Shown here piece by piece: positions 1-64,000 of a stretch of DNA of 64,000 nt. The notes below the pieces were generated by a model. That model was given only the letters and a program-made list of their open reading frames with translations, did not search any database and was not told the origin of the DNA. The translations under genes and the position numbers were made by a program. This DNA is from a virus, in the IMG/VR virus record IMGVR_UViG_3300008952_002784, positions 32,001-96,000 of that record, one strand, 5' to 3'. Every line of letters starts with the position of its first letter. The stretch's first letter is position 1.

Positions 1-558
1 CAGCTAGCTATCCCTGATGATAAAATATCGCTAACAGTTAATAGTGAAAAGCACTGGGAAGTGAAGAATATTGTTGAGTCTTTGAAAGAATGTGATTCGA
101 ATGACATTATTTGTAGGCTAGACGGCGATGACTGGCTTTGTGACTGTGATGCGCTCAGTATCATTAACAATCGATACCAGCAGAAAAATTATGACGCAAT
201 TTGGACAGCACATCGATGGGATTATACACACAATAATATATCCCGGTCATTGCCGACAACCGCAGATCCATACAAACATCAATGGGTCTCTTCACATCTT
301 AAAACGTTTAGAAAAAGAATCATTGAAGACGTAAAAGATGAAAACTTTAGAGGTCCAGATGGAGATTACTTCAAGAGGATAGGTGATCAAACAATATACT
401 TGCCAGTATTACATCAAGCCGCCGGCAATTGGCATTATGAGCCAATAGTTGCATATCACTACTCTATAGACATGAGCCCAAATACATTCCAGTCAGATGA
501 TGCCAAATTTCAGAAGTCCGAGGGTGAATTTCTCCGGACACGAGGTTTTATTTCATGA
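1..558 (+). CDS. GT2-family glycosyltransferase, 5'-truncated by the window edge
   Basis: Frame 1 is open from base 1 (QLAIPDDK...); GT-A DxD-type motif 'ICRLDGDDWL', then 'SHLKTF' and 'GDQTIYLP'. Confidence 0.75.
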   Translation, partial: QLAIPDDKISLTVNSEKHWEVKNIVESLKECDSNDIICRLDGDDWLCDCDALSIINNRYQQKNYDAIWTAHRWDYTHNNISRSLPTTADPYKHQWVSSHLKTFRKRIIEDVKDENFRGPDGDYFKRIGDQTIYLPVLHQAAGNWHYEPIVAYHYSIDMSPNTFQSDDAKFQKSEGEFLRTRGFIS

Positions 559-1481
559 AAGTATTCTTCAATAGAGTCCCTCGAGATGAACCGTACGGCG
601 GCGGCAATCAATTTTTATCTGCTATGGTCAAACATCTTGTCAATCATGATCATGAAGTTACTTTCAATCTTGAGGAAAATATTGACATAATATTTTTGAT
701 GGATCCTCGGCCTGGTGACATAGGATACTCAATTGAGCATGTTTCTAGATATAAATCAGCGCATCCAGAAACTAAAATACTACACAGAGTAAATGAATGC
801 GACAAAAGAAAAGATACTAGCTTTATCGATAAGATTTTACTAGACTCAGCAAATATTTCTGACGAAGTAGTTTTTATAAGCCAGTGGTTGGCAGACTATT
901 TTGTGAACGCCGGTTACGACAAAGATTATCATGTAATTTATAATGGCTGCAATGCAGATCATTTCTATCCAGGTAACAGAAAAATAGTTACACATAAACC
1001 GAAATTAGTAACACATCACTGGTCTGACAACTGGATGAAGGGGTTTGATTTGTATACAGAGATAGATCGTTATCTTCAAGACAATGACGACTTTGAATTT
1101 ACGTATGTAGGTAGGTATAATAAAACCTACTCTCCAAGCGCTACATCAATTGTTGGCCCGCTTTCCGGAGCATCACTCGGTAATGAACTAAGAAAGCATG
1201 ACATATATGTTACAGCTAGCAAATTTGAGCCGTGCGGAATGCATCATATTGAAGGCGCTGCGTCAGGAATGCCTGTTATATATCACACTGATACAGGGGG
1301 AATAAAAGAGCTATGCAAACAGCATGGCGAAGAGTACGAGACATTTCATCAGTTTCTTAATGCTATCGATATTATTGTCAAAGATTATAAATCCTATGTA
1401 TCAAAAATTGACACCGAATTTATGAATATTGATAGATGTGTATCACAATACTACAATATAATTGAATCAATGGTGAATTAG
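555..1481 (+). CDS. GT4-like (GT-B) glycosyltransferase
   Basis: N-terminal 'YGGGNQF'; C-terminal E-x7-E motif 'SKFEPCGMHHIEGAASGMPVI'; ATGA overlap with upstream gene. Confidence 0.85.
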   Translation: MKVFFNRVPRDEPYGGGNQFLSAMVKHLVNHDHEVTFNLEENIDIIFLMDPRPGDIGYSIEHVSRYKSAHPETKILHRVNECDKRKDTSFIDKILLDSANISDEVVFISQWLADYFVNAGYDKDYHVIYNGCNADHFYPGNRKIVTHKPKLVTHHWSDNWMKGFDLYTEIDRYLQDNDDFEFTYVGRYNKTYSPSATSIVGPLSGASLGNELRKHDIYVTASKFEPCGMHHIEGAASGMPVIYHTDTGGIKELCKQHGEEYETFHQFLNAIDIIVKDYKSYVSKIDTEFMNIDRCVSQYYNIIESMVN

Positions 1482-2401
1482 TGAATATTCATTTTTCTAA
1501 TGTCAATTTTTCTTCGTCCACGGGACCCAATACATTTGCTGCAAGACTAGCTAGCGAGTTGATGTCATTTGGCCACGAGCTAGTACCAGCTAGTGATCAG
1601 TATGATTCTTTGCTAGCATTTATTGAGCCGGTTACTATTCCACGCCCAAATGCCAAAACAATTCAGCGTCTAGACGGAATTTGGTTCAAGCCAGATGAGT
1701 TTTATATCAAGAATCAACATATCAAGTGGGCATACGATAATTTTGATCACATCATATGGCAGTCTGAGTTTGATAAAAAAATGACAGAGTATCACTGGGG
1801 CGCCCGGGTCGGCTCAGTGATAAGAAATGGAATTGCTATTGAGCGATCGATACCCTCTAATGAAAATTTACTAAAACTTAGAAAGAAATATGACTACCTA
1901 TTTGTTTGTTCTGCCAATTGGCATCGACAAAAGCGCCTAAGAGAAAATATAGATCTATTTCTGAATCTCAAAAAGAACTCAAAGTATGAAAATTCAGGAC
2001 TCATTGTGTTAGGCAATAACCCTGATCATATAGTAGATAATTCTAGTATATACTACGCAGGCTCAGTTCCACACAGCTTATGTCTAGAAATATATTCAGC
2101 AGCAGACTGGATGATACACTTAGCTTGGTTAGATCACTGTCCAAATGTTGTTGTTGAGTCTTTATCACAGCAGTGTCCTGTTATATGCTCTTCTTCAGGG
2201 GGCACAAAAGAAATAGTAAAAAATAACGGATTGATTATCCAAGAAGATAAAGAGTACAAGTATGAGCTTCTAGACTATGATTCTCCCTATAAATTAGATA
2301 TATCTAAAATTACAGACTTGCCAACCATCGATGTATCTTGCGATTATCTCAACATAAACACTATTGCGAAAGAATATGAGCGTATTTGTACTAGCACCTA
2401 A
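1481..2401 (+). CDS. GT4-like (GT-B) glycosyltransferase
   Basis: 'STGPNTF' N-terminal loop; 'LDHCPNVVVESLSQQCPVICSSSGGTKE' GT4 signature; GTG start overlaps previous TAG. Confidence 0.85.
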   Translation: MNIHFSNVNFSSSTGPNTFAARLASELMSFGHELVPASDQYDSLLAFIEPVTIPRPNAKTIQRLDGIWFKPDEFYIKNQHIKWAYDNFDHIIWQSEFDKKMTEYHWGARVGSVIRNGIAIERSIPSNENLLKLRKKYDYLFVCSANWHRQKRLRENIDLFLNLKKNSKYENSGLIVLGNNPDHIVDNSSIYYAGSVPHSLCLEIYSAADWMIHLAWLDHCPNVVVESLSQQCPVICSSSGGTKEIVKNNGLIIQEDKEYKYELLDYDSPYKLDISKITDLPTIDVSCDYLNINTIAKEYERICTST

Positions 2402-3326
2402 AGAAGACTGGATATGTGATAGATTTGTAACTGAGTGGAATCAGGCACAACCCTACCCTACATCAACATCTATAGAAGACTCGAGTGTCATTTGGTTGTT
2501 GGCTGACTGGTGCTGGAATAAAGTAAGTCCCAATCTACTCATACAAAAAAAAGTTGTTGCATCTGTTCACCATATTGTACCTAACAAATTTGATAAACAG
2601 CAGAAAGAAGATTTTCTAGAAAGAGACAAGTACGTCGATTTATATCATGTCCCATGTGAGAAAACAAAAGAGCAAATATTACCGTATACCAAAAAGCCCA
2701 TATGGGTCCAGCCTTTTTGGGTAAATCAAAACATATGGAAGGGGTTATCTAAAAAGTTACGTCAAGATATACGAACTCAATATGGTATTTCTGACAATTG
2801 TTTCCTTATAGGATCGTTCCAGAGAGACACAGAGGGCCATGATCTTAAGAGTCCCAAATTAGAAAAAGGTCCAGATCTTTTTTGTGATGCTGTTGAAGAG
2901 CTTAGAGACTTCTACAAGACAAAGAATGTAGAGGTTCGTGTGCTTCTAGCAGGGTGGCGACGTCAGTATGTCATTCGAAGATTGAAAGATGCTAATATTC
3001 CGTATTACTATTCTGAGCTTCCGCCGATGTCTGACATCAATACATTTTATAATATTTTAGATCTATACATTGTTGCAGCAAGGTTTGAAGGTGGACCACA
3101 ATCAATTGTTGAATGTGCACTTACAAAAACACCAATTGTGTCAACAGATGTAGGAATATCTGATATAATTCTAAGCCCAGGTTCAATATTTCAACCCGGA
3201 AATGTAAAAATGGCTAAGCCTGATGTAGAATATGCATATGAAAGTGTGTCCCAATACTCTATGCCTACCGGATTTATGCCGTTTGTTACAATGTTTGAAA
3301 AGCTCATGAGCACTAGCAATGACTAA
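2376..3326 (+). CDS. GT4-like (GT-B) glycosyltransferase
   Basis: 'EKGPDLF' and 'ARFEGGPQSIVECALTKTPIVSTDVG'; ATG at 2376 preferred over the TTG at 2364 in the ORF track. Confidence 0.85.
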   Translation: MSVFVLAPKEDWICDRFVTEWNQAQPYPTSTSIEDSSVIWLLADWCWNKVSPNLLIQKKVVASVHHIVPNKFDKQQKEDFLERDKYVDLYHVPCEKTKEQILPYTKKPIWVQPFWVNQNIWKGLSKKLRQDIRTQYGISDNCFLIGSFQRDTEGHDLKSPKLEKGPDLFCDAVEELRDFYKTKNVEVRVLLAGWRRQYVIRRLKDANIPYYYSELPPMSDINTFYNILDLYIVAARFEGGPQSIVECALTKTPIVSTDVGISDIILSPGSIFQPGNVKMAKPDVEYAYESVSQYSMPTGFMPFVTMFEKLMSTSND

Positions 3327-3663
3327 TCAGCGTCCATGGGGAACGTATACTGTTTTGCACGACCCAGATGACTGCAAAGTTAAAAGAATATCAGTGCTAC
3401 CGGGACAACAGTTAAGCTACCAATATCACCATCATAGATCTGAAGTGTGGGTATTTTTATCAGGCATAGGAAAAGTAATTCTAGACGGGCATGAAATAGA
3501 CGTATCACCTGGAAAGATTGTCCAAATACCCGCCCTGTCTAAACATAGAATTAGAAATACAGGAAACAAGAATCTAGACCTAATTGAAGTACAATTAGGT
3601 GCCTATTTCGGTGAAGATGACATCGTCAGGCTAGAAGATGATTACGACAGAGTACAAACATAG
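3319..3663 (+). CDS. Stand-alone type II mannose-6-phosphate isomerase cupin domain
   Basis: 'RPWGTYTVL', 'LSYQYHHHRSEVW', 'IEVQLGAYFGEDDIVRLEDDY' match the C-terminal PMI domain of ManC-type proteins. Confidence 0.9.
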   Translation: MTNQRPWGTYTVLHDPDDCKVKRISVLPGQQLSYQYHHHRSEVWVFLSGIGKVILDGHEIDVSPGKIVQIPALSKHRIRNTGNKNLDLIEVQLGAYFGEDDIVRLEDDYDRVQT

Positions 3664-3676
3664 TGAGAGTATTATA

Positions 3677-5605
3677 ATGAGACATATACACATTAGAGAT
3701 AAATTATCTGAATTGAACATAAACCTTGAAGACTTAGCTTTGGGTGACTTCGACTACATAGGAGAATTTACAGCAAAAAAGCAAAGAGAAGCTAGTCATC
3801 CTTACTTCAAAACCCATGGGTGTTTCTTCAGGCCAAACTATGAAAGAGGTATCTTGATATATTCTCTAATAAGAAAATATAACTTGACATCTATGCTTGA
3901 GATCGGCTTCGGTCGTGGGTATGGAACTATGTGTGCTGCTAAGGCATTTCATGATATGGGAATTGAGGGAAAAATTGTAACTATAGATCCAAATTTGGAC
4001 GAAGATTTTGTTAGAAATCTTACACAAGTGTTTCCCAAATCATGGTTTTCAATGATTCAGTTCGCAAAAGGAACATCAAACAATGTTCTGCCTCAAGTAA
4101 AAGAAAATTTCGACATGATATACATTGACGGAGATCATACATACGAGGGTGTAAAATCTGACTGGAATAACTGTAAAGACAAGTTCAATAAATTTTTACT
4201 ATTTGATGATTATCATTTGCCAACCAAGAACGACCCGGGTATACAATGTGCTAAGGCAATTGATGAAATAGATGCACCTAAAGATCTAATCATCATGGAT
4301 AGAAGAATATTTCATGATGATTTGTGCCGCGAAGATAAAGAGGTTGACTACGGACAAGTTCTTATTGAACGAGAGGGTGATGCATTACACAGCATGCCAA
4401 AAAACCAGTCACCCTTTTCTGAAGTCTGGAGCCCGGAAGATAATGTTCCAGAAGCAGATAGTGAATTGATGTCCTATAGAAATGAGTGGATGGATGAAGA
4501 CGAAGATGTCGACGCAATATTTCCAAGTAGCATTACTATGGGTGCATTAGAATCATCTCTAGTGAATAGAGAAAAATCATGGCCAAAAAGAGGTGAATCA
4601 TACATCAAGCTAATGAATTCACTATCTGATTTTTCTGCAGATTTAGTTAGCAAGTCTGATTCTAGCAATATTGATGTCGACAAAATAACTAGTTTGTCTA
4701 GCAACATGGACGATCCTGTGTTTATATTTGGAAACATGAAGGCCGGTACTTCATTATTGTTGTGTCTCTTAGATGGTCACAATAGCTTACTAGCACTCCC
4801 AGTTGATTCTCATCTGATGAAGCATCACTCACCTGAGGCAACAGTGCCATCCAGGACAATGATCAACGAGGCAAGATCACGCTGGCTGGGGAAACTTATA
4901 AGCCCTACGGGTTACAGCCCATACCTACTATTGGGGAAAGATAGAGGTGCATATCAGAAGTTCACTGATGCTTACGAATGGGCTTCTATGAACCTGCTAG
5001 ACGAAGCTCCATTCTCATTATTCAAGGTAGCCGCGTCAGCGTTCGCATTATCATATCCACATAAGCTCAATAAAGATTTTCGTGTTGTAGAAAAAACACC
5101 AGAAAATGAAAGATTCTTTTCGCAGATAAGTAAAAACTTTACTAATGCATCTTATGTACACGTGCTTAGAAACCCTATTGACAATGTTGCTAGTATGAAA
5201 AAATTGTGTGAATCTCGAGACGAATCATTCAACTTGAGGCATGTTGCACATTCTATCAACACTGGCTTAGAATTAGCTATAGACAATTCTGCATCTTCAG
5301 AACAGTATAAGCTGGTGAAATATGAAGATTTAGTTGAAAACACAGAAGATGTTATGCGTGAAGTTTCTAAGCACGTTGGAATAAGTTATACAAAATCACT
5401 TTTAAAACCAACTTCACTCAAATTGTCAAATAAGTCAAATTCAATGTTCGATTCTAGAAGAGTTACTGGCGAAATATGTGTTGAAGAAAAAGAAGAAAGG
5501 CAGAATAGAATAAATAGCACACTCACAGACAGTGAAATATCTGAAGTCATCAGAATCTGTGGTGAGAATGCTAAGAAGCTAGGCTACACTTTAGATTCTG
5601 CATGA
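3677..5605 (+). CDS. Fusion of a class I SAM methyltransferase (Methyltransf_24-like) and a PAPS-dependent sulfotransferase
   Basis: N-half 'MLEIGFGRGYGT', 'FDMIYIDGDHTYEGVKSD', 'FDDY'; C-half 'PVFIFGNMKAGTSLL...LDGH', 'EKTPEN', 'HVLRNPIDNVAS', 'VKYEDLV'. Start may instead be 3638. Confidence 0.8.
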   Translation: MRHIHIRDKLSELNINLEDLALGDFDYIGEFTAKKQREASHPYFKTHGCFFRPNYERGILIYSLIRKYNLTSMLEIGFGRGYGTMCAAKAFHDMGIEGKIVTIDPNLDEDFVRNLTQVFPKSWFSMIQFAKGTSNNVLPQVKENFDMIYIDGDHTYEGVKSDWNNCKDKFNKFLLFDDYHLPTKNDPGIQCAKAIDEIDAPKDLIIMDRRIFHDDLCREDKEVDYGQVLIEREGDALHSMPKNQSPFSEVWSPEDNVPEADSELMSYRNEWMDEDEDVDAIFPSSITMGALESSLVNREKSWPKRGESYIKLMNSLSDFSADLVSKSDSSNIDVDKITSLSSNMDDPVFIFGNMKAGTSLLLCLLDGHNSLLALPVDSHLMKHHSPEATVPSRTMINEARSRWLGKLISPTGYSPYLLLGKDRGAYQKFTDAYEWASMNLLDEAPFSLFKVAASAFALSYPHKLNKDFRVVEKTPENERFFSQISKNFTNASYVHVLRNPIDNVASMKKLCESRDESFNLRHVAHSINTGLELAIDNSASSEQYKLVKYEDLVENTEDVMREVSKHVGISYTKSLLKPTSLKLSNKSNSMFDSRRVTGEICVEEKEERQNRINSTLTDSEISEVIRICGENAKKLGYTLDSA

Positions 5606-6618
5606 AGATAATTGCTATAACACCAGACAATAAGATGGATGCAGTTGTCCCAATTGTTATCGAAGGTCTGTATGATTTGGGTGTAGAAGTAATTGCAACA
5701 GACTATGGTAACAGTGTAAGAAGAGTGTATGCAGACGAAGATGTGATTGAGCATTCTAAAACAGCAGACTTTATTTTTGTGTTGTGGGGTAAGATAAGAG
5801 ACAACAATCCTCCCAAATACTATCTTTTAAACAAAATAAACAGGCCGGAGATCACTGCTTACATTGACGGAAGTGAATGGACAGCAACAGGGTACCCTGA
5901 TGACAAAGAAAGAGTATCAGCACCATGGGCAAAAAATGGAACTATTGCTAAGCAAGTCTATGAATCAAAATTTAATCCCAGCAGGTGTAAGGGCACTCCA
6001 TGGATTAATGATGTTATGTATGATTATTGTCGTTGGTACTTCAAGAGAGAATGTTATCAATCAGATGCTGATATAGGAATAATACCTTTCAACATAGGCT
6101 GCAAGATGTCTTATTTGTCTGATGACTTTTGTGATAAGTCAGTTGACGTAGTATGCTCATTTGGGCATCTCCACACAGGACTTCGCTGGGAAGTATATCA
6201 TTTTTGCAAAAGACTGGAGAAAGAAGGTTACACTGTCGACTTTGTAAGTAACGTTTCGTATAGCGAATACAGAAAACGTCTATCAAGAGCATATATTGGA
6301 GTCGACGCTTGGGGTGCTGGAAATAGCTCAATGAGAACGTGGGAAATTATGGGAAACAAAACATGCTGCTTTACACAAAGCGCAGAGATACTATTTCCTA
6401 ACAAGCCAACAGACAACGTGCATTGGATAGAGTACTCAAATATGAAAGAATTTGAGTTAAAAATATATGATATGCTTAATAATAAACAAAAATGTAAAGA
6501 TATCGGTATTGCCGGTTATGATTACACAGTCAAGTATCACACAGGAAAGCCACGTGTAAGATATATGCTAGACATCATGAGGAAGGATATAGATGAAGAT
6601 ACACACAGACTTAAGTGA
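5602..6618 (+). CDS. Putative GT-B glycosyltransferase (Glyco_trans_1_2/CgeB-like C-terminus)
   Basis: 'DAWGAGNSSMRTWEIMG' and C-terminal 'IGIAGYDYTVKYHT...RVRYML'; glycan-cluster context. Confidence 0.65.
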   Translation: MKIIAITPDNKMDAVVPIVIEGLYDLGVEVIATDYGNSVRRVYADEDVIEHSKTADFIFVLWGKIRDNNPPKYYLLNKINRPEITAYIDGSEWTATGYPDDKERVSAPWAKNGTIAKQVYESKFNPSRCKGTPWINDVMYDYCRWYFKRECYQSDADIGIIPFNIGCKMSYLSDDFCDKSVDVVCSFGHLHTGLRWEVYHFCKRLEKEGYTVDFVSNVSYSEYRKRLSRAYIGVDAWGAGNSSMRTWEIMGNKTCCFTQSAEILFPNKPTDNVHWIEYSNMKEFELKIYDMLNNKQKCKDIGIAGYDYTVKYHTGKPRVRYMLDIMRKDIDEDTHRLK

Positions 6619-7354
6619 TTTAGCCCTTCTAACTTATACACATACAGCATGCAAAGATATATGGCCAATCTATTTTGGGCAAGTAAAAAAATATCTACCG
6701 GGTGATATATCCAGTTACGTATTGTCAAATGATACAGGTCCGGACTACACTAAAGATAATACATTCTTGATATATGATGAATCTGATCCGTACTATATTC
6801 AGTATACATCTGGGCTAAAGAAAATAGACCAAAAATATATACTGTATGCACAAGAAGATTTTATATTGTATGATTCACCAAACGTTGATCGCTTAAAGCG
6901 ATATATTAATTTTCTAGAAAACTCAGATTTTTCCTTCATAAGACTTATACGCTCCGGTTTTACTGATATTGACTTTGGTCTTCACAAAATCGAAGATGAC
7001 CTATATGATGCAAATACTCTAAACCCAAAATCTTTCCCTTTCCAAATGCAGGCAACAATATGGAAGAAGAGTGATATGATGTCATTGTACAGAACAGCTA
7101 AATCTCCTCTTCACTTAGAACCAGCTGCAGATTGGCCTGGGTGTATGAGATCACTAGGGATAAAAGGCGCATATTGTTACAATAATGAGCCCAAGCAAGG
7201 AAAATATCACTGGGGCACTTCAACATACCCACATATCGTTTCAGCTGTACAACGTGGAAAGTGGAATACTTTCCAGCACAATGGGATAATTTTAGACATC
7301 TTGTCAGAATACAATGTTGATCCAAACATACGTGGTACTAGAACTCAGTACTAA
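6593..7354 (+). CDS. Putative GT-A glycosyltransferase
   Basis: 'YILYAQEDFIL' acidic motif and 'QATIWKK'; cluster context. Confidence 0.5.
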   Translation: MKIHTDLSDLALLTYTHTACKDIWPIYFGQVKKYLPGDISSYVLSNDTGPDYTKDNTFLIYDESDPYYIQYTSGLKKIDQKYILYAQEDFILYDSPNVDRLKRYINFLENSDFSFIRLIRSGFTDIDFGLHKIEDDLYDANTLNPKSFPFQMQATIWKKSDMMSLYRTAKSPLHLEPAADWPGCMRSLGIKGAYCYNNEPKQGKYHWGTSTYPHIVSAVQRGKWNTFQHNGIILDILSEYNVDPNIRGTRTQY

Positions 7355-7365
7355 AAGGATATACT

Positions 7366-8160
7366 ATGAAAATTGTAAGCTTAGTTTTCAATTATGATTT
7401 AGACAAACAGAGAGATAGCGGTCGCTTGTGGGGGAAGCAAGGATATAGAAACAAAGATTATATTTTTGAGTACTCTGCAGCATCTATTTCTACATTTTTG
7501 CATCACAATCCAAGTAGACATTATGTTGTCAATACAGATGATGTAGATTTATTGAATAACAAGATATCACAATATAATGTTCCCACATCAAATCTTGAAT
7601 TGGTCGATTCTAGTGATCGATTAGAAGAGTGGAAGAAGCATAAGTACTGTTTCAATCCTGCAATGATGCACTTTAAAGAGCATTTAGTCCCCGGGGAGAA
7701 GATTATAAAACTAGACAATGACCTAACATGTCTTAAGCCGATTGATGAAGTTGCTGACTTTGAAGGTGCATTGATTTGGGAGACTGAGTTTCCTATTGCA
7801 AATGGTCGAGAATATTGGGGAGAAAGACACGTAGCTAGAGCAGTTGTTGGCACAGAAGACTTCAACTCGTATAATATTGGTGTCTTTGGCTTAAGCCCAA
7901 ATTACCTTCCACTAGTTGATAAAATGATAGACATTGCATATAAAATGCTAGATGTTGACATCAGCAATATTGTTTACTTCAAAGAAGATCCTGAGTTTAA
8001 ATCTAAGATGTGGTCATGCTCTGAACAAACAGCTTACAGTTACGTGTTAGATGCGGAAAAAGTTCCAATCCGTGAAATGAATGATTTTTTCAAGCATCAC
8101 TGCTACGGATTTGAAGCAAAAGATAATTGTATATCAGAAGCAGCTTGGCTAAGAAAGTAA
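7366..8160 (+). CDS. Putative GT-A glycosyltransferase (GT8-like DxD)
   Basis: 'SISTF...YVVNTD', DxD motif 'IIKLDNDLTCLKPI', 'YNIGVFG', 'SEQTAYS'. Confidence 0.55.
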   Translation: MKIVSLVFNYDLDKQRDSGRLWGKQGYRNKDYIFEYSAASISTFLHHNPSRHYVVNTDDVDLLNNKISQYNVPTSNLELVDSSDRLEEWKKHKYCFNPAMMHFKEHLVPGEKIIKLDNDLTCLKPIDEVADFEGALIWETEFPIANGREYWGERHVARAVVGTEDFNSYNIGVFGLSPNYLPLVDKMIDIAYKMLDVDISNIVYFKEDPEFKSKMWSCSEQTAYSYVLDAEKVPIREMNDFFKHHCYGFEAKDNCISEAAWLRK

Positions 8161-8170
8161 GGAGAATAAT

Positions 8171-8884
8171 ATGAATATTAATGAAAAATCTCACGGTTTT
8201 AAAACAAGAACCGTCAACTCAGGCCCAAAGTGGAGGTTACCATGGCCCCCAAAATACCCTGAGTATTATAACAAGACATGCTTTTATCTAGACGCGTTAT
8301 ACGAAACACTCATTCAGATGAATCCCAAGTATTGTTTAGAGATAGGCACACATAAGGGTGATATGTCAACAGCTATATTTCAAAAGTATTTTGATAATCA
8401 CCGCCCTGACGGATTACTCATAACTCTAGACATTAACCCATGCAATGATCTAGATCTTAAGAATGTTGAGCAAGTTATTGTATACCCACATCATAACAGA
8501 ATATATGAGACATGCGGCGCAAACGGATCATGGTTTTCAGAAACTGACTTACCAGATGATTTTAAGACCGCATCTGCTTCATCTGTTCAAACAAACACTG
8601 ACATCGTACGATTAGCAATGGATAAGCACAATATATCTGGTTTTGACTTAGCATTTATAGATGGCGATCACGAAAGAGAATCATTCCTCCGTGACATAGA
8701 AATGTGTATGTCTATAACATCTGATCCTCACTATGTTTTAATTGATGACACTAAAGAAGAATATCACCCATGCTGTCACATATATCAAGAAGAAATAAAG
8801 CCTTCTAGTGAATATGAAACTTATGATTTTGATAATTGGGATAGATTTGTAGGCTGTTCACTAGTATGGAAAAGTAAGGTATAA
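8171..8884 (+). CDS. Class I SAM-dependent methyltransferase (Methyltransf_24-like)
   Basis: 'CLEIGTHKG', 'FDLAFIDGDHER', 'VLIDD'; SD AAGGAG upstream. Confidence 0.8.
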   Translation: MNINEKSHGFKTRTVNSGPKWRLPWPPKYPEYYNKTCFYLDALYETLIQMNPKYCLEIGTHKGDMSTAIFQKYFDNHRPDGLLITLDINPCNDLDLKNVEQVIVYPHHNRIYETCGANGSWFSETDLPDDFKTASASSVQTNTDIVRLAMDKHNISGFDLAFIDGDHERESFLRDIEMCMSITSDPHYVLIDDTKEEYHPCCHIYQEEIKPSSEYETYDFDNWDRFVGCSLVWKSKV

Positions 8885-8888
8885 CAAA

Positions 8889-9320
8889 ATGATTCAAATT
8901 CATTCTAAGCTGAATCCAAGCAAAGTACTTCATATAATACATAAAAGATATGAATTTGAAGGCGAAGTGTCTAGAAACGACATTGTCGACGGAGATCAGT
9001 ATATACAGCTTTCCACATTGAGTATGAACAAAGGGAAGACATTTCGTCCACACAGGCACATATGGAAACAAGGCCCTGAGACATGCATTGCACAAGAGTC
9101 ATGGGTAATAATCTCTGGAAAAGTTAGGGTGTATCTTTATGATACAGACGACTCTCTTCTCTACAAGGCAGACTTATCCCATGGCGATGCTAGTATTACT
9201 CTAGAGGGCGGTCATACATACGAAATATTGGAGGATAATACATACGTGTATGAGTATAAAACTGGACCGTATCAAGGACAAGAGCTAGATAAGGTTTTCA
9301 TCGATGACACAAGAGACTAA
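8889..9320 (+). CDS. Cupin-fold protein (WbuC-like or sugar isomerase)
   Basis: 'FRPHRH', 'QESWVIISGKV', 'GGHTY', 'EYKTGPY' cupin metal-binding motifs. Confidence 0.7.
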   Translation: MIQIHSKLNPSKVLHIIHKRYEFEGEVSRNDIVDGDQYIQLSTLSMNKGKTFRPHRHIWKQGPETCIAQESWVIISGKVRVYLYDTDDSLLYKADLSHGDASITLEGGHTYEILEDNTYVYEYKTGPYQGQELDKVFIDDTRD

Positions 9321-9915
9321 AATATATATTGCTTCAAATAGAAGCATAGGGAAGAAGTGTCTAGAGTTTGCTCGCGAGTCATGCCCCAAGGGTTATGCAA
9401 TGACAGATTCTATAGAAGAGTCAGACATTGTCTTTTCTGTAGTATATGACAAGATATTTACCGAGTCATTTCTAGTCAACAGAAGATGTTATAATTTTCA
9501 CTATGGAATATTACCAGATTACGGTGGAGTAGGGTCAGCTACATGGGTTATTATAAACGGTGAAAAAGAACACGGTGTCACACTGCATGAAATAACACCC
9601 GGGCTTGATCAAGGCCCAATTATCTTTCTAGAGAAGTTTGATGTAGGTGACAATGATACTGCACTTTTTCTTTACGAAAAGTGCGAAAATATTTTATATC
9701 AAATGTTCAAGAAGTACTTTGTCAAAATTGTAACAAACGATTATACTTCGCAGCCACAATCTAAAAAGCCTACAATTTATAGACGGCGCAAATTAGACAA
9801 AGCAAAAGACATAACAACATTAATGAGGGCTTTTTATTTCCCTGGGAAAGAAAGCGTATACTTTTATAACAAGACAGGCAACAAGATAAGCATTAGCTAT
9901 GATGATAAGGAGTAA
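9304..9915 (+). CDS. Sugar N-formyltransferase (Formyl_trans_N)
   Basis: 'NFHYGILPDYGG' and 'HGVTLHEITPGLDQGPII' formyltransferase signatures. Confidence 0.85.
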   Translation: MTQETKIYIASNRSIGKKCLEFARESCPKGYAMTDSIEESDIVFSVVYDKIFTESFLVNRRCYNFHYGILPDYGGVGSATWVIINGEKEHGVTLHEITPGLDQGPIIFLEKFDVGDNDTALFLYEKCENILYQMFKKYFVKIVTNDYTSQPQSKKPTIYRRRKLDKAKDITTLMRAFYFPGKESVYFYNKTGNKISISYDDKE

Positions 9916-9917
9916 TA

Positions 9918-11033
9918 ATGGCAAATCCAAAAGAGTGGTCTAATGACTATAACGGATTTAATGACTGGAAAATACTACTTCACAAGGACAAACTAGAAGG
10001 TTGTGCTACTGGCGATCTTTTAGCACCAATTGCTGTTGATACTGATCCAAGCAATATATGTCAACAGAGGTGTATATATTGTAACGCATATGACTATAGA
10101 GACAAGTCGGGATTTGAAAACATGCCGCCAGGTCACCTACTTAAGTTAGCAGATTTTTATGCAGATTGGGGTGTAAAAAGTACATGTATCGCCGGCGGCG
10201 GCGAGCCGTTAGTTAATAAAGATACTCTGCAAATGATTCCAAGACTTCATAAGCATAATATAGAGGTCGGAATGATTACAAATGGAGCTCTATTAGATGA
10301 AAGATATGCTGAAGAGCTTACTAACGGTGCTAGATTTTGTGGCATTAGTATTGACGGCACCAACGAAGAGACATACAAGAGAATGCGAGGGCAAAACCAC
10401 TACAAGCAAGTTGTGAAAAATGTCACTCACTTGAATGAGACTAAATATAGAAAAGGCAGTAAGCTAGATACTAACTTAAAATTTCTAATTCATCCATTCA
10501 ATTATGAAGAAACTTATAAGATAGCCAAGTTAGCAAAAGATACGGGTTGCGACGGCGTGCACATCCGTCCTGCAGGCTTAGAAAATATCCCGGGAGTGGT
10601 AGACTATCTCAAACCAGAAAACAACCCGGGCTTTGACATCGATGAATACATGAAAATAACACTGGAACACATTGAAAAAGCATATGAACTAGAAGATGAA
10701 AATTTCAAAGTGTATGCTGTAAGACACAAGTTTGGCAAAAACTTCAAAAGAGTAGTCAAATTTGACTCATGCAAGGCCACACCGCTCTCGGGTGTCTTTG
10801 GTGCAGACGGTTGGTTCCACATATGCTTTAGCATGCGCGGAAGAAAAGGCTTTAGATTAGCACGTCATTATCCCGACCCATGGGAAATAATGAGAGTGTG
10901 GGGATCAGAAGATCATATGAAGCTGATAAATGATATTCAGCCTGATAAGTGTATGCGATGTGCATTTACGCGATATAATGAAGTAATTGAGAACGTAATT
11001 GAAAAAGACAAAATATTTGGAAACTTTATTTGA
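9918..11033 (+). CDS. Radical SAM protein with C-terminal Twitch/SPASM-like cysteines
   Basis: CxxxCxxC 'CQQRCIYC', 'GGGEPL', 'ITNG', 'GISIDG'; C-terminal 'CKA...HIC...CMRC'; SD AAGGAG. Confidence 0.9.
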   Translation: MANPKEWSNDYNGFNDWKILLHKDKLEGCATGDLLAPIAVDTDPSNICQQRCIYCNAYDYRDKSGFENMPPGHLLKLADFYADWGVKSTCIAGGGEPLVNKDTLQMIPRLHKHNIEVGMITNGALLDERYAEELTNGARFCGISIDGTNEETYKRMRGQNHYKQVVKNVTHLNETKYRKGSKLDTNLKFLIHPFNYEETYKIAKLAKDTGCDGVHIRPAGLENIPGVVDYLKPENNPGFDIDEYMKITLEHIEKAYELEDENFKVYAVRHKFGKNFKRVVKFDSCKATPLSGVFGADGWFHICFSMRGRKGFRLARHYPDPWEIMRVWGSEDHMKLINDIQPDKCMRCAFTRYNEVIENVIEKDKIFGNFI

Positions 11034-11042
11034 GGGTATGTT

Positions 11043-11762
11043 ATGAAAGAAAAAACGCAATACAATGTTTGGCCTGTAGGAAAGCTACCCAAAGAGTGGC
11101 AGCGAACAGAATTAGATGATCTTAGTGCAGCTGGATATCACTTAGACGATCCACGAGATGCTGTTGATATATTTGAAAAAAAGCTGGCAGAATTTGCTGG
11201 TAGCAAGTATGCAGTAACAGTTGACTGTTGTTCAAATGGATTGTTCTTAGCATTGAAGTATTATAATGCCAAGGGTGTGATCACAATACCCTCACGAACA
11301 TATGTTTCAACACCGATGCAAATTTTGCATGCTGGTTGTCAAGTTCAATTCGAAGATTACGAATGGTCAGGTGTATACCATCTATCACCATATCCTATAG
11401 TCGATGGTGCAGTTAGATTTACAAAAGACATGTACGTTCCCGGTACATTGCACGTAGTATCATTTCAAATTAAAAAACGACTGCCTATAGGCCGCGGCGG
11501 CGTAATATTGACAGATAATGAAGAAGAGTACAGATGGCTCAAGAAAGCGTCATATGACGGTAGAGATCTTACAAAAGCTTATATGGACGATGAATTTGAA
11601 ATGATAGGGTATCATATGTATATGACACCCGAAGATGCTGCGAGAGGGATATTGATAATGGATCAACTGCCTCTTGAGAATGAAGATACTGGGTGTTCGA
11701 AAAATTACTCTAACTTATCAACTAAAAAAGTATTTATGAACCATGATAACGTGCGAAATTAA
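11043..11762 (+). CDS. DegT/DnrJ/EryC1/StrS PLP-dependent sugar aminotransferase (short form)
   Basis: 'FEKKLAEFAGSKYAVTVDCCSNGLFLAL'; catalytic-Lys motif 'SFQIKKRLPIGRGGVILTD'; 'GYHMYM'. Confidence 0.85.
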   Translation: MKEKTQYNVWPVGKLPKEWQRTELDDLSAAGYHLDDPRDAVDIFEKKLAEFAGSKYAVTVDCCSNGLFLALKYYNAKGVITIPSRTYVSTPMQILHAGCQVQFEDYEWSGVYHLSPYPIVDGAVRFTKDMYVPGTLHVVSFQIKKRLPIGRGGVILTDNEEEYRWLKKASYDGRDLTKAYMDDEFEMIGYHMYMTPEDAARGILIMDQLPLENEDTGCSKNYSNLSTKKVFMNHDNVRN

Positions 11763-12543
11763 ACATGTCATAGTCGACTCTCCAAATACGACTACACAAA
11801 ATAGAGGCTTAGGGAACAGATTGTTCAAAGTTTGCGCAACTTTATCACATGCAATTGACTGTAATGATAGAGCAGTTTTCCCAGATTTGAAAGATGATGT
11901 TCATGCAGAAACTATATTTAGAAACTTAGATCTCGGTGAAGATAAATCATTCGTTGAGCATCGTCACAACTGGTTTAAGCCCGGCTTCTGTAAGATCCCA
12001 ATTGTGCAGAATCTAGAACTAGCCGGCGATTTTCAATCATACAAGTACTTTGAGCATAATCAAGATCAAGTCTTGAAAGTCTTGAAACCATCATACAGTA
12101 CTGTAACTTACCTTAGAGAAAAATATTCTATACTAACCAAGCTTCCAACTGTTAGCATACATGTTCGTCGAGGTGACTATGTCAACAATCAAGATTCATA
12201 TGTACCTACAACTATAGATTACGTGAAAAAATCTCGGGAAAGATTTAGTGATATGTACACATTTGTGTATTTTAGTGATGACATAGAATGGTGTAGAGAA
12301 AATATGACAATGTCAGATAGAGATGTGTTTATTGAAGGTGAGACAGATGTGATGGATATGTACCTTATGTCTATGATGCACCACAATATTATTTCAAATA
12401 GCACGTTTTCGTGGTGGGCTGCGTATCTCAATAATAATAAAACCAAAACCGTAATAGCACCCAAAACATGGTACGGTCAAAAAATGTCAGACTGGCACAT
12501 AGATGATCTAATTCCACCCCAGTGGACGATGATAGACAATTAA
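11743..12543 (+). CDS. GT11 alpha-1,2-fucosyltransferase-like glycosyltransferase
   Basis: 'GLGNRLF', 'GDFQSYKYF', 'SIHVRRGDYV', 'FSDDIEWC', 'ISNSTFSWWAAYL'. Confidence 0.9.
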   Translation: MITCEIKHVIVDSPNTTTQNRGLGNRLFKVCATLSHAIDCNDRAVFPDLKDDVHAETIFRNLDLGEDKSFVEHRHNWFKPGFCKIPIVQNLELAGDFQSYKYFEHNQDQVLKVLKPSYSTVTYLREKYSILTKLPTVSIHVRRGDYVNNQDSYVPTTIDYVKKSRERFSDMYTFVYFSDDIEWCRENMTMSDRDVFIEGETDVMDMYLMSMMHHNIISNSTFSWWAAYLNNNKTKTVIAPKTWYGQKMSDWHIDDLIPPQWTMIDN

Positions 12544-12600
12544 GGCGTAATCTTTGACAGTACTGCATATATTATAGTCTTTAAAGGAAAGTGAGGACAA

Positions 12601-13329
12601 ATGCGCTTAGTCAAAGATCAAAACGGAATAAAGTATTACAAGTATGATGATGTCAAATACCCGTTTGTGAAGATAGTTACAGATTTTTTCAATATTGAAA
12701 ATCTAGAGGATTTACACAATATAATTCCCAAAGATTCTATAAATCAGATAAAAAACGAATTATTCACAAATGAAAACGATGCTCATACTCTTTTACATAG
12801 TCTCTTTTACAAGAAGTTAAATGAGGGTTGGCCAGAGCTAGTTGATGCTTATCACCGCTTCATAAAAGATGTCATGACTGATATTATGGGAACAAATGAT
12901 TTAATTTATCAATCATTCCCATCATTCAGAATTCAATTTCCAGATAATATTGCAGTTGGAGGAAATCCAGGAGACACTAAAGAAGAGTACGGTTGGCATA
13001 AAGATTCTGACCCTGGGTATAATCACCCAATAGTTGAAAAAAACTTTATAATACCCCTTACTAGATCTCGTGATACAGCATCTGTATATATTGAGACAGA
13101 CCCGGGAACAAGAGAATATTATCCAGCTATTATGAATCCAGGCGAGATTTTTAATTTCAGGGGTTCAACATGCCGACACGGAAACAAAAAAAATGAATCT
13201 GGAAAGTGTCGTGTAAGTTTTGACTTTAGAGTGATCTTACCAGACGATTACGACGAAAATTATGTAAAAAATTCTAAGCTAAGTACAAAGAAATTTACTG
13301 TAGGGGAATATTATGAAAGAACAATCTAG
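12601..13329 (+). CDS. StrG-like / 2OG-Fe(II) dioxygenase-fold protein
   Basis: HxD 'WHKDSD..YNHP..EKNFIIPLT' and distal His 'HGNKKN...RVSFDFRV'. Confidence 0.7.
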   Translation: MRLVKDQNGIKYYKYDDVKYPFVKIVTDFFNIENLEDLHNIIPKDSINQIKNELFTNENDAHTLLHSLFYKKLNEGWPELVDAYHRFIKDVMTDIMGTNDLIYQSFPSFRIQFPDNIAVGGNPGDTKEEYGWHKDSDPGYNHPIVEKNFIIPLTRSRDTASVYIETDPGTREYYPAIMNPGEIFNFRGSTCRHGNKKNESGKCRVSFDFRVILPDDYDENYVKNSKLSTKKFTVGEYYERTI

Positions 13330-14077
13330 TATTCCAAAAATAACAATAATCACACCTACTCACTACCGCCCGGATTTGTTGAGGAGATGTATACAATCAG
13401 TGCAATTGCAGACTTTTAATGAATATGAGCACATAATCGTTGCAGATCATTGTCCGTATGCATTCAGTGTTTATAAAGAATTTGCATCTGACAAAAGAAT
13501 ACGTTTTATAAACAATGAGCAACCACATGTACCAAATGTAGGTTCTGTTGGAAAAAATATCGGTGTAAATAATGCGAAGTCTGACATTATCGCATATTGT
13601 GATGATGATAATGTTCTACTACCTAATCATACACAGGTAATATGGGAAACAATGAGCAAACATATATGTGATGTAATGTACACACAGTACTATCATGTTA
13701 CGATAGGTAAGGGTGATGGAATGATTGAGAAGATTGTCGATCGAGATATAGATGATTATTCTGGATATGACCATATTGGAAATACAGATAATCTTAACAT
13801 GGCACATACACTCGATGCTTTGACAAAGTATGGGTCGTGGAAAAGAGATTCACCAGGCAGCAGAGATGGGGAAGATACAGAATTGATGAAACGATTTGAA
13901 AAATCAGGAGCTGTTATAAGATACGTTGACATACCGACGTGTGTGTATTATGCCAGATCCGCATGTATTATTGATGATAGAGAGTACAAAAATAAACTTC
14001 AAAATCTTCCAATTAATGAATATTATGTATTTTGTCAATCGCATGAAAAAAATTCTAATCACATAAAATCGAATTGA
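13313..14077 (+). CDS. GT2-family glycosyltransferase
   Basis: 'ITIITPTHYRPDLLRRCIQSVQLQTF..YEHIIVAD', 'IAYCDDDN', 'GEDTEL'. Confidence 0.9.
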   Translation: MKEQSSIPKITIITPTHYRPDLLRRCIQSVQLQTFNEYEHIIVADHCPYAFSVYKEFASDKRIRFINNEQPHVPNVGSVGKNIGVNNAKSDIIAYCDDDNVLLPNHTQVIWETMSKHICDVMYTQYYHVTIGKGDGMIEKIVDRDIDDYSGYDHIGNTDNLNMAHTLDALTKYGSWKRDSPGSRDGEDTELMKRFEKSGAVIRYVDIPTCVYYARSACIIDDREYKNKLQNLPINEYYVFCQSHEKNSNHIKSN

Positions 14078-14093
14078 CAAAGGTAATAAAAAT

Positions 14094-15071
14094 ATGAAAA
14101 AAAAGAGAGCACTAATCACCGGAATTACAGGACAAGACGGAAGTTACCTTTCAGAATATTTAATATCACAAGGCTATGATGTTTTTGGAATGGTGAGACG
14201 CCAGTCTGTTGCAGAAAATCAGAATACTAGAATCTACAATCTACAGCAAAGTAGTGACATTACAACATATTACGGCGATATGCTCGATGCGCCATCACTT
14301 ATAAGGATAGTGTCAGAGGTCAAACCAGATGAAATATATAATTTAGCTGCTATGAGTCACGTTAGAATTAGCTTTGATGTACCATCTTTTACGATCAAGA
14401 CTAACGGAATTGGCGTTTTGAATTTGCTAGAAGCATATAGGTTGTTTGCCCCAGAAGCTAAATTTTATCAAGCTAGCTCGTCTGAAATGTTTGGAAACTC
14501 AGTTGATGATGACGGGTGTCAAAGACTTACAACCCCTATGAATCCAGTAAGTCCTTACGGTTGTGCTAAGGTTATGGGCTACAATTTAGTTAGACACTAT
14601 AGACATGCATACGGACTTCATGCTTGTAATGGGATTCTTTTTAATCATGAGTCGCCACGAAGAGGATCAAATTTTGTCACAAATAAGGTTGTCAAGACTG
14701 CAGTACAAATTCATAAAGGCTTACGTGACAATTTAGAACTGGGAAATATGGATTCAAGTAGAGATTGGGGGCATTCAAAAGACTATGTAAGAGCTATGCA
14801 CATGATAACAAATCATGATAAGGCATCTGACTTTATTGTAGCAACCGGAAAGACTCACACGGTTAGAGACTTGTGTGAATATGTATTTACTAAGCTGGAT
14901 ATGGACTATAGAGAGTACGTAACTCAGAACCCTAAGTATATGAGGCCGGAAGAGTTGAAGTACCTCAGAGGTGATTCTCAGCTTACTAGAGATACTCTGG
15001 GTTGGGTACCAGACTACACATTTGAGTCAATGCTTGATGAGATGATATCATCATGGATGGAAAAACTTTGA
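14094..15071 (+). CDS. gmd: GDP-mannose 4,6-dehydratase
   Basis: 'ALITGITGQDGSYL', 'PDEIYNLAAMSHV', 'YQASSSEMFG', 'NGILFNHESPRRG', 'RDWGH'. Confidence 0.95.
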   Translation: MKKKRALITGITGQDGSYLSEYLISQGYDVFGMVRRQSVAENQNTRIYNLQQSSDITTYYGDMLDAPSLIRIVSEVKPDEIYNLAAMSHVRISFDVPSFTIKTNGIGVLNLLEAYRLFAPEAKFYQASSSEMFGNSVDDDGCQRLTTPMNPVSPYGCAKVMGYNLVRHYRHAYGLHACNGILFNHESPRRGSNFVTNKVVKTAVQIHKGLRDNLELGNMDSSRDWGHSKDYVRAMHMITNHDKASDFIVATGKTHTVRDLCEYVFTKLDMDYREYVTQNPKYMRPEELKYLRGDSQLTRDTLGWVPDYTFESMLDEMISSWMEKL

Positions 15072-15973
15072 TAACATTTATTGGTATGAAAGCTAGATCC
15101 TCTGGTCAAGTCAGAGGAATTCAAATGTGTGCACCGGTAGGAGGCAATTTTTATGACACTGATACAAGATCATTTGTAGGTCAATCCGGATTTCATAAGA
15201 CAATTGTGTTTGTAAGAAGCTTTGAACCAGGACTAGCTCACCAGCTTAGACAGCGAGGACATATCATTGGGTTTGATATAATTGATCAGCCGGTCGCAAT
15301 ATTACACAAACTACAAAAGAAGAATCCCGAAGCAGACGAAATCGATTGGTCAACTCTGTCGCATGGTCTTATTGATTTTTACATAGTCAATAACACAAAA
15401 TCTAAGGATAGACTAGCAGATCACATCACATCGTCGCAGAAAGTATACGTTATTCCACACCATGCTGCAACATATAATTTAGTCACACGAGATGACAGAG
15501 TACCGGCGACAGTTGGTTATGTAGGTCTACCAGATCAGATAGATTGCTTAGACAAAATTAGAATTCATGTTGAAAGCTTGGGATTATCTCTATTTACAGG
15601 CCATCCATCATCTAGAGAAGAATGCTGCGAAATGTTAGAAGGAATTGATATAGGTATAATATTTCTAGAGAGGAACAAAAGAACAACATACGTTTTAGAT
15701 TATAAACCAAACCAAAAGCTTTCGAATTTTCAATGCTTTGGTATTCCCACAATAGCGTGCAATTATAATAGCTTTCATGAATTTGGTGATAACGCGTTTA
15801 TATCTGTAGAATCTATAGACGATGTTATGAGTTCTCTGACTCAACTATGCTCATCTACAGATATGAGAGTTGACTTACGTAAAAAAGGGTACAAAGCTGG
15901 AGAGAATCTTCTTATATCTGCTGTCTCTTCTAAATACAAGGATATGATAAATGAAGTCCAAACAAAACAATAG
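15053..15973 (+). CDS. Putative divergent GT-B glycosyltransferase
   Basis: 'SSGQVRG' N-terminus, 'VGYVG', 'YKPNQKLSNFQCFGIPTI' resembling the GT-B donor-binding segment. Confidence 0.5.
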   Translation: MDGKTLITFIGMKARSSGQVRGIQMCAPVGGNFYDTDTRSFVGQSGFHKTIVFVRSFEPGLAHQLRQRGHIIGFDIIDQPVAILHKLQKKNPEADEIDWSTLSHGLIDFYIVNNTKSKDRLADHITSSQKVYVIPHHAATYNLVTRDDRVPATVGYVGLPDQIDCLDKIRIHVESLGLSLFTGHPSSREECCEMLEGIDIGIIFLERNKRTTYVLDYKPNQKLSNFQCFGIPTIACNYNSFHEFGDNAFISVESIDDVMSSLTQLCSSTDMRVDLRKKGYKAGENLLISAVSSKYKDMINEVQTKQ

Positions 15974-16799
15974 ACTTTTAGTCGGTTATCTATCTTTTAT
16001 CAATGAAGATAACAGCAAAAGAAGGCAGTCTGTTTTTGACAGTACATTTCCGACATTAGAAAATCTAAGATCTCAACCTTGTGACATTCTAAGTGTTGAT
16101 AATAATTCTTTGAATGAAGTAACAAACAAAATAAAAGAATCAGGGCTTTTTCGATATTATCTTCACTTTGACAAGAATTACTATGACACTGCAGTCATAT
16201 ATTGTTCTGCAAAGCTAGCACAAGACAAGGGTTATCCGTATGTCATGTACATGTATGATGATTTTCATGTATACGATAATGATTTTGTAAAAGATTGTTT
16301 AGATTTTATGGATATGAATACTAACATACACTGTCTCAGAGTACCATCATATGACTATTGTGCCTCTGAAAAATTTGATCCGACCTACACACCCAAAAGT
16401 GTAAACCCGGATTCTGTAAGACACTATAATACTGTGACTAACGAAAAATTGAAATGGTCAGATCCCATACATGTAGGATCAAAGACATTCTATTATAACA
16501 ATTGGCATTATACATCTCGTCCAACTATATGGAGAACTGATACGCTCATGACCTTGTTCAATGGTGTCAATGAAATTCCTATTCTCAACATGTTTGAGAG
16601 ACATGCAACACATACACTGACTAGATTGCCGCTAGTAACTGGTGTTCTAGATAAGGGTGTCATGCACACTGTAATGCAAAGTGAAAGAATACGCCTCGTG
16701 GAAAAAGATAGAATCGATCTCAAAATAAGAGTAAATAAAATAGAAATTCAGCACGAATATGAACAAAAGATCAGAGACATACAAGGGAACACAGAATGA
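15951..16799 (+). CDS. Putative GT2-like glycosyltransferase
   Basis: 'ILSVDNNS', 'YVMYMYDDF', 'RPTIWR'. Confidence 0.55.
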   Translation: MKSKQNNRLLVGYLSFINEDNSKRRQSVFDSTFPTLENLRSQPCDILSVDNNSLNEVTNKIKESGLFRYYLHFDKNYYDTAVIYCSAKLAQDKGYPYVMYMYDDFHVYDNDFVKDCLDFMDMNTNIHCLRVPSYDYCASEKFDPTYTPKSVNPDSVRHYNTVTNEKLKWSDPIHVGSKTFYYNNWHYTSRPTIWRTDTLMTLFNGVNEIPILNMFERHATHTLTRLPLVTGVLDKGVMHTVMQSERIRLVEKDRIDLKIRVNKIEIQHEYEQKIRDIQGNTE

Positions 16800-17518
16800 A
16801 AGGAATAATCCTTGCAGGTGGAACCGGATCAAGGCTTTCACCTTTGACAAAAGTGACAAATAAACACTTATTACCTGTTGGTCAAAAACCAATGATAATT
16901 CACAGCGTAGATAAGCTAGTATCTGCGGGAGTCACTGACATTATGGTTATCACAGGCACAGAGCATATGGGTGACATGATAACACTTTTGGGAAGTGGTA
17001 GAGATTATAAATGTAGCTTCACATTTAGAGTACAAGATAAGCCTGACGGAATAGCGGGAGCTTTACTGCTTTGCGAAAATTTCTCAAACAACGACAATAT
17101 TGTTGTAATATTGGGTGACAACATATTTGAAGATAATTTGCTTGACATTATAACTCAATTTGACTCACGTGACAACAGTGTAAGTACATGTCTTCTTTGT
17201 CTCAAAGAAGTTGATGATCCGACTAGATTTGGTGTACCTGAAATCTTTGAGAATAAAGTAATTCGAATCGTAGAAAAACCCGTAAAACCCCCAAGCAATT
17301 ATTGTGTAACTGGAATATACATTTATGATAATAATGTCTTTGATTATATTAGAGATTTGCAAAAATCAGAAAGGGGTGAGTACGAAATAACTGACGTCAA
17401 TAATGTGTATATTTCATCTGGTGAAGCACTATCTTATTCTCTCACTGGCCAGTGGACTGATGCAGGAACTCATGAATCATATTATTGCGCTAACAAACTA
17501 ATGAGTGAACTACAATGA
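16796..17518 (+). CDS. rmlA: Glucose-1-phosphate thymidylyltransferase (short RmlA/SpsI type)
   Basis: 'MKGIILAGGTGSRLSPLT...NKHLLPV', 'ILGDNIF', 'EKP', 'SERGEYEITD', 'WTDAGT'. Confidence 0.9.
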   Translation: MKGIILAGGTGSRLSPLTKVTNKHLLPVGQKPMIIHSVDKLVSAGVTDIMVITGTEHMGDMITLLGSGRDYKCSFTFRVQDKPDGIAGALLLCENFSNNDNIVVILGDNIFEDNLLDIITQFDSRDNSVSTCLLCLKEVDDPTRFGVPEIFENKVIRIVEKPVKPPSNYCVTGIYIYDNNVFDYIRDLQKSERGEYEITDVNNVYISSGEALSYSLTGQWTDAGTHESYYCANKLMSELQ

Positions 17519-18330
17519 ATCGACTAGTATTCGGAACAGGAAAAGTAGCAAGTCAATTAAGAAGATCTGACACAACTCTAATATCACACAAAGAGTGTGA
17601 TATCACAGATAGATCTTCAGTTGAAAAATATATTGTTGATATCATGCCAGATATTGTTATAAACTGTGCTGCAAAAACCAATTTAGAATACTGTCAGGAA
17701 AATAGATTTGAAGCATACAATGTTAATACTGTAGGACCACTAAATATTCTCAGTATATGCGCAAAATTAGGAATCAAATACGTTCATATTAGCAGCGGTT
17801 GCTTATTTGATGGCAATGATACAGAGTCATATGAAGACAGTATCCCAACACCCAAGGTGTGGTATACATGGACTAAGAAATGGGCTGATGAACAAATAAC
17901 AGAGTTTGGGTATGAAAATTATCTAATACTTCGCCCTAGACAATTAATATCTGCTGTATCATATCCATCAAATCTGATTACAAAGTTTATTTCCATGGAT
18001 TACATACCTGCAATTGATGAGATAAACTCAATCACATGCATAGAAGATTTTATTGACATGATGAATCACTTGATAGTCAATGACTGTACAGGAATATACA
18101 ATACAGCAAATTCTGGTCATATAACACCATATGATATTGCAATAATGATAAAGCAAAAAATCAAACCAGATCTTGAAGTAATAAAAACTGACTATGAAGA
18201 GCTCCTTGAGATATTACCAAATCGTAGAGTAAATACTCTCCTGAACATTGATAAGTTGCTAGCCACGGGTTACAAAGGAAGATCAGCAATTGAAGCATTG
18301 AATTGGTGTCTAGACAAATATGAAGACTAA
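17515..18330 (+). CDS. dTDP-4-dehydrorhamnose reductase-like SDR (RmlD-like)
   Basis: 'CDITD', 'PDIVINCAAKTN', 'VNTVGP', 'VHISSGCLFDG', YxxxK 'YTWTK'. Confidence 0.75.
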   Translation: MNRLVFGTGKVASQLRRSDTTLISHKECDITDRSSVEKYIVDIMPDIVINCAAKTNLEYCQENRFEAYNVNTVGPLNILSICAKLGIKYVHISSGCLFDGNDTESYEDSIPTPKVWYTWTKKWADEQITEFGYENYLILRPRQLISAVSYPSNLITKFISMDYIPAIDEINSITCIEDFIDMMNHLIVNDCTGIYNTANSGHITPYDIAIMIKQKIKPDLEVIKTDYEELLEILPNRRVNTLLNIDKLLATGYKGRSAIEALNWCLDKYED

Positions 18331-19147
18331 AACATCAGTATTTGGTGGGACAGGTTTTATAGGATCAAACTATGTAAATCTAAAACCAGACGAGTGTATT
18401 GTGATCCCAAGAGAATCCAGAAAGCCAATGTCTGATTCAATTCTCTACTTCATAAGTACAACACATAACTACCATGTGCTTGATGATGTTCATAAAGATG
18501 TCTCTACCAATTTGAGTGTCTTATTAGAAGTTCTAGAACAGTGCAAAGACAGAGACGTTGTATTTAATTTCATCAGCTCATGGTTTGTTTACGGTGATAC
18601 GACTTTGCCGGCATTAGAAACTAGCTGCTGTAAACCCAAGGGATTCTACTCTATCACAAAATTATGTGCTGAGCAGCTAATAGAATCTTTTTGTAAAACG
18701 TACAATATACATTATAGAATTCTACGTTTGTGCAATGTTTACGGCACAGGAGATATTCTTGCTTCTAAAAAGAAAAATGCTTTGCAGTATCTAATAGATC
18801 AGATAAAGTGTGACAAACCCATCGACTTATATCACGGGGGAGACTTTATAAGAGATTATCTTCATGTAACAGATGTTTGTCAAGCAATTGATTTAATTCT
18901 AAAAGAAGGCGACTTGGATCAGATTTATAATGTTGGCAGCGGAATTCCGCACAGGTTTCGTGATATGATTGATGAAGCAATTAATACTGTAAATTCAAAA
19001 ACAGTCATTACTGATGTCTCCCCACCAGATTTTCACAATATAGTTCAGGTAAAAGACATGTTTTTAGATACACAGAAATTAATCAATTTGGGATTTGAAC
19101 CAAAGATATCAATTAATGAAGGAATAAGTTTGTTATGTCAACCTTGA
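18320..19147 (+). CDS. NAD-dependent epimerase/dehydratase (extended SDR)
   Basis: 'FGGTGFIG', 'ISSWFVYG', 'YSITK', 'RLCNVYG', 'RDYLHV'. Confidence 0.85.
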   Translation: MKTKTSVFGGTGFIGSNYVNLKPDECIVIPRESRKPMSDSILYFISTTHNYHVLDDVHKDVSTNLSVLLEVLEQCKDRDVVFNFISSWFVYGDTTLPALETSCCKPKGFYSITKLCAEQLIESFCKTYNIHYRILRLCNVYGTGDILASKKKNALQYLIDQIKCDKPIDLYHGGDFIRDYLHVTDVCQAIDLILKEGDLDQIYNVGSGIPHRFRDMIDEAINTVNSKTVITDVSPPDFHNIVQVKDMFLDTQKLINLGFEPKISINEGISLLCQP

Positions 19148-20454
19148 ACGAAATGATAGTAGAATTTATAAAAAAGTGCGCAGAAGAGTATGACGGCATG
19201 CCTGACTATATCACTGGCCCGGAGAAGAAATCGCAGGGGAAATACCCACGTGTGTTATATTCTGGACCTGTGTGGGACGAAAAAGAAATAGCTGCGTCTA
19301 TTGAATCGTTAATGTCGGGAAAATGGGTTTCCGCAGGAGAAAAAGTTCGTCTATTTGAAAGAAAGTTTTCGGAAAAAATAGATGTCAAGCATTCATTGAT
19401 GGTAAATTCCGGAAGCTCAGCTAATTTAGTGATGATATCTGCCCTCAAAGAGTGCATGGGGTGGAACGATGGCGACGAAATAATATTATCAGTAGTAGGA
19501 TTTCCTACATCACTAAATCCGATTATCCAGTGTGGCCTCAAGCCTGTTTTTGTTGATATCGACATGAACGATCTAAACTGGAATCTAGATGAAATTAAAA
19601 AGAAAATTACTGACAAGACAGTAGCAGTATTTTCATCACCCGTATTAGGTAATCCCTATGATTTAGACGCCCTGTCTGATCTTTGCAAAAAACACAATAT
19701 TGAAATGATAGGTGACAATTGCGATAGCTTGGGCACTACGTGGAAGGGTAAAGACTTTGCAAAATATTTTATTGCTAGTTCGTGTTCTTTTTATCCGGCA
19801 CATCATATGACTACTGGTGAGGGTGGAATGGTATCTTCTGATAGAGCAGATATTATAAGGTCAGCTAGAAGCTTCGCCTACTGGGGCCGCGATTGTTATT
19901 GCGTTGGATCAGCAAACTTACTTTCTGAGGGTACATGTGGAAAAAGATTTGACAAATGGCTCAAAGGATACTATAACGGAGTGATAGATCACAAGTACTA
20001 TTTCGTCAATATGGGTTACAATCTCAAGCCCTTAGATTTGCAGGGGTCAATAGGACTAGTCCAGATAGAAAAGCTTGATCGAATTCACAAAGCTAGAAGA
20101 AGTAACAAGACTAAAATTGAAAGTTACTTTCATGACATTATGGGTGTTAGAATTCCCCAAGAATTAGACAGTGCAGAGACTAGTTGGTTTGGTGTACCTG
20201 TCATTTGTGAATCAGGGGACTTGAAGCGACAGCTAGTTCAGCACTTGGAAACTAATGGCATTCAAACAAGAAATTATTTTGCGGGAAACATATTAGTACA
20301 TCCAGCATACAGAGGATTGGGAAACTTCAAAGACTATCCCAATGCAAATAAAGTATTAGATCAAGTATTTTTTGTAGGCTGTTCGCCGAATTACACGAGG
20401 GATACTTTGGAGTATATTAAAGAAGTTCTTAGTAGCTTTTCTAAAGAGGTGTGA
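19135..20454 (+). CDS. rfbH: NDP-4-keto-6-deoxyglucose 3-dehydratase (E1/DdhC/RfbH type)
   Basis: 'NSGSSANL'; His in place of the catalytic Lys 'SFYPAHHMTTGEGG'; Fe-S motif 'WGRDCYC...TCGKRF'; 'DHKY', 'GYNLK'. Confidence 0.85.
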   Translation: MSTLNEMIVEFIKKCAEEYDGMPDYITGPEKKSQGKYPRVLYSGPVWDEKEIAASIESLMSGKWVSAGEKVRLFERKFSEKIDVKHSLMVNSGSSANLVMISALKECMGWNDGDEIILSVVGFPTSLNPIIQCGLKPVFVDIDMNDLNWNLDEIKKKITDKTVAVFSSPVLGNPYDLDALSDLCKKHNIEMIGDNCDSLGTTWKGKDFAKYFIASSCSFYPAHHMTTGEGGMVSSDRADIIRSARSFAYWGRDCYCVGSANLLSEGTCGKRFDKWLKGYYNGVIDHKYYFVNMGYNLKPLDLQGSIGLVQIEKLDRIHKARRSNKTKIESYFHDIMGVRIPQELDSAETSWFGVPVICESGDLKRQLVQHLETNGIQTRNYFAGNILVHPAYRGLGNFKDYPNANKVLDQVFFVGCSPNYTRDTLEYIKEVLSSFSKEV

Positions 20455-21389
20455 GTTTGAATCAAGTAGTAGCAATTACAGGGTGTGCCGGTTTCATCGG
20501 CAGTCATGCAACAGATCTGTATTTACAGTCTGGTTACATGGTACACGGAATTGATAAATTCACATATGCAGCGAATGAAAAGAATTTAGCTGCTGCTTTG
20601 AATAACTCTAATTTTGTGCTAAGCAGAACAGATATTTGTAATCAAAGTACTCTAGAATCGATATTGACTACTACCCCGTGGATAATCAATTTTGCAGCAG
20701 AGACACATGTTGATAACTCAATAGATTCATCAGAAGCATTCATCAAATCAAACATAATGGGTGTTAAATCTATTCTAGAAGCATGTAGAAAAACAAACAC
20801 TAAATTGCTTCATGTGTCGACAGACGAAGTTTATGGATCGATACAATATGGGTCGCACCATGAAGTGTCTAGATTCAATCCAAAGAATCCATACTCTGCA
20901 ACAAAAGCAGCTGCAGAACACCTCATAAAATCATATTCAAATACACACGGTATTGAATATATCATAGTCAGACCGTCTAATAATTTTGGGCCAAGGCAGC
21001 ATTCAGAAAAGCTTCTACCCACAATTGTAAGATCGCTCAAATCTGGCAAAAAGATTCCATTATATGGTGACGGTACTAACGTTAGAGACTGGTTATATGT
21101 AGAAGACAATGTAGCTGCTATTCGCTATATAATGGAAAACTCTGATCTAAATCAGACGTACAACATAACTAGAAAAAAAGAAATTACAAATATTCAGATA
21201 TGTCGCCTTATATGTGATATTTTAGAAAAAGACTTTGATAGTAGCGTTGAGTTTGTTGATGATAGACTTGGCCATGATTTTAGATACTCAATTACTAATC
21301 AAAAACTAAAAGACTTGGGGTACACTTCAAATAGCGTGTTTGAAGATGTGCTAGCTAAAACAGTTAAGAAATTATGGAGAGACGCATGA
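20451..21389 (+). CDS. rmlB: dTDP-glucose 4,6-dehydratase
   Basis: 'TGCAGFIGS', 'DKFTYA', 'NFAAETHVDNSI', 'STDEVYG', 'YSATKA', 'RDWLYV', 'DRLGHDFRY'. Confidence 0.9.
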   Translation: MSLNQVVAITGCAGFIGSHATDLYLQSGYMVHGIDKFTYAANEKNLAAALNNSNFVLSRTDICNQSTLESILTTTPWIINFAAETHVDNSIDSSEAFIKSNIMGVKSILEACRKTNTKLLHVSTDEVYGSIQYGSHHEVSRFNPKNPYSATKAAAEHLIKSYSNTHGIEYIIVRPSNNFGPRQHSEKLLPTIVRSLKSGKKIPLYGDGTNVRDWLYVEDNVAAIRYIMENSDLNQTYNITRKKEITNIQICRLICDILEKDFDSSVEFVDDRLGHDFRYSITNQKLKDLGYTSNSVFEDVLAKTVKKLWRDA

Positions 21390-22234
21390 TAGGAATAGTA
21401 GGGCAGGGATTTGTGGGGTCGGCTATTAGAGAGGGCCTCAAGGACTTTTACAATATATTGACTTATGATATCGATGAGTCTAAGTGCAATAGTACACACA
21501 AAGAAGTGTGCAGAAAATCTGAGATTATATTTGTGTGCATACCTACCCCGATGAGAAAGTCAGGGGAGTGTGACACTAGACTTTTAGAAAGTGTGATAGC
21601 AGGCATTGAAGCTGAATGTACCACCCTAGATCAAAGTCCCACGTTAGTTATAAAGTCGACAGTCCCACCTGGTACTACTAAGCGAATAAATAGCACTAGC
21701 AAACTAGATGTATGCTTTAGTCCTGAGTTCTTGACAGAGGCAAATTCATTCAATGACTTTATTAATCAAACAAGAATAATACTTGGTGGTAATCCTGACG
21801 TGAATTGCCGCGGTGCCAAGCGTGTCAAATCAATGTTTCGAAAACCGTTTCCAGAAATACCAATTATCATAACTAAGTCAGAGACTGCCGAAATGGTAAA
21901 GTATTTCATCAATTGCTTCTTAGCAACTAAAGTGACATTTGCAAATGAAATGTATCAATTATGTTCTGCATCTAGCTTAGACTATGATAAAGTCTGTGAG
22001 TACGCACTTTATGACACAAGAATTGGCCAGAGTCATGTTACAGTACCCGGTCCAGATGGTGACTTTGCTTTTGGGGGACATTGTTTACCAAAAGACTTAG
22101 CAGCAATGATACACTTTGGATCTAAAAACAATGTAGACACAAGTTTGCTATCCTCTGTACAGACAAAAAACAATGAGTTGAGATCAAATAGAGACTGGGA
22201 ATCTATGTCTGGGAGGGCGGTTAGCAATGACTAG
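21386..22234 (+). CDS. UDP-glucose/GDP-mannose dehydrogenase family protein lacking the C-terminal domain
   Basis: 'IGIVGQGFVG', 'FVCIPTP', 'IKSTVPPGTT', 'PEFL', catalytic 'FGGHCLPKD'; ATGA overlap at 21386. Confidence 0.85.
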   Translation: MIGIVGQGFVGSAIREGLKDFYNILTYDIDESKCNSTHKEVCRKSEIIFVCIPTPMRKSGECDTRLLESVIAGIEAECTTLDQSPTLVIKSTVPPGTTKRINSTSKLDVCFSPEFLTEANSFNDFINQTRIILGGNPDVNCRGAKRVKSMFRKPFPEIPIIITKSETAEMVKYFINCFLATKVTFANEMYQLCSASSLDYDKVCEYALYDTRIGQSHVTVPGPDGDFAFGGHCLPKDLAAMIHFGSKNNVDTSLLSSVQTKNNELRSNRDWESMSGRAVSND

Positions 22235-23093
22235 AGTATTAGTGACAGGAGGCTTGGGCTTTGTAGGGTCACATTTGGTTGAGCAGCTGTTGTATGATCC
22301 TGAAAATGAAATTACTGTAATAGATAATCTGTGCTCAGAATCAAGCAACATAAACAACAAGCGAGAGGGTGTTACATATTGGATTGATGATATACGCAAT
22401 CTCAATACATATCGATTTGAATCTAACTTTGATGTAATATATCATTTAGCTGCACTAGCTAGAATTCAACCAAGTTTTGAAGATCCTCTTAGATACTTCT
22501 CTATAGATGCAATGGGAACTGCAGAAGTTCTAGAATTTGCCAGAAGCTCAAATGCAAAAGTAATATATGCAGGATCTAGTTCTGCTTACGGTGGACCCAA
22601 ACTAAATCCGTATTCATTTGCAAAATATACAGGAGAGGAATTGTGCAAAATGTACTCAGAAGTCTATGGGCTGAGTACTGTCACAGCAAGATTTTTTAAT
22701 GTATACGGTGTTAGACAGCCAACTAGCGGCCCATACGCTACAATTGTAGGAATATTTGAAAATTTGACGAGAGCGGGTCAAAAATTGACAGTTACTGGCG
22801 ACGGAACTCAACGACGAGATTTTACACATGTCAAAGATATAGTTCGTGGGTTTACTTTGTTATCAGAAAAAGAATATTCAGGAGATGTATTCAATCTAGG
22901 CACGGGAACAAATTACTCTATAAATGAGTTGGCAGAAATGTTCGGCGGCAAAATAGAATATATACCGGCCCGCCCCGGGGAAGCAAAGAACACCCTGGCA
23001 GATATTTCCAACATCACAGCGAAGACAGGTTGGATGCCATTGTTACGACTAGAGAAGTATGTATCAACATGGCTGTCTGCAAATATTTTATAG
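22227..23093 (+). CDS. NAD-dependent epimerase (UDP-hexose/HexNAc 4-epimerase-like)
   Basis: 'VLVTGGLGFVGSHL', 'HLAA', 'YSFAK', 'RFFNVYG', 'GDGTQRRDFTHV'. Confidence 0.85.
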   Translation: MTRVLVTGGLGFVGSHLVEQLLYDPENEITVIDNLCSESSNINNKREGVTYWIDDIRNLNTYRFESNFDVIYHLAALARIQPSFEDPLRYFSIDAMGTAEVLEFARSSNAKVIYAGSSSAYGGPKLNPYSFAKYTGEELCKMYSEVYGLSTVTARFFNVYGVRQPTSGPYATIVGIFENLTRAGQKLTVTGDGTQRRDFTHVKDIVRGFTLLSEKEYSGDVFNLGTGTNYSINELAEMFGGKIEYIPARPGEAKNTLADISNITAKTGWMPLLRLEKYVSTWLSANIL

Positions 23094-23102
23094 ATCTGCT
23101 GC

Positions 23103-23131
23103 TTGAACTAAGTTGTAATGCATGTTATAAT
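23103..23131 (+). promoter_or_regulatory. Sigma70-type promoter with extended -10
   Basis: TTGAAC (23103-23108), 17-nt spacer, TATAAT (23126-23131), with TG at 23123-23124, in the gap before the nuclease gene. Confidence 0.75.
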
Positions 23132-23159
23132 TCATATGAACAATAAAAAAAGGCAGCAT

Positions 23160-23984
23160 ATGAAAGAACTACCCACCGGAAAGCCCCACGTTTCTTATAG
23201 TGAAGTGAGATGCTGGAAAGAATGTCCATGGCGTCACAAGTTAGTACATATTGATAAAATATCTATTTTTGAGCCATCACCCTATTTAGACTTTGGCACC
23301 AACGTTCATGAAGGTTGCGAAAGCTTCTTGAATACCGGCAACATTCCCAAAGAGGCACTTCTGAACAATATTAGAAATGCATGGGAAAAAAATGGATTTG
23401 ATGACCCCGACTGGGTTAAGAAGCAACCCGGGTGGTACAAATACTCTCCTGTTGAAGAGTGGTGTACATGGGCATCCAATATGTGGGATGACATTCCACG
23501 ATACTTAGATGAAACGTTTCCAGGGTGGGAGCGTGTCAGTGCAGAAGAAATGCTCTATGAGGAAATCCCTGGCAAAGATGCTCTATTCAAGGGCTACATC
23601 GATGTAATTATAAAAGTACCCAGAAAAAATGGCACATGGAAATACTGGATACTTGATTGGAAGACATCAAAAGCATACGGTTGGGATAGGAGAAAAAAGC
23701 AAGATTTTCTAACTCAAGCACAAATAATTCTCTATAAAGACTACTGGGCAACTAAAAATGATATTCCGCTCCGAGACGTGGGGTGTGGTTTCATACTTTT
23801 GAAAAGAGGCGGAAAACCTGGGAATATGTGTGATCTTGTACAAGTATCGTCAGGGCCAAAGTCTATAGAGAAGGCTCAAAAGATGGTGACTAGCATGATA
23901 AGCACCATCAGAAGAAGCTTTTTTATAAAAAATAGAGAATCATGCAGGTTTTGTGAATTTGCTAATACAGAACACTGCAAATAA
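23160..23984 (+). CDS. PD-(D/E)XK nuclease, Cas4/AddB-like, with Fe-S cysteines
   Basis: 'HVSYS..CWKECPW', 'FGTNVH', 'FKGYIDVI', 'ILDWKT', 'Q..LY', C-terminal 'CRFC...HC'; ATG at 23160 chosen because it lies downstream of the promoter. Confidence 0.85.
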   Translation: MKELPTGKPHVSYSEVRCWKECPWRHKLVHIDKISIFEPSPYLDFGTNVHEGCESFLNTGNIPKEALLNNIRNAWEKNGFDDPDWVKKQPGWYKYSPVEEWCTWASNMWDDIPRYLDETFPGWERVSAEEMLYEEIPGKDALFKGYIDVIIKVPRKNGTWKYWILDWKTSKAYGWDRRKKQDFLTQAQIILYKDYWATKNDIPLRDVGCGFILLKRGGKPGNMCDLVQVSSGPKSIEKAQKMVTSMISTIRRSFFIKNRESCRFCEFANTEHCK

Positions 23985-23998
23985 TAACTATCTTTTAC

Positions 23999-24026
23999 TG
24001 GTACCATGTTATGAATATGATACTAT
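23999..24026 (+). promoter_or_regulatory. Possible extended -10 promoter
   Basis: TGaTACTAT (24018-24026) with a weak TGGTAC 16 nt upstream of the hexamer, in the 54-nt gap before the GT gene. Confidence 0.35.
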
Positions 24027-24038
24027 AGTGGGTGAAAT

Positions 24039-25286
24039 ATGACAAAAAAATACAAAGTATTAATGCTTTCAGATCACGCTTTAAGCACATCTGGAGTGGG
24101 CTGTCAAAGTAGATTTTTGATTGACGGCTTAATAAAGAAGGGCTGCTGGTCATTTCGACAATTTGGCGCGGCAATTAAGCATGATGATTATAGAATGATT
24201 ACTGTCAATGATGACTTTATTATTAAGCCAATTGATGGATTCGGCAATAGAGAGCTAATCAGATCAACTTTAGTCGCAGAAAAACCAGATGTTGTCCTAA
24301 TCTTTACAGACCCCAGATTCTTTATTTGGCTCTGGGAAATGGAAGATGAAATACATCAAGTTTGTCCTATTGCTTATTGGCATGTATGGGATAATCTTCC
24401 TGTTCCCACCTTCAATAAAGTTTTGTATGATTCTACAGACTTAATTAACTGTCACTCTTATCTTACATATGAATTTTTAAAAGATCTAGCCCCGGGGAGA
24501 GCAAATTTTGTTCCTCATTCATTACCTGACGGATTGTTTTATCCCATCAAGCGAGATGAGCAAATCAAGTGGAGAAATGAAGTTATTGGGCGTGAAAGAG
24601 CAGATCATTTTGTAGCATTTTGGGTAAATAGAAACGCTAAAAGAAAGCGACCCAATGATCTACTATTAGCATGGAAGACATTCATAGACATGCTAGAAGA
24701 GAAGCATGGTCACAAGAAGGCATCACTACTGATGCATACTCAACCAGATGATCCTGAGGGACCTAATTTATATGCCACATGTGACTTATTAGGCATAAAA
24801 GATAACGTTGTTTTCTCACCTGACAGGCTTGAATTTGAAAAAATGAATATATTGCACAACATAAGTGATGTATGTGTCAATGTAAGCTATGCAGAAGGAT
24901 TTGGTTTGTCAACACTAGAAGCAATGTCATGTGCTAAGCCAATTATCGCACTCAAGACAGGGGGACTTACGCGTCAAGTTGTAGATCATAGAGATGAATC
25001 AGAGAACGGAATTGCACTCCCAGTAGAATTCAAGTCATTGGTAGGCTCTCAACAGGTACCGTACATATATGAAGATTATTGTTCAGCTGAGACTACTGCT
25101 AAAGCTTTCTTAGACATGTACGAAATGGGACATGAGAAGAGAGTAGAATTGGGAAAGAAAGCAAAGGAGTACGTAGACTCTGAATTCAATCATCAAACAA
25201 CAATCGACTTGTGGCATGACACTTTGCTAGACTTAGTTGAAAATAAACAGAGTAACAATAAGCTCTGGGAGATTCAAGAAATATGA
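24039..25286 (+). CDS. GT4-like glycosyltransferase
   Basis: 'SDHALSTSGVG', 'NRNAKRK', 'SYAEGFGLSTLEAMSCAKPII'. Confidence 0.9.
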   Translation: MTKKYKVLMLSDHALSTSGVGCQSRFLIDGLIKKGCWSFRQFGAAIKHDDYRMITVNDDFIIKPIDGFGNRELIRSTLVAEKPDVVLIFTDPRFFIWLWEMEDEIHQVCPIAYWHVWDNLPVPTFNKVLYDSTDLINCHSYLTYEFLKDLAPGRANFVPHSLPDGLFYPIKRDEQIKWRNEVIGRERADHFVAFWVNRNAKRKRPNDLLLAWKTFIDMLEEKHGHKKASLLMHTQPDDPEGPNLYATCDLLGIKDNVVFSPDRLEFEKMNILHNISDVCVNVSYAEGFGLSTLEAMSCAKPIIALKTGGLTRQVVDHRDESENGIALPVEFKSLVGSQQVPYIYEDYCSAETTAKAFLDMYEMGHEKRVELGKKAKEYVDSEFNHQTTIDLWHDTLLDLVENKQSNNKLWEIQEI

Positions 25287-26452
25287 TGAAAAAAAGAGTA
25301 CTTGTTAGAGCACCACTACTGACAATGTCAGGATACGGCGTACACTCTAGACAGATCTATAGATGGGCAAGATCTAGATCTGATTTCGATGTCGAAGCTC
25401 AAATATTGTCATGGGGAATGACACCCTGGATGCTTAACGAAGAGTCTGAAGACGGTTTGATAGGCGATATCATAAGTAGAACATGCAAGCCTGTAGAGGG
25501 TAATAAGTGGGACGTTACTGTACAAGTTCAATTACCGGATGAGTGGGATCCCAATTTGGGAACCATCAATATAGGTGTTACAGCTGCAGTTGAGTCAGAT
25601 AGGTGTAATCCAAATTGGATTGACAGATGTAATAAAATGACTGCAGTTGTTGTACCCTCAAGACATACAAAAAAAGTACTTGAAGATACAGGTAGTGTTA
25701 CTGTGCCTATTCATGTAATTCCGGAAACATATCACAAGTCAGTAACGAATGACGATCTTTCCCCGCTTGACATTGACTTGTCGACAAGCTTTAATTTTCT
25801 TTTATTTGCTCAATTCACAGGCCAGACACCGGATACAGATAGAAAGAATTTATTCAATACAGTCAAGTGGATGTGTGAGACATTCACCGGAGATTCTGAA
25901 GTTGGAATTATTCTTAAGACAAACTCAGGTTGCAATACTAAAATTGATCGATCAATAACAGAAAAATTATTGAGAAATCTAATATCAGAAGTTAGAAAAG
26001 GACCATATCCTCGATTTTATTTTTTGCATGGAGCAATGTCTGAAGAAGAAGTATCTTCGCTTTATAAAGTACCGTCAGTAAAAGCCCTAGTATCACTCAC
26101 AAGAGGTGAAGGGTTTGGGCTACCTCTTTTAGAGGCTGCTGCTAGTGGACTACCGGTAATTGCAACTGGATGGAGCGGTCACCTAGATTTTCTAAAATAC
26201 GGAAAGTTTATCGCTGTCAAGCATAGATTAACAGAAATTCCAAAAGCACGAGCCGACGGCAGAGTTTGGGTTGAAAATTCTAGATGGGCTGAACCGATAG
26301 AAGATGATGCTAAGAAGTGTTTGCAGAGATTCCGGAAAAAGCCCAGTCTTCCCAAACAGTGGGCTAACGATTTGAAAGAAAAGATTAGAAAAAACTTTTC
26401 TGAGAAGTCTATTAATCAACACTATAACAAGCTTATGAGGAATCTCACCTAA
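25283..26452 (+). CDS. GT4-like glycosyltransferase
   Basis: 'SGYGVHSR', 'DRKNL', 'TRGEGFGLPLLEAAASGLPVIATGWSGHLDF'. Confidence 0.9.
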   Translation: MMKKRVLVRAPLLTMSGYGVHSRQIYRWARSRSDFDVEAQILSWGMTPWMLNEESEDGLIGDIISRTCKPVEGNKWDVTVQVQLPDEWDPNLGTINIGVTAAVESDRCNPNWIDRCNKMTAVVVPSRHTKKVLEDTGSVTVPIHVIPETYHKSVTNDDLSPLDIDLSTSFNFLLFAQFTGQTPDTDRKNLFNTVKWMCETFTGDSEVGIILKTNSGCNTKIDRSITEKLLRNLISEVRKGPYPRFYFLHGAMSEEEVSSLYKVPSVKALVSLTRGEGFGLPLLEAAASGLPVIATGWSGHLDFLKYGKFIAVKHRLTEIPKARADGRVWVENSRWAEPIEDDAKKCLQRFRKKPSLPKQWANDLKEKIRKNFSEKSINQHYNKLMRNLT

Positions 26453-26457
26453 ACATT

Positions 26458-26760
26458 ATGTCTTCAACAGCCATCATAATTACATGCCTAATCTCAATGT
26501 TAGCACTGTCTTTGTTCTATTTAGTAAGATTTGGGCTCATAATTCTTCAGATACAAGATGCAATCGAAGAGTCACTAGATGTAATGGATGAGAAGTACAA
26601 ATCAATGTCAAGTATACTAGAACGACCGCTCTATTATGATAGTCCTGAAGTGCGCCAGGTAGTGCAAGATATAAGAGATACTAGAGCATCAATATTATAT
26701 ATTGCTAATGCATTCTCGCTGTCCGGTGAACCCATTCATGATGATCTACCAGGAGAGTAA
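26458..26760 (+). CDS. Small protein with N-terminal transmembrane segment and coiled coil
   Basis: Hydrophobic 'AIIITCLISMLALSLFYLVRFGLIIL' followed by a charged helical segment. Confidence 0.65.
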   Translation: MSSTAIIITCLISMLALSLFYLVRFGLIILQIQDAIEESLDVMDEKYKSMSSILERPLYYDSPEVRQVVQDIRDTRASILYIANAFSLSGEPIHDDLPGE

Positions 26761-26761
26761 A

Positions 26762-27535
26762 TTGAAAAAACTAGTGAGTAAAAAGCGAAAAATACGTCGT
26801 AAGAGGGGCACAGGCCCTAGAAACATGTATTTCACTATGGATACCCAAGCCGCAATTCAAACGTATCAGGGTTTTGAAAAGATTGAGTCTGAGCAAGAAT
26901 CAAAAGATCTGACAGATGATAAACATAATGTCTATATAAAAGAAATTCAACCTGCATTTGAAAAATTGGTTGAAAATCTTATTTTTGTTTATGGTTTCAA
27001 GTCTCCTCTAGATACGTTTCATGATATGAAGTCAGACTGTGTATCATTTTTATATGAGTCTATGCATAAATGGAAGCCAGAACGAGGTACCAAAGCATTT
27101 TCATACTTCAATGTTGTGGCTAAGAACTGGCTCATTATACGGTCTAGAAAACAAAAGAAAAGAGTAAAGCGACATGTGAGCTCTGACAATCCTGACAGTA
27201 TGACAACTCTGCAACGAGAAATGTATGAAAGTCATGATGTAATCCCACCGCCAGATATCTTACTCATCAATAGGAATCTAAGAAATGAGATTCAAAATCT
27301 TTTGACAGAAATTCAGGGAATAGTGACTAGTGAGTCTGAAAAATCTTGTATCAATGCAGTCATTACAGTATTTGAAAATATAGACGATTTAGACTTTCTG
27401 AATAAGCGTGCAATACTAGTATACGTCAGAGAGATCTCCGGGCTTTCGCCGAAGCAATTGTCTGTTGCAATGTCGTCAATAAGAAAGCACTATAGGCGAT
27501 TGACAGGTGCATCTGGTGACTTTAATCTTTTTTAG
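26762..27535 (+). CDS. Phage-encoded RNA polymerase sigma factor (sigma70 region 2 / T4 gp55-like)
   Basis: 'YFT..TQAAI..Y', 'PAFEKLVENLI', 'FLYESMHKWKPERGTKAFSYFNVVAKNWLI' resemble sigma region 2; in-frame TTG at 26762 with AGGAG at 26751-26755. Confidence 0.7.
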   Translation: MKKLVSKKRKIRRKRGTGPRNMYFTMDTQAAIQTYQGFEKIESEQESKDLTDDKHNVYIKEIQPAFEKLVENLIFVYGFKSPLDTFHDMKSDCVSFLYESMHKWKPERGTKAFSYFNVVAKNWLIIRSRKQKKRVKRHVSSDNPDSMTTLQREMYESHDVIPPPDILLINRNLRNEIQNLLTEIQGIVTSESEKSCINAVITVFENIDDLDFLNKRAILVYVREISGLSPKQLSVAMSSIRKHYRRLTGASGDFNLF

Positions 27536-27544
27536 GAGGAAATC

Positions 27545-27931
27545 ATGAGTAATGATATCTTGGGAGATGCCCTTACACGTGCTGACAAAACAAAAGCAAA
27601 ATTAGATAAATTTTCTGACATTCTAGATCATCTTCATTCTACAGAAGAAAAAAGAAAATTACTGTGGAAAGAAATATACGAAAATGCTCTAAATGACAGG
27701 GAGAGTGCATCCATGCTATTTACTGATGCATGGAGCCAAATGAAGGGTGGCACAATTGAGCATGCTACAGTTGGCCCCACGATGTCAAAGTATTTAGAGC
27801 GAATGAATAAGTCAAATGAGCAAATTTTAAGACTTGCAGAGCTTATAACAAAAGCAGAAGAACAAGAAGCCAAAATCGATCCCGACGATATATTCTCCCA
27901 GATAGGTGATGGAAAAAAGGGAGCTACATAA
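27545..27931 (+). CDS. Helical hypothetical protein
   Basis: AGGAGG SD; coiled-coil-like sequence; no recognised motif. Confidence 0.7.
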   Translation: MSNDILGDALTRADKTKAKLDKFSDILDHLHSTEEKRKLLWKEIYENALNDRESASMLFTDAWSQMKGGTIEHATVGPTMSKYLERMNKSNEQILRLAELITKAEEQEAKIDPDDIFSQIGDGKKGAT

Positions 27932-29634
27932 TGACAACAGACGTTCAGCGAAATTTACTGGGCGCACAGTCAGACCTTTCAGAAGATGTACTCTCGATAC
28001 GAGATGCACCATCATCATCAGTATTTCAGAAAGCCATAGTAAAAGATATCTTGTATGACATTTCAGTCTTGGGATATCCAACCGTGGGTGAGGGCGATGA
28101 CAACTCAGATCCATATGTAGACGAGCTGCTATCTAGATTATCGAATTCACTAGAATTGTCACAAGCACCCAGAAATTCTATAATAGTACAATTTTCTTCT
28201 GAATCAGAGGGTGAATTTCTATGCTATCCATTTTTTCCGCCTCATTTATCTATGCCAATCAAGCAGGGGGAAAGAGTTTGGGTCTTACGAGAGCCAGGGT
28301 CAAATGTCGGATACTGGTTTTGCAGAATGCAAGCACCTCAACATGTAGATGATGTAAATTACACACATGACGATAGACGATGGGATTACTCAATTGGTGA
28401 CTATCGTCAAACATCAGATGAAGATTCAGAAAAAATACCTGACTTTCCAAACGGCCCTGAGGGCAATGTGCCAGGTCAAGAAATTATTCCTACATTGGGC
28501 CCAACCGCGAACGGTGATCTGCCTTTCGAAAGGGTATATACAGGATCATTAGCAGCCGGTTCTGTAGTTGCAGAGCCAGTGCCAAGATTCACTAAACGCC
28601 CCGGGGATTTAGTATTACAGGGTTCTAATAACACCCTGATATGTCTAGGGCAAGATCGTGGCTGGAATTCAGAGTTTTCACCAGTACCTTCTGACCCTCA
28701 TCAGCTTAGCAATGCGTCTTTAGATACTAGTACGAACGATGTTATTGTAGGCGAAGATCCAAAAATATCTGAAAATTCTTACGAGAACATACTAAAAGAG
28801 TTAGCCGGCGCAATCGACATTGTCGCCGGCCGCGGCCGAATATATTTGAACACCTCCGGCGATCCAATATTTGAAACTAAGTCTAGTGGTGAACCATCTA
28901 GAACAGAACCAAGGGTTATTCTCAACTCTCGAGGATTTTATGAAACTGACAAAAATCCAACATTGCGAGGTTTGGGCGCGGGAACAATAAATCGTTTGTG
29001 TGATACAGCCGAGGGGGATCCCGACTTTATATACGATGCTAGCAGGATATATGTATCTATGCGATCAGATGTCGATCATGATTACGGCTTGTCAGCATCA
29101 TATCCAAACCCATTTGAAGCAAAAATAGAAGAAATAGAAGATGCAGCATGCATAGTTGTTAAGTCTGACGAGATAAGAATTGTAGCAAGAAAAAAAGATA
29201 TTGATGTGCCATATGATGATGCTGCTGCAATTAATGGGTCTATACGTATAATAAAAGAGGGCACGCCTGATGATGATGCTGCTTCAATTATTATTCTACC
29301 TGATGGCACAGTTCAAATTTCAGGATCAAAGATATTTTTAGGGCGTACTACAAAAGACGGCGGCGCCGGCAAAGGCCCTGGCCCGGGAGGCTCCCAGCCA
29401 TATGTAAAGTATCAAGAGCTTGAAGATCTGCTAACAGAAGTGTTGACCAACATTAAATCATTTGGCACTAGCTTGCAATCAACATTTGCAGGAAATACAA
29501 CCCCGGGTTTTGGTGCGCCAAACCCGTCAATACTTGTATCGTCAACTGCAGAATGCATGACGTTACAGACTGACATGGATGCCAGAATAAATCAAATAAA
29601 AAGTATAAAATCAGATCGAATATTCGGAGAATAG
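27931..29634 (+). CDS. Baseplate hub/spike protein (gp5/gpV-like)
   Basis: OB-fold-like 'CYPFFP...PIKQGERVWVL..GYW'; 'RPGDLVLQGSNNTLICLG'; C-terminal beta repeats 'IIILPDGTVQISGSKIFLG' then 'PYVK..EL..LL'; lies upstream of gp25/gp6. Confidence 0.65.
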   Translation: MTTDVQRNLLGAQSDLSEDVLSIRDAPSSSVFQKAIVKDILYDISVLGYPTVGEGDDNSDPYVDELLSRLSNSLELSQAPRNSIIVQFSSESEGEFLCYPFFPPHLSMPIKQGERVWVLREPGSNVGYWFCRMQAPQHVDDVNYTHDDRRWDYSIGDYRQTSDEDSEKIPDFPNGPEGNVPGQEIIPTLGPTANGDLPFERVYTGSLAAGSVVAEPVPRFTKRPGDLVLQGSNNTLICLGQDRGWNSEFSPVPSDPHQLSNASLDTSTNDVIVGEDPKISENSYENILKELAGAIDIVAGRGRIYLNTSGDPIFETKSSGEPSRTEPRVILNSRGFYETDKNPTLRGLGAGTINRLCDTAEGDPDFIYDASRIYVSMRSDVDHDYGLSASYPNPFEAKIEEIEDAACIVVKSDEIRIVARKKDIDVPYDDAAAINGSIRIIKEGTPDDDAASIIILPDGTVQISGSKIFLGRTTKDGGAGKGPGPGGSQPYVKYQELEDLLTEVLTNIKSFGTSLQSTFAGNTTPGFGAPNPSILVSSTAECMTLQTDMDARINQIKSIKSDRIFGE

Positions 29635-29641
29635 AAACATT

Positions 29642-29932
29642 ATGTCACTATCAAATGCTAAAATTACACTACAAGCAACATTATTTTCAATATTTGAGGA
29701 AAGAAAATTAGAGGGTGAAGATAATGCAAAAATGGCATTAGATATGGCTAATGCAATTCATGACTACATAACAAGCGCTGATGTCGATATTACTCTAGTG
29801 TCATCTGTGACACCACCAGGAACAACGTTGTCAACTGTTGTAGTAACTCCAACAGGCCCAGGAACCGGAACAGGTGCTACAGTAGCACCCACCTCGCCTG
29901 CTCTACATACCGGATTTGGAAAGCTATTATAG
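29642..29932 (+). CDS. Small spike-associated virion protein (possible tip protein)
   Basis: 'MANAIHDYITSADV' plus a Thr/Gly/Pro-rich C-terminus; sits between the spike and gp25. Confidence 0.45.
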   Translation: MSLSNAKITLQATLFSIFEERKLEGEDNAKMALDMANAIHDYITSADVDITLVSSVTPPGTTLSTVVVTPTGPGTGTGATVAPTSPALHTGFGKLL

Positions 29933-29963
29933 AAATTCTATTCACTGCAACTTGATACAGATT

Positions 29964-29970
29964 ATATTTA
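29964..29970 (+). promoter_or_regulatory. Candidate late-promoter motif ATATTTA
   Basis: ATA-N-TTA in the gap before gp25; the same pattern occurs at 46770 and 57593. Confidence 0.35.
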
Positions 29971-29995
29971 CGTCTAACAAGGACCGGATAATCCA

Positions 29996-30499
29996 ATGGC
30001 AGAAATAGCACAAAATAGAAGGACGTACGACTTCAATAGTGTCGGCGATCTAGATTTAGACGAGAAAGAAAGATCTAGAAAAGCAAAGCTTGAGTCTGTA
30101 CGTCTTCCAATTGGTATAAGAACACCGTTGCAATTGTCAGACAATTCCAACTCTTTGTTTAGAATGAATACTGTATTATTAGATCAAATATCAGACAATC
30201 TACGCAATCTTATCATGACAAACCATGGTGAGCGTTTAGGTTTTTATGACTTTGGCGCAAACTTGATGGAGTTATGTTTTGAGTTAGGCGCAGAAAGTGC
30301 TGATAAAGTTGCAGTACAAAGAATTAAAAAAGCAGTTGACAAATACATGCCATATGTCAACTTAGAGACGTTTGAGCCAATTGTAGATCGTCATGATAAT
30401 GAGCATACAGCTAAAGTCGGTGTAAAAGTTACTTATGGCATACCGAAGCTAACACAAAAAAAACGTGAAATAGAAGTAATTCTATACGTAGCAGGATAA
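29996..30499 (+). CDS. Baseplate wedge subunit, gp25/GPW-like
   Basis: 'QISDNLRNLIMTNHGERL...DFGANL...FE' and 'IKKAVDKYMPYV'. Confidence 0.9.
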   Translation: MAEIAQNRRTYDFNSVGDLDLDEKERSRKAKLESVRLPIGIRTPLQLSDNSNSLFRMNTVLLDQISDNLRNLIMTNHGERLGFYDFGANLMELCFELGAESADKVAVQRIKKAVDKYMPYVNLETFEPIVDRHDNEHTAKVGVKVTYGIPKLTQKKREIEVILYVAG

Positions 30500-30500
30500 T

Positions 30501-32348
30501 ATGTCTATAGATGTAAAGAAAAAGCTAAAAAGAAAGAACAATAGAACGTACCTGGCTAAAGATTTCAATAGCTTTAGGTCAGAACTTCTTCGATATGCCA
30601 AGACATATTTTCCAAACCAGATACAAGACTTCTCAGAAGCATCTTTAGGGGGTTTGTTATTAGATATGGCAGCAATGGTCGGCGATACAATGACATTCTA
30701 TCTAGATCATCAATTCAATGAGCTCAACGCATACACAGCAGTTGAGAGCAAGAATCTCATTAGGCATTTAAGGTCTGCGGGAATTCAAATATCTGGTGCA
30801 TCACCAGCATCAGTTTACTCAACATTTTTTATAAAAGTATATTCTGAACAACTTTCTGACGGATCGTATGCTCCAAAGAGAAGTGCTTTACCGGTGATAT
30901 TAGCAGGAACGCAATGTGAATCTTTCAATGGTGTAAAATTTAACTTGACAGAAGATCTAGACTTTGCCAAGCAAGACGACGGAGGAAATTACGATGCATC
31001 ATATGTTGTTGAAGATGTTAACTCAGACGGCTCCCCAGCATCATATATCATGACATTGGAAGGATTGATGGTCTCTGGAGATGAGTCTGAAGATTCATTC
31101 AGCATAGGCACAACTCATGTGCCGTTTAGAGAGGTTTCGCTTAAGCGATCTGATGTGTCTGACATTATGTCTGTTACAGATTCGGATGGAAATCAGTACT
31201 ACGAAGTAGAATCACTGTCACAAGACACTGTATTCAAGGCAGTCATGAATTTAAATGAAGATAGCGATCTTGTTCAGAGCAATCTTGAAGTTGCCCCAGC
31301 ACCGTATAGATTCGTACGTATTGTTGATCCCAATACTCGAGTTACTCGAGTGAAGTTTGGTTCTGGAGATGCTGACTCGCTAGATGACGATATTATTCCC
31401 GATCCCAGCAAGCTATCTTTACCGCTGTATGGTAAGACAACATTTTCTAGATTTTCTATCGACCCTAATGACCTTATAAAGAGCAGAACATTAGGAATAT
31501 CACCAAAGAACACAACAATAAGGATAAGATATAGATCAGGCGGAGGACTATCTCACAACGTTCCTGCAAGTGCGATTAGAAAAATATCAAATATTAAAAT
31601 ATCTTTTAGAAGAAATCCGTCTATGGCAGATGCTACATATGTTAGATCATCACTTGATGTGAAGAATCATGATCCTGCGCGAGGAGGAGATTCTGCACCT
31701 ACTTTATCTGAATTGCGAGAAAAAATACCGGTGGCACGCCAGCAACAGTCTAGAATTGTTAGCAAACAAGACTTACTAGCAAGGATATACACTTTGCCGG
31801 CCCAGTTTGGAAGAGTTTATCGAGCGGGAATATCTGACAATCCTGAGAATCCGCTATCTTCTTTATTGTATGTTATTTCTAGAAATAGAATGGGTCAATT
31901 AGATATCACTCCGGATTCTCTCAAGAAAAACATAGCCAAATATCTAAATGAATTCAGGCTCATATCAGACGCGATAGATATATTAGACGCTAGCGTTGTT
32001 AATTACTACGTCAAATTTGGCATACTTTGTAATCCCAACGTCAACAAACAAGCAACAGTGCAGACTGCTATTGCTAGAGTGAAAGAAATCTTAGAACTTA
32101 GACACTTTCAAATAGATCAACCGATCCTGATAGATGACATTAGAAATGTTATTATCAACACACCAGGTGTTATCTCACTTATTGAACTAGATATTGGCCC
32201 ACTGGCCGGAACAATAGAGAACAGAATTTACAGTGATACATCGTTTGACTTCAAGACATCAACAGTGAGGAATATGATTACTGGCCCACAAGGATCGATA
32301 TTTGAATTGAGGTTTCCAACAAATGACATTATTGGTACAGCACTGTAG
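30501..32348 (+). CDS. Baseplate wedge protein, T4 gp6/baseplate J-like
   Basis: 'YLAKDFNSFRSELL...YFP...DFSEAS.GG.LLDM.A.VGD...FYLD.QFNE', 'VKFGSG', 'YRSGGG', 'QSRIVSKQD'. Confidence 0.9.
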   Translation: MSIDVKKKLKRKNNRTYLAKDFNSFRSELLRYAKTYFPNQIQDFSEASLGGLLLDMAAMVGDTMTFYLDHQFNELNAYTAVESKNLIRHLRSAGIQISGASPASVYSTFFIKVYSEQLSDGSYAPKRSALPVILAGTQCESFNGVKFNLTEDLDFAKQDDGGNYDASYVVEDVNSDGSPASYIMTLEGLMVSGDESEDSFSIGTTHVPFREVSLKRSDVSDIMSVTDSDGNQYYEVESLSQDTVFKAVMNLNEDSDLVQSNLEVAPAPYRFVRIVDPNTRVTRVKFGSGDADSLDDDIIPDPSKLSLPLYGKTTFSRFSIDPNDLIKSRTLGISPKNTTIRIRYRSGGGLSHNVPASAIRKISNIKISFRRNPSMADATYVRSSLDVKNHDPARGGDSAPTLSELREKIPVARQQQSRIVSKQDLLARIYTLPAQFGRVYRAGISDNPENPLSSLLYVISRNRMGQLDITPDSLKKNIAKYLNEFRLISDAIDILDASVVNYYVKFGILCNPNVNKQATVQTAIARVKEILELRHFQIDQPILIDDIRNVIINTPGVISLIELDIGPLAGTIENRIYSDTSFDFKTSTVRNMITGPQGSIFELRFPTNDIIGTAL

Positions 32349-32359
32349 GGAGATGAAAA

Positions 32360-33904
32360 ATGTATCTCATACTAACATCTAGCAAAGACACATACATTAC
32401 AAATAAAATTATCAACGGCAAGTTTAGAGCAACTGATGCAAATGTCGGCCGCGCTGGAACACTTGATCTTTTCAAATTGTACGATGAGTCAACACTGACA
32501 GGCGAAGATTCGCCAACAGAGCTATCCAGGATCCTGATAAAATTTGACATAGATCGCCTTAAGTCACTTACCGGATCGATACTTGACATTAGTAATTCAA
32601 CTTTCAAATGTACTCTGAAGTTAAAAAATATACTTGGGGGCCATGCAACACCAAGTAACTATCGAATTGCTGTCTACCCTTTGTCTAAAAGCTTTGATGA
32701 GGGTATCGGTCGTGATGTAATATCATTCAATGATATTGATGGGTGCAATTTTATTACAGCATCATACTCAAATGATACCATATCATCGTGGGAATTGACC
32801 GGTGCGAACAAGCCAGGACTATTAGGAAGCAGTGATATTGACTACATATCATCAGGAAATCTACACTCAGCCGGAATTGAAGACTTGGGTGCAACACAGC
32901 ATTTCGTAGTAGGCGATGAAGATTTGAGCATCGATGTTACAAAAATAATATCAGCAACACTCAAAGATGTAATTCCTGATTTGGGCTTTCGTCTATCGTT
33001 TTCAGGGTCAGAGGAGACAGACTCAAAAACTAGATTTGTAAAGAGATTTGCTTCAAGGCACTCTAGAAATCGCTATAATCAACCACAGTTACATGTATCA
33101 TTTGATGATACACTACACGATCATCATGAATCATTCTTTTTTGACGTAACAGGAACATTGTTTCTAAATAACTTTCATAGAGGACAGCCGTCTAATATAG
33201 TTTCTGGCAGCGGGTTGACACCAGTTGTGGGATCTGATTGTGTGATTGTGCGGCTAATGACAGGATCCTACACAAAATACATCACAGCATCACAGCATAC
33301 AGGAAGCTCTACTAACAAGGGTGCTACGGGTGTTTATTCAGCAACATTTGCACTTCCGTCTAGCACTACAGATATTGTAATTGGAAAAAGTCGTGTAACA
33401 GATTTCGCCAGAATTTCAGGCTCATTGAAATTTGATGAATTTTGGGAAAGCACAGATGGCAAAGTAGGATATTATACTGGTAGTTTGGAAATTAATTCTC
33501 CCAATAGAACAGCTATGAACTTTACATCTAGAAGGCCCATACTGAAAATAATAAATGCTAGAAGTGCTTATACCTCTAGAGACAAAGTAAGATTTAGATT
33601 GTTTGTTAGAGACTACAATGATGAACTAAATACTCCTGTTAAGAGACCGCTCAAGATAAAAAGTGAAGTACTTCAAGAAGTATACTATCGAGTGCGAGAT
33701 GCAGATACAGGCGATATACTGATACCATACGAAAAAAATAAAAATGGTACTAGGCTTTCATCTGATTCTGAGGGAATGTTTTTTGATTTTTACATGTATA
33801 ATCTTTTTCCCGGTAGAGTATATACGTTTGATTTTTTAGTAGTAGATCGTGGTGTTGAGTTTGTAGCAGACAATATTAGCACTAGATTTAGATTGGATGA
33901 ATAA
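32360..33904 (+). CDS. Virion/baseplate protein with DNRLRE-like N-terminal domain
   Basis: 'SKDTYI', 'SRILIKFD', 'FASR...PQLHVSFDD'; position between gp6 and the gp7-like gene. Confidence 0.55.
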   Translation: MYLILTSSKDTYITNKIINGKFRATDANVGRAGTLDLFKLYDESTLTGEDSPTELSRILIKFDIDRLKSLTGSILDISNSTFKCTLKLKNILGGHATPSNYRIAVYPLSKSFDEGIGRDVISFNDIDGCNFITASYSNDTISSWELTGANKPGLLGSSDIDYISSGNLHSAGIEDLGATQHFVVGDEDLSIDVTKIISATLKDVIPDLGFRLSFSGSEETDSKTRFVKRFASRHSRNRYNQPQLHVSFDDTLHDHHESFFFDVTGTLFLNNFHRGQPSNIVSGSGLTPVVGSDCVIVRLMTGSYTKYITASQHTGSSTNKGATGVYSATFALPSSTTDIVIGKSRVTDFARISGSLKFDEFWESTDGKVGYYTGSLEINSPNRTAMNFTSRRPILKIINARSAYTSRDKVRFRLFVRDYNDELNTPVKRPLKIKSEVLQEVYYRVRDADTGDILIPYEKNKNGTRLSSDSEGMFFDFYMYNLFPGRVYTFDFLVVDRGVEFVADNISTRFRLDE

Positions 33905-36900
33905 TGGCGAGTAATAATCCATTCGGCACAGGACCACTTTTCTCTCCGTCAATTGTGAGAAGGCTGGCATCTGAGAATGTTGCATTCAAAGATATGACTA
34001 TCGACAACATGAGCCAGTCACTTCTTTCACCAACAGCATCGTTCATGCATGACCCACCCGGGTCTCCTCTCAAGTCAACCCAGCAAGTGTCTTTAGACTG
34101 GTCTAAATTTGAAAATCACACATTTTTTAATTCAGCAGAAGCAAATGTCAATGTTGCATTTGATACAATTATCAATTACTATCCTTTTGATGGCACTAAG
34201 AGAGAGCTAGATAAATTTCGTAATGACCTTACAGGTTTTGAAAAATATATACTGGATAGATTTCCAAAAAACTTAGGCTATTTGAATTTTTCTGGCACAG
34301 TATCAGGTGAGTCATCTAATGCTGGAACATTTATACGTATCAATGATTATGCTGGGACTACAATGCCGACTCTATCCAGAGATAGAACAGGTAAATCGAT
34401 TCTAGACGCCGGAGTAAATTCACTATCATTTGACTTTCACTTAAGTATACCAAAGAATATTGATCTAGGGCACTCTGTTTTGGTACAGAGGGTCAAGGAT
34501 AAGAAATATGGGTTTACCCTTGTAGTAAGTGAAACAAACGCTGCAGCTGTCTCTGGCGCAATTGAAGTAATAGTATCGTCAGGCAGTCATTTTATGAGTG
34601 CATCAATGGACTTGGCCCGGGGAAGATTCCAGCATATATGCGCAACAATAAACAATACTCCCGGCATTCAAAAGATTGAATTATACAGAAATTTCAAGCT
34701 TAAGTCTACATCATCAATGAGCACAGAAATGGGAGCTTTCGGCTATGCTGATCAACCGATGTTCATAGGATCAGGAACTGCACACGGGCCATATGGAGCT
34801 TCAGAGGGCACAACATGGGTACCAACAACATCGTTCTCCGGATCGATCGATGACTTTCGTATCTTTCATTCTGCTCGAACCCCGAAAATACAAGAAAGAG
34901 AAGCACATCGAAATGTTTACCCTAGCAAGAAGCTTAAGTTATATTTCAAGTTTAATGAACCTACAGGATCTTACTCGAACAACAGTATTCTAATTGACAG
35001 TTCAGGAAATTCACTACACTCAAACATTACAAATTATAGTTCAGCGCTAAGAGAGTTAGACACTTCAGGAATAGAGAATGCCGGACGAACACCCTTAGTA
35101 TTAGAGTCGCTAAGCGAAAATCCTGTTTTATTTCCAGCACATCCAGAACTTATATCACTAAATCAAGATTTGCTAACTTCTGCTTCTAGATATGACTATA
35201 ATAACCCAAATTTAATCACAAAGCTTGTTCCAAAACATTACCTTCACGAGGCATTACAAAATGAAGGTTTCGACTTCCCAGACCCGGAAATAGGCTCAGT
35301 TGGAAATGTCTACGGAGAGTCTAAAAACTTTCCTGGAGGCGGTCAACTAAGCCCACCACATCTAATGGCAACACTTTTGTTTATATGGGCTAAACAATTT
35401 GATGAGTTGAAAATATATCTAGATCATTTTGGCAGAATGTTGCATGTTGATTATGACGACAATGGCACTGTTGCTGATACATTCTTACCTTTTCTAGCTG
35501 AATACTATGGATTTTCATTACCAAACATGACAGCTCATGCATCATTAGGGCAGTACAATAATGGTGAAAATCTAAGACCGGCTTCTGAATTGCATGACAA
35601 CTCACTGAAATATGTCCAGAATCAAATTTGGCGAAGAATCTTGACCGATCTTTCAGAAATCATAAAGTCAAAGGGTACAATTCATAGCATAAAATCGCTA
35701 ATACGTAGGATGGGAATCAATCCGGATCAAAACTTTAGATTTAGAGAATTCGGCGGCTCTAAGTCTAGAAAAATTACAGATGTACGAGAAGCTAGAATAA
35801 CAACAACAAGAATGATATCATTCTCAGGATCGCAAGCAGTTGTTACAGAAGATCTCAACTCTCACGGTATTAGCACTAACAAACCGTTTGCGCAGTCATG
35901 TTTTCTTTCGGGTGCTAGGGTAGAGGTAGGTAAACCAGATCCAGCACCATATTTGCAGTCTATAGGCTATATAACATCCAGTGACTACTCAAAGATAACT
36001 GAGGGTGATAAATTCTTCATCACGTCTTCAGACGGGCAACGCCTTACATTTATATTTGCTGCTAATGCACCTGCAGGTACTAGTGGCTCTATAGAGACTT
36101 GTACTATAAAGATAGCGGGCACAAATAACAATCAAGCACAAGAGATTTATGAAGTTATAACGTCAAGCTTCAGCGGATCTGTTGGCGGAACTTATGATTC
36201 TGATTTAGTAACTGTAATACAATCTAGTAGAGAACGGCTAAACCTGGGTAATAATGCATTTATTTCTGGTACACACAGCCCGGATACAGCTGCTATATCA
36301 TTCCAAGATTTCTCTGGCGGTTCCGGATTCATAAAGCCACACCCGAATAAAGATAAATTTGGAAATCATAGAGATCCTCAAGCTAGTCCAAAAGCACCAA
36401 AGTCTGTACAGCCGTATGGTATACACGGAGTATCTGCAAGAGAGTCAGACGGATTGTTCACTTCAGGATCTTGGACATATGAGGCATACTATGCTTTCCC
36501 AGCAAGAACAGGTTCACTTTCATACAATGTTACACAAAGTTTGTCTAGAGTTTGTACAACAGGATCGGCGGGATCGATAACCGGTTCTGGTGCAATATTG
36601 GCAAACCTTATAGCATTCTCAGGGAGTTCTGATAATTTATCAACAGGCTCACTTACGTTGTACGTAAGGCCTGTGATATCAGGAAGTATGCTAGCACTGC
36701 CTGTTACAGGGGTGAACATATTTGATGGAAACAATTGGCACATTTCATTTGGAAGAATAAGATCAGACCTAACAGGGACTATTAACTCTTCTTCATACTT
36801 TCTTAGAGCTGGCCGCGCATCTAGTGATGGAATAGAAGAGTATCACAGCAAGAGTATTCTCTTTGATGATCATGATGGTACTAACTATTTTGAGTCTTTA

Positions 36901-37908
36901 CACAGCAGTTACAATGCCAGTGGTAGCTTTTTTGTTATCGGATCACAAAGTATTGACGCATATAATCCAAATGCTACAGCCGGTGGCTTTTTAAATGACA
37001 CTAACAAAAATATTCGCCCAAGATGGACGCTATTTGAAGGAAATGTAGGTCAAATAAGATTCTGGTCAAAAGATTTGAACGACACAGAAGACATGGAGCA
37101 TGTACGAAATTTCAAATCATTGGGTGTCTCTAATCCAAAGAAGAATTTTAACTTCGTAACAGTTGAGTCTGGCTCATTTGAAAGACTTCGTGTTGACATA
37201 TCTGCAGATCAAATAAGGACAGGCTCGAATTCCTCAGGATTTATTTCTTTCTTTGATTTCTCTCAAAATAATTTACACCTCTCAGGTACTGGATTTGAAG
37301 CAAATAAACCAGCATGTGTGCCTGTAACATTCCAGCACTCAATGATATCACCATACTTTGATCAAGCAATTAACAATCAAAAAATACGTCCAAGGAGTTT
37401 CAAGAATAGCGAAACGGCACGTAGAAACAAAGTAGAACAAGCACCTTTGCATAAAATACCACCCGGAGAAATTTCTCGAGATGATAAACGTTTTAGTATC
37501 GAAGTATCTTCTGTGCAGGCACTAAATGAAGACATTATCAATATATTCTCAACATTAGATTCACTAGACGAAATAATTGGGTCACCCAACCTTGTATTTT
37601 CTCTTGACTATCCGGACTTAGAAATACTGCGAGACATATATTTTCAGAGGCTGACAACAAAGATCAACAATAGGGCATTTTTTGAGTTTTTCAAGTGGTT
37701 TGATTCAACTATATCTGACATGATTGAAAAACTAGTTCCAAGAAAAACAAGATTTTTGGGAGTCAATTTTGTTATTGAGTCACATATGCTTGAAAGGCCA
37801 AAATTCACTTATAACTATAGCGATATATACTTGGGTGAAAACGATAGACATAGCTTGAAAGGAACACTTTTACTTCGTCAACTAGTAGCAACAATTAGGA
37901 AATATTAA
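33904..37908 (+). CDS. Large baseplate wedge protein (gp7/P2 gpI-like segment) with LamG domains
   Basis: 'FLPFLAEYYGF' and 'KSKGTIHSIKSLIRRMGI' wedge motifs; LamG 'FQHICAT', 'FSGSIDDFRIF', 'LYFKFNE', 'WHISF', 'GQIRFW'. Confidence 0.7.
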   Translation: MASNNPFGTGPLFSPSIVRRLASENVAFKDMTIDNMSQSLLSPTASFMHDPPGSPLKSTQQVSLDWSKFENHTFFNSAEANVNVAFDTIINYYPFDGTKRELDKFRNDLTGFEKYILDRFPKNLGYLNFSGTVSGESSNAGTFIRINDYAGTTMPTLSRDRTGKSILDAGVNSLSFDFHLSIPKNIDLGHSVLVQRVKDKKYGFTLVVSETNAAAVSGAIEVIVSSGSHFMSASMDLARGRFQHICATINNTPGIQKIELYRNFKLKSTSSMSTEMGAFGYADQPMFIGSGTAHGPYGASEGTTWVPTTSFSGSIDDFRIFHSARTPKIQEREAHRNVYPSKKLKLYFKFNEPTGSYSNNSILIDSSGNSLHSNITNYSSALRELDTSGIENAGRTPLVLESLSENPVLFPAHPELISLNQDLLTSASRYDYNNPNLITKLVPKHYLHEALQNEGFDFPDPEIGSVGNVYGESKNFPGGGQLSPPHLMATLLFIWAKQFDELKIYLDHFGRMLHVDYDDNGTVADTFLPFLAEYYGFSLPNMTAHASLGQYNNGENLRPASELHDNSLKYVQNQIWRRILTDLSEIIKSKGTIHSIKSLIRRMGINPDQNFRFREFGGSKSRKITDVREARITTTRMISFSGSQAVVTEDLNSHGISTNKPFAQSCFLSGARVEVGKPDPAPYLQSIGYITSSDYSKITEGDKFFITSSDGQRLTFIFAANAPAGTSGSIETCTIKIAGTNNNQAQEIYEVITSSFSGSVGGTYDSDLVTVIQSSRERLNLGNNAFISGTHSPDTAAISFQDFSGGSGFIKPHPNKDKFGNHRDPQASPKAPKSVQPYGIHGVSARESDGLFTSGSWTYEAYYAFPARTGSLSYNVTQSLSRVCTTGSAGSITGSGAILANLIAFSGSSDNLSTGSLTLYVRPVISGSMLALPVTGVNIFDGNNWHISFGRIRSDLTGTINSSSYFLRAGRASSDGIEEYHSKSILFDDHDGTNYFESLHSSYNASGSFFVIGSQSIDAYNPNATAGGFLNDTNKNIRPRWTLFEGNVGQIRFWSKDLNDTEDMEHVRNFKSLGVSNPKKNFNFVTVESGSFERLRVDISADQIRTGSNSSGFISFFDFSQNNLHLSGTGFEANKPACVPVTFQHSMISPYFDQAINNQKIRPRSFKNSETARRNKVEQAPLHKIPPGEISRDDKRFSIEVSSVQALNEDIINIFSTLDSLDEIIGSPNLVFSLDYPDLEILRDIYFQRLTTKINNRAFFEFFKWFDSTISDMIEKLVPRKTRFLGVNFVIESHMLERPKFTYNYSDIYLGENDRHSLKGTLLLRQLVATIRKY

Positions 37909-39152
37909 TGCCCACTACATCTAGAGTTAATTCAGGGTCAATTACAAGAGGAAGTGTTTCTTCTGAGAGTGGGTCTATTGATTTCCTTAGAGAGGGTGTT
38001 CATATAAGATCTTGGGATCATCTAATCAGAGCAACGGCTGTAAAAGTAAGGGTCGGCTCAGGTGGAAGAATTAAAGTCATCAACGGCAGAGTTCAAACAG
38101 GATCATTTTATCCGTTCAATGATATGGAGTCACCGTCTACTTTTGGATCAATGGGTTATGTATCTCAATCGTATGTGACTTCTTCTACTGGAATTATAAC
38201 AGAGAAATTTACACGCATTGAAAAAGAAAGGTCATCTGTAAGGATGGATTCACACCAGTCTGCTTCTGGATCTATTGCATCGATACCAAGTCACTTCATG
38301 AAATTTGACGATTATGGGCAGCCGCGAGACTTTCAAGATGGAACGCCGTTTTCTGATCAAACACTTTCTGTAGATCGCCACTCTAAAGGGACGATCAACA
38401 CCTCAGATGAAGTAGACTCTTGGAAGAAGCGTTCAGATAATATTTTTCGCGGAGGTGCTATTGAATTCATATCTAGCAACCCCAATACTATTCTTATCTC
38501 ATCTGAAATGGTTGATGCATCAACTTCTCGTCATAATGAGGGAGCAATTGAAATATTCCCAATCAGAGATGAAGCTTCTAGAACGGGTACCGAATTTCCA
38601 TTCTTTGCAAGAGGTGTTAGGGGATCAGTATTCTGCACTGATGAATCTACATTTGGGAATAGTCAGATAATAACAGATCAGTATGAGCCCTACAATGGTC
38701 ACAGAAAAGAGACTTATTTTTTAGACGGAATAGAGTTGTTTGGCGCAGATCTAATAGCATCTCGGAGTTTTGATGTCTCGGGATCTTGGTCTTTGCACTA
38801 TTCTTATCCATTTAATACCGGTACCCTGCAAACAAACAGCACATCAGATCAATTTGCAACAGCTGGCCCTCTTTCAATGCAGGGATTTGTAACAGATCAG
38901 GTTACAGAAATACGACCGTACATCGACAGCACAGACAAGCTTGAAGCTTTGACAAAGCTAGCCGAAGCATCATATGAAGATTCGAATGGCCGAGAAATGT
39001 CAATTGTAGATGCACTTACATATGTGTCATCAAATCTCAGCCTTAACGATAGTGACCTTGGCGTAAACCATAGATATGCAACTCATGGTTTCGACTATAT
39101 CAACACACCTATAGGGACAGACTCAATCGCATTCGGGGGTCTCAAGAAGTAA
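37908..39152 (+). CDS. Putative virion structural protein
   Basis: TAATG-coupled within the baseplate operon; Ser/Gly-rich; C-terminal 'GTDSIAFGGL'. Confidence 0.6.
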   Translation: MPTTSRVNSGSITRGSVSSESGSIDFLREGVHIRSWDHLIRATAVKVRVGSGGRIKVINGRVQTGSFYPFNDMESPSTFGSMGYVSQSYVTSSTGIITEKFTRIEKERSSVRMDSHQSASGSIASIPSHFMKFDDYGQPRDFQDGTPFSDQTLSVDRHSKGTINTSDEVDSWKKRSDNIFRGGAIEFISSNPNTILISSEMVDASTSRHNEGAIEIFPIRDEASRTGTEFPFFARGVRGSVFCTDESTFGNSQIITDQYEPYNGHRKETYFLDGIELFGADLIASRSFDVSGSWSLHYSYPFNTGTLQTNSTSDQFATAGPLSMQGFVTDQVTEIRPYIDSTDKLEALTKLAEASYEDSNGREMSIVDALTYVSSNLSLNDSDLGVNHRYATHGFDYINTPIGTDSIAFGGLKK

Positions 39153-39154
39153 TA

Positions 39155-42100
39155 ATGCCCACATTCGGCCCAAAAGATGGTAATAAGTTACCATATGACT
39201 TAAAAACAATGTTCGTTTCTGAGAAGGGCGACTTATATCATTCATCAAACGATTTAGTTGCATGGTTTAGAGTTGTATCTGAGCCAGAAACACGAAATGG
39301 TACTTCTGGGTACGAAATGAATGCTCACTTTTCTGAGATTGCTGCATCTTCTGGTTCGTTTTCTGGGTCTATGAATGTCCCACCAGGATTCTCTTCAACA
39401 GAAGTAAAATATCTGACCGGCGCAGTCACATCAGGAAGAGGAAAATCAAGTTTGGATCTCCCTGCTATGGAGATTCTAAGACCCAGACGCGCTAAAACAG
39501 GTAGCTATTTTAAGATAACAGACTCAGAAGCTTTAAAAAATCTTTCTTTTGATGCCGGCGACGGTGGCGACAACAAAGATCCTGCATTTACATTTACATG
39601 CTGGGTAAAGCCACCAGCTAATACGTCCATAGTGAAGAATTCAGCAATTCATAGAGATGCTGTTAGACAATCCGGTACGATGGGATTAGTGTGGAAAGAT
39701 TATCAGTATAGTATGTGGATTAAGACAGGTACACTTGCCTGCTCGATATATCATATAACAGATGATCAAACAAACCCTGCAGGCATAGATAGAATATCTG
39801 CATTTACAGGGCAGGTAATTGGTGATGACCAGCCAGCTACATCTCATACAGGATCACTAAGGTCCGGCCCAGACATGTCAGCACAAAGAGGTCCATGGTG
39901 GCACGTAGCAGCAACATACGATGGGAGCCAAAGCGCGTCGGGAATGAAGCTATATGTAAATGGAATTCCCACACTAGCAGGAACATCTAGTAGATACACA
40001 GGGCCAACATTCTCAGGTGCTTCAGGAATGGTTCATACTGGGAGTGGGTTTTATATCGGTGCTGCAAGAGATGAAGATGACAGAGAAGTTTTCATTACGG
40101 GATCAATTTCTGATGTAGCTATCTGGAAGACAAACTTAACAGACGAGGGAATTAGAGCAGTTTATCATGCATCACTTAACGGAATGCGAAAAGCAAGATC
40201 TGGATATCTAACAAACCCGCCAAGAGTTAGATTGCATGAATATGATAATAAATACGGGACAGATACATACCACTATCCAGCAGCGAAAAGACTGCTAGGC
40301 GATGTTGACTTCAAGGGTAATAAGAAGTCTTGGTATGATGATACTAGATCAATTTATTTTCAATCACCATTTGCAGAATCTAAGATCTATTTTTGGAAAA
40401 GGCCAGAGCACAAGACAAAAATATCGCTAGAGGATAATCGTACAAACCCGCACAAGGTTCACTTTATATTCGATCACAATACTGGATCTGTGGGTGAAAT
40501 AGTCAACATTACTAGCGGCACTACATCTGGCACAGTATTTGACTTGACAGTAGGCATTCAAGGGAAGTATTCTGCTGAGAAAGTAAGTAAGGCATTTATT
40601 CGTGCAGTAAACGAATGTAAGCAACTTCATATTCGTGCAGAAAGATTCTACGACGACGATGACCCAGGAACAGTTTCACCTGTAAGACTAACTCAGCAGA
40701 ATGTGGGTAGCACCGGTAATACTGTCATCGGTTTGACAGGATCAGTCAATATTCACATAAAGAATGTGCCCTCAGGATCACCAGATTTGAGAACACCGAC
40801 TGGGCTGACAGACATAAAGAGATTCACTGGGGGTAGTGAGAGAAAAGTCGTCTATCCTATGATGTTACAATCATCAAGTATTTATCTAACATCATCAATT
40901 GTTAGCCCAAATCTATTTTCACCCCAGTCTCAAGCATCAGGATCATCTAATATAACACCGTCACAATGGGGCGGCGGAATTGTCGCTCCCGGGGTTGTCA
41001 AAAAAGGAGTATCAGATCACAGTGCCAGACACGGGTCTATAGACATAAACCCAGCACGTCTTTTCGAAAGAACAGGCATAAAATCCCAGACAGTCGAATC
41101 AGATTTAGGGCAATACAAATTACAGGGTTCTGGCACATTTGACCAGACAGAGTTCACCCGCGAAGTACTGACGCCGTTTGATGAGTCAGCACATCCGTTC
41201 TCATTTGACTTTAGACACAATAGGTTAGTTGATCCTAAACATAGCACAGATTTGTCTATGTCTGGCGAATTCTTTGGAACGGGATCAAACCCGTCCATTG
41301 TTGGTTATGGATTTGCTTCAAAATTGGGTTCAAAGCATGTAATTGAAATTGATTTGACGCCCACCACCGGATCAACTCAGTTAAAGTATACTACAGGCTC
41401 CGGTCAAATGACAATGGCATACTTTCAATTCAATGAGCATAACAAGGGCGGCTCACCAGCAAAAGGCGACGGACCAGACTATACATATTATGATGCAGAA
41501 GGGCCATCTAGATCATTTAAGGGAATTGGGTTGCAAAAGCAACTGCTTCTTTCTGCATCTGCATCTGACATTATTGACTCTGGTCAAGACGCTCCTGGAG
41601 GTCCAAGTAGCCCATCGACTGCTGAATTAAATTATTTTGTTGATAATCTATACGCCGGCTTTGGCCAGGGTACTTTGCAAAGATCTCATAATGAAAAGTC
41701 ACACCCGGCCGGCCCACGTGGTAAAGGCGCGGGTGTAATAAAGCGCACATGGGATAACGCATCATGGTCATCTCCAATAACTACATTTGGGTTTCCGTTT
41801 CATCCAAAGTATCATGCCACATCATCAATGACCTACCCACTGTCAGGTGTTATCGACGGTCCTTTCTTATTCGAAAAGGCAGTGTATGTATTTAAAGCAA
41901 GGACAACGGGTTCAAATGTTATCTCTTGGGGTGAGGGAAAGAATCAGGACGAAGACTGGGGAGGCCCAGATTACGGCGGCACTACAACAATTTCTGACTG
42001 GTCTAACTTGAGCTATGATACAACGCTCTCTAGCGCTCAACTCGGCCTTCAGTACCCAGCATATGCAAATCTTCCAGCGTACACATTTTTTATTCTGAAT

Positions 42101-45019
42101 CAGAGAAAAGCCAACGTAGACTCAGGTGTCGAACAGGCAGTGAACAGAGTTACGATGGTTGACAATCTATATACTAATACGGGATCAGCAAGCACTGACA
42201 TTGCTGAGTACCCTATTGCCAGACCGTTTATGATACCTACTGGGGCCATGTCTTCCGGGCACACTAGCATACAGACAGGCTCAAGTGTAACTCAAGGGTA
42301 CCAAATTTCGAAAGATGGCCCTGGGCTTTATGTTGACACAATTAGAGATATTGTTTCATTTTCCAGATTTATGCTAGCACCAGATATTGTCAGTGGGTCA
42401 GACCCAATGGCATACGCAAAAACAATACAGACAAAGAAAGGGGGATTTAAAGTTGACCCAAGAACATATGCAGACACAGTTATATCTGGTGTCAACCCGA
42501 ACAGCGAGTTTGTATTGGCCGCCGGAGGGTCGTCACTAGGGTCACACAATTTAAATTTAGATGGTGAAGTAATATCTTTGGCATTTGAAGCTCGATGTCC
42601 AATTCCAAACAAAAGATCAGGGCTTATGTTTTTGGGAGGACAAGACTGGACAGACGAAGGCCAGGCACAATTTGTTGACTCTCTTCAGACAGGCTATAAT
42701 AATCCTGGGTCTAGTGGTTTGGGAATATCATCGGGAAGAAGAATATTAGGTGGAGAATTTCCGGGACTAAACACGCTTTATAGAAATGACTTTAAATTTG
42801 GCACTGTATCCGAAGGCTTTATTGATAATGCCGAAAAAGATTATAAAGTTGCACCGTATCTTTTGCACCCGTCAGATGAGTTGATATTTGGCTGGCAAGC
42901 CCCCCTTCCTCAATCAATATCAGGGAGTAGTTATTCTCAACCTCAACCAGGCGGCCATGGCAATGCAGGTGACTGGGCTTCTGGTTCAAACTATTGCGGT
43001 TGGACTTTCCCCCCGCCATCAGTTTCAGGATATAATCCAGCACCCGGCGGAGGAGATAGATTACCCTCAATTCAAATACTTCCAGGTGAGGGAAAGCTTT
43101 ATATATTCGGGACGTATATCAAAGAGGGTAGCGAAAAAGTAGAACCAACCAGCACTCCAACGTCACTAAATATTCACGAAGCAATTATTGGTGGGTCAGA
43201 AGTATATGATCAATTTGATACAGAGCCTGCAATGATGCATAGCGGGACAATCTACGATAATATTGTAGAGGGTTCAATGAATGCCAGAGGCTTAGAGCTC
43301 AAACATAAAGACTCTGCTATCGTTCGAAGGGTATACAGCAGACAGTCAGAGTCAACAGCTGGGAGCACAGGATCATTCACAAGAGGTGTTCGGTTAGTAG
43401 ATCTAAATGAAAGATTTTATGACACATATTTGCCCGACTTGGGTGAAATGATGAAGATCAATGGAGATAGCCTTTTGGACGGTGCATCTGTGGGTGTTTC
43501 GAAATCGGGCAAGATGCTGACAATTGATGTGTCATACTCTGAACTAGACGGCGCCGGGGATTCTAATGATGTCTCCGGTGTTATAACAATACCTACACCA
43601 CACAGTGGTACTCACAATGTTTTAGTTTTGTCACAACCCTCATACTTTAGTGCGTCTAATAAGACGTCAGGTGACATTGTCCATGTGCAAAATGAAGGCC
43701 CGGCCGATGCATTTGATACGCAGTGGCCCATGATATTTCCATTTGAGCCAAAATATGCAAATATTGATAGATTATCTTCTCCTATCGACAAGAATAAGAG
43801 CATGGCAGTCATAACAGGATCAGACGGATCTAAAATTAGAGACGGAAAAATCACACATGTGCTATTGACTGGAACGCTTTCCTTTATGAAAAGTATAGGC
43901 GCAGGCCCAATAGACACAGAGTATGTATACGGTCATAGAAACATACGATATGCTTATAAGTTTGCCAACTTAAGTTCAAATAAAGTAGATGGACTTTCCT
44001 CAATGGGATTCCACTCAGCATCAGATGGTGGCGCCTCTTGGACGTCTGTTGACTCATGGGCTCACGGAACTTACGGTTATATGACCAGATCAAATGGCTA
44101 TATTATCCGAACCGGTGCATTTAAACTAAATGGAAGACATTATAAGACAACAGAGTCATCATACGGTTATATTGTTGACAATGCAGATTATTATGCAAAT
44201 TTGCATCCCAATGCTTTTGGCCCAGGCGGAGATCTGCACCCGGATAATACAGACTCTGATAGTGATTCTTCTCATTTTTGGTATAACTGGGATGCAGTTT
44301 TTGGTCAAGGCAGCGCCCCATCACACGGAAATACTTCCCCACGCGGCCTTATGACCGGCACTATAGCAGCAGAGAATAACTCCGGCGCCGGCGGAGTATT
44401 GGCTGACACAGAAGACAATCGAACGTTTGCAAATGGATTGCCTCCATCAAATTTGCCATTATCATCTGCTGTAGATCATATACAGTTTAATAGTCAAGTA
44501 GGATTCAATTTGACTGCACTGTATTTTGGCATCGGCGACGGCGTACACAATACTGTACAATTTGGAAGAACATCGGCTCCCGTAGGTAATGCTTTGAGAA
44601 CGATCAATAACAGTTATTATTTGCTCCACAAAACTCAAAAGTTTTATTTGATGTCTCAGCCTGTACTGCGAGGATTTAGATATGGAGTAAAAAACATAAA
44701 ACCAGAAAAGTCATCAGCAGTATTTAGTAGAACTCATTATGGTCACTTTAGAGATATGCATGAGCAACGTCTGTATAGTCGATTTACAAATGCTGACGGC
44801 TTGCAAGATCCTGTCATTACATCACTATTTGTTGATAGAGGAACGGGAAATGTAACATCGCCAGAAAGTACAAATTGTCAGAATCTAAGTCAACATTCCA
44901 CGTCATCGCTACCTTACTTTGATGGAGAAGCAAGGGATAGAAAATCAATACCTCCTGATATGGATATTTCTTCAACTAGCATAACAATTATAGACACTAC
45001 TGACTTAACCGAATTGTAG
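39155..45019 (+). CDS. 1954-aa virion protein with an N-terminal LamG/concanavalin-like domain (fibre or baseplate appendage)
   Basis: 'FTFTCWVK', 'WWHVAATYDG', 'KLYVNG', 'GSISDVAIW..NL' LamG signature; structural operon. Confidence 0.7.
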   Translation: MPTFGPKDGNKLPYDLKTMFVSEKGDLYHSSNDLVAWFRVVSEPETRNGTSGYEMNAHFSEIAASSGSFSGSMNVPPGFSSTEVKYLTGAVTSGRGKSSLDLPAMEILRPRRAKTGSYFKITDSEALKNLSFDAGDGGDNKDPAFTFTCWVKPPANTSIVKNSAIHRDAVRQSGTMGLVWKDYQYSMWIKTGTLACSIYHITDDQTNPAGIDRISAFTGQVIGDDQPATSHTGSLRSGPDMSAQRGPWWHVAATYDGSQSASGMKLYVNGIPTLAGTSSRYTGPTFSGASGMVHTGSGFYIGAARDEDDREVFITGSISDVAIWKTNLTDEGIRAVYHASLNGMRKARSGYLTNPPRVRLHEYDNKYGTDTYHYPAAKRLLGDVDFKGNKKSWYDDTRSIYFQSPFAESKIYFWKRPEHKTKISLEDNRTNPHKVHFIFDHNTGSVGEIVNITSGTTSGTVFDLTVGIQGKYSAEKVSKAFIRAVNECKQLHIRAERFYDDDDPGTVSPVRLTQQNVGSTGNTVIGLTGSVNIHIKNVPSGSPDLRTPTGLTDIKRFTGGSERKVVYPMMLQSSSIYLTSSIVSPNLFSPQSQASGSSNITPSQWGGGIVAPGVVKKGVSDHSARHGSIDINPARLFERTGIKSQTVESDLGQYKLQGSGTFDQTEFTREVLTPFDESAHPFSFDFRHNRLVDPKHSTDLSMSGEFFGTGSNPSIVGYGFASKLGSKHVIEIDLTPTTGSTQLKYTTGSGQMTMAYFQFNEHNKGGSPAKGDGPDYTYYDAEGPSRSFKGIGLQKQLLLSASASDIIDSGQDAPGGPSSPSTAELNYFVDNLYAGFGQGTLQRSHNEKSHPAGPRGKGAGVIKRTWDNASWSSPITTFGFPFHPKYHATSSMTYPLSGVIDGPFLFEKAVYVFKARTTGSNVISWGEGKNQDEDWGGPDYGGTTTISDWSNLSYDTTLSSAQLGLQYPAYANLPAYTFFILNQRKANVDSGVEQAVNRVTMVDNLYTNTGSASTDIAEYPIARPFMIPTGAMSSGHTSIQTGSSVTQGYQISKDGPGLYVDTIRDIVSFSRFMLAPDIVSGSDPMAYAKTIQTKKGGFKVDPRTYADTVISGVNPNSEFVLAAGGSSLGSHNLNLDGEVISLAFEARCPIPNKRSGLMFLGGQDWTDEGQAQFVDSLQTGYNNPGSSGLGISSGRRILGGEFPGLNTLYRNDFKFGTVSEGFIDNAEKDYKVAPYLLHPSDELIFGWQAPLPQSISGSSYSQPQPGGHGNAGDWASGSNYCGWTFPPPSVSGYNPAPGGGDRLPSIQILPGEGKLYIFGTYIKEGSEKVEPTSTPTSLNIHEAIIGGSEVYDQFDTEPAMMHSGTIYDNIVEGSMNARGLELKHKDSAIVRRVYSRQSESTAGSTGSFTRGVRLVDLNERFYDTYLPDLGEMMKINGDSLLDGASVGVSKSGKMLTIDVSYSELDGAGDSNDVSGVITIPTPHSGTHNVLVLSQPSYFSASNKTSGDIVHVQNEGPADAFDTQWPMIFPFEPKYANIDRLSSPIDKNKSMAVITGSDGSKIRDGKITHVLLTGTLSFMKSIGAGPIDTEYVYGHRNIRYAYKFANLSSNKVDGLSSMGFHSASDGGASWTSVDSWAHGTYGYMTRSNGYIIRTGAFKLNGRHYKTTESSYGYIVDNADYYANLHPNAFGPGGDLHPDNTDSDSDSSHFWYNWDAVFGQGSAPSHGNTSPRGLMTGTIAAENNSGAGGVLADTEDNRTFANGLPPSNLPLSSAVDHIQFNSQVGFNLTALYFGIGDGVHNTVQFGRTSAPVGNALRTINNSYYLLHKTQKFYLMSQPVLRGFRYGVKNIKPEKSSAVFSRTHYGHFRDMHEQRLYSRFTNADGLQDPVITSLFVDRGTGNVTSPESTNCQNLSQHSTSSLPYFDGEARDRKSIPPDMDISSTSITIIDTTDLTEL

Positions 45020-45030
45020 AGTAATGTAAT

Positions 45031-45408
45031 ATGGCATCAAGCATTGATAAAAAATCGATTAAAACTTCTGAAAAACTATTAGTTGCCGATAATGAAGGCC
45101 AGATTTCATCTTTAGTTTTCCCGCATAAGATGCAAATAGGAATCCCTAGCAAAGATTATAATAGTAATTTAGAAGTGTACGGCTCAGTAATATTAAAGGG
45201 TGAAGAGAGTGTTGTCGCATCAAAAAATACATCGATGTTTCGAGGTGGTGGATTTATTTACGCTAATAGTTCAGTCATGACAGGTTCTCTAACATTTCCG
45301 GAAAATTATAATGGATTGATAATGGGCCCATACGTGATAGGTGATACATGCACCTTGACAATATCATCAGGCTCGTCATTAGTAGTGAAAGGATTTGAAG
45401 ACTTTTAG
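45031..45408 (+). CDS. Small tail-fibre-associated protein
   Basis: C-terminal 'N...TFPENYNGLIMGPYVI...LTISSGSSLVV' resembles phage fibre adaptor motifs. Confidence 0.5.
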   Translation: MASSIDKKSIKTSEKLLVADNEGQISSLVFPHKMQIGIPSKDYNSNLEVYGSVILKGEESVVASKNTSMFRGGGFIYANSSVMTGSLTFPENYNGLIMGPYVIGDTCTLTISSGSSLVVKGFEDF

Positions 45409-45416
45409 GAAAGAAT

Positions 45417-46748
45417 ATGAGTAAACTCAAAGTAAATAAAATAGGCCCGCTAAGTGGAAATTCTTTCACAATTCTTGATGATGACGGTTCATCATCTAGA
45501 ATAACAATTGATACATCAGGTAACGTAGGTATAGGGCAATCGTCACCTTCAGCTAAGCTAGAAATAGAGGTAGGCTCTGCAGACGGAGTAACCGGTTTAT
45601 TGATTGATGCAGATGATGCAGATCAAATTGCATTGCAAATAGAATCAGATCAGACTACTGTAGATGTTATTGATATTACAGCAGACTCACTAACCACAGG
45701 TTATGTAATCGACATATCTGCTGATGCTCTAACATCAGGGAGAATACTAAACCTGGATTCTGATTCTTCTAGCACTTCAACTAGATATCTAGTTCATCTT
45801 GCTAATAATAATACTGCAGCGGTAAACACTATTCCGCTTATCATACAGCAAGACGCAGTTGAAATTGCTGCAAGAATATGGACGTCTCAATCATCATTTA
45901 CAGAGCCGTTATTAGAAGTGAAAAATCTAGGTTCAGATGCTCAAGGTCCTATTTTACGTCTAACCAAGAATGGATCATCAGCTGCAGCAGCTGATGAATG
46001 CGGTGAGATAAGCTTTTATGGCGAAGACTCTGACGGTAATGCTACTGAGTTTGGCAATATTCAATGTATTCAGATAGATGAGACAGCAGGCTCTGAAGAA
46101 GGAGCTCTTGTTTTTTCTGTCGCAGAGTATGATGGCACACTTACTGAAGGGATGAGAATATTGGGTCATTCAGCTGGTGCTAGAACTCAAGTATTGATTG
46201 GCCGGTCAACTTCATCATTTTCCACCCTGTTTGACTGCTATGCTAACTTGTCTGGATATGCAGGATCTTTTTACAATGATGGCGACTCTAGTGACCGAAA
46301 GGGTATTTACATCGTATGCGGCCCCGACACCCCGGCTTCTCAAGGTGATTGCGTATACATAGGCTTCGCCGACGGCAACTCAACAGCCGCGGGAGGAATT
46401 CAATGTGGCTCAACAGTAGCAAACCCTGAATTCTTCAACGGATCAGATGCTAGAATTAAAAACAATATTGCACCTACTAAAGTTATTGGCCTAGATGTAA
46501 TTAATGGGCTTGAAATGAAGGAATTTCGATGGGATCCTGATTTTTGCTCATACTCTGGGTTAAATAGAATTGGTTTTATTGCTCAAAATTGTGAAAACGT
46601 ATATCCTGAAATGGTTTCTGAGCATGATCATAATTTGTATGACTTCGACATCAAGACAGTTGCAAAAGGAGAACTAATTCCAGTTCTAGTTAAAGCAATT
46701 CAGGAATTAAGCAATAAGATTGATTACATAGAGTCACAATTATCATGA
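45417..46748 (+). CDS. Tail fibre/spike with C-terminal intramolecular chaperone (peptidase S74)
   Basis: 'MSKLKVNKI', 'GNVGIG..SPSAKLEI'; cleavage motif 'SDARIKNNI', 'IGFIAQ', 'LIPVLVKAIQEL' coiled coil. Confidence 0.85.
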   Translation: MSKLKVNKIGPLSGNSFTILDDDGSSSRITIDTSGNVGIGQSSPSAKLEIEVGSADGVTGLLIDADDADQIALQIESDQTTVDVIDITADSLTTGYVIDISADALTSGRILNLDSDSSSTSTRYLVHLANNNTAAVNTIPLIIQQDAVEIAARIWTSQSSFTEPLLEVKNLGSDAQGPILRLTKNGSSAAAADECGEISFYGEDSDGNATEFGNIQCIQIDETAGSEEGALVFSVAEYDGTLTEGMRILGHSAGARTQVLIGRSTSSFSTLFDCYANLSGYAGSFYNDGDSSDRKGIYIVCGPDTPASQGDCVYIGFADGNSTAAGGIQCGSTVANPEFFNGSDARIKNNIAPTKVIGLDVINGLEMKEFRWDPDFCSYSGLNRIGFIAQNCENVYPEMVSEHDHNLYDFDIKTVAKGELIPVLVKAIQELSNKIDYIESQLS

Positions 46749-46769
46749 TCGATGAAAGTTTGCTTAGGG

Positions 46770-46776
46770 ATAGTTA
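46770..46776 (+). promoter_or_regulatory. Candidate late-promoter motif ATAGTTA
   Basis: ATA-N-TTA ending 6 nt before the ATG at 46783. Confidence 0.3.
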
Positions 46777-46782
46777 GATTAC

Positions 46783-47775
46783 ATGGCAGGAATTCTTAAC
46801 AATAAACAACGTGTATTCGACTTTATCTTTACAGATCAAGGAAAAGAACAGCTAGTCAACAATTCACTGGAAATAAAGTATGCATCTTTTACAGATAGGC
46901 ATACCTTCTATGAGACTTCAGGTTCAGATCGAGTAGCTACTGATGCTTCAAATAGAATAATGTTTGAAGCAGTGTCTAGAGCTAGTGACTTAATAGTAGT
47001 AGAGTACGATCCACTAGGGAAAGTCAAGCCATTCAAAGCCGGCGACTTTTCATATGGCGGAATGTCTGTCCTCACATCTTCTGTTGACTTAGAAAGCAGC
47101 GGTACTATAGTCACACAACTCACAGGCGCAGCAATCCTCGAGTCAGCAGACAGTCTTATTCATGCCATATCAAATAATTTCAGAGATCAGCAGCTATTAG
47201 GTACGCTTGACTCAACATCTTCAACAGAGGGTTTTGAAGTTGACAAGACTAGTCACACGTTTACTGTTGACGACACAAAACCCCACCCACACGGATCCCT
47301 AGCAGACACTGATACACTAGGTACTAATGCAAATAGAAATATCAACGTAGCATCAGTAAACGCAATTGAGAGCTTATTTCACGATAGAAGATTGGCACAC
47401 TTGCCCAATTTTAAATATTTACCGCCAGTAAATCCAATCCAACCCGGGAGTACTTCACCACCTCCCCTGGGGTCATATGTAAATCTTAATCAATCGTCTA
47501 TAATGACTATCCAAGATTTAGAAGCAAATTTGGATAGTAAAGAATACGTTGATATTGACTTTATTGAGACATCAAGAGATAACAATATTATCGTTCAGCC
47601 GTTTGAGTTTAGATCAGACACAGGATTTAGCAAGCTAGCAATAATCGACTACGGAGAATTTGAAGATGAAGATCCTTCTTCTTTCGGTAAAAGAGTCTTT
47701 TTTGTAGGCAAGCTATTAGTAGATGATTTCGGGCAACAAACATTTGTCAATGTCTTTACAGTGGTGTTCGACTAA
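46783..47775 (+). CDS. Virion protein; N-terminus paralogous to 57660 (fibre-docking-like)
   Basis: 'MAGILNN..RVFDFIFTDQGKEQL....LEIKYASFTD' versus 'MGFLDH...IVDAVLTEKGREIL....FQVVQYTLAD'. Confidence 0.6.
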   Translation: MAGILNNKQRVFDFIFTDQGKEQLVNNSLEIKYASFTDRHTFYETSGSDRVATDASNRIMFEAVSRASDLIVVEYDPLGKVKPFKAGDFSYGGMSVLTSSVDLESSGTIVTQLTGAAILESADSLIHAISNNFRDQQLLGTLDSTSSTEGFEVDKTSHTFTVDDTKPHPHGSLADTDTLGTNANRNINVASVNAIESLFHDRRLAHLPNFKYLPPVNPIQPGSTSPPPLGSYVNLNQSSIMTIQDLEANLDSKEYVDIDFIETSRDNNIIVQPFEFRSDTGFSKLAIIDYGEFEDEDPSSFGKRVFFVGKLLVDDFGQQTFVNVFTVVFD

Positions 47776-50700
47776 TGAAAGTATTACAGCAAGTATCAAC
47801 TTCGACAACACTACAACAAGGTGCAGCTAATATAACTAGCGGCAAAAGTAGCAAAACGTCTACAGCTGCTTCTATTTCATCTTTAGCATCATCACCAGGT
47901 GTAACAGGTATATCAGTTTCGCAAGGTATCTCAGCTGCTTCAGCAGTCTCTAGCGTATCTAGTTTAGCCACACTGGGAACCACAAGAATGATTCCGATAA
48001 CAGATCCATCAATTTCGTTTAGTGATGTATTCGAAATTGATTCTGACCGAGGTTTATCTTTACTGGTTGATTTATTACCGGGACAATATGTCGATGATCA
48101 AAACTTGGGTGTTTTGTCCACAGAGGGTGATTTTACTTATCAGCTTAGATTCTTCATTGATAAAACAGCAGCAATATCAAATTCTGTAACAAAAGTAGTG
48201 TTCAAGTTTTTCGAAGATCCGACAGGTACAGCCACTTCAAGAGAAACTAGTGGGCTAAGAAATACTAATTTGAACGATGCACTGAGCTCTGTGTCTATGA
48301 TAAAAGGAAGGACAGCAGCATATAGTTCTGCAGTTTCAGCGCTTAGTACTTCTCCAGTTGTGTCATCTGTTAGCACAATATCACCCGCCACTAGTATCGC
48401 AACGTCTGTTGCATCTGTATCACTAACATCTCATCAATTAGAATTGATTAGTTCAACCTCAGCAACTGGTTATTTTAAAGAAGTGTCTGTTGATTTGTCC
48501 TCCTATCTTGGCATTGATGAAATACCATCTGTTACAGAATTAGCAGGGGGTGTCTTAGCGTCTATTCCAATTACATATACATTTGGTGTAAGTACAGCAG
48601 CAACACCGACAGCTGTTTCTGAAAAAATAACAAAGGGCTCACATACTACTATAACATCTCAAATTGATCTAAAGCCAAAAGCTTTATCTGTCAATCCATT
48701 CAATAATGCAGGATTAGAAAATGGAAATGGATTGACAACATCAACTACATCTGTTACTAATAGAATGTCATCTAACGCCGGCGTCACTGCAGTGCAAAAT
48801 TCTTTAATTGATCCAGCTGCACTTGGTCAATTATCATTTTCAGGAGCAACAATAAGTAGTGCGATGGGAACTTCCATCCCCGGCCTCGGTAGTATGGGTG
48901 CTTCTTCATTTTCTATGGGTAACGTTACATCGACAGGAATAAACAGTGTAGCAACAATGCAATCATTGCCAAACCCAGTAGCATTTGGCGTGTCATCTCC
49001 GATTAGTAATTTGAACAGTAATCTTGGATCGTTATCTATAGGAAATGATGACAATAAAACAGTATTGAATTCAACTGCTATGAGTAATTTCTCTCAGGAT
49101 TTATTTTCTAATCCTATAACTGATCTAAGCGCGCCAATAGACTCTATCTCGACATTGTCGTTACCTGCCAGCATAGCATCAGTAAGCATAGGCGAAATAC
49201 AGTCTGAATTAATTGAGATAATACAAAACGTTTCATTTGGCATAGATTTCTTAGCACAAAGAGAGAAATTTTATGTTGTTGTTGAATTGATGGGCGACAA
49301 CGGTGCAACACCGATTGCAACAAAAGAATTCTCCGTTCTTCACAGAGACATGTTGATCGAATTTTTATATCCCAGTATACCCCCTGCTGTTTCTTGTACT
49401 CTGAGTTTAGGTGATGTCAACAACATAATGATAACTCAACGAGATCCGATTGGAACACACGTAAGAATAGAAAGGAAGATAGTCGACCCAGACAACATGG
49501 ACAACGGATTTCAAGTTATTGAAGACAAGATTTTAGTGTCACCCTCTATGGGAAGCATAATATATACTGACAGAGACGCGAATTGTTATAATCCCAAGTC
49601 TGCAATTTATCGAGTTACGCCTATAGGCCCTACTGGAGGTGAGGGAACAACGTTTGGCTGGACAGTTGTCAACGGAGTTCCTGTGCCCGAACCTGTAAAA
49701 AAGAGTGATAGTAAATATAGTGTAGTACTCAGTGCTGAGAATTCGGGTGACGGAATAAAGATTGAATTGTCGAATATTTCTGAAGCAATTCAGTCTATTA
49801 CGTTGCTCAAAAAATGCTATTCTCTACGTGGTTTTCCTTCTCATTCTGAATATACACGAATTCCAATTCAGGGAAAGACAGTCTATAATTTGCCAGAGGG
49901 TAAAAAATCAGTAACTGTATTCGACAAGTCAGTTGTATCCAATTACGAGTACTTGTATCAGTGTGAAGTACACCCACGAGGCTTTGCAAGTTCTGAAGTT
50001 GCCAACGGTTACGCGCTCAAGGAGTATATAGCACCCGTGAGAGATAATGCTGCTGCGTCTATAGACGGATTTACATATGATAAAACAATTGGCGGTATAA
50101 AGTACAATTTGTCATCAACGCCTTCTGAACAATCATATCAAAGCATTCAAAATCTACTCAAGTTAGCAAATGTTGCTGAATCGTTCATTGAAGATCTTAA
50201 CGAAAATAGGTCTAGACTTGACGAGATGATAATGTTCCATGTTTCCAGATTCAATCTAAGCTCCGGAAAGAAATATTCGTACGGGATTTACCCACCGGGA
50301 AAATTTGAAGACAGTGCTAAAGTTCAAGGAGCGAAAAATATTCCAGCTTTAGAGCCGGGAGTAACTTATCGATATGTCAATGAATTGATGCTGACGCCCC
50401 CCGAAATACTATTCAAAGACGCTGTGACCAAGATATCTACTCAGGGTCTAGTAGAGACAACAACATCAGTTTTGTCAGAGAAATTTTATAGCTCTTTGCT
50501 TGGCGATAGGCGTATGCCAAGTCAAAGAGAACTGAACGATCGATCATCATCATCAGAAAAGCAGATATATCGAGGCAGAACAGGGATTGAGCTATCTCAA
50601 GAATACACAATCCCAGCAATACCTCCAGAGATATTATCAATAAGCGCTAGAAAGTCTTGTCTTGGGATTAATAATGTAACTTTCACATGCTCAGGAGATA

Positions 50701-51374
50701 TTTCTAGAGTTGATCATTTTCTTGTTTGCTGCAGATATATGGGTACAACGAGTGTGCTAGGATCAGTAACACCCGGTCAGTCTAAGGGGTCAACATACAC
50801 ATTTAGAGATTTACAATTGTCCCGTGAGTTGGGTGACATAGAGTACTTTATTATTCTTGTAAATAATAATTATACCAAAACGTACAATCCAACAAAGTCA
50901 GCAACTCTGTCACAATCGTCTGATGTTCCAAGCATATTGTTGAGCTTAAAACATGCACCCAAGAATTCAATGCCGGATAATATTGTAGGTGTTGGAGGTT
51001 CGAAAGCCGGCTCACACAAAGCTGCTAGACTGTCAAGTAAGAATTCTAAGAGCGTTATACCAGGTGGTAGATCTACCAAGACAGGCAAATTTACAATTAT
51101 GCGAGATGCTTCCGGAGTCTCACAAGCAGCATTAGTATCACAGAAAAGCGTCCAAGGTGCAGCTAGGGTAGGATCTACGTCTACAAAAAGAAGATCATCA
51201 TCTGCTTCAAGTAGCAAACCAAAGAAAGCAACTGCATCACAGATCAAATCTTTGTCAGTAGATGAATCTACAGCTAGGTTACAAGGTACATCAAGTTCAT
51301 CTAGGGCTAAGTCTACACAAAGCTCAACAAAAAGATCATCTCGTAGGTCTAGCGGAAAAGGAAGGAACAGGTAA
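47775..51374 (+). CDS. 1199-aa Ser/Thr-rich protein with FN3/Ig-like middle and basic C-terminal tail
   Basis: Low-complexity S/T/A N-terminus; repeated '[FY].D......Y.Y' beta motifs; R/K/S-rich end. Confidence 0.65.
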   Translation: MKVLQQVSTSTTLQQGAANITSGKSSKTSTAASISSLASSPGVTGISVSQGISAASAVSSVSSLATLGTTRMIPITDPSISFSDVFEIDSDRGLSLLVDLLPGQYVDDQNLGVLSTEGDFTYQLRFFIDKTAAISNSVTKVVFKFFEDPTGTATSRETSGLRNTNLNDALSSVSMIKGRTAAYSSAVSALSTSPVVSSVSTISPATSIATSVASVSLTSHQLELISSTSATGYFKEVSVDLSSYLGIDEIPSVTELAGGVLASIPITYTFGVSTAATPTAVSEKITKGSHTTITSQIDLKPKALSVNPFNNAGLENGNGLTTSTTSVTNRMSSNAGVTAVQNSLIDPAALGQLSFSGATISSAMGTSIPGLGSMGASSFSMGNVTSTGINSVATMQSLPNPVAFGVSSPISNLNSNLGSLSIGNDDNKTVLNSTAMSNFSQDLFSNPITDLSAPIDSISTLSLPASIASVSIGEIQSELIEIIQNVSFGIDFLAQREKFYVVVELMGDNGATPIATKEFSVLHRDMLIEFLYPSIPPAVSCTLSLGDVNNIMITQRDPIGTHVRIERKIVDPDNMDNGFQVIEDKILVSPSMGSIIYTDRDANCYNPKSAIYRVTPIGPTGGEGTTFGWTVVNGVPVPEPVKKSDSKYSVVLSAENSGDGIKIELSNISEAIQSITLLKKCYSLRGFPSHSEYTRIPIQGKTVYNLPEGKKSVTVFDKSVVSNYEYLYQCEVHPRGFASSEVANGYALKEYIAPVRDNAAASIDGFTYDKTIGGIKYNLSSTPSEQSYQSIQNLLKLANVAESFIEDLNENRSRLDEMIMFHVSRFNLSSGKKYSYGIYPPGKFEDSAKVQGAKNIPALEPGVTYRYVNELMLTPPEILFKDAVTKISTQGLVETTTSVLSEKFYSSLLGDRRMPSQRELNDRSSSSEKQIYRGRTGIELSQEYTIPAIPPEILSISARKSCLGINNVTFTCSGDISRVDHFLVCCRYMGTTSVLGSVTPGQSKGSTYTFRDLQLSRELGDIEYFIILVNNNYTKTYNPTKSATLSQSSDVPSILLSLKHAPKNSMPDNIVGVGGSKAGSHKAARLSSKNSKSVIPGGRSTKTGKFTIMRDASGVSQAALVSQKSVQGAARVGSTSTKRRSSSASSSKPKKATASQIKSLSVDESTARLQGTSSSSRAKSTQSSTKRSSRRSSGKGRNR

Positions 51375-54300
51375 TGGCATTGACAACGCTGGGCGGTACT
51401 ACAAGCACTACCAGAGACACTGGAGTAGCTACTAGTTCATCATCACAAACATCTAGCAAGAGTGGAACAGTTTCAGCTGATATAACTAATTTGCTCGAGA
51501 CTGGTACTAGTTATGATGATCTGATGTCGGTAAATCTGACTATAATTGCTGATGCGCTAACAGAAGAAGAAGAACCCGCGGGCGTTATAGATGCACTAGA
51601 ATTGGGTGTAGTTTCTCTAGAAACAGTTGCAGAGCCTACATCACAAAAAACTAGAGTAACTGTCAATAACTCATTCTCTTTGAGTGAAGTGACGGGATTT
51701 CTATCTGATATAAACACAGATGGCACTCGACCTAAAGTAATACTATCAATTGATGCAGCAGATTTTGCAGTATTTGATACACATAATTTATTGCAAGCAC
51801 GCCGTCTAGTCAGGTATATGCGCACTTCTAACTTAGATGCACTAACAGACTCTGCAATGAGTGTTGATCCAGATGGAATTATGACTGCACTGGCAGAGAA
51901 TGTTGCTGTGATAGACGAGGAATTGGTCGATCAATTTGCAGCAATACAGTATGCTAGAAAGACTATGAACACAGCAGCTGATGCAATAGATTTAAAATTC
52001 TCAGAAGTAGCAATAATGGATCTAGCTGCTTCAAATTCATCAGATCTACTAACTGATTCTGAAGCATCTGGATTTATACCGCCAGCATCATTTGAGGGCT
52101 TTCTCAAGTCAATGGTAGGGATTACAGGCTATGATCCTGGAGAAACATCAAATACTAAAATGATTGCAATTGCATGTAATGACATTGTGAGGTCAATATA
52201 TACACTCGGCCCTGGCGCAGACGCTGGCCCTAGTCGAGGAGGTCAATCAACAACTGAGGGATACGTTTCATTCGGAGTAACAGAAGCATCTTCTGGCCTC
52301 CCGGAATCTTCAACATATCATAATAGTCGAAAAGAAGATCTATTTTCACCCGGACTTCATAACTTAAGTGCGCTAAGATTTCGTAAGTCACTGTATTCTC
52401 CAGTTTGGGCTGGTGATATTTCACTTATTGATCAGCTCTCAACTGATTCTTTGAGTGACAGAGCAGTAGCAATTGCAACAACGTTGTCAAACATACTGAT
52501 AACATCGGCAGGAATAGGTCGTTTAAGCGGTACTGAAATGGGCTCGAGATTCTCAGTTACAGATGGTTATGGGGGTTTAGAAAAAGCTTTTGGTGCCCTT
52601 CCAATGACAGTCACAGATAATATACTCAATATGTCATTTGAAGAAGGCTCTATTCTCGACTCAGTTGTCATTGGCGAAGAATTGGGAGACACAGAGTTAA
52701 GAATTCTACCATTTGAGTCAGGACACTACCCGAATCAAACATCACCACCAGTTGTCTCGGGTCGTGACTATTTTACAGAGCTTCCAATACGTTATCCGAC
52801 TGCTGGAAGAACTAACAATTTTTCTGAATTTGCTAGCAGTTTTTCATCGATAGTTTCAGATTCGGGTGATTACTTAGAAGAATTGTATGCAGTATCTGAG
52901 GACACTAACTTATCACCCGACAAGATATTAGCTGCTGTTTTGCAAGAATTTGCAACGTATCTTCAAAAACTATCTATATCGTCTAGTAGTTTTGACTATA
53001 ATGAAATGACTGCTCTTTCATGCAAAGTATATAGTGAGGCGCGCGCTCATGACGGCGTAGCAAGATATGACGCATATTCAGATTCAGAAATGCCGTCTGC
53101 AATCTCATCAGGGTATGCGGGTATAGATTCATTTTATGGTGAAGCTACACTGTCAAGTATGCTTTCTGGACAATACACAACTAGCACATCCGGCGCCAGT
53201 GTGCGTGGTTTGACGATGATTCAAATGCTAGCACGTCAATCATACTTGATGTCTTACGAATATGATCAATTATTATCTGATACTGAAAAGTCGGTAATAC
53301 CCACATCAAGTAATCTAGATGTTTTTGCTGATGATGTATATGCATCAGATTCTTTGTCAACATCTGTCAAAAACTATAGAATTGCCCTAGAAAAACATTA
53401 TAATTCGGGAGGATCTTCATCAGTTACAGCAGACGGAATTCTAGACGAAACAATAAGTATATCACCCTCTATACTGTCGCAAGCTGAGTCTTTAATACTC
53501 TTTAGAGACATGACAAATAATAGGCGAGGTAACTTATCAAAAACAAGCTACATAGAAGAAGACGGTTGGAACATTGATAATAGTACAGATCCTCTATCAC
53601 TATACAATGGTGACGGATTTGGTGTAATTACTGATTCACCTGACGACTCTTTAGTATACTCATCTGTTAGATTCACTAGATCGTTGCAAAAAGCCGCGAT
53701 GGAATTGTCGAAACGTAACGGCGCCGACGAAACATCGTATCTAGATTCAAATGGATTGACTAACTTTGGAAATGTCAGTGATAATCAAATTATGTTTCTG
53801 GTTACAGATTTATATTCAACACTAGCCAAGATGTTATTTTCGATAAAGGCTGCATGGTGCAGTAGTGAATATCAAATAGATACAACAGAAACTACAGAGG
53901 CACAAAATGTAGCACTTGAGGTGAAATTTGGTGGTGTTAGCGGAACATCTGATGTAACTCTCAAATCCGGAGTTGCTATGCTTGATTGGGACCATGACAT
54001 GCACCAAAAGATGTCATCAACACTTGCAGCTTTAGTAAGTTCAATACAGACAGGGTCAAAATTAACTGACTTGTTCACATCAACAGGAGAAGAATCATCG
54101 ATAGCAGGGGTGTCTAAGACATCTGTTATTTCTTTAGAGGGTACAACTCCTGACATGCTGATAAACATGCTGGAGCGATCAAAATTAACACGACGACATG
54201 TAAAGTATTGTGCCAGCCTACTAAAATCTGTTGCAGACAACTTAACTAATTCTTCGTCCAATGCACTAGATCTAGTTGATTTTCTATCAAACCCCAGTAC

Positions 54301-55648
54301 AAACAGTCTAGAATCCTCAGGCATGTCAGATTCTTCTGTGGACTTTTTAGCAAAAATATATACTGCAGCAGCCAAACAACCCGGTGGTAATGAATATCAA
54401 ACATTTAGACACTTGACATCTCAGCAACTATCGCTTAAGTTAGTTGACAAAGAAAGGATGACGTCTGAAGACGGCAGATCATCTTACACAATGAAGTCAG
54501 CCACTATGTGCAAAGCAGAAAGAGTTGCTGTAGACTCACTAGTTGATAAGATTGCCGAAGAAGATGAAGAGTACGGTAACGGTTACATAATATCATCGAT
54601 AGGCATGCCATCAGGAGCAATTGAATTACTTCGAAGACCTACTGGCTTTTCCGGTGAAGCATTATCATCTAACACGTCTACACAAATAAAAGTAACTAAG
54701 TCAACAGTTTCTGAGGTTTTCAAGACTCTTACGTACCCAAGTCAATCTGTGACATTTGACTTTGAATTATTTTTGCTACCAGACTCTTTTGATAGCATAA
54801 CTACCATAGTAGACACTGGAGAAGACACGACAACGTCTGCGTTGTGGGCTGATGTTGTCGATTCTGCAATACTCTATAGAGTAAGAGCTGGAGAAATAGT
54901 AGAATCTGGAAACTGGACATCTCTGGGTATATCTGTAGATGTTGCGGAAGCACATGTTCGAAGCCATGTCGTATCTCTACTATTTTTTGAAATATTTGGA
55001 ATATCACTTTCAGAAGGCGATTTCTTTATCAATAGTATGTCATCAATATCAAAACCGGCTATAGATAAGGAAGCGTACGATACTTTAGAATCAGTGTTAT
55101 CTGACACTAGTGTGGCATCATCAAGCGGACTAAACGCAAATTCTTTGCACAAACTTCTACTGCCGGGAAAACATAACAATGATTTCTATTTTGCTATTTC
55201 TGATGGTACTCTAGACAACACAATTCATGGAAAGGACGTCACAGTTGATGTGGAGGGGACACAAGTAGTCGTTACAACCCCACCGTCAGCAACACGAGAA
55301 GAACTTCGAAGAATTGTCTCACTGGGTCAAACAAATCTTTACGCCGGGAAAATTAAGAATTCTAGAATAATGGCACCGTCTAGATTTGACAGAGTATTTA
55401 ATTTTATGTTACCAAAAGTGTATAGTGACGGTGATCAGGTAAACAACATAGCTTCGTCAGGAACTAGCAACTTGCCTGGCGCGACAGTAGATCTACAGTC
55501 AGATATTCAGTCACTGCAAGATGCAGTAGTCAATTATGATGTAGATGACACCGGAACAAGCACAATTAATGTTGGTAACAATTCAATTGAAGTTAAAGAA
55601 TTGGCTTATCACTTAGATACAATTTACTATTCAGTAGAAATGGTATAA
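51374..55648 (+). CDS. 1424-aa acidic Ser/Thr-rich protein, probably virion-associated
   Basis: Long ORF TAATG-coupled in the structural operon; no recognised domain. Confidence 0.65.
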   Translation: MALTTLGGTTSTTRDTGVATSSSSQTSSKSGTVSADITNLLETGTSYDDLMSVNLTIIADALTEEEEPAGVIDALELGVVSLETVAEPTSQKTRVTVNNSFSLSEVTGFLSDINTDGTRPKVILSIDAADFAVFDTHNLLQARRLVRYMRTSNLDALTDSAMSVDPDGIMTALAENVAVIDEELVDQFAAIQYARKTMNTAADAIDLKFSEVAIMDLAASNSSDLLTDSEASGFIPPASFEGFLKSMVGITGYDPGETSNTKMIAIACNDIVRSIYTLGPGADAGPSRGGQSTTEGYVSFGVTEASSGLPESSTYHNSRKEDLFSPGLHNLSALRFRKSLYSPVWAGDISLIDQLSTDSLSDRAVAIATTLSNILITSAGIGRLSGTEMGSRFSVTDGYGGLEKAFGALPMTVTDNILNMSFEEGSILDSVVIGEELGDTELRILPFESGHYPNQTSPPVVSGRDYFTELPIRYPTAGRTNNFSEFASSFSSIVSDSGDYLEELYAVSEDTNLSPDKILAAVLQEFATYLQKLSISSSSFDYNEMTALSCKVYSEARAHDGVARYDAYSDSEMPSAISSGYAGIDSFYGEATLSSMLSGQYTTSTSGASVRGLTMIQMLARQSYLMSYEYDQLLSDTEKSVIPTSSNLDVFADDVYASDSLSTSVKNYRIALEKHYNSGGSSSVTADGILDETISISPSILSQAESLILFRDMTNNRRGNLSKTSYIEEDGWNIDNSTDPLSLYNGDGFGVITDSPDDSLVYSSVRFTRSLQKAAMELSKRNGADETSYLDSNGLTNFGNVSDNQIMFLVTDLYSTLAKMLFSIKAAWCSSEYQIDTTETTEAQNVALEVKFGGVSGTSDVTLKSGVAMLDWDHDMHQKMSSTLAALVSSIQTGSKLTDLFTSTGEESSIAGVSKTSVISLEGTTPDMLINMLERSKLTRRHVKYCASLLKSVADNLTNSSSNALDLVDFLSNPSTNSLESSGMSDSSVDFLAKIYTAAAKQPGGNEYQTFRHLTSQQLSLKLVDKERMTSEDGRSSYTMKSATMCKAERVAVDSLVDKIAEEDEEYGNGYIISSIGMPSGAIELLRRPTGFSGEALSSNTSTQIKVTKSTVSEVFKTLTYPSQSVTFDFELFLLPDSFDSITTIVDTGEDTTTSALWADVVDSAILYRVRAGEIVESGNWTSLGISVDVAEAHVRSHVVSLLFFEIFGISLSEGDFFINSMSSISKPAIDKEAYDTLESVLSDTSVASSSGLNANSLHKLLLPGKHNNDFYFAISDGTLDNTIHGKDVTVDVEGTQVVVTTPPSATREELRRIVSLGQTNLYAGKIKNSRIMAPSRFDRVFNFMLPKVYSDGDQVNNIASSGTSNLPGATVDLQSDIQSLQDAVVNYDVDDTGTSTINVGNNSIEVKELAYHLDTIYYSVEMV

Positions 55649-55660
55649 GGAGGAGGTACA

Positions 55661-57550
55661 ATGTCACAAACTGCACCTGTGGACTTTATCACAAAGTCTA
55701 TTACAGATTTAAACGTTCCAGACTGTCCTGTTGACTCTCTAGAGACGCGATTTATATATAATTATTTTGTCAACAATGAAATGATTGACGACACAGGCAT
55801 GCCATTACCTGACGGCGGCACTGCAACACAAATACAAGCTTTACTATCAGGTGGAACATCACTTAAGTCACTAGCTAGATATGTCACTTTGCAGTGGTCT
55901 ACGCCAGAACGATTCACATCAAATAATGTGGATCTTTTTCTAGACAATAGTCGACTTATTGATTTGAGTGCAGCATCATCTGCGGGCTTAGTAAATAGAG
56001 AGACAGATGTCACAATTGACGGCCGTGATATCGTAGTTTATCAGGACAAAGATCTAGTCAAACAGATAACTTCTTTGATTGACACATCAGCTCTATATAG
56101 ATTGGGTGCTCTTCCTGGGTCTGAACTTTCTCAAAATGAAGTAGCTACTCTATTGAATGACATGACGCCTGATGATGTAGACGGCGAGCTATTATTAGAG
56201 ATGGCTTCTGATCCAAGTAGATTTGGTGTCACGTACATTAATGAAGCTGAGGGGAAAAAGATCGAGCTAAATCCTTTGAGATCAGCAGCTTCACAAAGAT
56301 TTTCACTTCAAGTAGACAGATCAGTACTAAGAGACATAACAGATCAGCAGTCTAGAAATCCATTTTCGTCTGATTGCGTATTTTCTTTACTTGATAGAAA
56401 GCTAATTGAGGCGTATCAGATGAGCCAAGTTCAAAATGATCATACCGGAATCGATCTAGAGTCAGACTTTGAACCAGCCATTCAGGCTTTTGCTGTGTCT
56501 TCAGGTGTAACAACATACAGCCCACCTGAGCTTAAAATTGCTGGATATGTTGTAGAGAAGTTTGAAGTGTTCAAAGACGGCCGCCGCGAGCTCAAAGAAT
56601 CTATTTTTGTAAGTAATCCGGGTGTTAATCAAACCATTGATACGAAGATAAAATACGGAAAGGCATATGCATATACAGTAAGCACAGTATGTTTGCTCAG
56701 CTTTACAGAAGCAGTAGTGTCTGGTGGGGGAAGCTCAAATGCTAGTCTAGGGGGAAATGCAGCAGGTGGCACAACAACGATGTGTCATGTCTCTTGTCTA
56801 GTTAGATCACGTAGAAGTAGCGAAAGACTAGTTAATTGCACAGAAGAAATTCCGCCTACTCCACCAAATGCAATAACATTTACATACGACTATAAGAAAG
56901 AGTCATTATACATAGAATGGCAAAATCCAGTTGTCAGGCAAAATGATGTTAAAAAAATACAAATATTCCGGAGGTCCTCTATATTTGAGCCGTTTACAAT
57001 AATCGCACAATACGATTTTGACGATTCTATAGAGAAAATAGCAACAGCTGAAGTAGTCAATAGCAATATCAACTTTATTGTACCCGGGCCTATAAGCCAT
57101 CATAGTGATAAAGACTTCTCGAGAAGTACAGGGACAGCAGATGCAATTTACGCATTATGTTCTATAGACGCTCATGGAATGACTTCTAATTATTCAACTC
57201 AATATCATGTAAAATACAATGCTATGAAAAATAACGTAGCAGTCAAGCGGATATCTTCAAAGGGTGCACCAAAACAATATCCCAACTCTTTTTTAGACCC
57301 ACGCTTGGATAAAAATATTTCAAGCCAGCGACTATTAGAAGATAAAATGTCAGACTCTAGAAGATATTCTATGAGAGTATACTTTGATCCTGAATACTTA
57401 CAAGTAAACGACGGCAACGGAGAAGATATGAAATTAATGACATATGACTCCACCGGGGTGTATAAGTTCCTAATATTAAATTTAGACAGGCAAAGAACAA
57501 GAATGTTAACATTTACATTACAAGATAAGCGTACTCCTACACATCAATGA
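55661..57550 (+). CDS. Virion protein with FN3-like domains
   Basis: SD AAGGAGGAGG; 'GYVVEK...IDTKIKYGKAYAYTV', 'PPTPP..ITF..LYIEW', 'IQIFRR'. Confidence 0.6.
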   Translation: MSQTAPVDFITKSITDLNVPDCPVDSLETRFIYNYFVNNEMIDDTGMPLPDGGTATQIQALLSGGTSLKSLARYVTLQWSTPERFTSNNVDLFLDNSRLIDLSAASSAGLVNRETDVTIDGRDIVVYQDKDLVKQITSLIDTSALYRLGALPGSELSQNEVATLLNDMTPDDVDGELLLEMASDPSRFGVTYINEAEGKKIELNPLRSAASQRFSLQVDRSVLRDITDQQSRNPFSSDCVFSLLDRKLIEAYQMSQVQNDHTGIDLESDFEPAIQAFAVSSGVTTYSPPELKIAGYVVEKFEVFKDGRRELKESIFVSNPGVNQTIDTKIKYGKAYAYTVSTVCLLSFTEAVVSGGGSSNASLGGNAAGGTTTMCHVSCLVRSRRSSERLVNCTEEIPPTPPNAITFTYDYKKESLYIEWQNPVVRQNDVKKIQIFRRSSIFEPFTIIAQYDFDDSIEKIATAEVVNSNINFIVPGPISHHSDKDFSRSTGTADAIYALCSIDAHGMTSNYSTQYHVKYNAMKNNVAVKRISSKGAPKQYPNSFLDPRLDKNISSQRLLEDKMSDSRRYSMRVYFDPEYLQVNDGNGEDMKLMTYDSTGVYKFLILNLDRQRTRMLTFTLQDKRTPTHQ

Positions 57551-57592
57551 TAGAAAGTATTTTCAACCTTTTACCAGACACGATAAAGTCAT

Positions 57593-57599
57593 ATACTTA
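57593..57599 (+). promoter_or_regulatory. Candidate late-promoter motif ATACTTA
   Basis: ATA-N-TTA in the 109-nt gap before 57660. Confidence 0.35.
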
Positions 57600-57659
57600 A
57601 TGAAGAATCGTAGAATAGTGTCACAGTGGCATATAACATAAAGCGGAGGGCAAGCAATT

Positions 57660-58364
57660 ATGGGTTTCCTTGATCACAGTTCTAATAATATAATCGTCGA
57701 TGCAGTACTTACAGAGAAGGGTAGAGAGATTTTAGCAACAAATGCTGGCGCATTTCAAGTTGTACAATATACTCTAGCAGATGACGAAGTCGACTACAGA
57801 ATTATTGAGAGATTCGGTCGAACAGTTGGAAAAGAAAAAATAATAAAGAATACACCTGTATTTGAAGCACAAACGATGGGTGAAATTGCGCTCAAACATC
57901 CTTTAGTGTCACAGTCAGGGCCCCTGGATACCTTGCCCGTAATGAGTATTGTTTCTCCGACTAGTCTATCTTTTAAGAAAAATAATACAGCAATTACATT
58001 ATCACTTGAAACTAAGATGGAAGGTGTATCAACATCAGTTCCGACAGGGTTTCAAGATACATCATTTATAGTAAGCCTTCCTACAAGATTTCTTAGCTTT
58101 AGATCTTCGACGTCGTCGCAGAAATTATATGATACACAAAATATGCACCAAACTGCAGTTTATAAAGTAGCAGGAAATGCAACAAATATGGGTACAACAT
58201 TATCATTGTCACTATCTGTAAATCAGGGTCTAACGACAACAGACTTCAATGTATACGGTGATCCAAGCACAAACAAATCATCGATTTCGACAATTGTTAC
58301 TGTAATTGGTCATCAATCTGGGCTTCGTGCTGATATGCAAATAGAGATAAGAGATGAAACATAA
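57660..58364 (+). CDS. Virion protein with a fibre-docking (DUF3751-like) N-terminal motif
   Basis: 'VDAVLTEKGREILA...FQVVQYTLADDEVDY', 'NTPVFEA'. Confidence 0.6.
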   Translation: MGFLDHSSNNIIVDAVLTEKGREILATNAGAFQVVQYTLADDEVDYRIIERFGRTVGKEKIIKNTPVFEAQTMGEIALKHPLVSQSGPLDTLPVMSIVSPTSLSFKKNNTAITLSLETKMEGVSTSVPTGFQDTSFIVSLPTRFLSFRSSTSSQKLYDTQNMHQTAVYKVAGNATNMGTTLSLSLSVNQGLTTTDFNVYGDPSTNKSSISTIVTVIGHQSGLRADMQIEIRDET

Positions 58365-58387
58365 TCATCAATTTATAGAGGGTTGAG

Positions 58388-59656
58388 ATGGGTAGATTAA
58401 AAGACGTTGAGTCAACAAAACAGACTAAATCATATTTGAATCAGTTAGTTGATATCATACAAGAAGATATCTCGGGTTCAAACACGCGCAGAAAATATCA
58501 AGTATTTGTAACTGGTGGCGTCGGTCCCGGTGTTACTAGTTCTTTGTTCCAGACAATTTATGATCAGAATTTTACACTTCAAACTGCTAATCCGATCATG
58601 GATGTTACAGTAGGACTTTATCTTTCTGGCGCAACTGTTCAAACAGCATCAAGCGGGGAAGATAGTTCAGGGAAATTATTATTTCCTTCTACATCGCTAA
58701 TGATGAGGGAGAAAGTTGACATATACAGTCAGTATTCAAAGCTTCTTCTTGGCAATGCTAAGACTGCTTTTTATGCTCCGTATAATGATTCTAATGATGA
58801 CAACAGGATTGAAAATGCCTACTTCATCTCTTTCAAACGTCTTTTCTCACGAGATAAGATCAAGAAAGAAACATTTGCACTAAGATTTTATACTACCGGG
58901 GTTGTTGTTTACCCAGAAGAGAAAGATGGAGATTTGAGTGGAGAAACGTCAGGGATCAATGCAAAACAGCCATACTTCACAAATCTAAATAGAACCAGTA
59001 CAACGGGTAGTACGATATTCACAGATATCGGTGCAGCAACAAATACTGTACAGACATTTGGAGGAGAAGTAGCTAATATTGTACAGGCAGATAACACTGC
59101 AAACAAAGTCGGCCTGATCTTTTATGATCACGGCACTATAGTGTTTGATCTCAACAAGGTAATGTCTGGAACGCAATTCGTTTCCGGTGTTATTGACGGA
59201 ATGAACAATAACACTGCACTAGGGTTGTCTTCAGGGAAGACAGTTATTGGAGGTCTATACGGTGCTGGATCAAAATCAGCGAAATTTATTCCAGACTTAA
59301 TGACGTCAGCATCAATTGATGATATTGTGGATCACATATGTACTACACGATTCTCGTCAGGCACACTCACAGCAATGACATTTCAAAATATTACAACTAT
59401 CAATTCTATGTTGATATTTTGTCGAGCAACTGCAGATGACTTTAACTACTCTTCTAATCCCACATTTACAAATGATGTGGGAAAAATACGTGTCATCGAT
59501 CAGGGCCAGGAACAATTCCAGAGATCGTTTACATTTCCGACGACTGTAGGACTTTATGATGACGTCGGAAACTTATTAGCAGTTGCTAAGATGTCTAGAC
59601 CAATTGAGAAGAACGATGAAAAAGATGTCACGTTCCGCATACGTTTAGATTTTTAG
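58388..59656 (+). CDS. Virion/baseplate protein; C-terminus paralogous to 59680
   Basis: 'FNYSSNPTF...TTVGLYDDVGNLLAVAKMSRPIEK...FRIRLDF'. Confidence 0.65.
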   Translation: MGRLKDVESTKQTKSYLNQLVDIIQEDISGSNTRRKYQVFVTGGVGPGVTSSLFQTIYDQNFTLQTANPIMDVTVGLYLSGATVQTASSGEDSSGKLLFPSTSLMMREKVDIYSQYSKLLLGNAKTAFYAPYNDSNDDNRIENAYFISFKRLFSRDKIKKETFALRFYTTGVVVYPEEKDGDLSGETSGINAKQPYFTNLNRTSTTGSTIFTDIGAATNTVQTFGGEVANIVQADNTANKVGLIFYDHGTIVFDLNKVMSGTQFVSGVIDGMNNNTALGLSSGKTVIGGLYGAGSKSAKFIPDLMTSASIDDIVDHICTTRFSSGTLTAMTFQNITTINSMLIFCRATADDFNYSSNPTFTNDVGKIRVIDQGQEQFQRSFTFPTTVGLYDDVGNLLAVAKMSRPIEKNDEKDVTFRIRLDF

Positions 59657-59679
59657 TTTTAGTAGTAATATGAGTTTTT

Positions 59680-62145
59680 ATGTCAATAATTCCGCTTACA
59701 TCAGATAATTTTGAATTATTCAAATTAACTGCAAATCCTAAGCGAACATTTACTTCAGGAACAGCAGGAGCAACAGGATCTATACCTGTCTTTCCTCGTG
59801 CATCAAAGATAGAAAAAGATCCCCAGCCCTCTGATGATTTTGGAACAGGCTCTTTTGATGCATCGCAAATTGAAGAGTCTAGAAATCAAGCACTAAGCAA
59901 TTCTTTCCTAACTGGAACACAAGTTGCTGATATTAGTAAGTCTGTTGAATATTATATGGAGATGGTTAACTCCGGAACGTTCTCTCCTGTTCGCCAAAAA
60001 AAGTTAGATATTCTAAGATTTGAGCCGTCTTATAAGTTTACCAGTGACACACTGAGAAAAAATGTAGTTCAGAACATTATGTTTCCGTACTATAAGCATC
60101 GTTACCCTGATTTAGACTGGTCATATTACAATTATCACACATTGAACTTTTTCACAGCGTCAACAGTGCCAAGTGACTCTGTTCTGATATATCCTGCATC
60201 GGGAAATTCGTCGACAAATGATTACCCGTACACCCCATCAGATGGATTTACATTTGAGTTTTGGTTGAATGCAAGGTATTCTAATGATGTCTCCGGTACA
60301 TCTTATACTCCGGGTACTATATTTCACAAATCATCATCATATGCAGTTTCATTAGTTTCTGGAACGTCACGTGATAAGGACGGATTAGTTGACGGCTTTA
60401 GAATTCTTTTGCAGCTAAGCCACAGTGCAGATATTCCGCCGTCTAACATATTGACTACTGGAACGCTCAAGACGAACATTGATGGAACTTCTTTCAAGAA
60501 GGCTGATACCTACTCAGGAAGTGTATCTGGAATAGGTGATCTAATATTCTTGTCTAGTGATAATATGATACAAAAGAACAAGTGGCATCACGTAGCAGTT
60601 CGCTGGGGAGGTCCCAATATCAACAAAGGGACTGGTTCATTTGTCATAGACGGAATTGAAGATACACGTTTCATAATACAATCCTCGTCAATAATGCCAA
60701 CCACATTTTCAAGATCAGGACAAGGTGAGTCTGATTGTCTATTTGTAGGCAATTATTTTGAAGGTGTCAATAATGGTGATGATGATTGGGGTGGAAGTGT
60801 TACTGCACAATTCTTCAATGTCAATGCATCAAAGAAAGATGGCTTGGTAGACTTTTTTCACGGAAAGTCATCATTAGACTCAGCAGATTCTAGAGATCCG
60901 TCGTCTGTATTTTTTCAACACCCACTCAATGCAGAAGTTCACAATCTCAAAATATACTCAGAGCATAGAGATACAGAGCAGATATTCACTTCCAGTATGT
61001 ACGGTGATGAGTCTATAGAAGATAAGCTTCTATTTTTACTACCGCCATTTTTCGTAAAAGAGACAAATACAAGAGACGTGATGCTCACGCCATTCGAAAC
61101 AGAAGAGACAACTACAGATGATCCATTTAATGTATCATTGTCATTCGGTGTAGGCGGCCATCTCATTAATTTAGAAAACTTCTCAAGAGAGTTTGTCAGA
61201 AAGTCTTACCCAAGGCTTTATAATCTAACAGCATCAGTAGTTGAATCTTCTACTGGTGAATTCACAGCAAATCAATTTTTATACAAGACAGGATCAGCCT
61301 CAAAGAGAAATCTTACAGTACTGCCGTGTGATAATGGAAAATTTACCCCTAACTTTACGCTTTTGAAGTCTGGATCTGATCCCGACAATCCCACTTCATC
61401 TGACGAAACATCAAAATTTGTAGATGACATGGGCTTTGCGAAGTATGGTCTTATATCACTTCGCAATATGGTGTCGACATCCTCACTTCCGAGTGGGGCA
61501 CAGTCAACAGGCTCTATCGCAGATGTTTTACAGGGCGCAGGTCCAGAAGACCCAGGAGTCAGTGCAGGATCTATTCTTACAATTCTAAACAGAACACGAG
61601 ATCCCTCATCTAATGAAGTTGTATTTTTTGATGTGTCAAACATGTTTTATGGTAGAAAAATAGTTCCAGGGACATTCAAACTTTATGACTCGAGTGTAAC
61701 AGGTTCTGACGGCAAAGTCAAGATGACAATAAGAGATGACGGCAACGGTCGTCTATATCGCGCAGATAGTAGAACCACTAACGCAACGTGGAATACAATT
61801 GGAAACATCTTGTACGAAGAGGGTATTGTTGTAATAAAGACACCAAACATTCCTTTGCTTGGCATAGATGGTTATGAGGTATCATTGACAGGAGAACATA
61901 ATGTATATGTCATGGAAATGAATATTCCGTGCCCTAAGGGACTAGCCAACTCTTCGTCTAATCCAAACTGGATGCCCCTTAAGCCCACAGACTCTTCAAA
62001 TGAGTTAAGGGATCAGTTTACATACATAACCGGAATTAATCTTCACGATGAAAATCTCAATGTTATAGCTCGAGCAAACCTTTCCCAACCGGTTGTAAAA
62101 AGAGAAGACGATAGATACCTCTTTAGATTCAAGATGGATTTTTAG
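59680..62145 (+). CDS. Virion/baseplate protein with LamG domain; C-terminus paralogous to 58388
   Basis: LamG 'FTFEFWLN', 'KWHHVAVRW', 'FVIDG'; C-terminal 'NSSSNPNW...ITGINLHDENLNVIARANLSQPVVK...FRFKMDF'. Confidence 0.65.
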   Translation: MSIIPLTSDNFELFKLTANPKRTFTSGTAGATGSIPVFPRASKIEKDPQPSDDFGTGSFDASQIEESRNQALSNSFLTGTQVADISKSVEYYMEMVNSGTFSPVRQKKLDILRFEPSYKFTSDTLRKNVVQNIMFPYYKHRYPDLDWSYYNYHTLNFFTASTVPSDSVLIYPASGNSSTNDYPYTPSDGFTFEFWLNARYSNDVSGTSYTPGTIFHKSSSYAVSLVSGTSRDKDGLVDGFRILLQLSHSADIPPSNILTTGTLKTNIDGTSFKKADTYSGSVSGIGDLIFLSSDNMIQKNKWHHVAVRWGGPNINKGTGSFVIDGIEDTRFIIQSSSIMPTTFSRSGQGESDCLFVGNYFEGVNNGDDDWGGSVTAQFFNVNASKKDGLVDFFHGKSSLDSADSRDPSSVFFQHPLNAEVHNLKIYSEHRDTEQIFTSSMYGDESIEDKLLFLLPPFFVKETNTRDVMLTPFETEETTTDDPFNVSLSFGVGGHLINLENFSREFVRKSYPRLYNLTASVVESSTGEFTANQFLYKTGSASKRNLTVLPCDNGKFTPNFTLLKSGSDPDNPTSSDETSKFVDDMGFAKYGLISLRNMVSTSSLPSGAQSTGSIADVLQGAGPEDPGVSAGSILTILNRTRDPSSNEVVFFDVSNMFYGRKIVPGTFKLYDSSVTGSDGKVKMTIRDDGNGRLYRADSRTTNATWNTIGNILYEEGIVVIKTPNIPLLGIDGYEVSLTGEHNVYVMEMNIPCPKGLANSSSNPNWMPLKPTDSSNELRDQFTYITGINLHDENLNVIARANLSQPVVKREDDRYLFRFKMDF

Positions 62146-62705
62146 TGATTATTTTAGGTTTAGACATATCTACATCTAGTACTGGCTGGTGTATAATATC
62201 ACAATCAGGTGATGTTATTGAAAAAATCGAAATGGGATTTATTGATTTATCTAAAGAAAAAAGCATGTTTCGCAAAGCCAGGATTGTCAAAGATCAATTA
62301 ACACGATTGCACATCATGTATTCTGTAGATCGTGTATGCATAGAAGAAAATTTACAATCATTCCGTTCTGGGTTTTCTTCAGCTCAAACACTTTCTACAC
62401 TAGCAAGATTCAACGGAATGGTATCATATCTGTGTTATGAAGAATTCTCGTACGATCCCGAATTCATGAATGTCAATACAGCAAGAAAGAGTATAGGTAT
62501 TAAGCTTATTCGAAAGAAAGACGGCGGAAAACCAACCAAAGATCAAGTTCTAGAGTGGGTATCAGCTCTAAGTGAGCTAGAAGGTTATTCGTGGCCAACA
62601 AAGACACTCAAAAGTGGCCCTCGAAAAGGCAAGACTATACTAGATCCAAAATGCTTTGACATGGCCGACGCATATGTTATGGCGAGAGCAGCTGCAACAG
62701 CTTAA
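62145..62705 (+). CDS. RuvC-like Holliday junction resolvase
   Basis: 'IILGLDISTSSTGW', 'VCIEE', 'DMADAY' catalytic acidic residues. Confidence 0.85.
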   Translation: MIILGLDISTSSTGWCIISQSGDVIEKIEMGFIDLSKEKSMFRKARIVKDQLTRLHIMYSVDRVCIEENLQSFRSGFSSAQTLSTLARFNGMVSYLCYEEFSYDPEFMNVNTARKSIGIKLIRKKDGGKPTKDQVLEWVSALSELEGYSWPTKTLKSGPRKGKTILDPKCFDMADAYVMARAAATA

Positions 62706-62730
62706 ACAAATCAACTATTTGTGATAATAT
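62702..62730 (+). promoter_or_regulatory. Sigma70-type promoter with extended -10 upstream of primase
   Basis: TTAAAC (62702-62707), 17-nt spacer, TAATAT (62725-62730), with TG at 62722-62723; same layout as the promoter at 23103. Confidence 0.5.
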
Positions 62731-62737
62731 TATAACA

Positions 62738-63706
62738 ATGAGTAGTTATAATGATAAATTGATGCTAGTCAGACGTGCCTTTGGGGCATGCGAGCTTAGC
62801 AGAGATAAAGTAAATGTTGCTGTTCGCTGCCCAAACTGTAATGACAAAAATGACTTTAAGAAAAAACTAGTTATCAAAATCGAAGACGGAATGTTTCATT
62901 GCTGGGTTTGTGGAATTAAGGGGAGGCGAATTGACAGACTTTTTCGTAAATTCGCCATATCACACACAGACAATGCTAGAAAATTATTTAGATGCACGAG
63001 CAATTACGAAGAAAGTATTATCAAAGATGAAGAAGAAGTTAAAGTTTCGATACCTAGCGGCTTTCAATTACTTGGTCGTGTCATGAATGCTAAGGATCCT
63101 GACATTCAAGAAACAATTCGATATGTAAAATCACGAGGTCTGACCCTTAGGGATATATGGTATTATAGATTAGGAACATGCTCAGCAGGAAGATTTCGAC
63201 GTCGTGTAATCATTCCATCTTTTAGTGAAGATGGAAAATTGAATTATTATTCAGGAAGAACTATCGATGCTGACAATTCTAGAAAGTATATGAATGTCGC
63301 AGTATCAAAGAATAAGATTATCTTTAATGACATTAACATTGACTGGCAGAAAGACTTGACATTAGTTGAGGGGCCTTTTGACCTTATGAAATGTAGAATG
63401 AATTCAACATGCCTTCTAGGGTCTCAACTATCAGAATCATCAGACTTATTTCGAAAAATTATAAAGAATCAAACTTCAGTCACATTAGCTTTAGATCAAG
63501 ATGCAATTGTTAAATCTCACAATATTGCAAAATGCTTGAGTGAATTTGGAATTAGGGTTAGAATGCTGAACATACCAAGTACAAAAGATGTCGGCGATCT
63601 AGATGCTGATATTGTTTCAAAGCTATATTCTAAATCTACGTTGTGGAATAGTAATGATAGACTTCGAAGTATGATCAAATCAATGAGTACAGGCTCTTTG
63701 CTATAG
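62738..63706 (+). CDS. DNA primase (Zn ribbon + TOPRIM)
   Basis: 'CPNC...FHCWVC', 'YVKSRGL', 'RVIIP', 'LVEGPFD', 'ALDQDA', 'KDVGD'. Confidence 0.9.
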   Translation: MSSYNDKLMLVRRAFGACELSRDKVNVAVRCPNCNDKNDFKKKLVIKIEDGMFHCWVCGIKGRRIDRLFRKFAISHTDNARKLFRCTSNYEESIIKDEEEVKVSIPSGFQLLGRVMNAKDPDIQETIRYVKSRGLTLRDIWYYRLGTCSAGRFRRRVIIPSFSEDGKLNYYSGRTIDADNSRKYMNVAVSKNKIIFNDINIDWQKDLTLVEGPFDLMKCRMNSTCLLGSQLSESSDLFRKIIKNQTSVTLALDQDAIVKSHNIAKCLSEFGIRVRMLNIPSTKDVGDLDADIVSKLYSKSTLWNSNDRLRSMIKSMSTGSLL

Positions 63707-63717
63707 ACAGGAAACGA

Positions 63718-64000
63718 ATGAGTTTAAAATGTGTACATATTAGTGACATTCACTGGCGAGGATTGACTCGACATGATGAGTATGTCGAGTCATTTACAGC
63801 AATGTTTGACAATATAAAAGCTCTAAACCCAGATGTAATATTCATTGGTGGCGATATTGTTCATTCTAAGACACAAGGCATATCCCCAGAGATTATCGAC
63901 AAGCTTACCTGGTGGTTTACTATGATGGCAGATTTGTGTCCAACACACATCATTCTGGGTAATCATGATGGGCTTATATTGAATAAGAGCCGACAAGATG
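63718..64000 (+). CDS. Mre11/SbcD/T4 gp47-like metallophosphoesterase nuclease, 3'-truncated (not in the ORF track)
   Basis: Manual translation MSLKCVHISDIHWRG...IFIGGDIVH...ILGNHDG shows the DxH, GD and GNHD motifs. Confidence 0.85.
   Translation, partial: MSLKCVHISDIHWRGLTRHDEYVESFTAMFDNIKALNPDVIFIGGDIVHSKTQGISPEIIDKLTWWFTMMADLCPTHIILGNHDGLILNKSRQD

What the first reader, a model, noticed from the sequence alone, without database searches (positions are those of the whole stretch)
32360..62145. [S/T]-G-S tripeptide concentrated in a subset of virion proteins: candidate sequon for a phage-encoded virion glycosylation system
Seen (manual counts of SGS+TGS): 7 in 32360 (514 aa), 16 in 33904 (1334 aa), 5 in 37908 (414 aa), 21 in 39155 (1954 aa) and 8 in 59680 (821 aa), about 57 in ~5,000 aa, plus many TAS/SAS/SGT variants. 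Internal controls: 47775 and 51374, which are at least as Ser/Thr-rich, have 0 and 1; 55661, 45417 and gp6 have 0 (1 in ~4,300 aa in total). The ~8,500 aa of glycan enzymes have about 3, two of them inside conserved enzyme motifs. In 39155 about a third of [S/T]G dipeptides are followed by Ser, against 1 of ~30 in 51374. Codons vary (acaggatca, tctggttcg, actggtagt), so the signal is at protein level and not a DNA repeat. Established: some actinobacteriophages and giant viruses glycosylate virion proteins with their own GTs. Inference: the adjacent ~13-GT cluster O-glycosylates baseplate/LamG proteins at a dispersed [S/T]-G-S sequon, giving a glycan-coated virion. I know of no described phage sequon of this kind.
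Basis: partly seen in the sequence, partly recalled or inferred. Interest (0 to 1): 0.9.

Follow-up and report, generated by a model that had tools for sequence, protein, structure and literature searches.

The report
Ser/Thr-Gly-Ser tag on phage tail proteins
The outer baseplate, fibre and sheath proteins of this uncultured aquatic T4-like phage and its relatives carry the tripeptide Ser/Thr-Gly-Ser about five times too often, always alongside a conserved pair of phage sugar-transferase genes, so it may mark where the phage sugar-coats its own particle, but no chemistry shows this.

Summary
[ST]GS counts are 7, 16, 5, 21 and 8 in ORFs 32360, 33904, 37908, 39155 and 59680, against 0.85-4.6 expected from shuffles. 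It is not local composition, not a DNA repeat and not paralogy.

- **Conservation.** 120 homologues of 33904 show about 6x enrichment, mostly at fixed sites. The first hydroxyl is as conserved as the Gly.
- **Contrast within the virion.** The gp25 and gp6 families are depleted, at 0.12x and 0.28x.
- **Clade limits.** The enrichment recurs in Flavobacterium phage immuto, Microcystis phage Mel-JY01 and Rhodothermus phage RM378. It is absent from T4, Cr30 and LR756511 and weak in P-HM1.
- **Transferase link.** The enriched phages all carry homologues of the GT4 pair 24039/25283. A model supports a heterodimer: score 0.85, best control 0.01.

Glycosylation at these sites is plausible (about 0.4) but unproven. 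A modification-free structural habit of this clade is nearly as likely. The co-occurrence is confounded by shared ancestry, and LR756508 has the GT4 but little enrichment.

This scan has already reported the same pattern on at least eight other genomes.

The parts
32360..33904 (+). 514-aa all-beta baseplate-periphery protein, the first gene after gp6. It has 7 [ST]GS and 8 [ST]G[ST].
   Evidence: Counts. AF2 model pLDDT 86.7. Foldseek finds CBM-like jelly roll plus Ig/MG-like sandwiches. Family of 82 is 6.4x enriched, with 7 conserved motif columns.
33904..37908 (+). 1334-aa multi-LamG baseplate protein with 16 [ST]GS and 21 [ST]G[ST].
   Evidence: Pfam Laminin_G_3 at 33.5 bits. AF2 and Foldseek find LamG/pentraxin-like folds. 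120 homologues are 6.06x enriched. 19 motif columns are kept in at least 30% of sequences.
37908..39152 (+). 414-aa variable virion protein with 5 [ST]GS.
   Evidence: p 0.005. Family of 24 is 3.2x enriched, but only 1 motif column is conserved.
39155..45019 (+). 1954-aa variable LamG-bearing virion protein with 21 [ST]GS and 30 [ST]G[ST].
   Evidence: Laminin_G_3 at 43.8 bits. Family of 32 is 4.3x enriched. Only 129 of 442 motif instances lie in shared columns of a poor alignment.
59680..62145 (+). 821-aa virion protein with 8 [ST]GS and 14 [ST]G[ST].
   Evidence: Its Laminin_G_3 hit is below the cut-off, 21.9 against 27.6 bits.
45031..45408 (+). 125-aa protein with 2 [ST]GS. Weak and not significant on its own.
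   Evidence: p 0.065.
24039..25286 (+). GT4 glycosyltransferase A of the conserved pair. Its stop overlaps the next gene's start.
   Evidence: Pfam Glycos_transf_1 at 52.9 bits. E286 and E294 are invariant in 18 sequences. Present in 43 of 43 related loci that reach far enough upstream. Homologues in immuto, Mel-JY01 and RM378.
25283..26452 (+). GT4 glycosyltransferase B of the pair.
   Evidence: Pfam at 35.3 bits. E276 and E284 are invariant in 41 sequences. Present in 47 of 47 loci. Predicted heterodimer with A: ipSAE 0.85, best control 0.01.
555..23093 (+). Soluble glycan-building island. It holds six further GT-type ORFs, GDP- and dTDP-sugar enzymes, and amino-, formyl-, methyl- and sulfotransferases plus a radical SAM enzyme.
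   Evidence: Pfam. No ORF has more than one marginal hydrophobic segment.
29996..32348 (+). gp25-like (167 aa) and gp6-like (615 aa) inner baseplate wedge proteins, both motif-poor.
   Evidence: GPW_gp25 Pfam hit. No [ST]GS in either. Families: gp25 1 vs 8.4 in 80 sequences, gp6 13 vs 47.2 in 82.
47775..55648 (+). Two Ser/Thr-rich proteins (1199 and 1424 aa) of unknown fold, nearly without the motif.
   Evidence: 0 vs 3.46 and 1 vs 3.12. No Pfam, PHROG or PDB sequence match. The Atlas gives only weak FN3/Ig-like leads, scores at or below 0.84.

Best explanation
[ST]-G-[ST] is a short linear recognition site in loops of the outward-facing tail, baseplate, fibre and sheath domains. A soluble phage-encoded GT4 heterodimer (24039 with 25283) reads it in the cytoplasm and places a first sugar on a motif hydroxyl. 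The variable downstream or adjacent glycan island then extends the sugar. The virion periphery ends up glycan-coated.

Shown:
- The motif is enriched.
- It is conserved.
- It is confined to peripheral virion proteins.
- It is limited to one clade.
- The GT4 pair is conserved in that clade.
- The GT4 pair keeps its invariant E-x7-E residues.
- The island is soluble.

Model only: the GT4 heterodimer.

Inferred:
- Proteins are the acceptors.
- The motif is the site.
- The acceptor residue is the first Ser/Thr.
For: 1. **Hydroxyl selection.** In the 33904 family the first motif position stays Ser/Thr in 0.84 of sequences, against 0.56 for other Ser/Thr. Ala, Asn and Asp appear at 1.8, 0.9 and 0.9%, against 6.1, 4.9 and 3.9% elsewhere. 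The hydroxyl is as conserved as the Gly at 0.78. The 32360 family behaves alike.
2. **Many unrelated sequences.** HMMs of four 33904 domains match only 39155 (E 7.6e-6) and weakly 59680 (E 0.025) among the 120 ORFs. The motif also fills the N-terminal, non-core 170-660 region of both sheath paralogues and a fibre.
3. **Varied structural settings.** In two AF2 models the motif Gly is coil at 22 of 29 sites. Settings include two 2-residue hairpins, strand starts, long loops and helix ends. It is no nearer to strand ends than other Gly: 14/29 vs 37/106, p 0.2.
4. **Density kept without fixed positions.** The variable 39155 and 37908 families keep 4.3x and 3.2x enrichment, although only 129 of 442 and 13 of 137 instances fall in shared columns.
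5. **Depletion in inner parts.** gp25 0.12x, gp6 0.28x, GT4s about 1x. The contig's other 110 ORFs show 37 vs 32.8.
6. **Clade-specific.** T4 has [ST]GS in only 2 of the 18 ORFs scanned (gp9 and a helicase; gp6, gp7, gp8, gp10, gp12, fibritin and sheath have none), and Cr30 and the LR756511 region show none. P-HM1 shows 1.3-2.3x. Strong enrichment occurs in immuto, Mel-JY01 and a six-gene RM378 cluster (21 vs 3.3), all of which have the GT4-A/GT4-B pair.
7. **Synteny.** 47 of 47 loci with at least 3.7 kb upstream of gp25 have GT4-B, and 43 of 43 with at least 5.4 kb have both.
8. **No export machinery** in the island.
9. **DNA is an unlikely acceptor in immuto.** Its nucleosides were reported as three canonical ones (dA and dC are named in the passage I read) plus fdPreQ1 replacing dG (bioRxiv 10.1101/2023.04.13.536721, passages).
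10. **Heterodimer model.** Score 0.85 against best control 0.01. That mark was reached by 58 of 80 solved complexes and 2 of 110 mismatched pairs. Runs agree in at least 96% of contacts, and partner pLDDT is at least 90.
Against: - No chemical evidence exists for any glycan on any of these proteins, and I found no virion proteomics for a clade member.
- All phages with both the GT4 pair and the enrichment belong to one far-T4 clade. gp6 and MCP searches find the same few records. The co-occurrence may therefore be one inherited event, not repeated association.
- LR756508 has a GT4-A homologue (30% identity) but only weak enrichment: the 1400-aa protein has 2 vs 0.88 [ST]GS and 5 vs 1.37 [ST]G[ST].
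- 47775 and 51374 are Ser/Thr-rich and sit in the virion gene block. They have 0 and 1 sites, which needs a separate explanation.
- In the conserved families most of the excess sits at fixed positions inside well-conserved blocks flanked by hydrophobic residues (1453 of 1864 instances). That also fits a structural role.
- In fibres the motif is part of short periodic repeats.
- Enzymes are not depleted below expectation: 3 vs 4.6.
- The heterodimer score is a model's confidence. It may reflect likeness to solved GT-B pairs.
- Exposure of the sites could not be computed.
Confidence: 0.4

Rival explanations
1. The motif is a structural habit with no modification. [ST]-G-[ST] would be a preferred turn or strand-capping element of the beta-sandwich and beta-fibre domains in this clade's outer virion proteins, inherited and spread by domain exchange within the clade. 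The GT genes would then act on something else, such as host envelope precursors or a small molecule.
For: - All modelled motif-rich proteins are beta-sandwich arrays.
- Two sites are textbook 2-residue hairpins, at 33904 residue 226 and 32360 residue 301.
- Flanks are hydrophobic and poor in charge: 0.41-0.47 hydrophobic at -3 to -1 and +1, against 0.30 background.
- Several sites are landmark LamG strands.
- In the 33904 family the non-conserved instances (411) are about the number chance predicts, so fixed sites carry the excess.
- Fibre copies are periodic.
- LR756508 has the GT4 but little enrichment.
- Gly followed by Ser/Thr is a favoured type II' turn pair. This is recalled textbook knowledge, not tested here.
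Against: - Universal structural rules should also show in T4, Cr30 and P-HM1 beta-rich baseplate proteins. They do not.
- The structural settings of the motif are mixed and no different from those of other Gly.
- Asp and Asn, the usual stand-ins for Ser/Thr in capping turns, are almost excluded at position 1.
- No sequence homology links most motif-rich regions.
- Variable families keep the density without keeping positions.
Confidence: 0.35
2. The motif is read by another clade-specific factor. This could be a different modification, for example phosphorylation by the PrkA-type kinase that another first reader noted upstream on this contig. It could also be an assembly chaperone that grips [ST]G[ST] loops of outer virion proteins.
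For: The selection on hydroxyls and the clade restriction call for a clade-specific reader, but do not name it. A first-stage note lists a PrkA/YeaH/SpoVR triad about 17 kb before the window (not checked by me). Immuto encodes GroEL/GroES as annotated.
Against: I did not test whether any such factor co-occurs with the motif across the clade. The GT4 pair did co-occur wherever it could be seen. Nothing links a kinase or chaperone to this tripeptide.
Confidence: 0.12
3. The enrichment is a by-product of composition, low complexity, a DNA-level repeat or post-hoc selection of proteins.
For: The five proteins were picked after looking. They are rich in Ser, Thr and Gly.
Against: - Four of the five survive Bonferroni correction over all 120 ORFs.
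- Block shuffles keep the signal.
- Permuted tripeptides are near expectation: GSG 8 vs 4.7, SSG 8 vs 6.4, GSS 8 vs 6.4.
- Codons match the background.
- The pattern repeats in 120 homologues and in three cultured phages.
Confidence: 0.01

Closest known systems
Virion O-glycosylation of mycobacteriophages by phage-encoded glycosyltransferases (Freeman et al. 2023, Cell Host Microbe). The paper is not held. I know it only through the passage and reference in PMC12619734 and from recall.
   Same: A tailed phage encodes its own GTs and would decorate its own virion proteins in the host cytoplasm.
   Different: There the glycans sit at the C-termini of the capsid and tail-tube subunits (PMC12619734 passage). 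Here the candidate sites are a dispersed internal tripeptide in baseplate, fibre and sheath domains. The GTs are a conserved GT4 pair in a T4-like clade. Nothing here has been shown chemically.
GtfA/GtfB priming complex of serine-rich-repeat adhesins in Gram-positive bacteria (review PMC6973325, passages)
   Same: Two adjacent GT-type proteins form one cytoplasmic complex that puts the first sugar on Ser/Thr of a protein. A variable number of further GTs extend it.
   Different: GtfA and GtfB interact through DUF1975, and GtfB is a non-catalytic chaperone. The phage proteins have no DUF1975 hit, and both keep an invariant E-x7-E. The substrates are long Ser-rich repeats exported by SecA2/Y2, not a dispersed tripeptide in folded beta-sandwiches.
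Autonomous glycosylation by giant viruses and chloroviruses (PMC4691112 and PMC9614988; search listings and abstract starts only)
   Same: A virus-encoded, cytoplasmic, export-free glycan factory with rare-sugar pathways acts on virion proteins.
   Different: Those are eukaryotic viruses with other GT families. From recall, chlorovirus capsid glycans are N-linked at atypical sites. None is a bacteriophage tail.
Bacterial autotransporter heptosyltransferases, which read a strand / short loop / strand motif
   Same: A cytoplasmic GT that recognises a short Ser-bearing loop between beta strands rather than a long linear sequon.
   Different: The enzyme family, sugar and substrates differ. The resemblance is a lead from memory and was not tested.
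Virus-encoded GTs that hypermodify DNA with glycans (Pyle et al.; bioRxiv 10.1101/2023.12.21.572611, abstract start only)
   Same: Phage GT clusters without export genes.
   Different: The acceptor there is 5hmC in DNA. This contig has no Tet_JBP or thymidylate-synthase-family hit, but it is only about 40% of a genome. Immuto DNA was reported with three canonical nucleosides plus fdPreQ1.

Membership tests
Laminin_G_3 / concanavalin-A-like jelly roll (fold of the motif-rich proteins) | Pfam PF13385 hit above the gathering score | tested here: met
   33904 scores 33.5 bits and 39155 scores 43.8 bits, against a cut-off of 27.6. 59680 scores only 21.9 bits, below the cut-off. 32360 and 37908 have no hit.
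Laminin_G_3 / concanavalin-A-like jelly roll (fold of the motif-rich proteins) | Predicted fold matches solved LamG, pentraxin or CBM jelly rolls | tested here: met
   33904 model: 4dqa E 1.7e-8, PAPP-A, laminin LG5, pentraxins. 32360 model: CBMs 8wab and 7vbo, prob 1.00.
GT4 retaining glycosyltransferases (24039, 25283) | Glycos_transf_1 domain above the cut-off | tested here: met
   52.9 and 35.3 bits against a cut-off of 26.4.
GT4 retaining glycosyltransferases (24039, 25283) | Conserved E-x7-E motif (the motif's meaning is recalled) | tested here: met
   E286/E294 are invariant in 18 sequences and E276/E284 in 41. The local alignment is shown.
GtfA/GtfB-type protein O-GT priming complex | Two GT-type proteins form a complex | tested here: inconclusive
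   The model supports binding: ipSAE 0.85, best control 0.01. That mark was reached by 58 of 80 solved complexes and 2 of 110 mismatched pairs. This is a model only.
GtfA/GtfB-type protein O-GT priming complex | DUF1975 interaction domain (PMC6973325 passage) | tested here: not met
   The Pfam scan of both proteins lists only PF00534, PF13692 and PF20706.
GtfA/GtfB-type protein O-GT priming complex | Serine-rich-repeat substrate exported by an accessory Sec system | tested here: not met
   The candidate sites are dispersed tripeptides in folded domains. There are no polytopic membrane proteins in the island.
Phage-encoded virion glycosylation (mycobacteriophage type) | Phage-encoded GTs in the genome | tested here: met
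   Eight GT-type ORFs with Pfam support in the window.
Phage-encoded virion glycosylation (mycobacteriophage type) | Glycan shown on virion proteins | not testable with these tools
   This needs staining or mass spectrometry of virions. No such data were found.
Lipid-linked (Und-P) glycan pathways with an oligosaccharyltransferase | Polytopic initiating transferase, flippase or polymerase | tested here: not met
   Hydropathy scan: within window 1-26452 only ORF 5602 has one marginal segment, at 1.66. The contig is about 40% of a genome.
DNA glycan hypermodification systems | 5hmC-forming enzyme (Tet/JBP or dCMP hydroxymethylase family) | tested here: inconclusive
   No PF12851 or PF00303 hit on the contig. 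The record is a fragment, and the PF12851 control rang nowhere.

The most novel reading that the evidence does not exclude
A true linear O-glycosylation sequon, [ST]-G-[ST], is read by a soluble virus-encoded GT4 heterodimer that primes a glycan coat on the whole outer tail, baseplate, fibres and sheath. The system would be conserved from thermophilic RM378 through cyanophage and Flavobacterium phages to uncultured aquatic jumbo phages. Inner parts and some fibre proteins would be kept free of the sequon by selection.
Probability: 0.37. Interest if true: 0.85.

Novelty: new variant of a known kind. Interest (0 to 1): 0.62.

Why it matters
Phage-encoded virion glycosylation is known from only a few actinobacteriophages, and no acceptor rule has been reported there.

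If the tripeptide is a sequon, several things follow:
- Glycosylation sites could be read straight from sequence in a widespread aquatic phage clade. More than 1,450 homologues of a single motif-rich protein were found.
- It would explain why this clade carries variable sugar islands without export genes.
- It would give a compact two-enzyme, three-residue system for glycoengineering.

The idea is directly testable, because three members are in culture: immuto, Mel-JY01 and RM378.

If it is only structural, it is still an unusually strict, clade-wide turn rule, worth knowing for modelling tail proteins.

Tried and rejected
- **GenBank phage searches.** tblastn of 33904 and 32360 against GenBank phages found nothing.
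- **Upstream locus search.** A single-protein locus search with 27931 found no relative.
- **S-CBWM1 as identity.** I guessed that the phage might be Synechococcus phage S-CBWM1, which has a similar size. That fails because its GC is 51.6% against about 38% here.
- **Paralogy.** HMMs of 33904 domains match only 39155 and weakly 59680.
- **DNA-level cause.** Rejected.
- **Local composition.** Rejected.
- **Strand-end association.** I expected the motif to sit at strand ends more often than other glycines. It does not: 14/29 vs 37/106, p 0.2.
- **Fold of the negative controls.** Pfam, PHROGs, PDB sequence search and the Atlas gave nothing usable for 47775 and 51374.
- **GT4 similarity to a known protein O-GT.** PDB sequence hits are generic GT4s, among them a chlorovirus GT, 3oy2.
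- **Literature.** Searches found no phage sequon of this kind and nothing on Mel-JY01. Freeman et al. 2023 is not held. Supplements are closed and were not seen. They might hold virion proteomics for immuto or the 'moraphages'.
- **Moraphage membership.** I did not test whether this phage belongs to the 'moraphage' lineage of PMC12619734.
- **First hand-in.** One search was returned for a missing confidence field. This call repeats it with that field added.

Full report
**What the window is.**
The window is bases 32001-96000 of a 136,953-bp linear virus contig. CheckV rates the contig at about 40% complete.
- It encodes a T4-type major capsid protein (Pfam Gp23, E 4e-76), two tandem tail-sheath paralogues of more than 1000 aa, and gp25- and gp6-like baseplate wedge proteins.
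- The nearest GenBank phages by capsid, gp6 and GT4 are Microcystis phage Mel-JY01, Flavobacterium phage immuto, two uncultured huge phages (LR756508, LR756511) and Rhodothermus phage RM378. Capsid identity is 31-44%.
- Related IMG/VR contigs of 242 and 267 kb are rated 57% and 78% complete. This is probably a piece of a jumbo far-T4 phage.

**The observation.**
- The controls hold too: 47775 has 0 (expected 3.46), 51374 has 1 (3.12), 55661, 45417 and gp6 have 0, and the 9171 aa before position 27000 have 3.
- TGS is the single most enriched tripeptide of the five proteins, at 31 vs 4.1. SGS is 26 vs 6.4, SGT 14 vs 4.1 and TGT 9 vs 2.6. NGS (0 vs 3.0), AGS (3 vs 2.8) and the permutations GSG, SSG and GSS are ordinary.
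- Shuffling inside 10-40-residue blocks does not remove the excess.
- Codon use in the motif equals the background, and 62 of 80 nine-mers are distinct.
- Over all 120 ORFs of the contig, four of the five proteins pass Bonferroni correction. Ten ORFs hold 85 sites against 17.6 expected, and the other 110 hold 37 against 32.8.
- The further enriched ORFs lie outside the window: a 1426-aa fibre-like protein ([ST]G[ST] 20 vs 7.2) and both sheath paralogues. The sheath sites lie almost all in the non-core residues 170-660. These are nominal, not Bonferroni-significant.
- The capsid protein (3 vs 1.14) is not significant.

**Conservation.**
33904 has more than 1,450 homologues at E<=0.001.
- The 120 best, mostly 42-52% identical, carry 1455 [ST]GS against 239.9 expected. 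That is 6.06x, with a range of 2.4-10x.
- 1453 of 1864 [ST]G[ST] instances fall in 19 alignment columns, and ten of the query's sites are kept in at least 80% of sequences. The remaining 411 are about what chance predicts.
- At motif position 1 the hydroxyl is kept in 0.84 of sequences, against 0.56 for other Ser/Thr. Ser and Thr interchange freely, while Ala, Asn and Asp are nearly excluded. Position 3 tolerates Ala. The Gly is kept in 0.78.
- In 82 IMG/VR loci the family-level ratios are: 32360 6.4x, 33904 5.7x, 39155 4.3x, 37908 3.2x, 46783 5.3x, gp25 0.12x, gp6 0.28x, and the GT4s about 1x.
- The variable 39155 and 37908 families align poorly and share few motif columns, yet keep the density. 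Poor alignment may hide some conservation.

**Structure.**
AF2 models were built with family alignments. 33904 residues 1-1200 gave pLDDT 77.3, and 32360 gave pLDDT 86.7.
- Both are arrays of beta-sandwiches: LamG/pentraxin-like in one, CBM-like jelly roll plus Ig/MG-like domains in the other.
- The motif Gly is coil at 22 of 29 sites. Two sites are 2-residue hairpins. Others start strands, end helices or lie in long loops.
- The motif is not closer to strand ends than other glycines: 14/29 vs 37/106, p 0.2.
- Flanks are enriched in hydrophobic residues and poor in charge.
- In fibres and spikes of immuto the motif is part of short periodic repeats.
- Coordinates are not given, so exposure was not measured.
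- HMMs of four 33904 domains find only 39155 and weakly 59680 in the contig. The motif-rich proteins are therefore not simple paralogues.

**The glycosyltransferases.**
Pfam supports eight GT-type ORFs in the window, plus these sugar-pathway and tailoring enzymes:
- an RmlA-like nucleotidyl transferase and an RmlD-like reductase
- GDP-mannose dehydratase and epimerases
- UDP-sugar dehydrogenase
- two aminotransferases
- formyl-, methyl- and sulfotransferase domains
- a radical SAM enzyme

No ORF of the island is a polytopic membrane protein.

The two GT4 genes next to the baseplate block, 24039 and 25283, overlap by four bases. They are distant paralogues that both keep an invariant E-x7-E.
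- Among related loci, 47 of 47 with at least 3.7 kb upstream of the gp25 homologue have the 25283 type. 43 of 43 with at least 5.4 kb have both. The other 34 loci with a gp25 hit end too early to tell.
- Five of five long relatives have the pair plus one to four further GT2 matches and up to two further GT4 matches, at varying positions.
- The same A-then-B pair is present in immuto and Mel-JY01, preceded there by a PD-(D/E)XK nuclease as in the window. It is also present, more weakly, in RM378. Glycan islands of different size follow in immuto and Mel-JY01.
- A complex prediction supports an A-B heterodimer. The score is 0.85 and the best of 3 controls is 0.01. That mark was reached by 58 of 80 solved complexes and 2 of 110 mismatched pairs. 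Runs agree in at least 96% of contacts, and partner pLDDT is at least 90. My own alignments were used, so those counts hold only roughly. This is a model, and likeness to solved GT-B pairs could contribute.

**Co-occurrence test.**

| Phage | GT4 pair | Result |
|---|---|---|
| immuto | yes | Enriched: post-gp6 proteins, spikes (26 vs 5.7), a 373-aa protein (12 vs 1.3), sheath (7 vs 1.25). Enzymes, gp6, portal, terminase and tape measure show none. |
| Mel-JY01 | yes | Enriched: nine proteins around and after gp6, e.g. 11 vs 1.46 and 9 vs 0.6; sheath 4 vs 0.95. |
| RM378 | yes (weaker) | Enriched: six adjacent proteins, 21 vs 3.3. |
| T4 | none found | Of 18 ORFs scanned, only gp9 and a helicase hold one [ST]GS each; gp6, gp7, gp8, gp10, gp12, fibritin and sheath hold none. 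|
| Caulobacter phage Cr30 | none found | No enrichment. |
| LR756511 (40-kb region) | none found | No enrichment. |
| Prochlorococcus phage P-HM1 | none found | Weak, 1.3-2.3x. |
| LR756508 | GT4-A at 30% identity | Weak: 2 vs 0.88; [ST]G[ST] 5 vs 1.37. |

The enrichment is therefore a trait of the clade that owns the GT4 pair, with LR756508 as a partial exception. Because it is one clade, the association may rest on a single ancestral event.

**Other targets of the GTs.**
For immuto, published nucleoside analysis found three canonical nucleosides (dA and dC are named in the passage read) and fdPreQ1 in place of dG (bioRxiv 10.1101/2023.04.13.536721, passages read). That argues against DNA as the sugar acceptor there. 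On this contig I found no Tet/JBP or thymidylate-synthase-family gene, but the record is a fragment and one control was silent.

**Reading.**
A selected, hydroxyl-dependent, loop-borne tripeptide is confined to outer virion proteins of one clade. That clade always encodes a soluble GT4 pair and export-free sugar islands. This is most simply explained as an acceptor site for phage-encoded O-glycosylation, and I put that at about 0.4. A modification-free structural habit inherited within the clade is close behind, at about 0.35. It is favoured by the fixed positions, the hydrophobic flanks, the periodic fibre repeats, the LR756508 exception and the complete lack of chemistry. Another reader, such as a kinase or chaperone, gets about 0.12.

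**Comparison with the known.**
- The system resembles mycobacteriophage virion glycosylation, known to me only through PMC12619734 and recall.
- It also resembles the GtfA/GtfB priming complex of serine-rich-repeat adhesins (PMC6973325 passages). It fails that family's DUF1975 and substrate criteria.
- My four literature searches on phage virion glycosylation, jumbo-phage GTs and phage O-glycosylation sequons returned no description of such a sequon. Supplements were closed.
- PMC12619734 describes an aquatic jumbo lineage with four core GT orthogroups. I did not test whether this phage belongs to it.

**Earlier notes of this scan.**
The same pattern has been reported and followed up on at least eight other genomes, with the same verdict. 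Those are not independent evidence. One of them pointed me to PMC6973325.

Noticed in passing
window 24039-26452: The two GT4 genes overlap by 4 bases and are predicted to form a heterodimer. The last eight residues of A (408-415) pair with residues 244-252 of B. Score 0.85 against 0.01 for the best control.
   Followed up: yes
window 26458-26760: A 100-aa protein directly after the GT4 pair has one strong N-terminal hydrophobic segment (mean hydropathy 2.55). It is conserved in 46 of 82 related loci. Function unknown.
   Followed up: partly
window 3638-5605: One 655-aa ORF fuses a methyltransferase domain to a sulfotransferase domain. This hints at a methylated, sulfated sugar in the phage glycan.
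   Followed up: no
window 47775-51374: This Ser-rich (16%) 1199-aa protein has 0 [ST]GS against 3.5 expected and 1 [ST]G[ST] against 5.3-5.9. That looks like avoidance rather than neutrality. Four homologues in relatives show 1 vs 3.9.
   Followed up: partly
window 45417-46748: A 443-aa tail fibre ends in a Peptidase_S74 intramolecular chaperone domain. It has no [ST]GS.
   Followed up: no
L007 13634-19915 (contig 121634-127915): Two tandem tail-sheath paralogues of 1064 and 1012 aa each carry about 700 extra N-terminal residues. Most of their motif copies sit in that extension.
   Followed up: partly
L094 33742-35233 (Mel-JY01 83441-84932): The GT4-A homologue of Microcystis phage Mel-JY01 is annotated as two ORFs (573 and 909 bp) that match the N- and C-halves of 24039. 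It could be a frameshift, a sequencing error or a real split.
   Followed up: no
L089 27194-30355 (immuto tail spike): The N-terminal 380 residues hold runs of short repeats built on the motif, each ending in a G-D-G-S-x-L-T-G-like element. This looks like a fibre-shaft repeat.
   Followed up: no
L103/L101, RM378 64825-75968: Six adjacent unannotated RM378 proteins carry 21 [ST]GS against 3.3 expected. On that basis they are probably its baseplate and fibre module.
   Followed up: partly
window 62145-63706: A RuvC-like nuclease and a DnaG-type primase follow the virion block directly.
   Followed up: no
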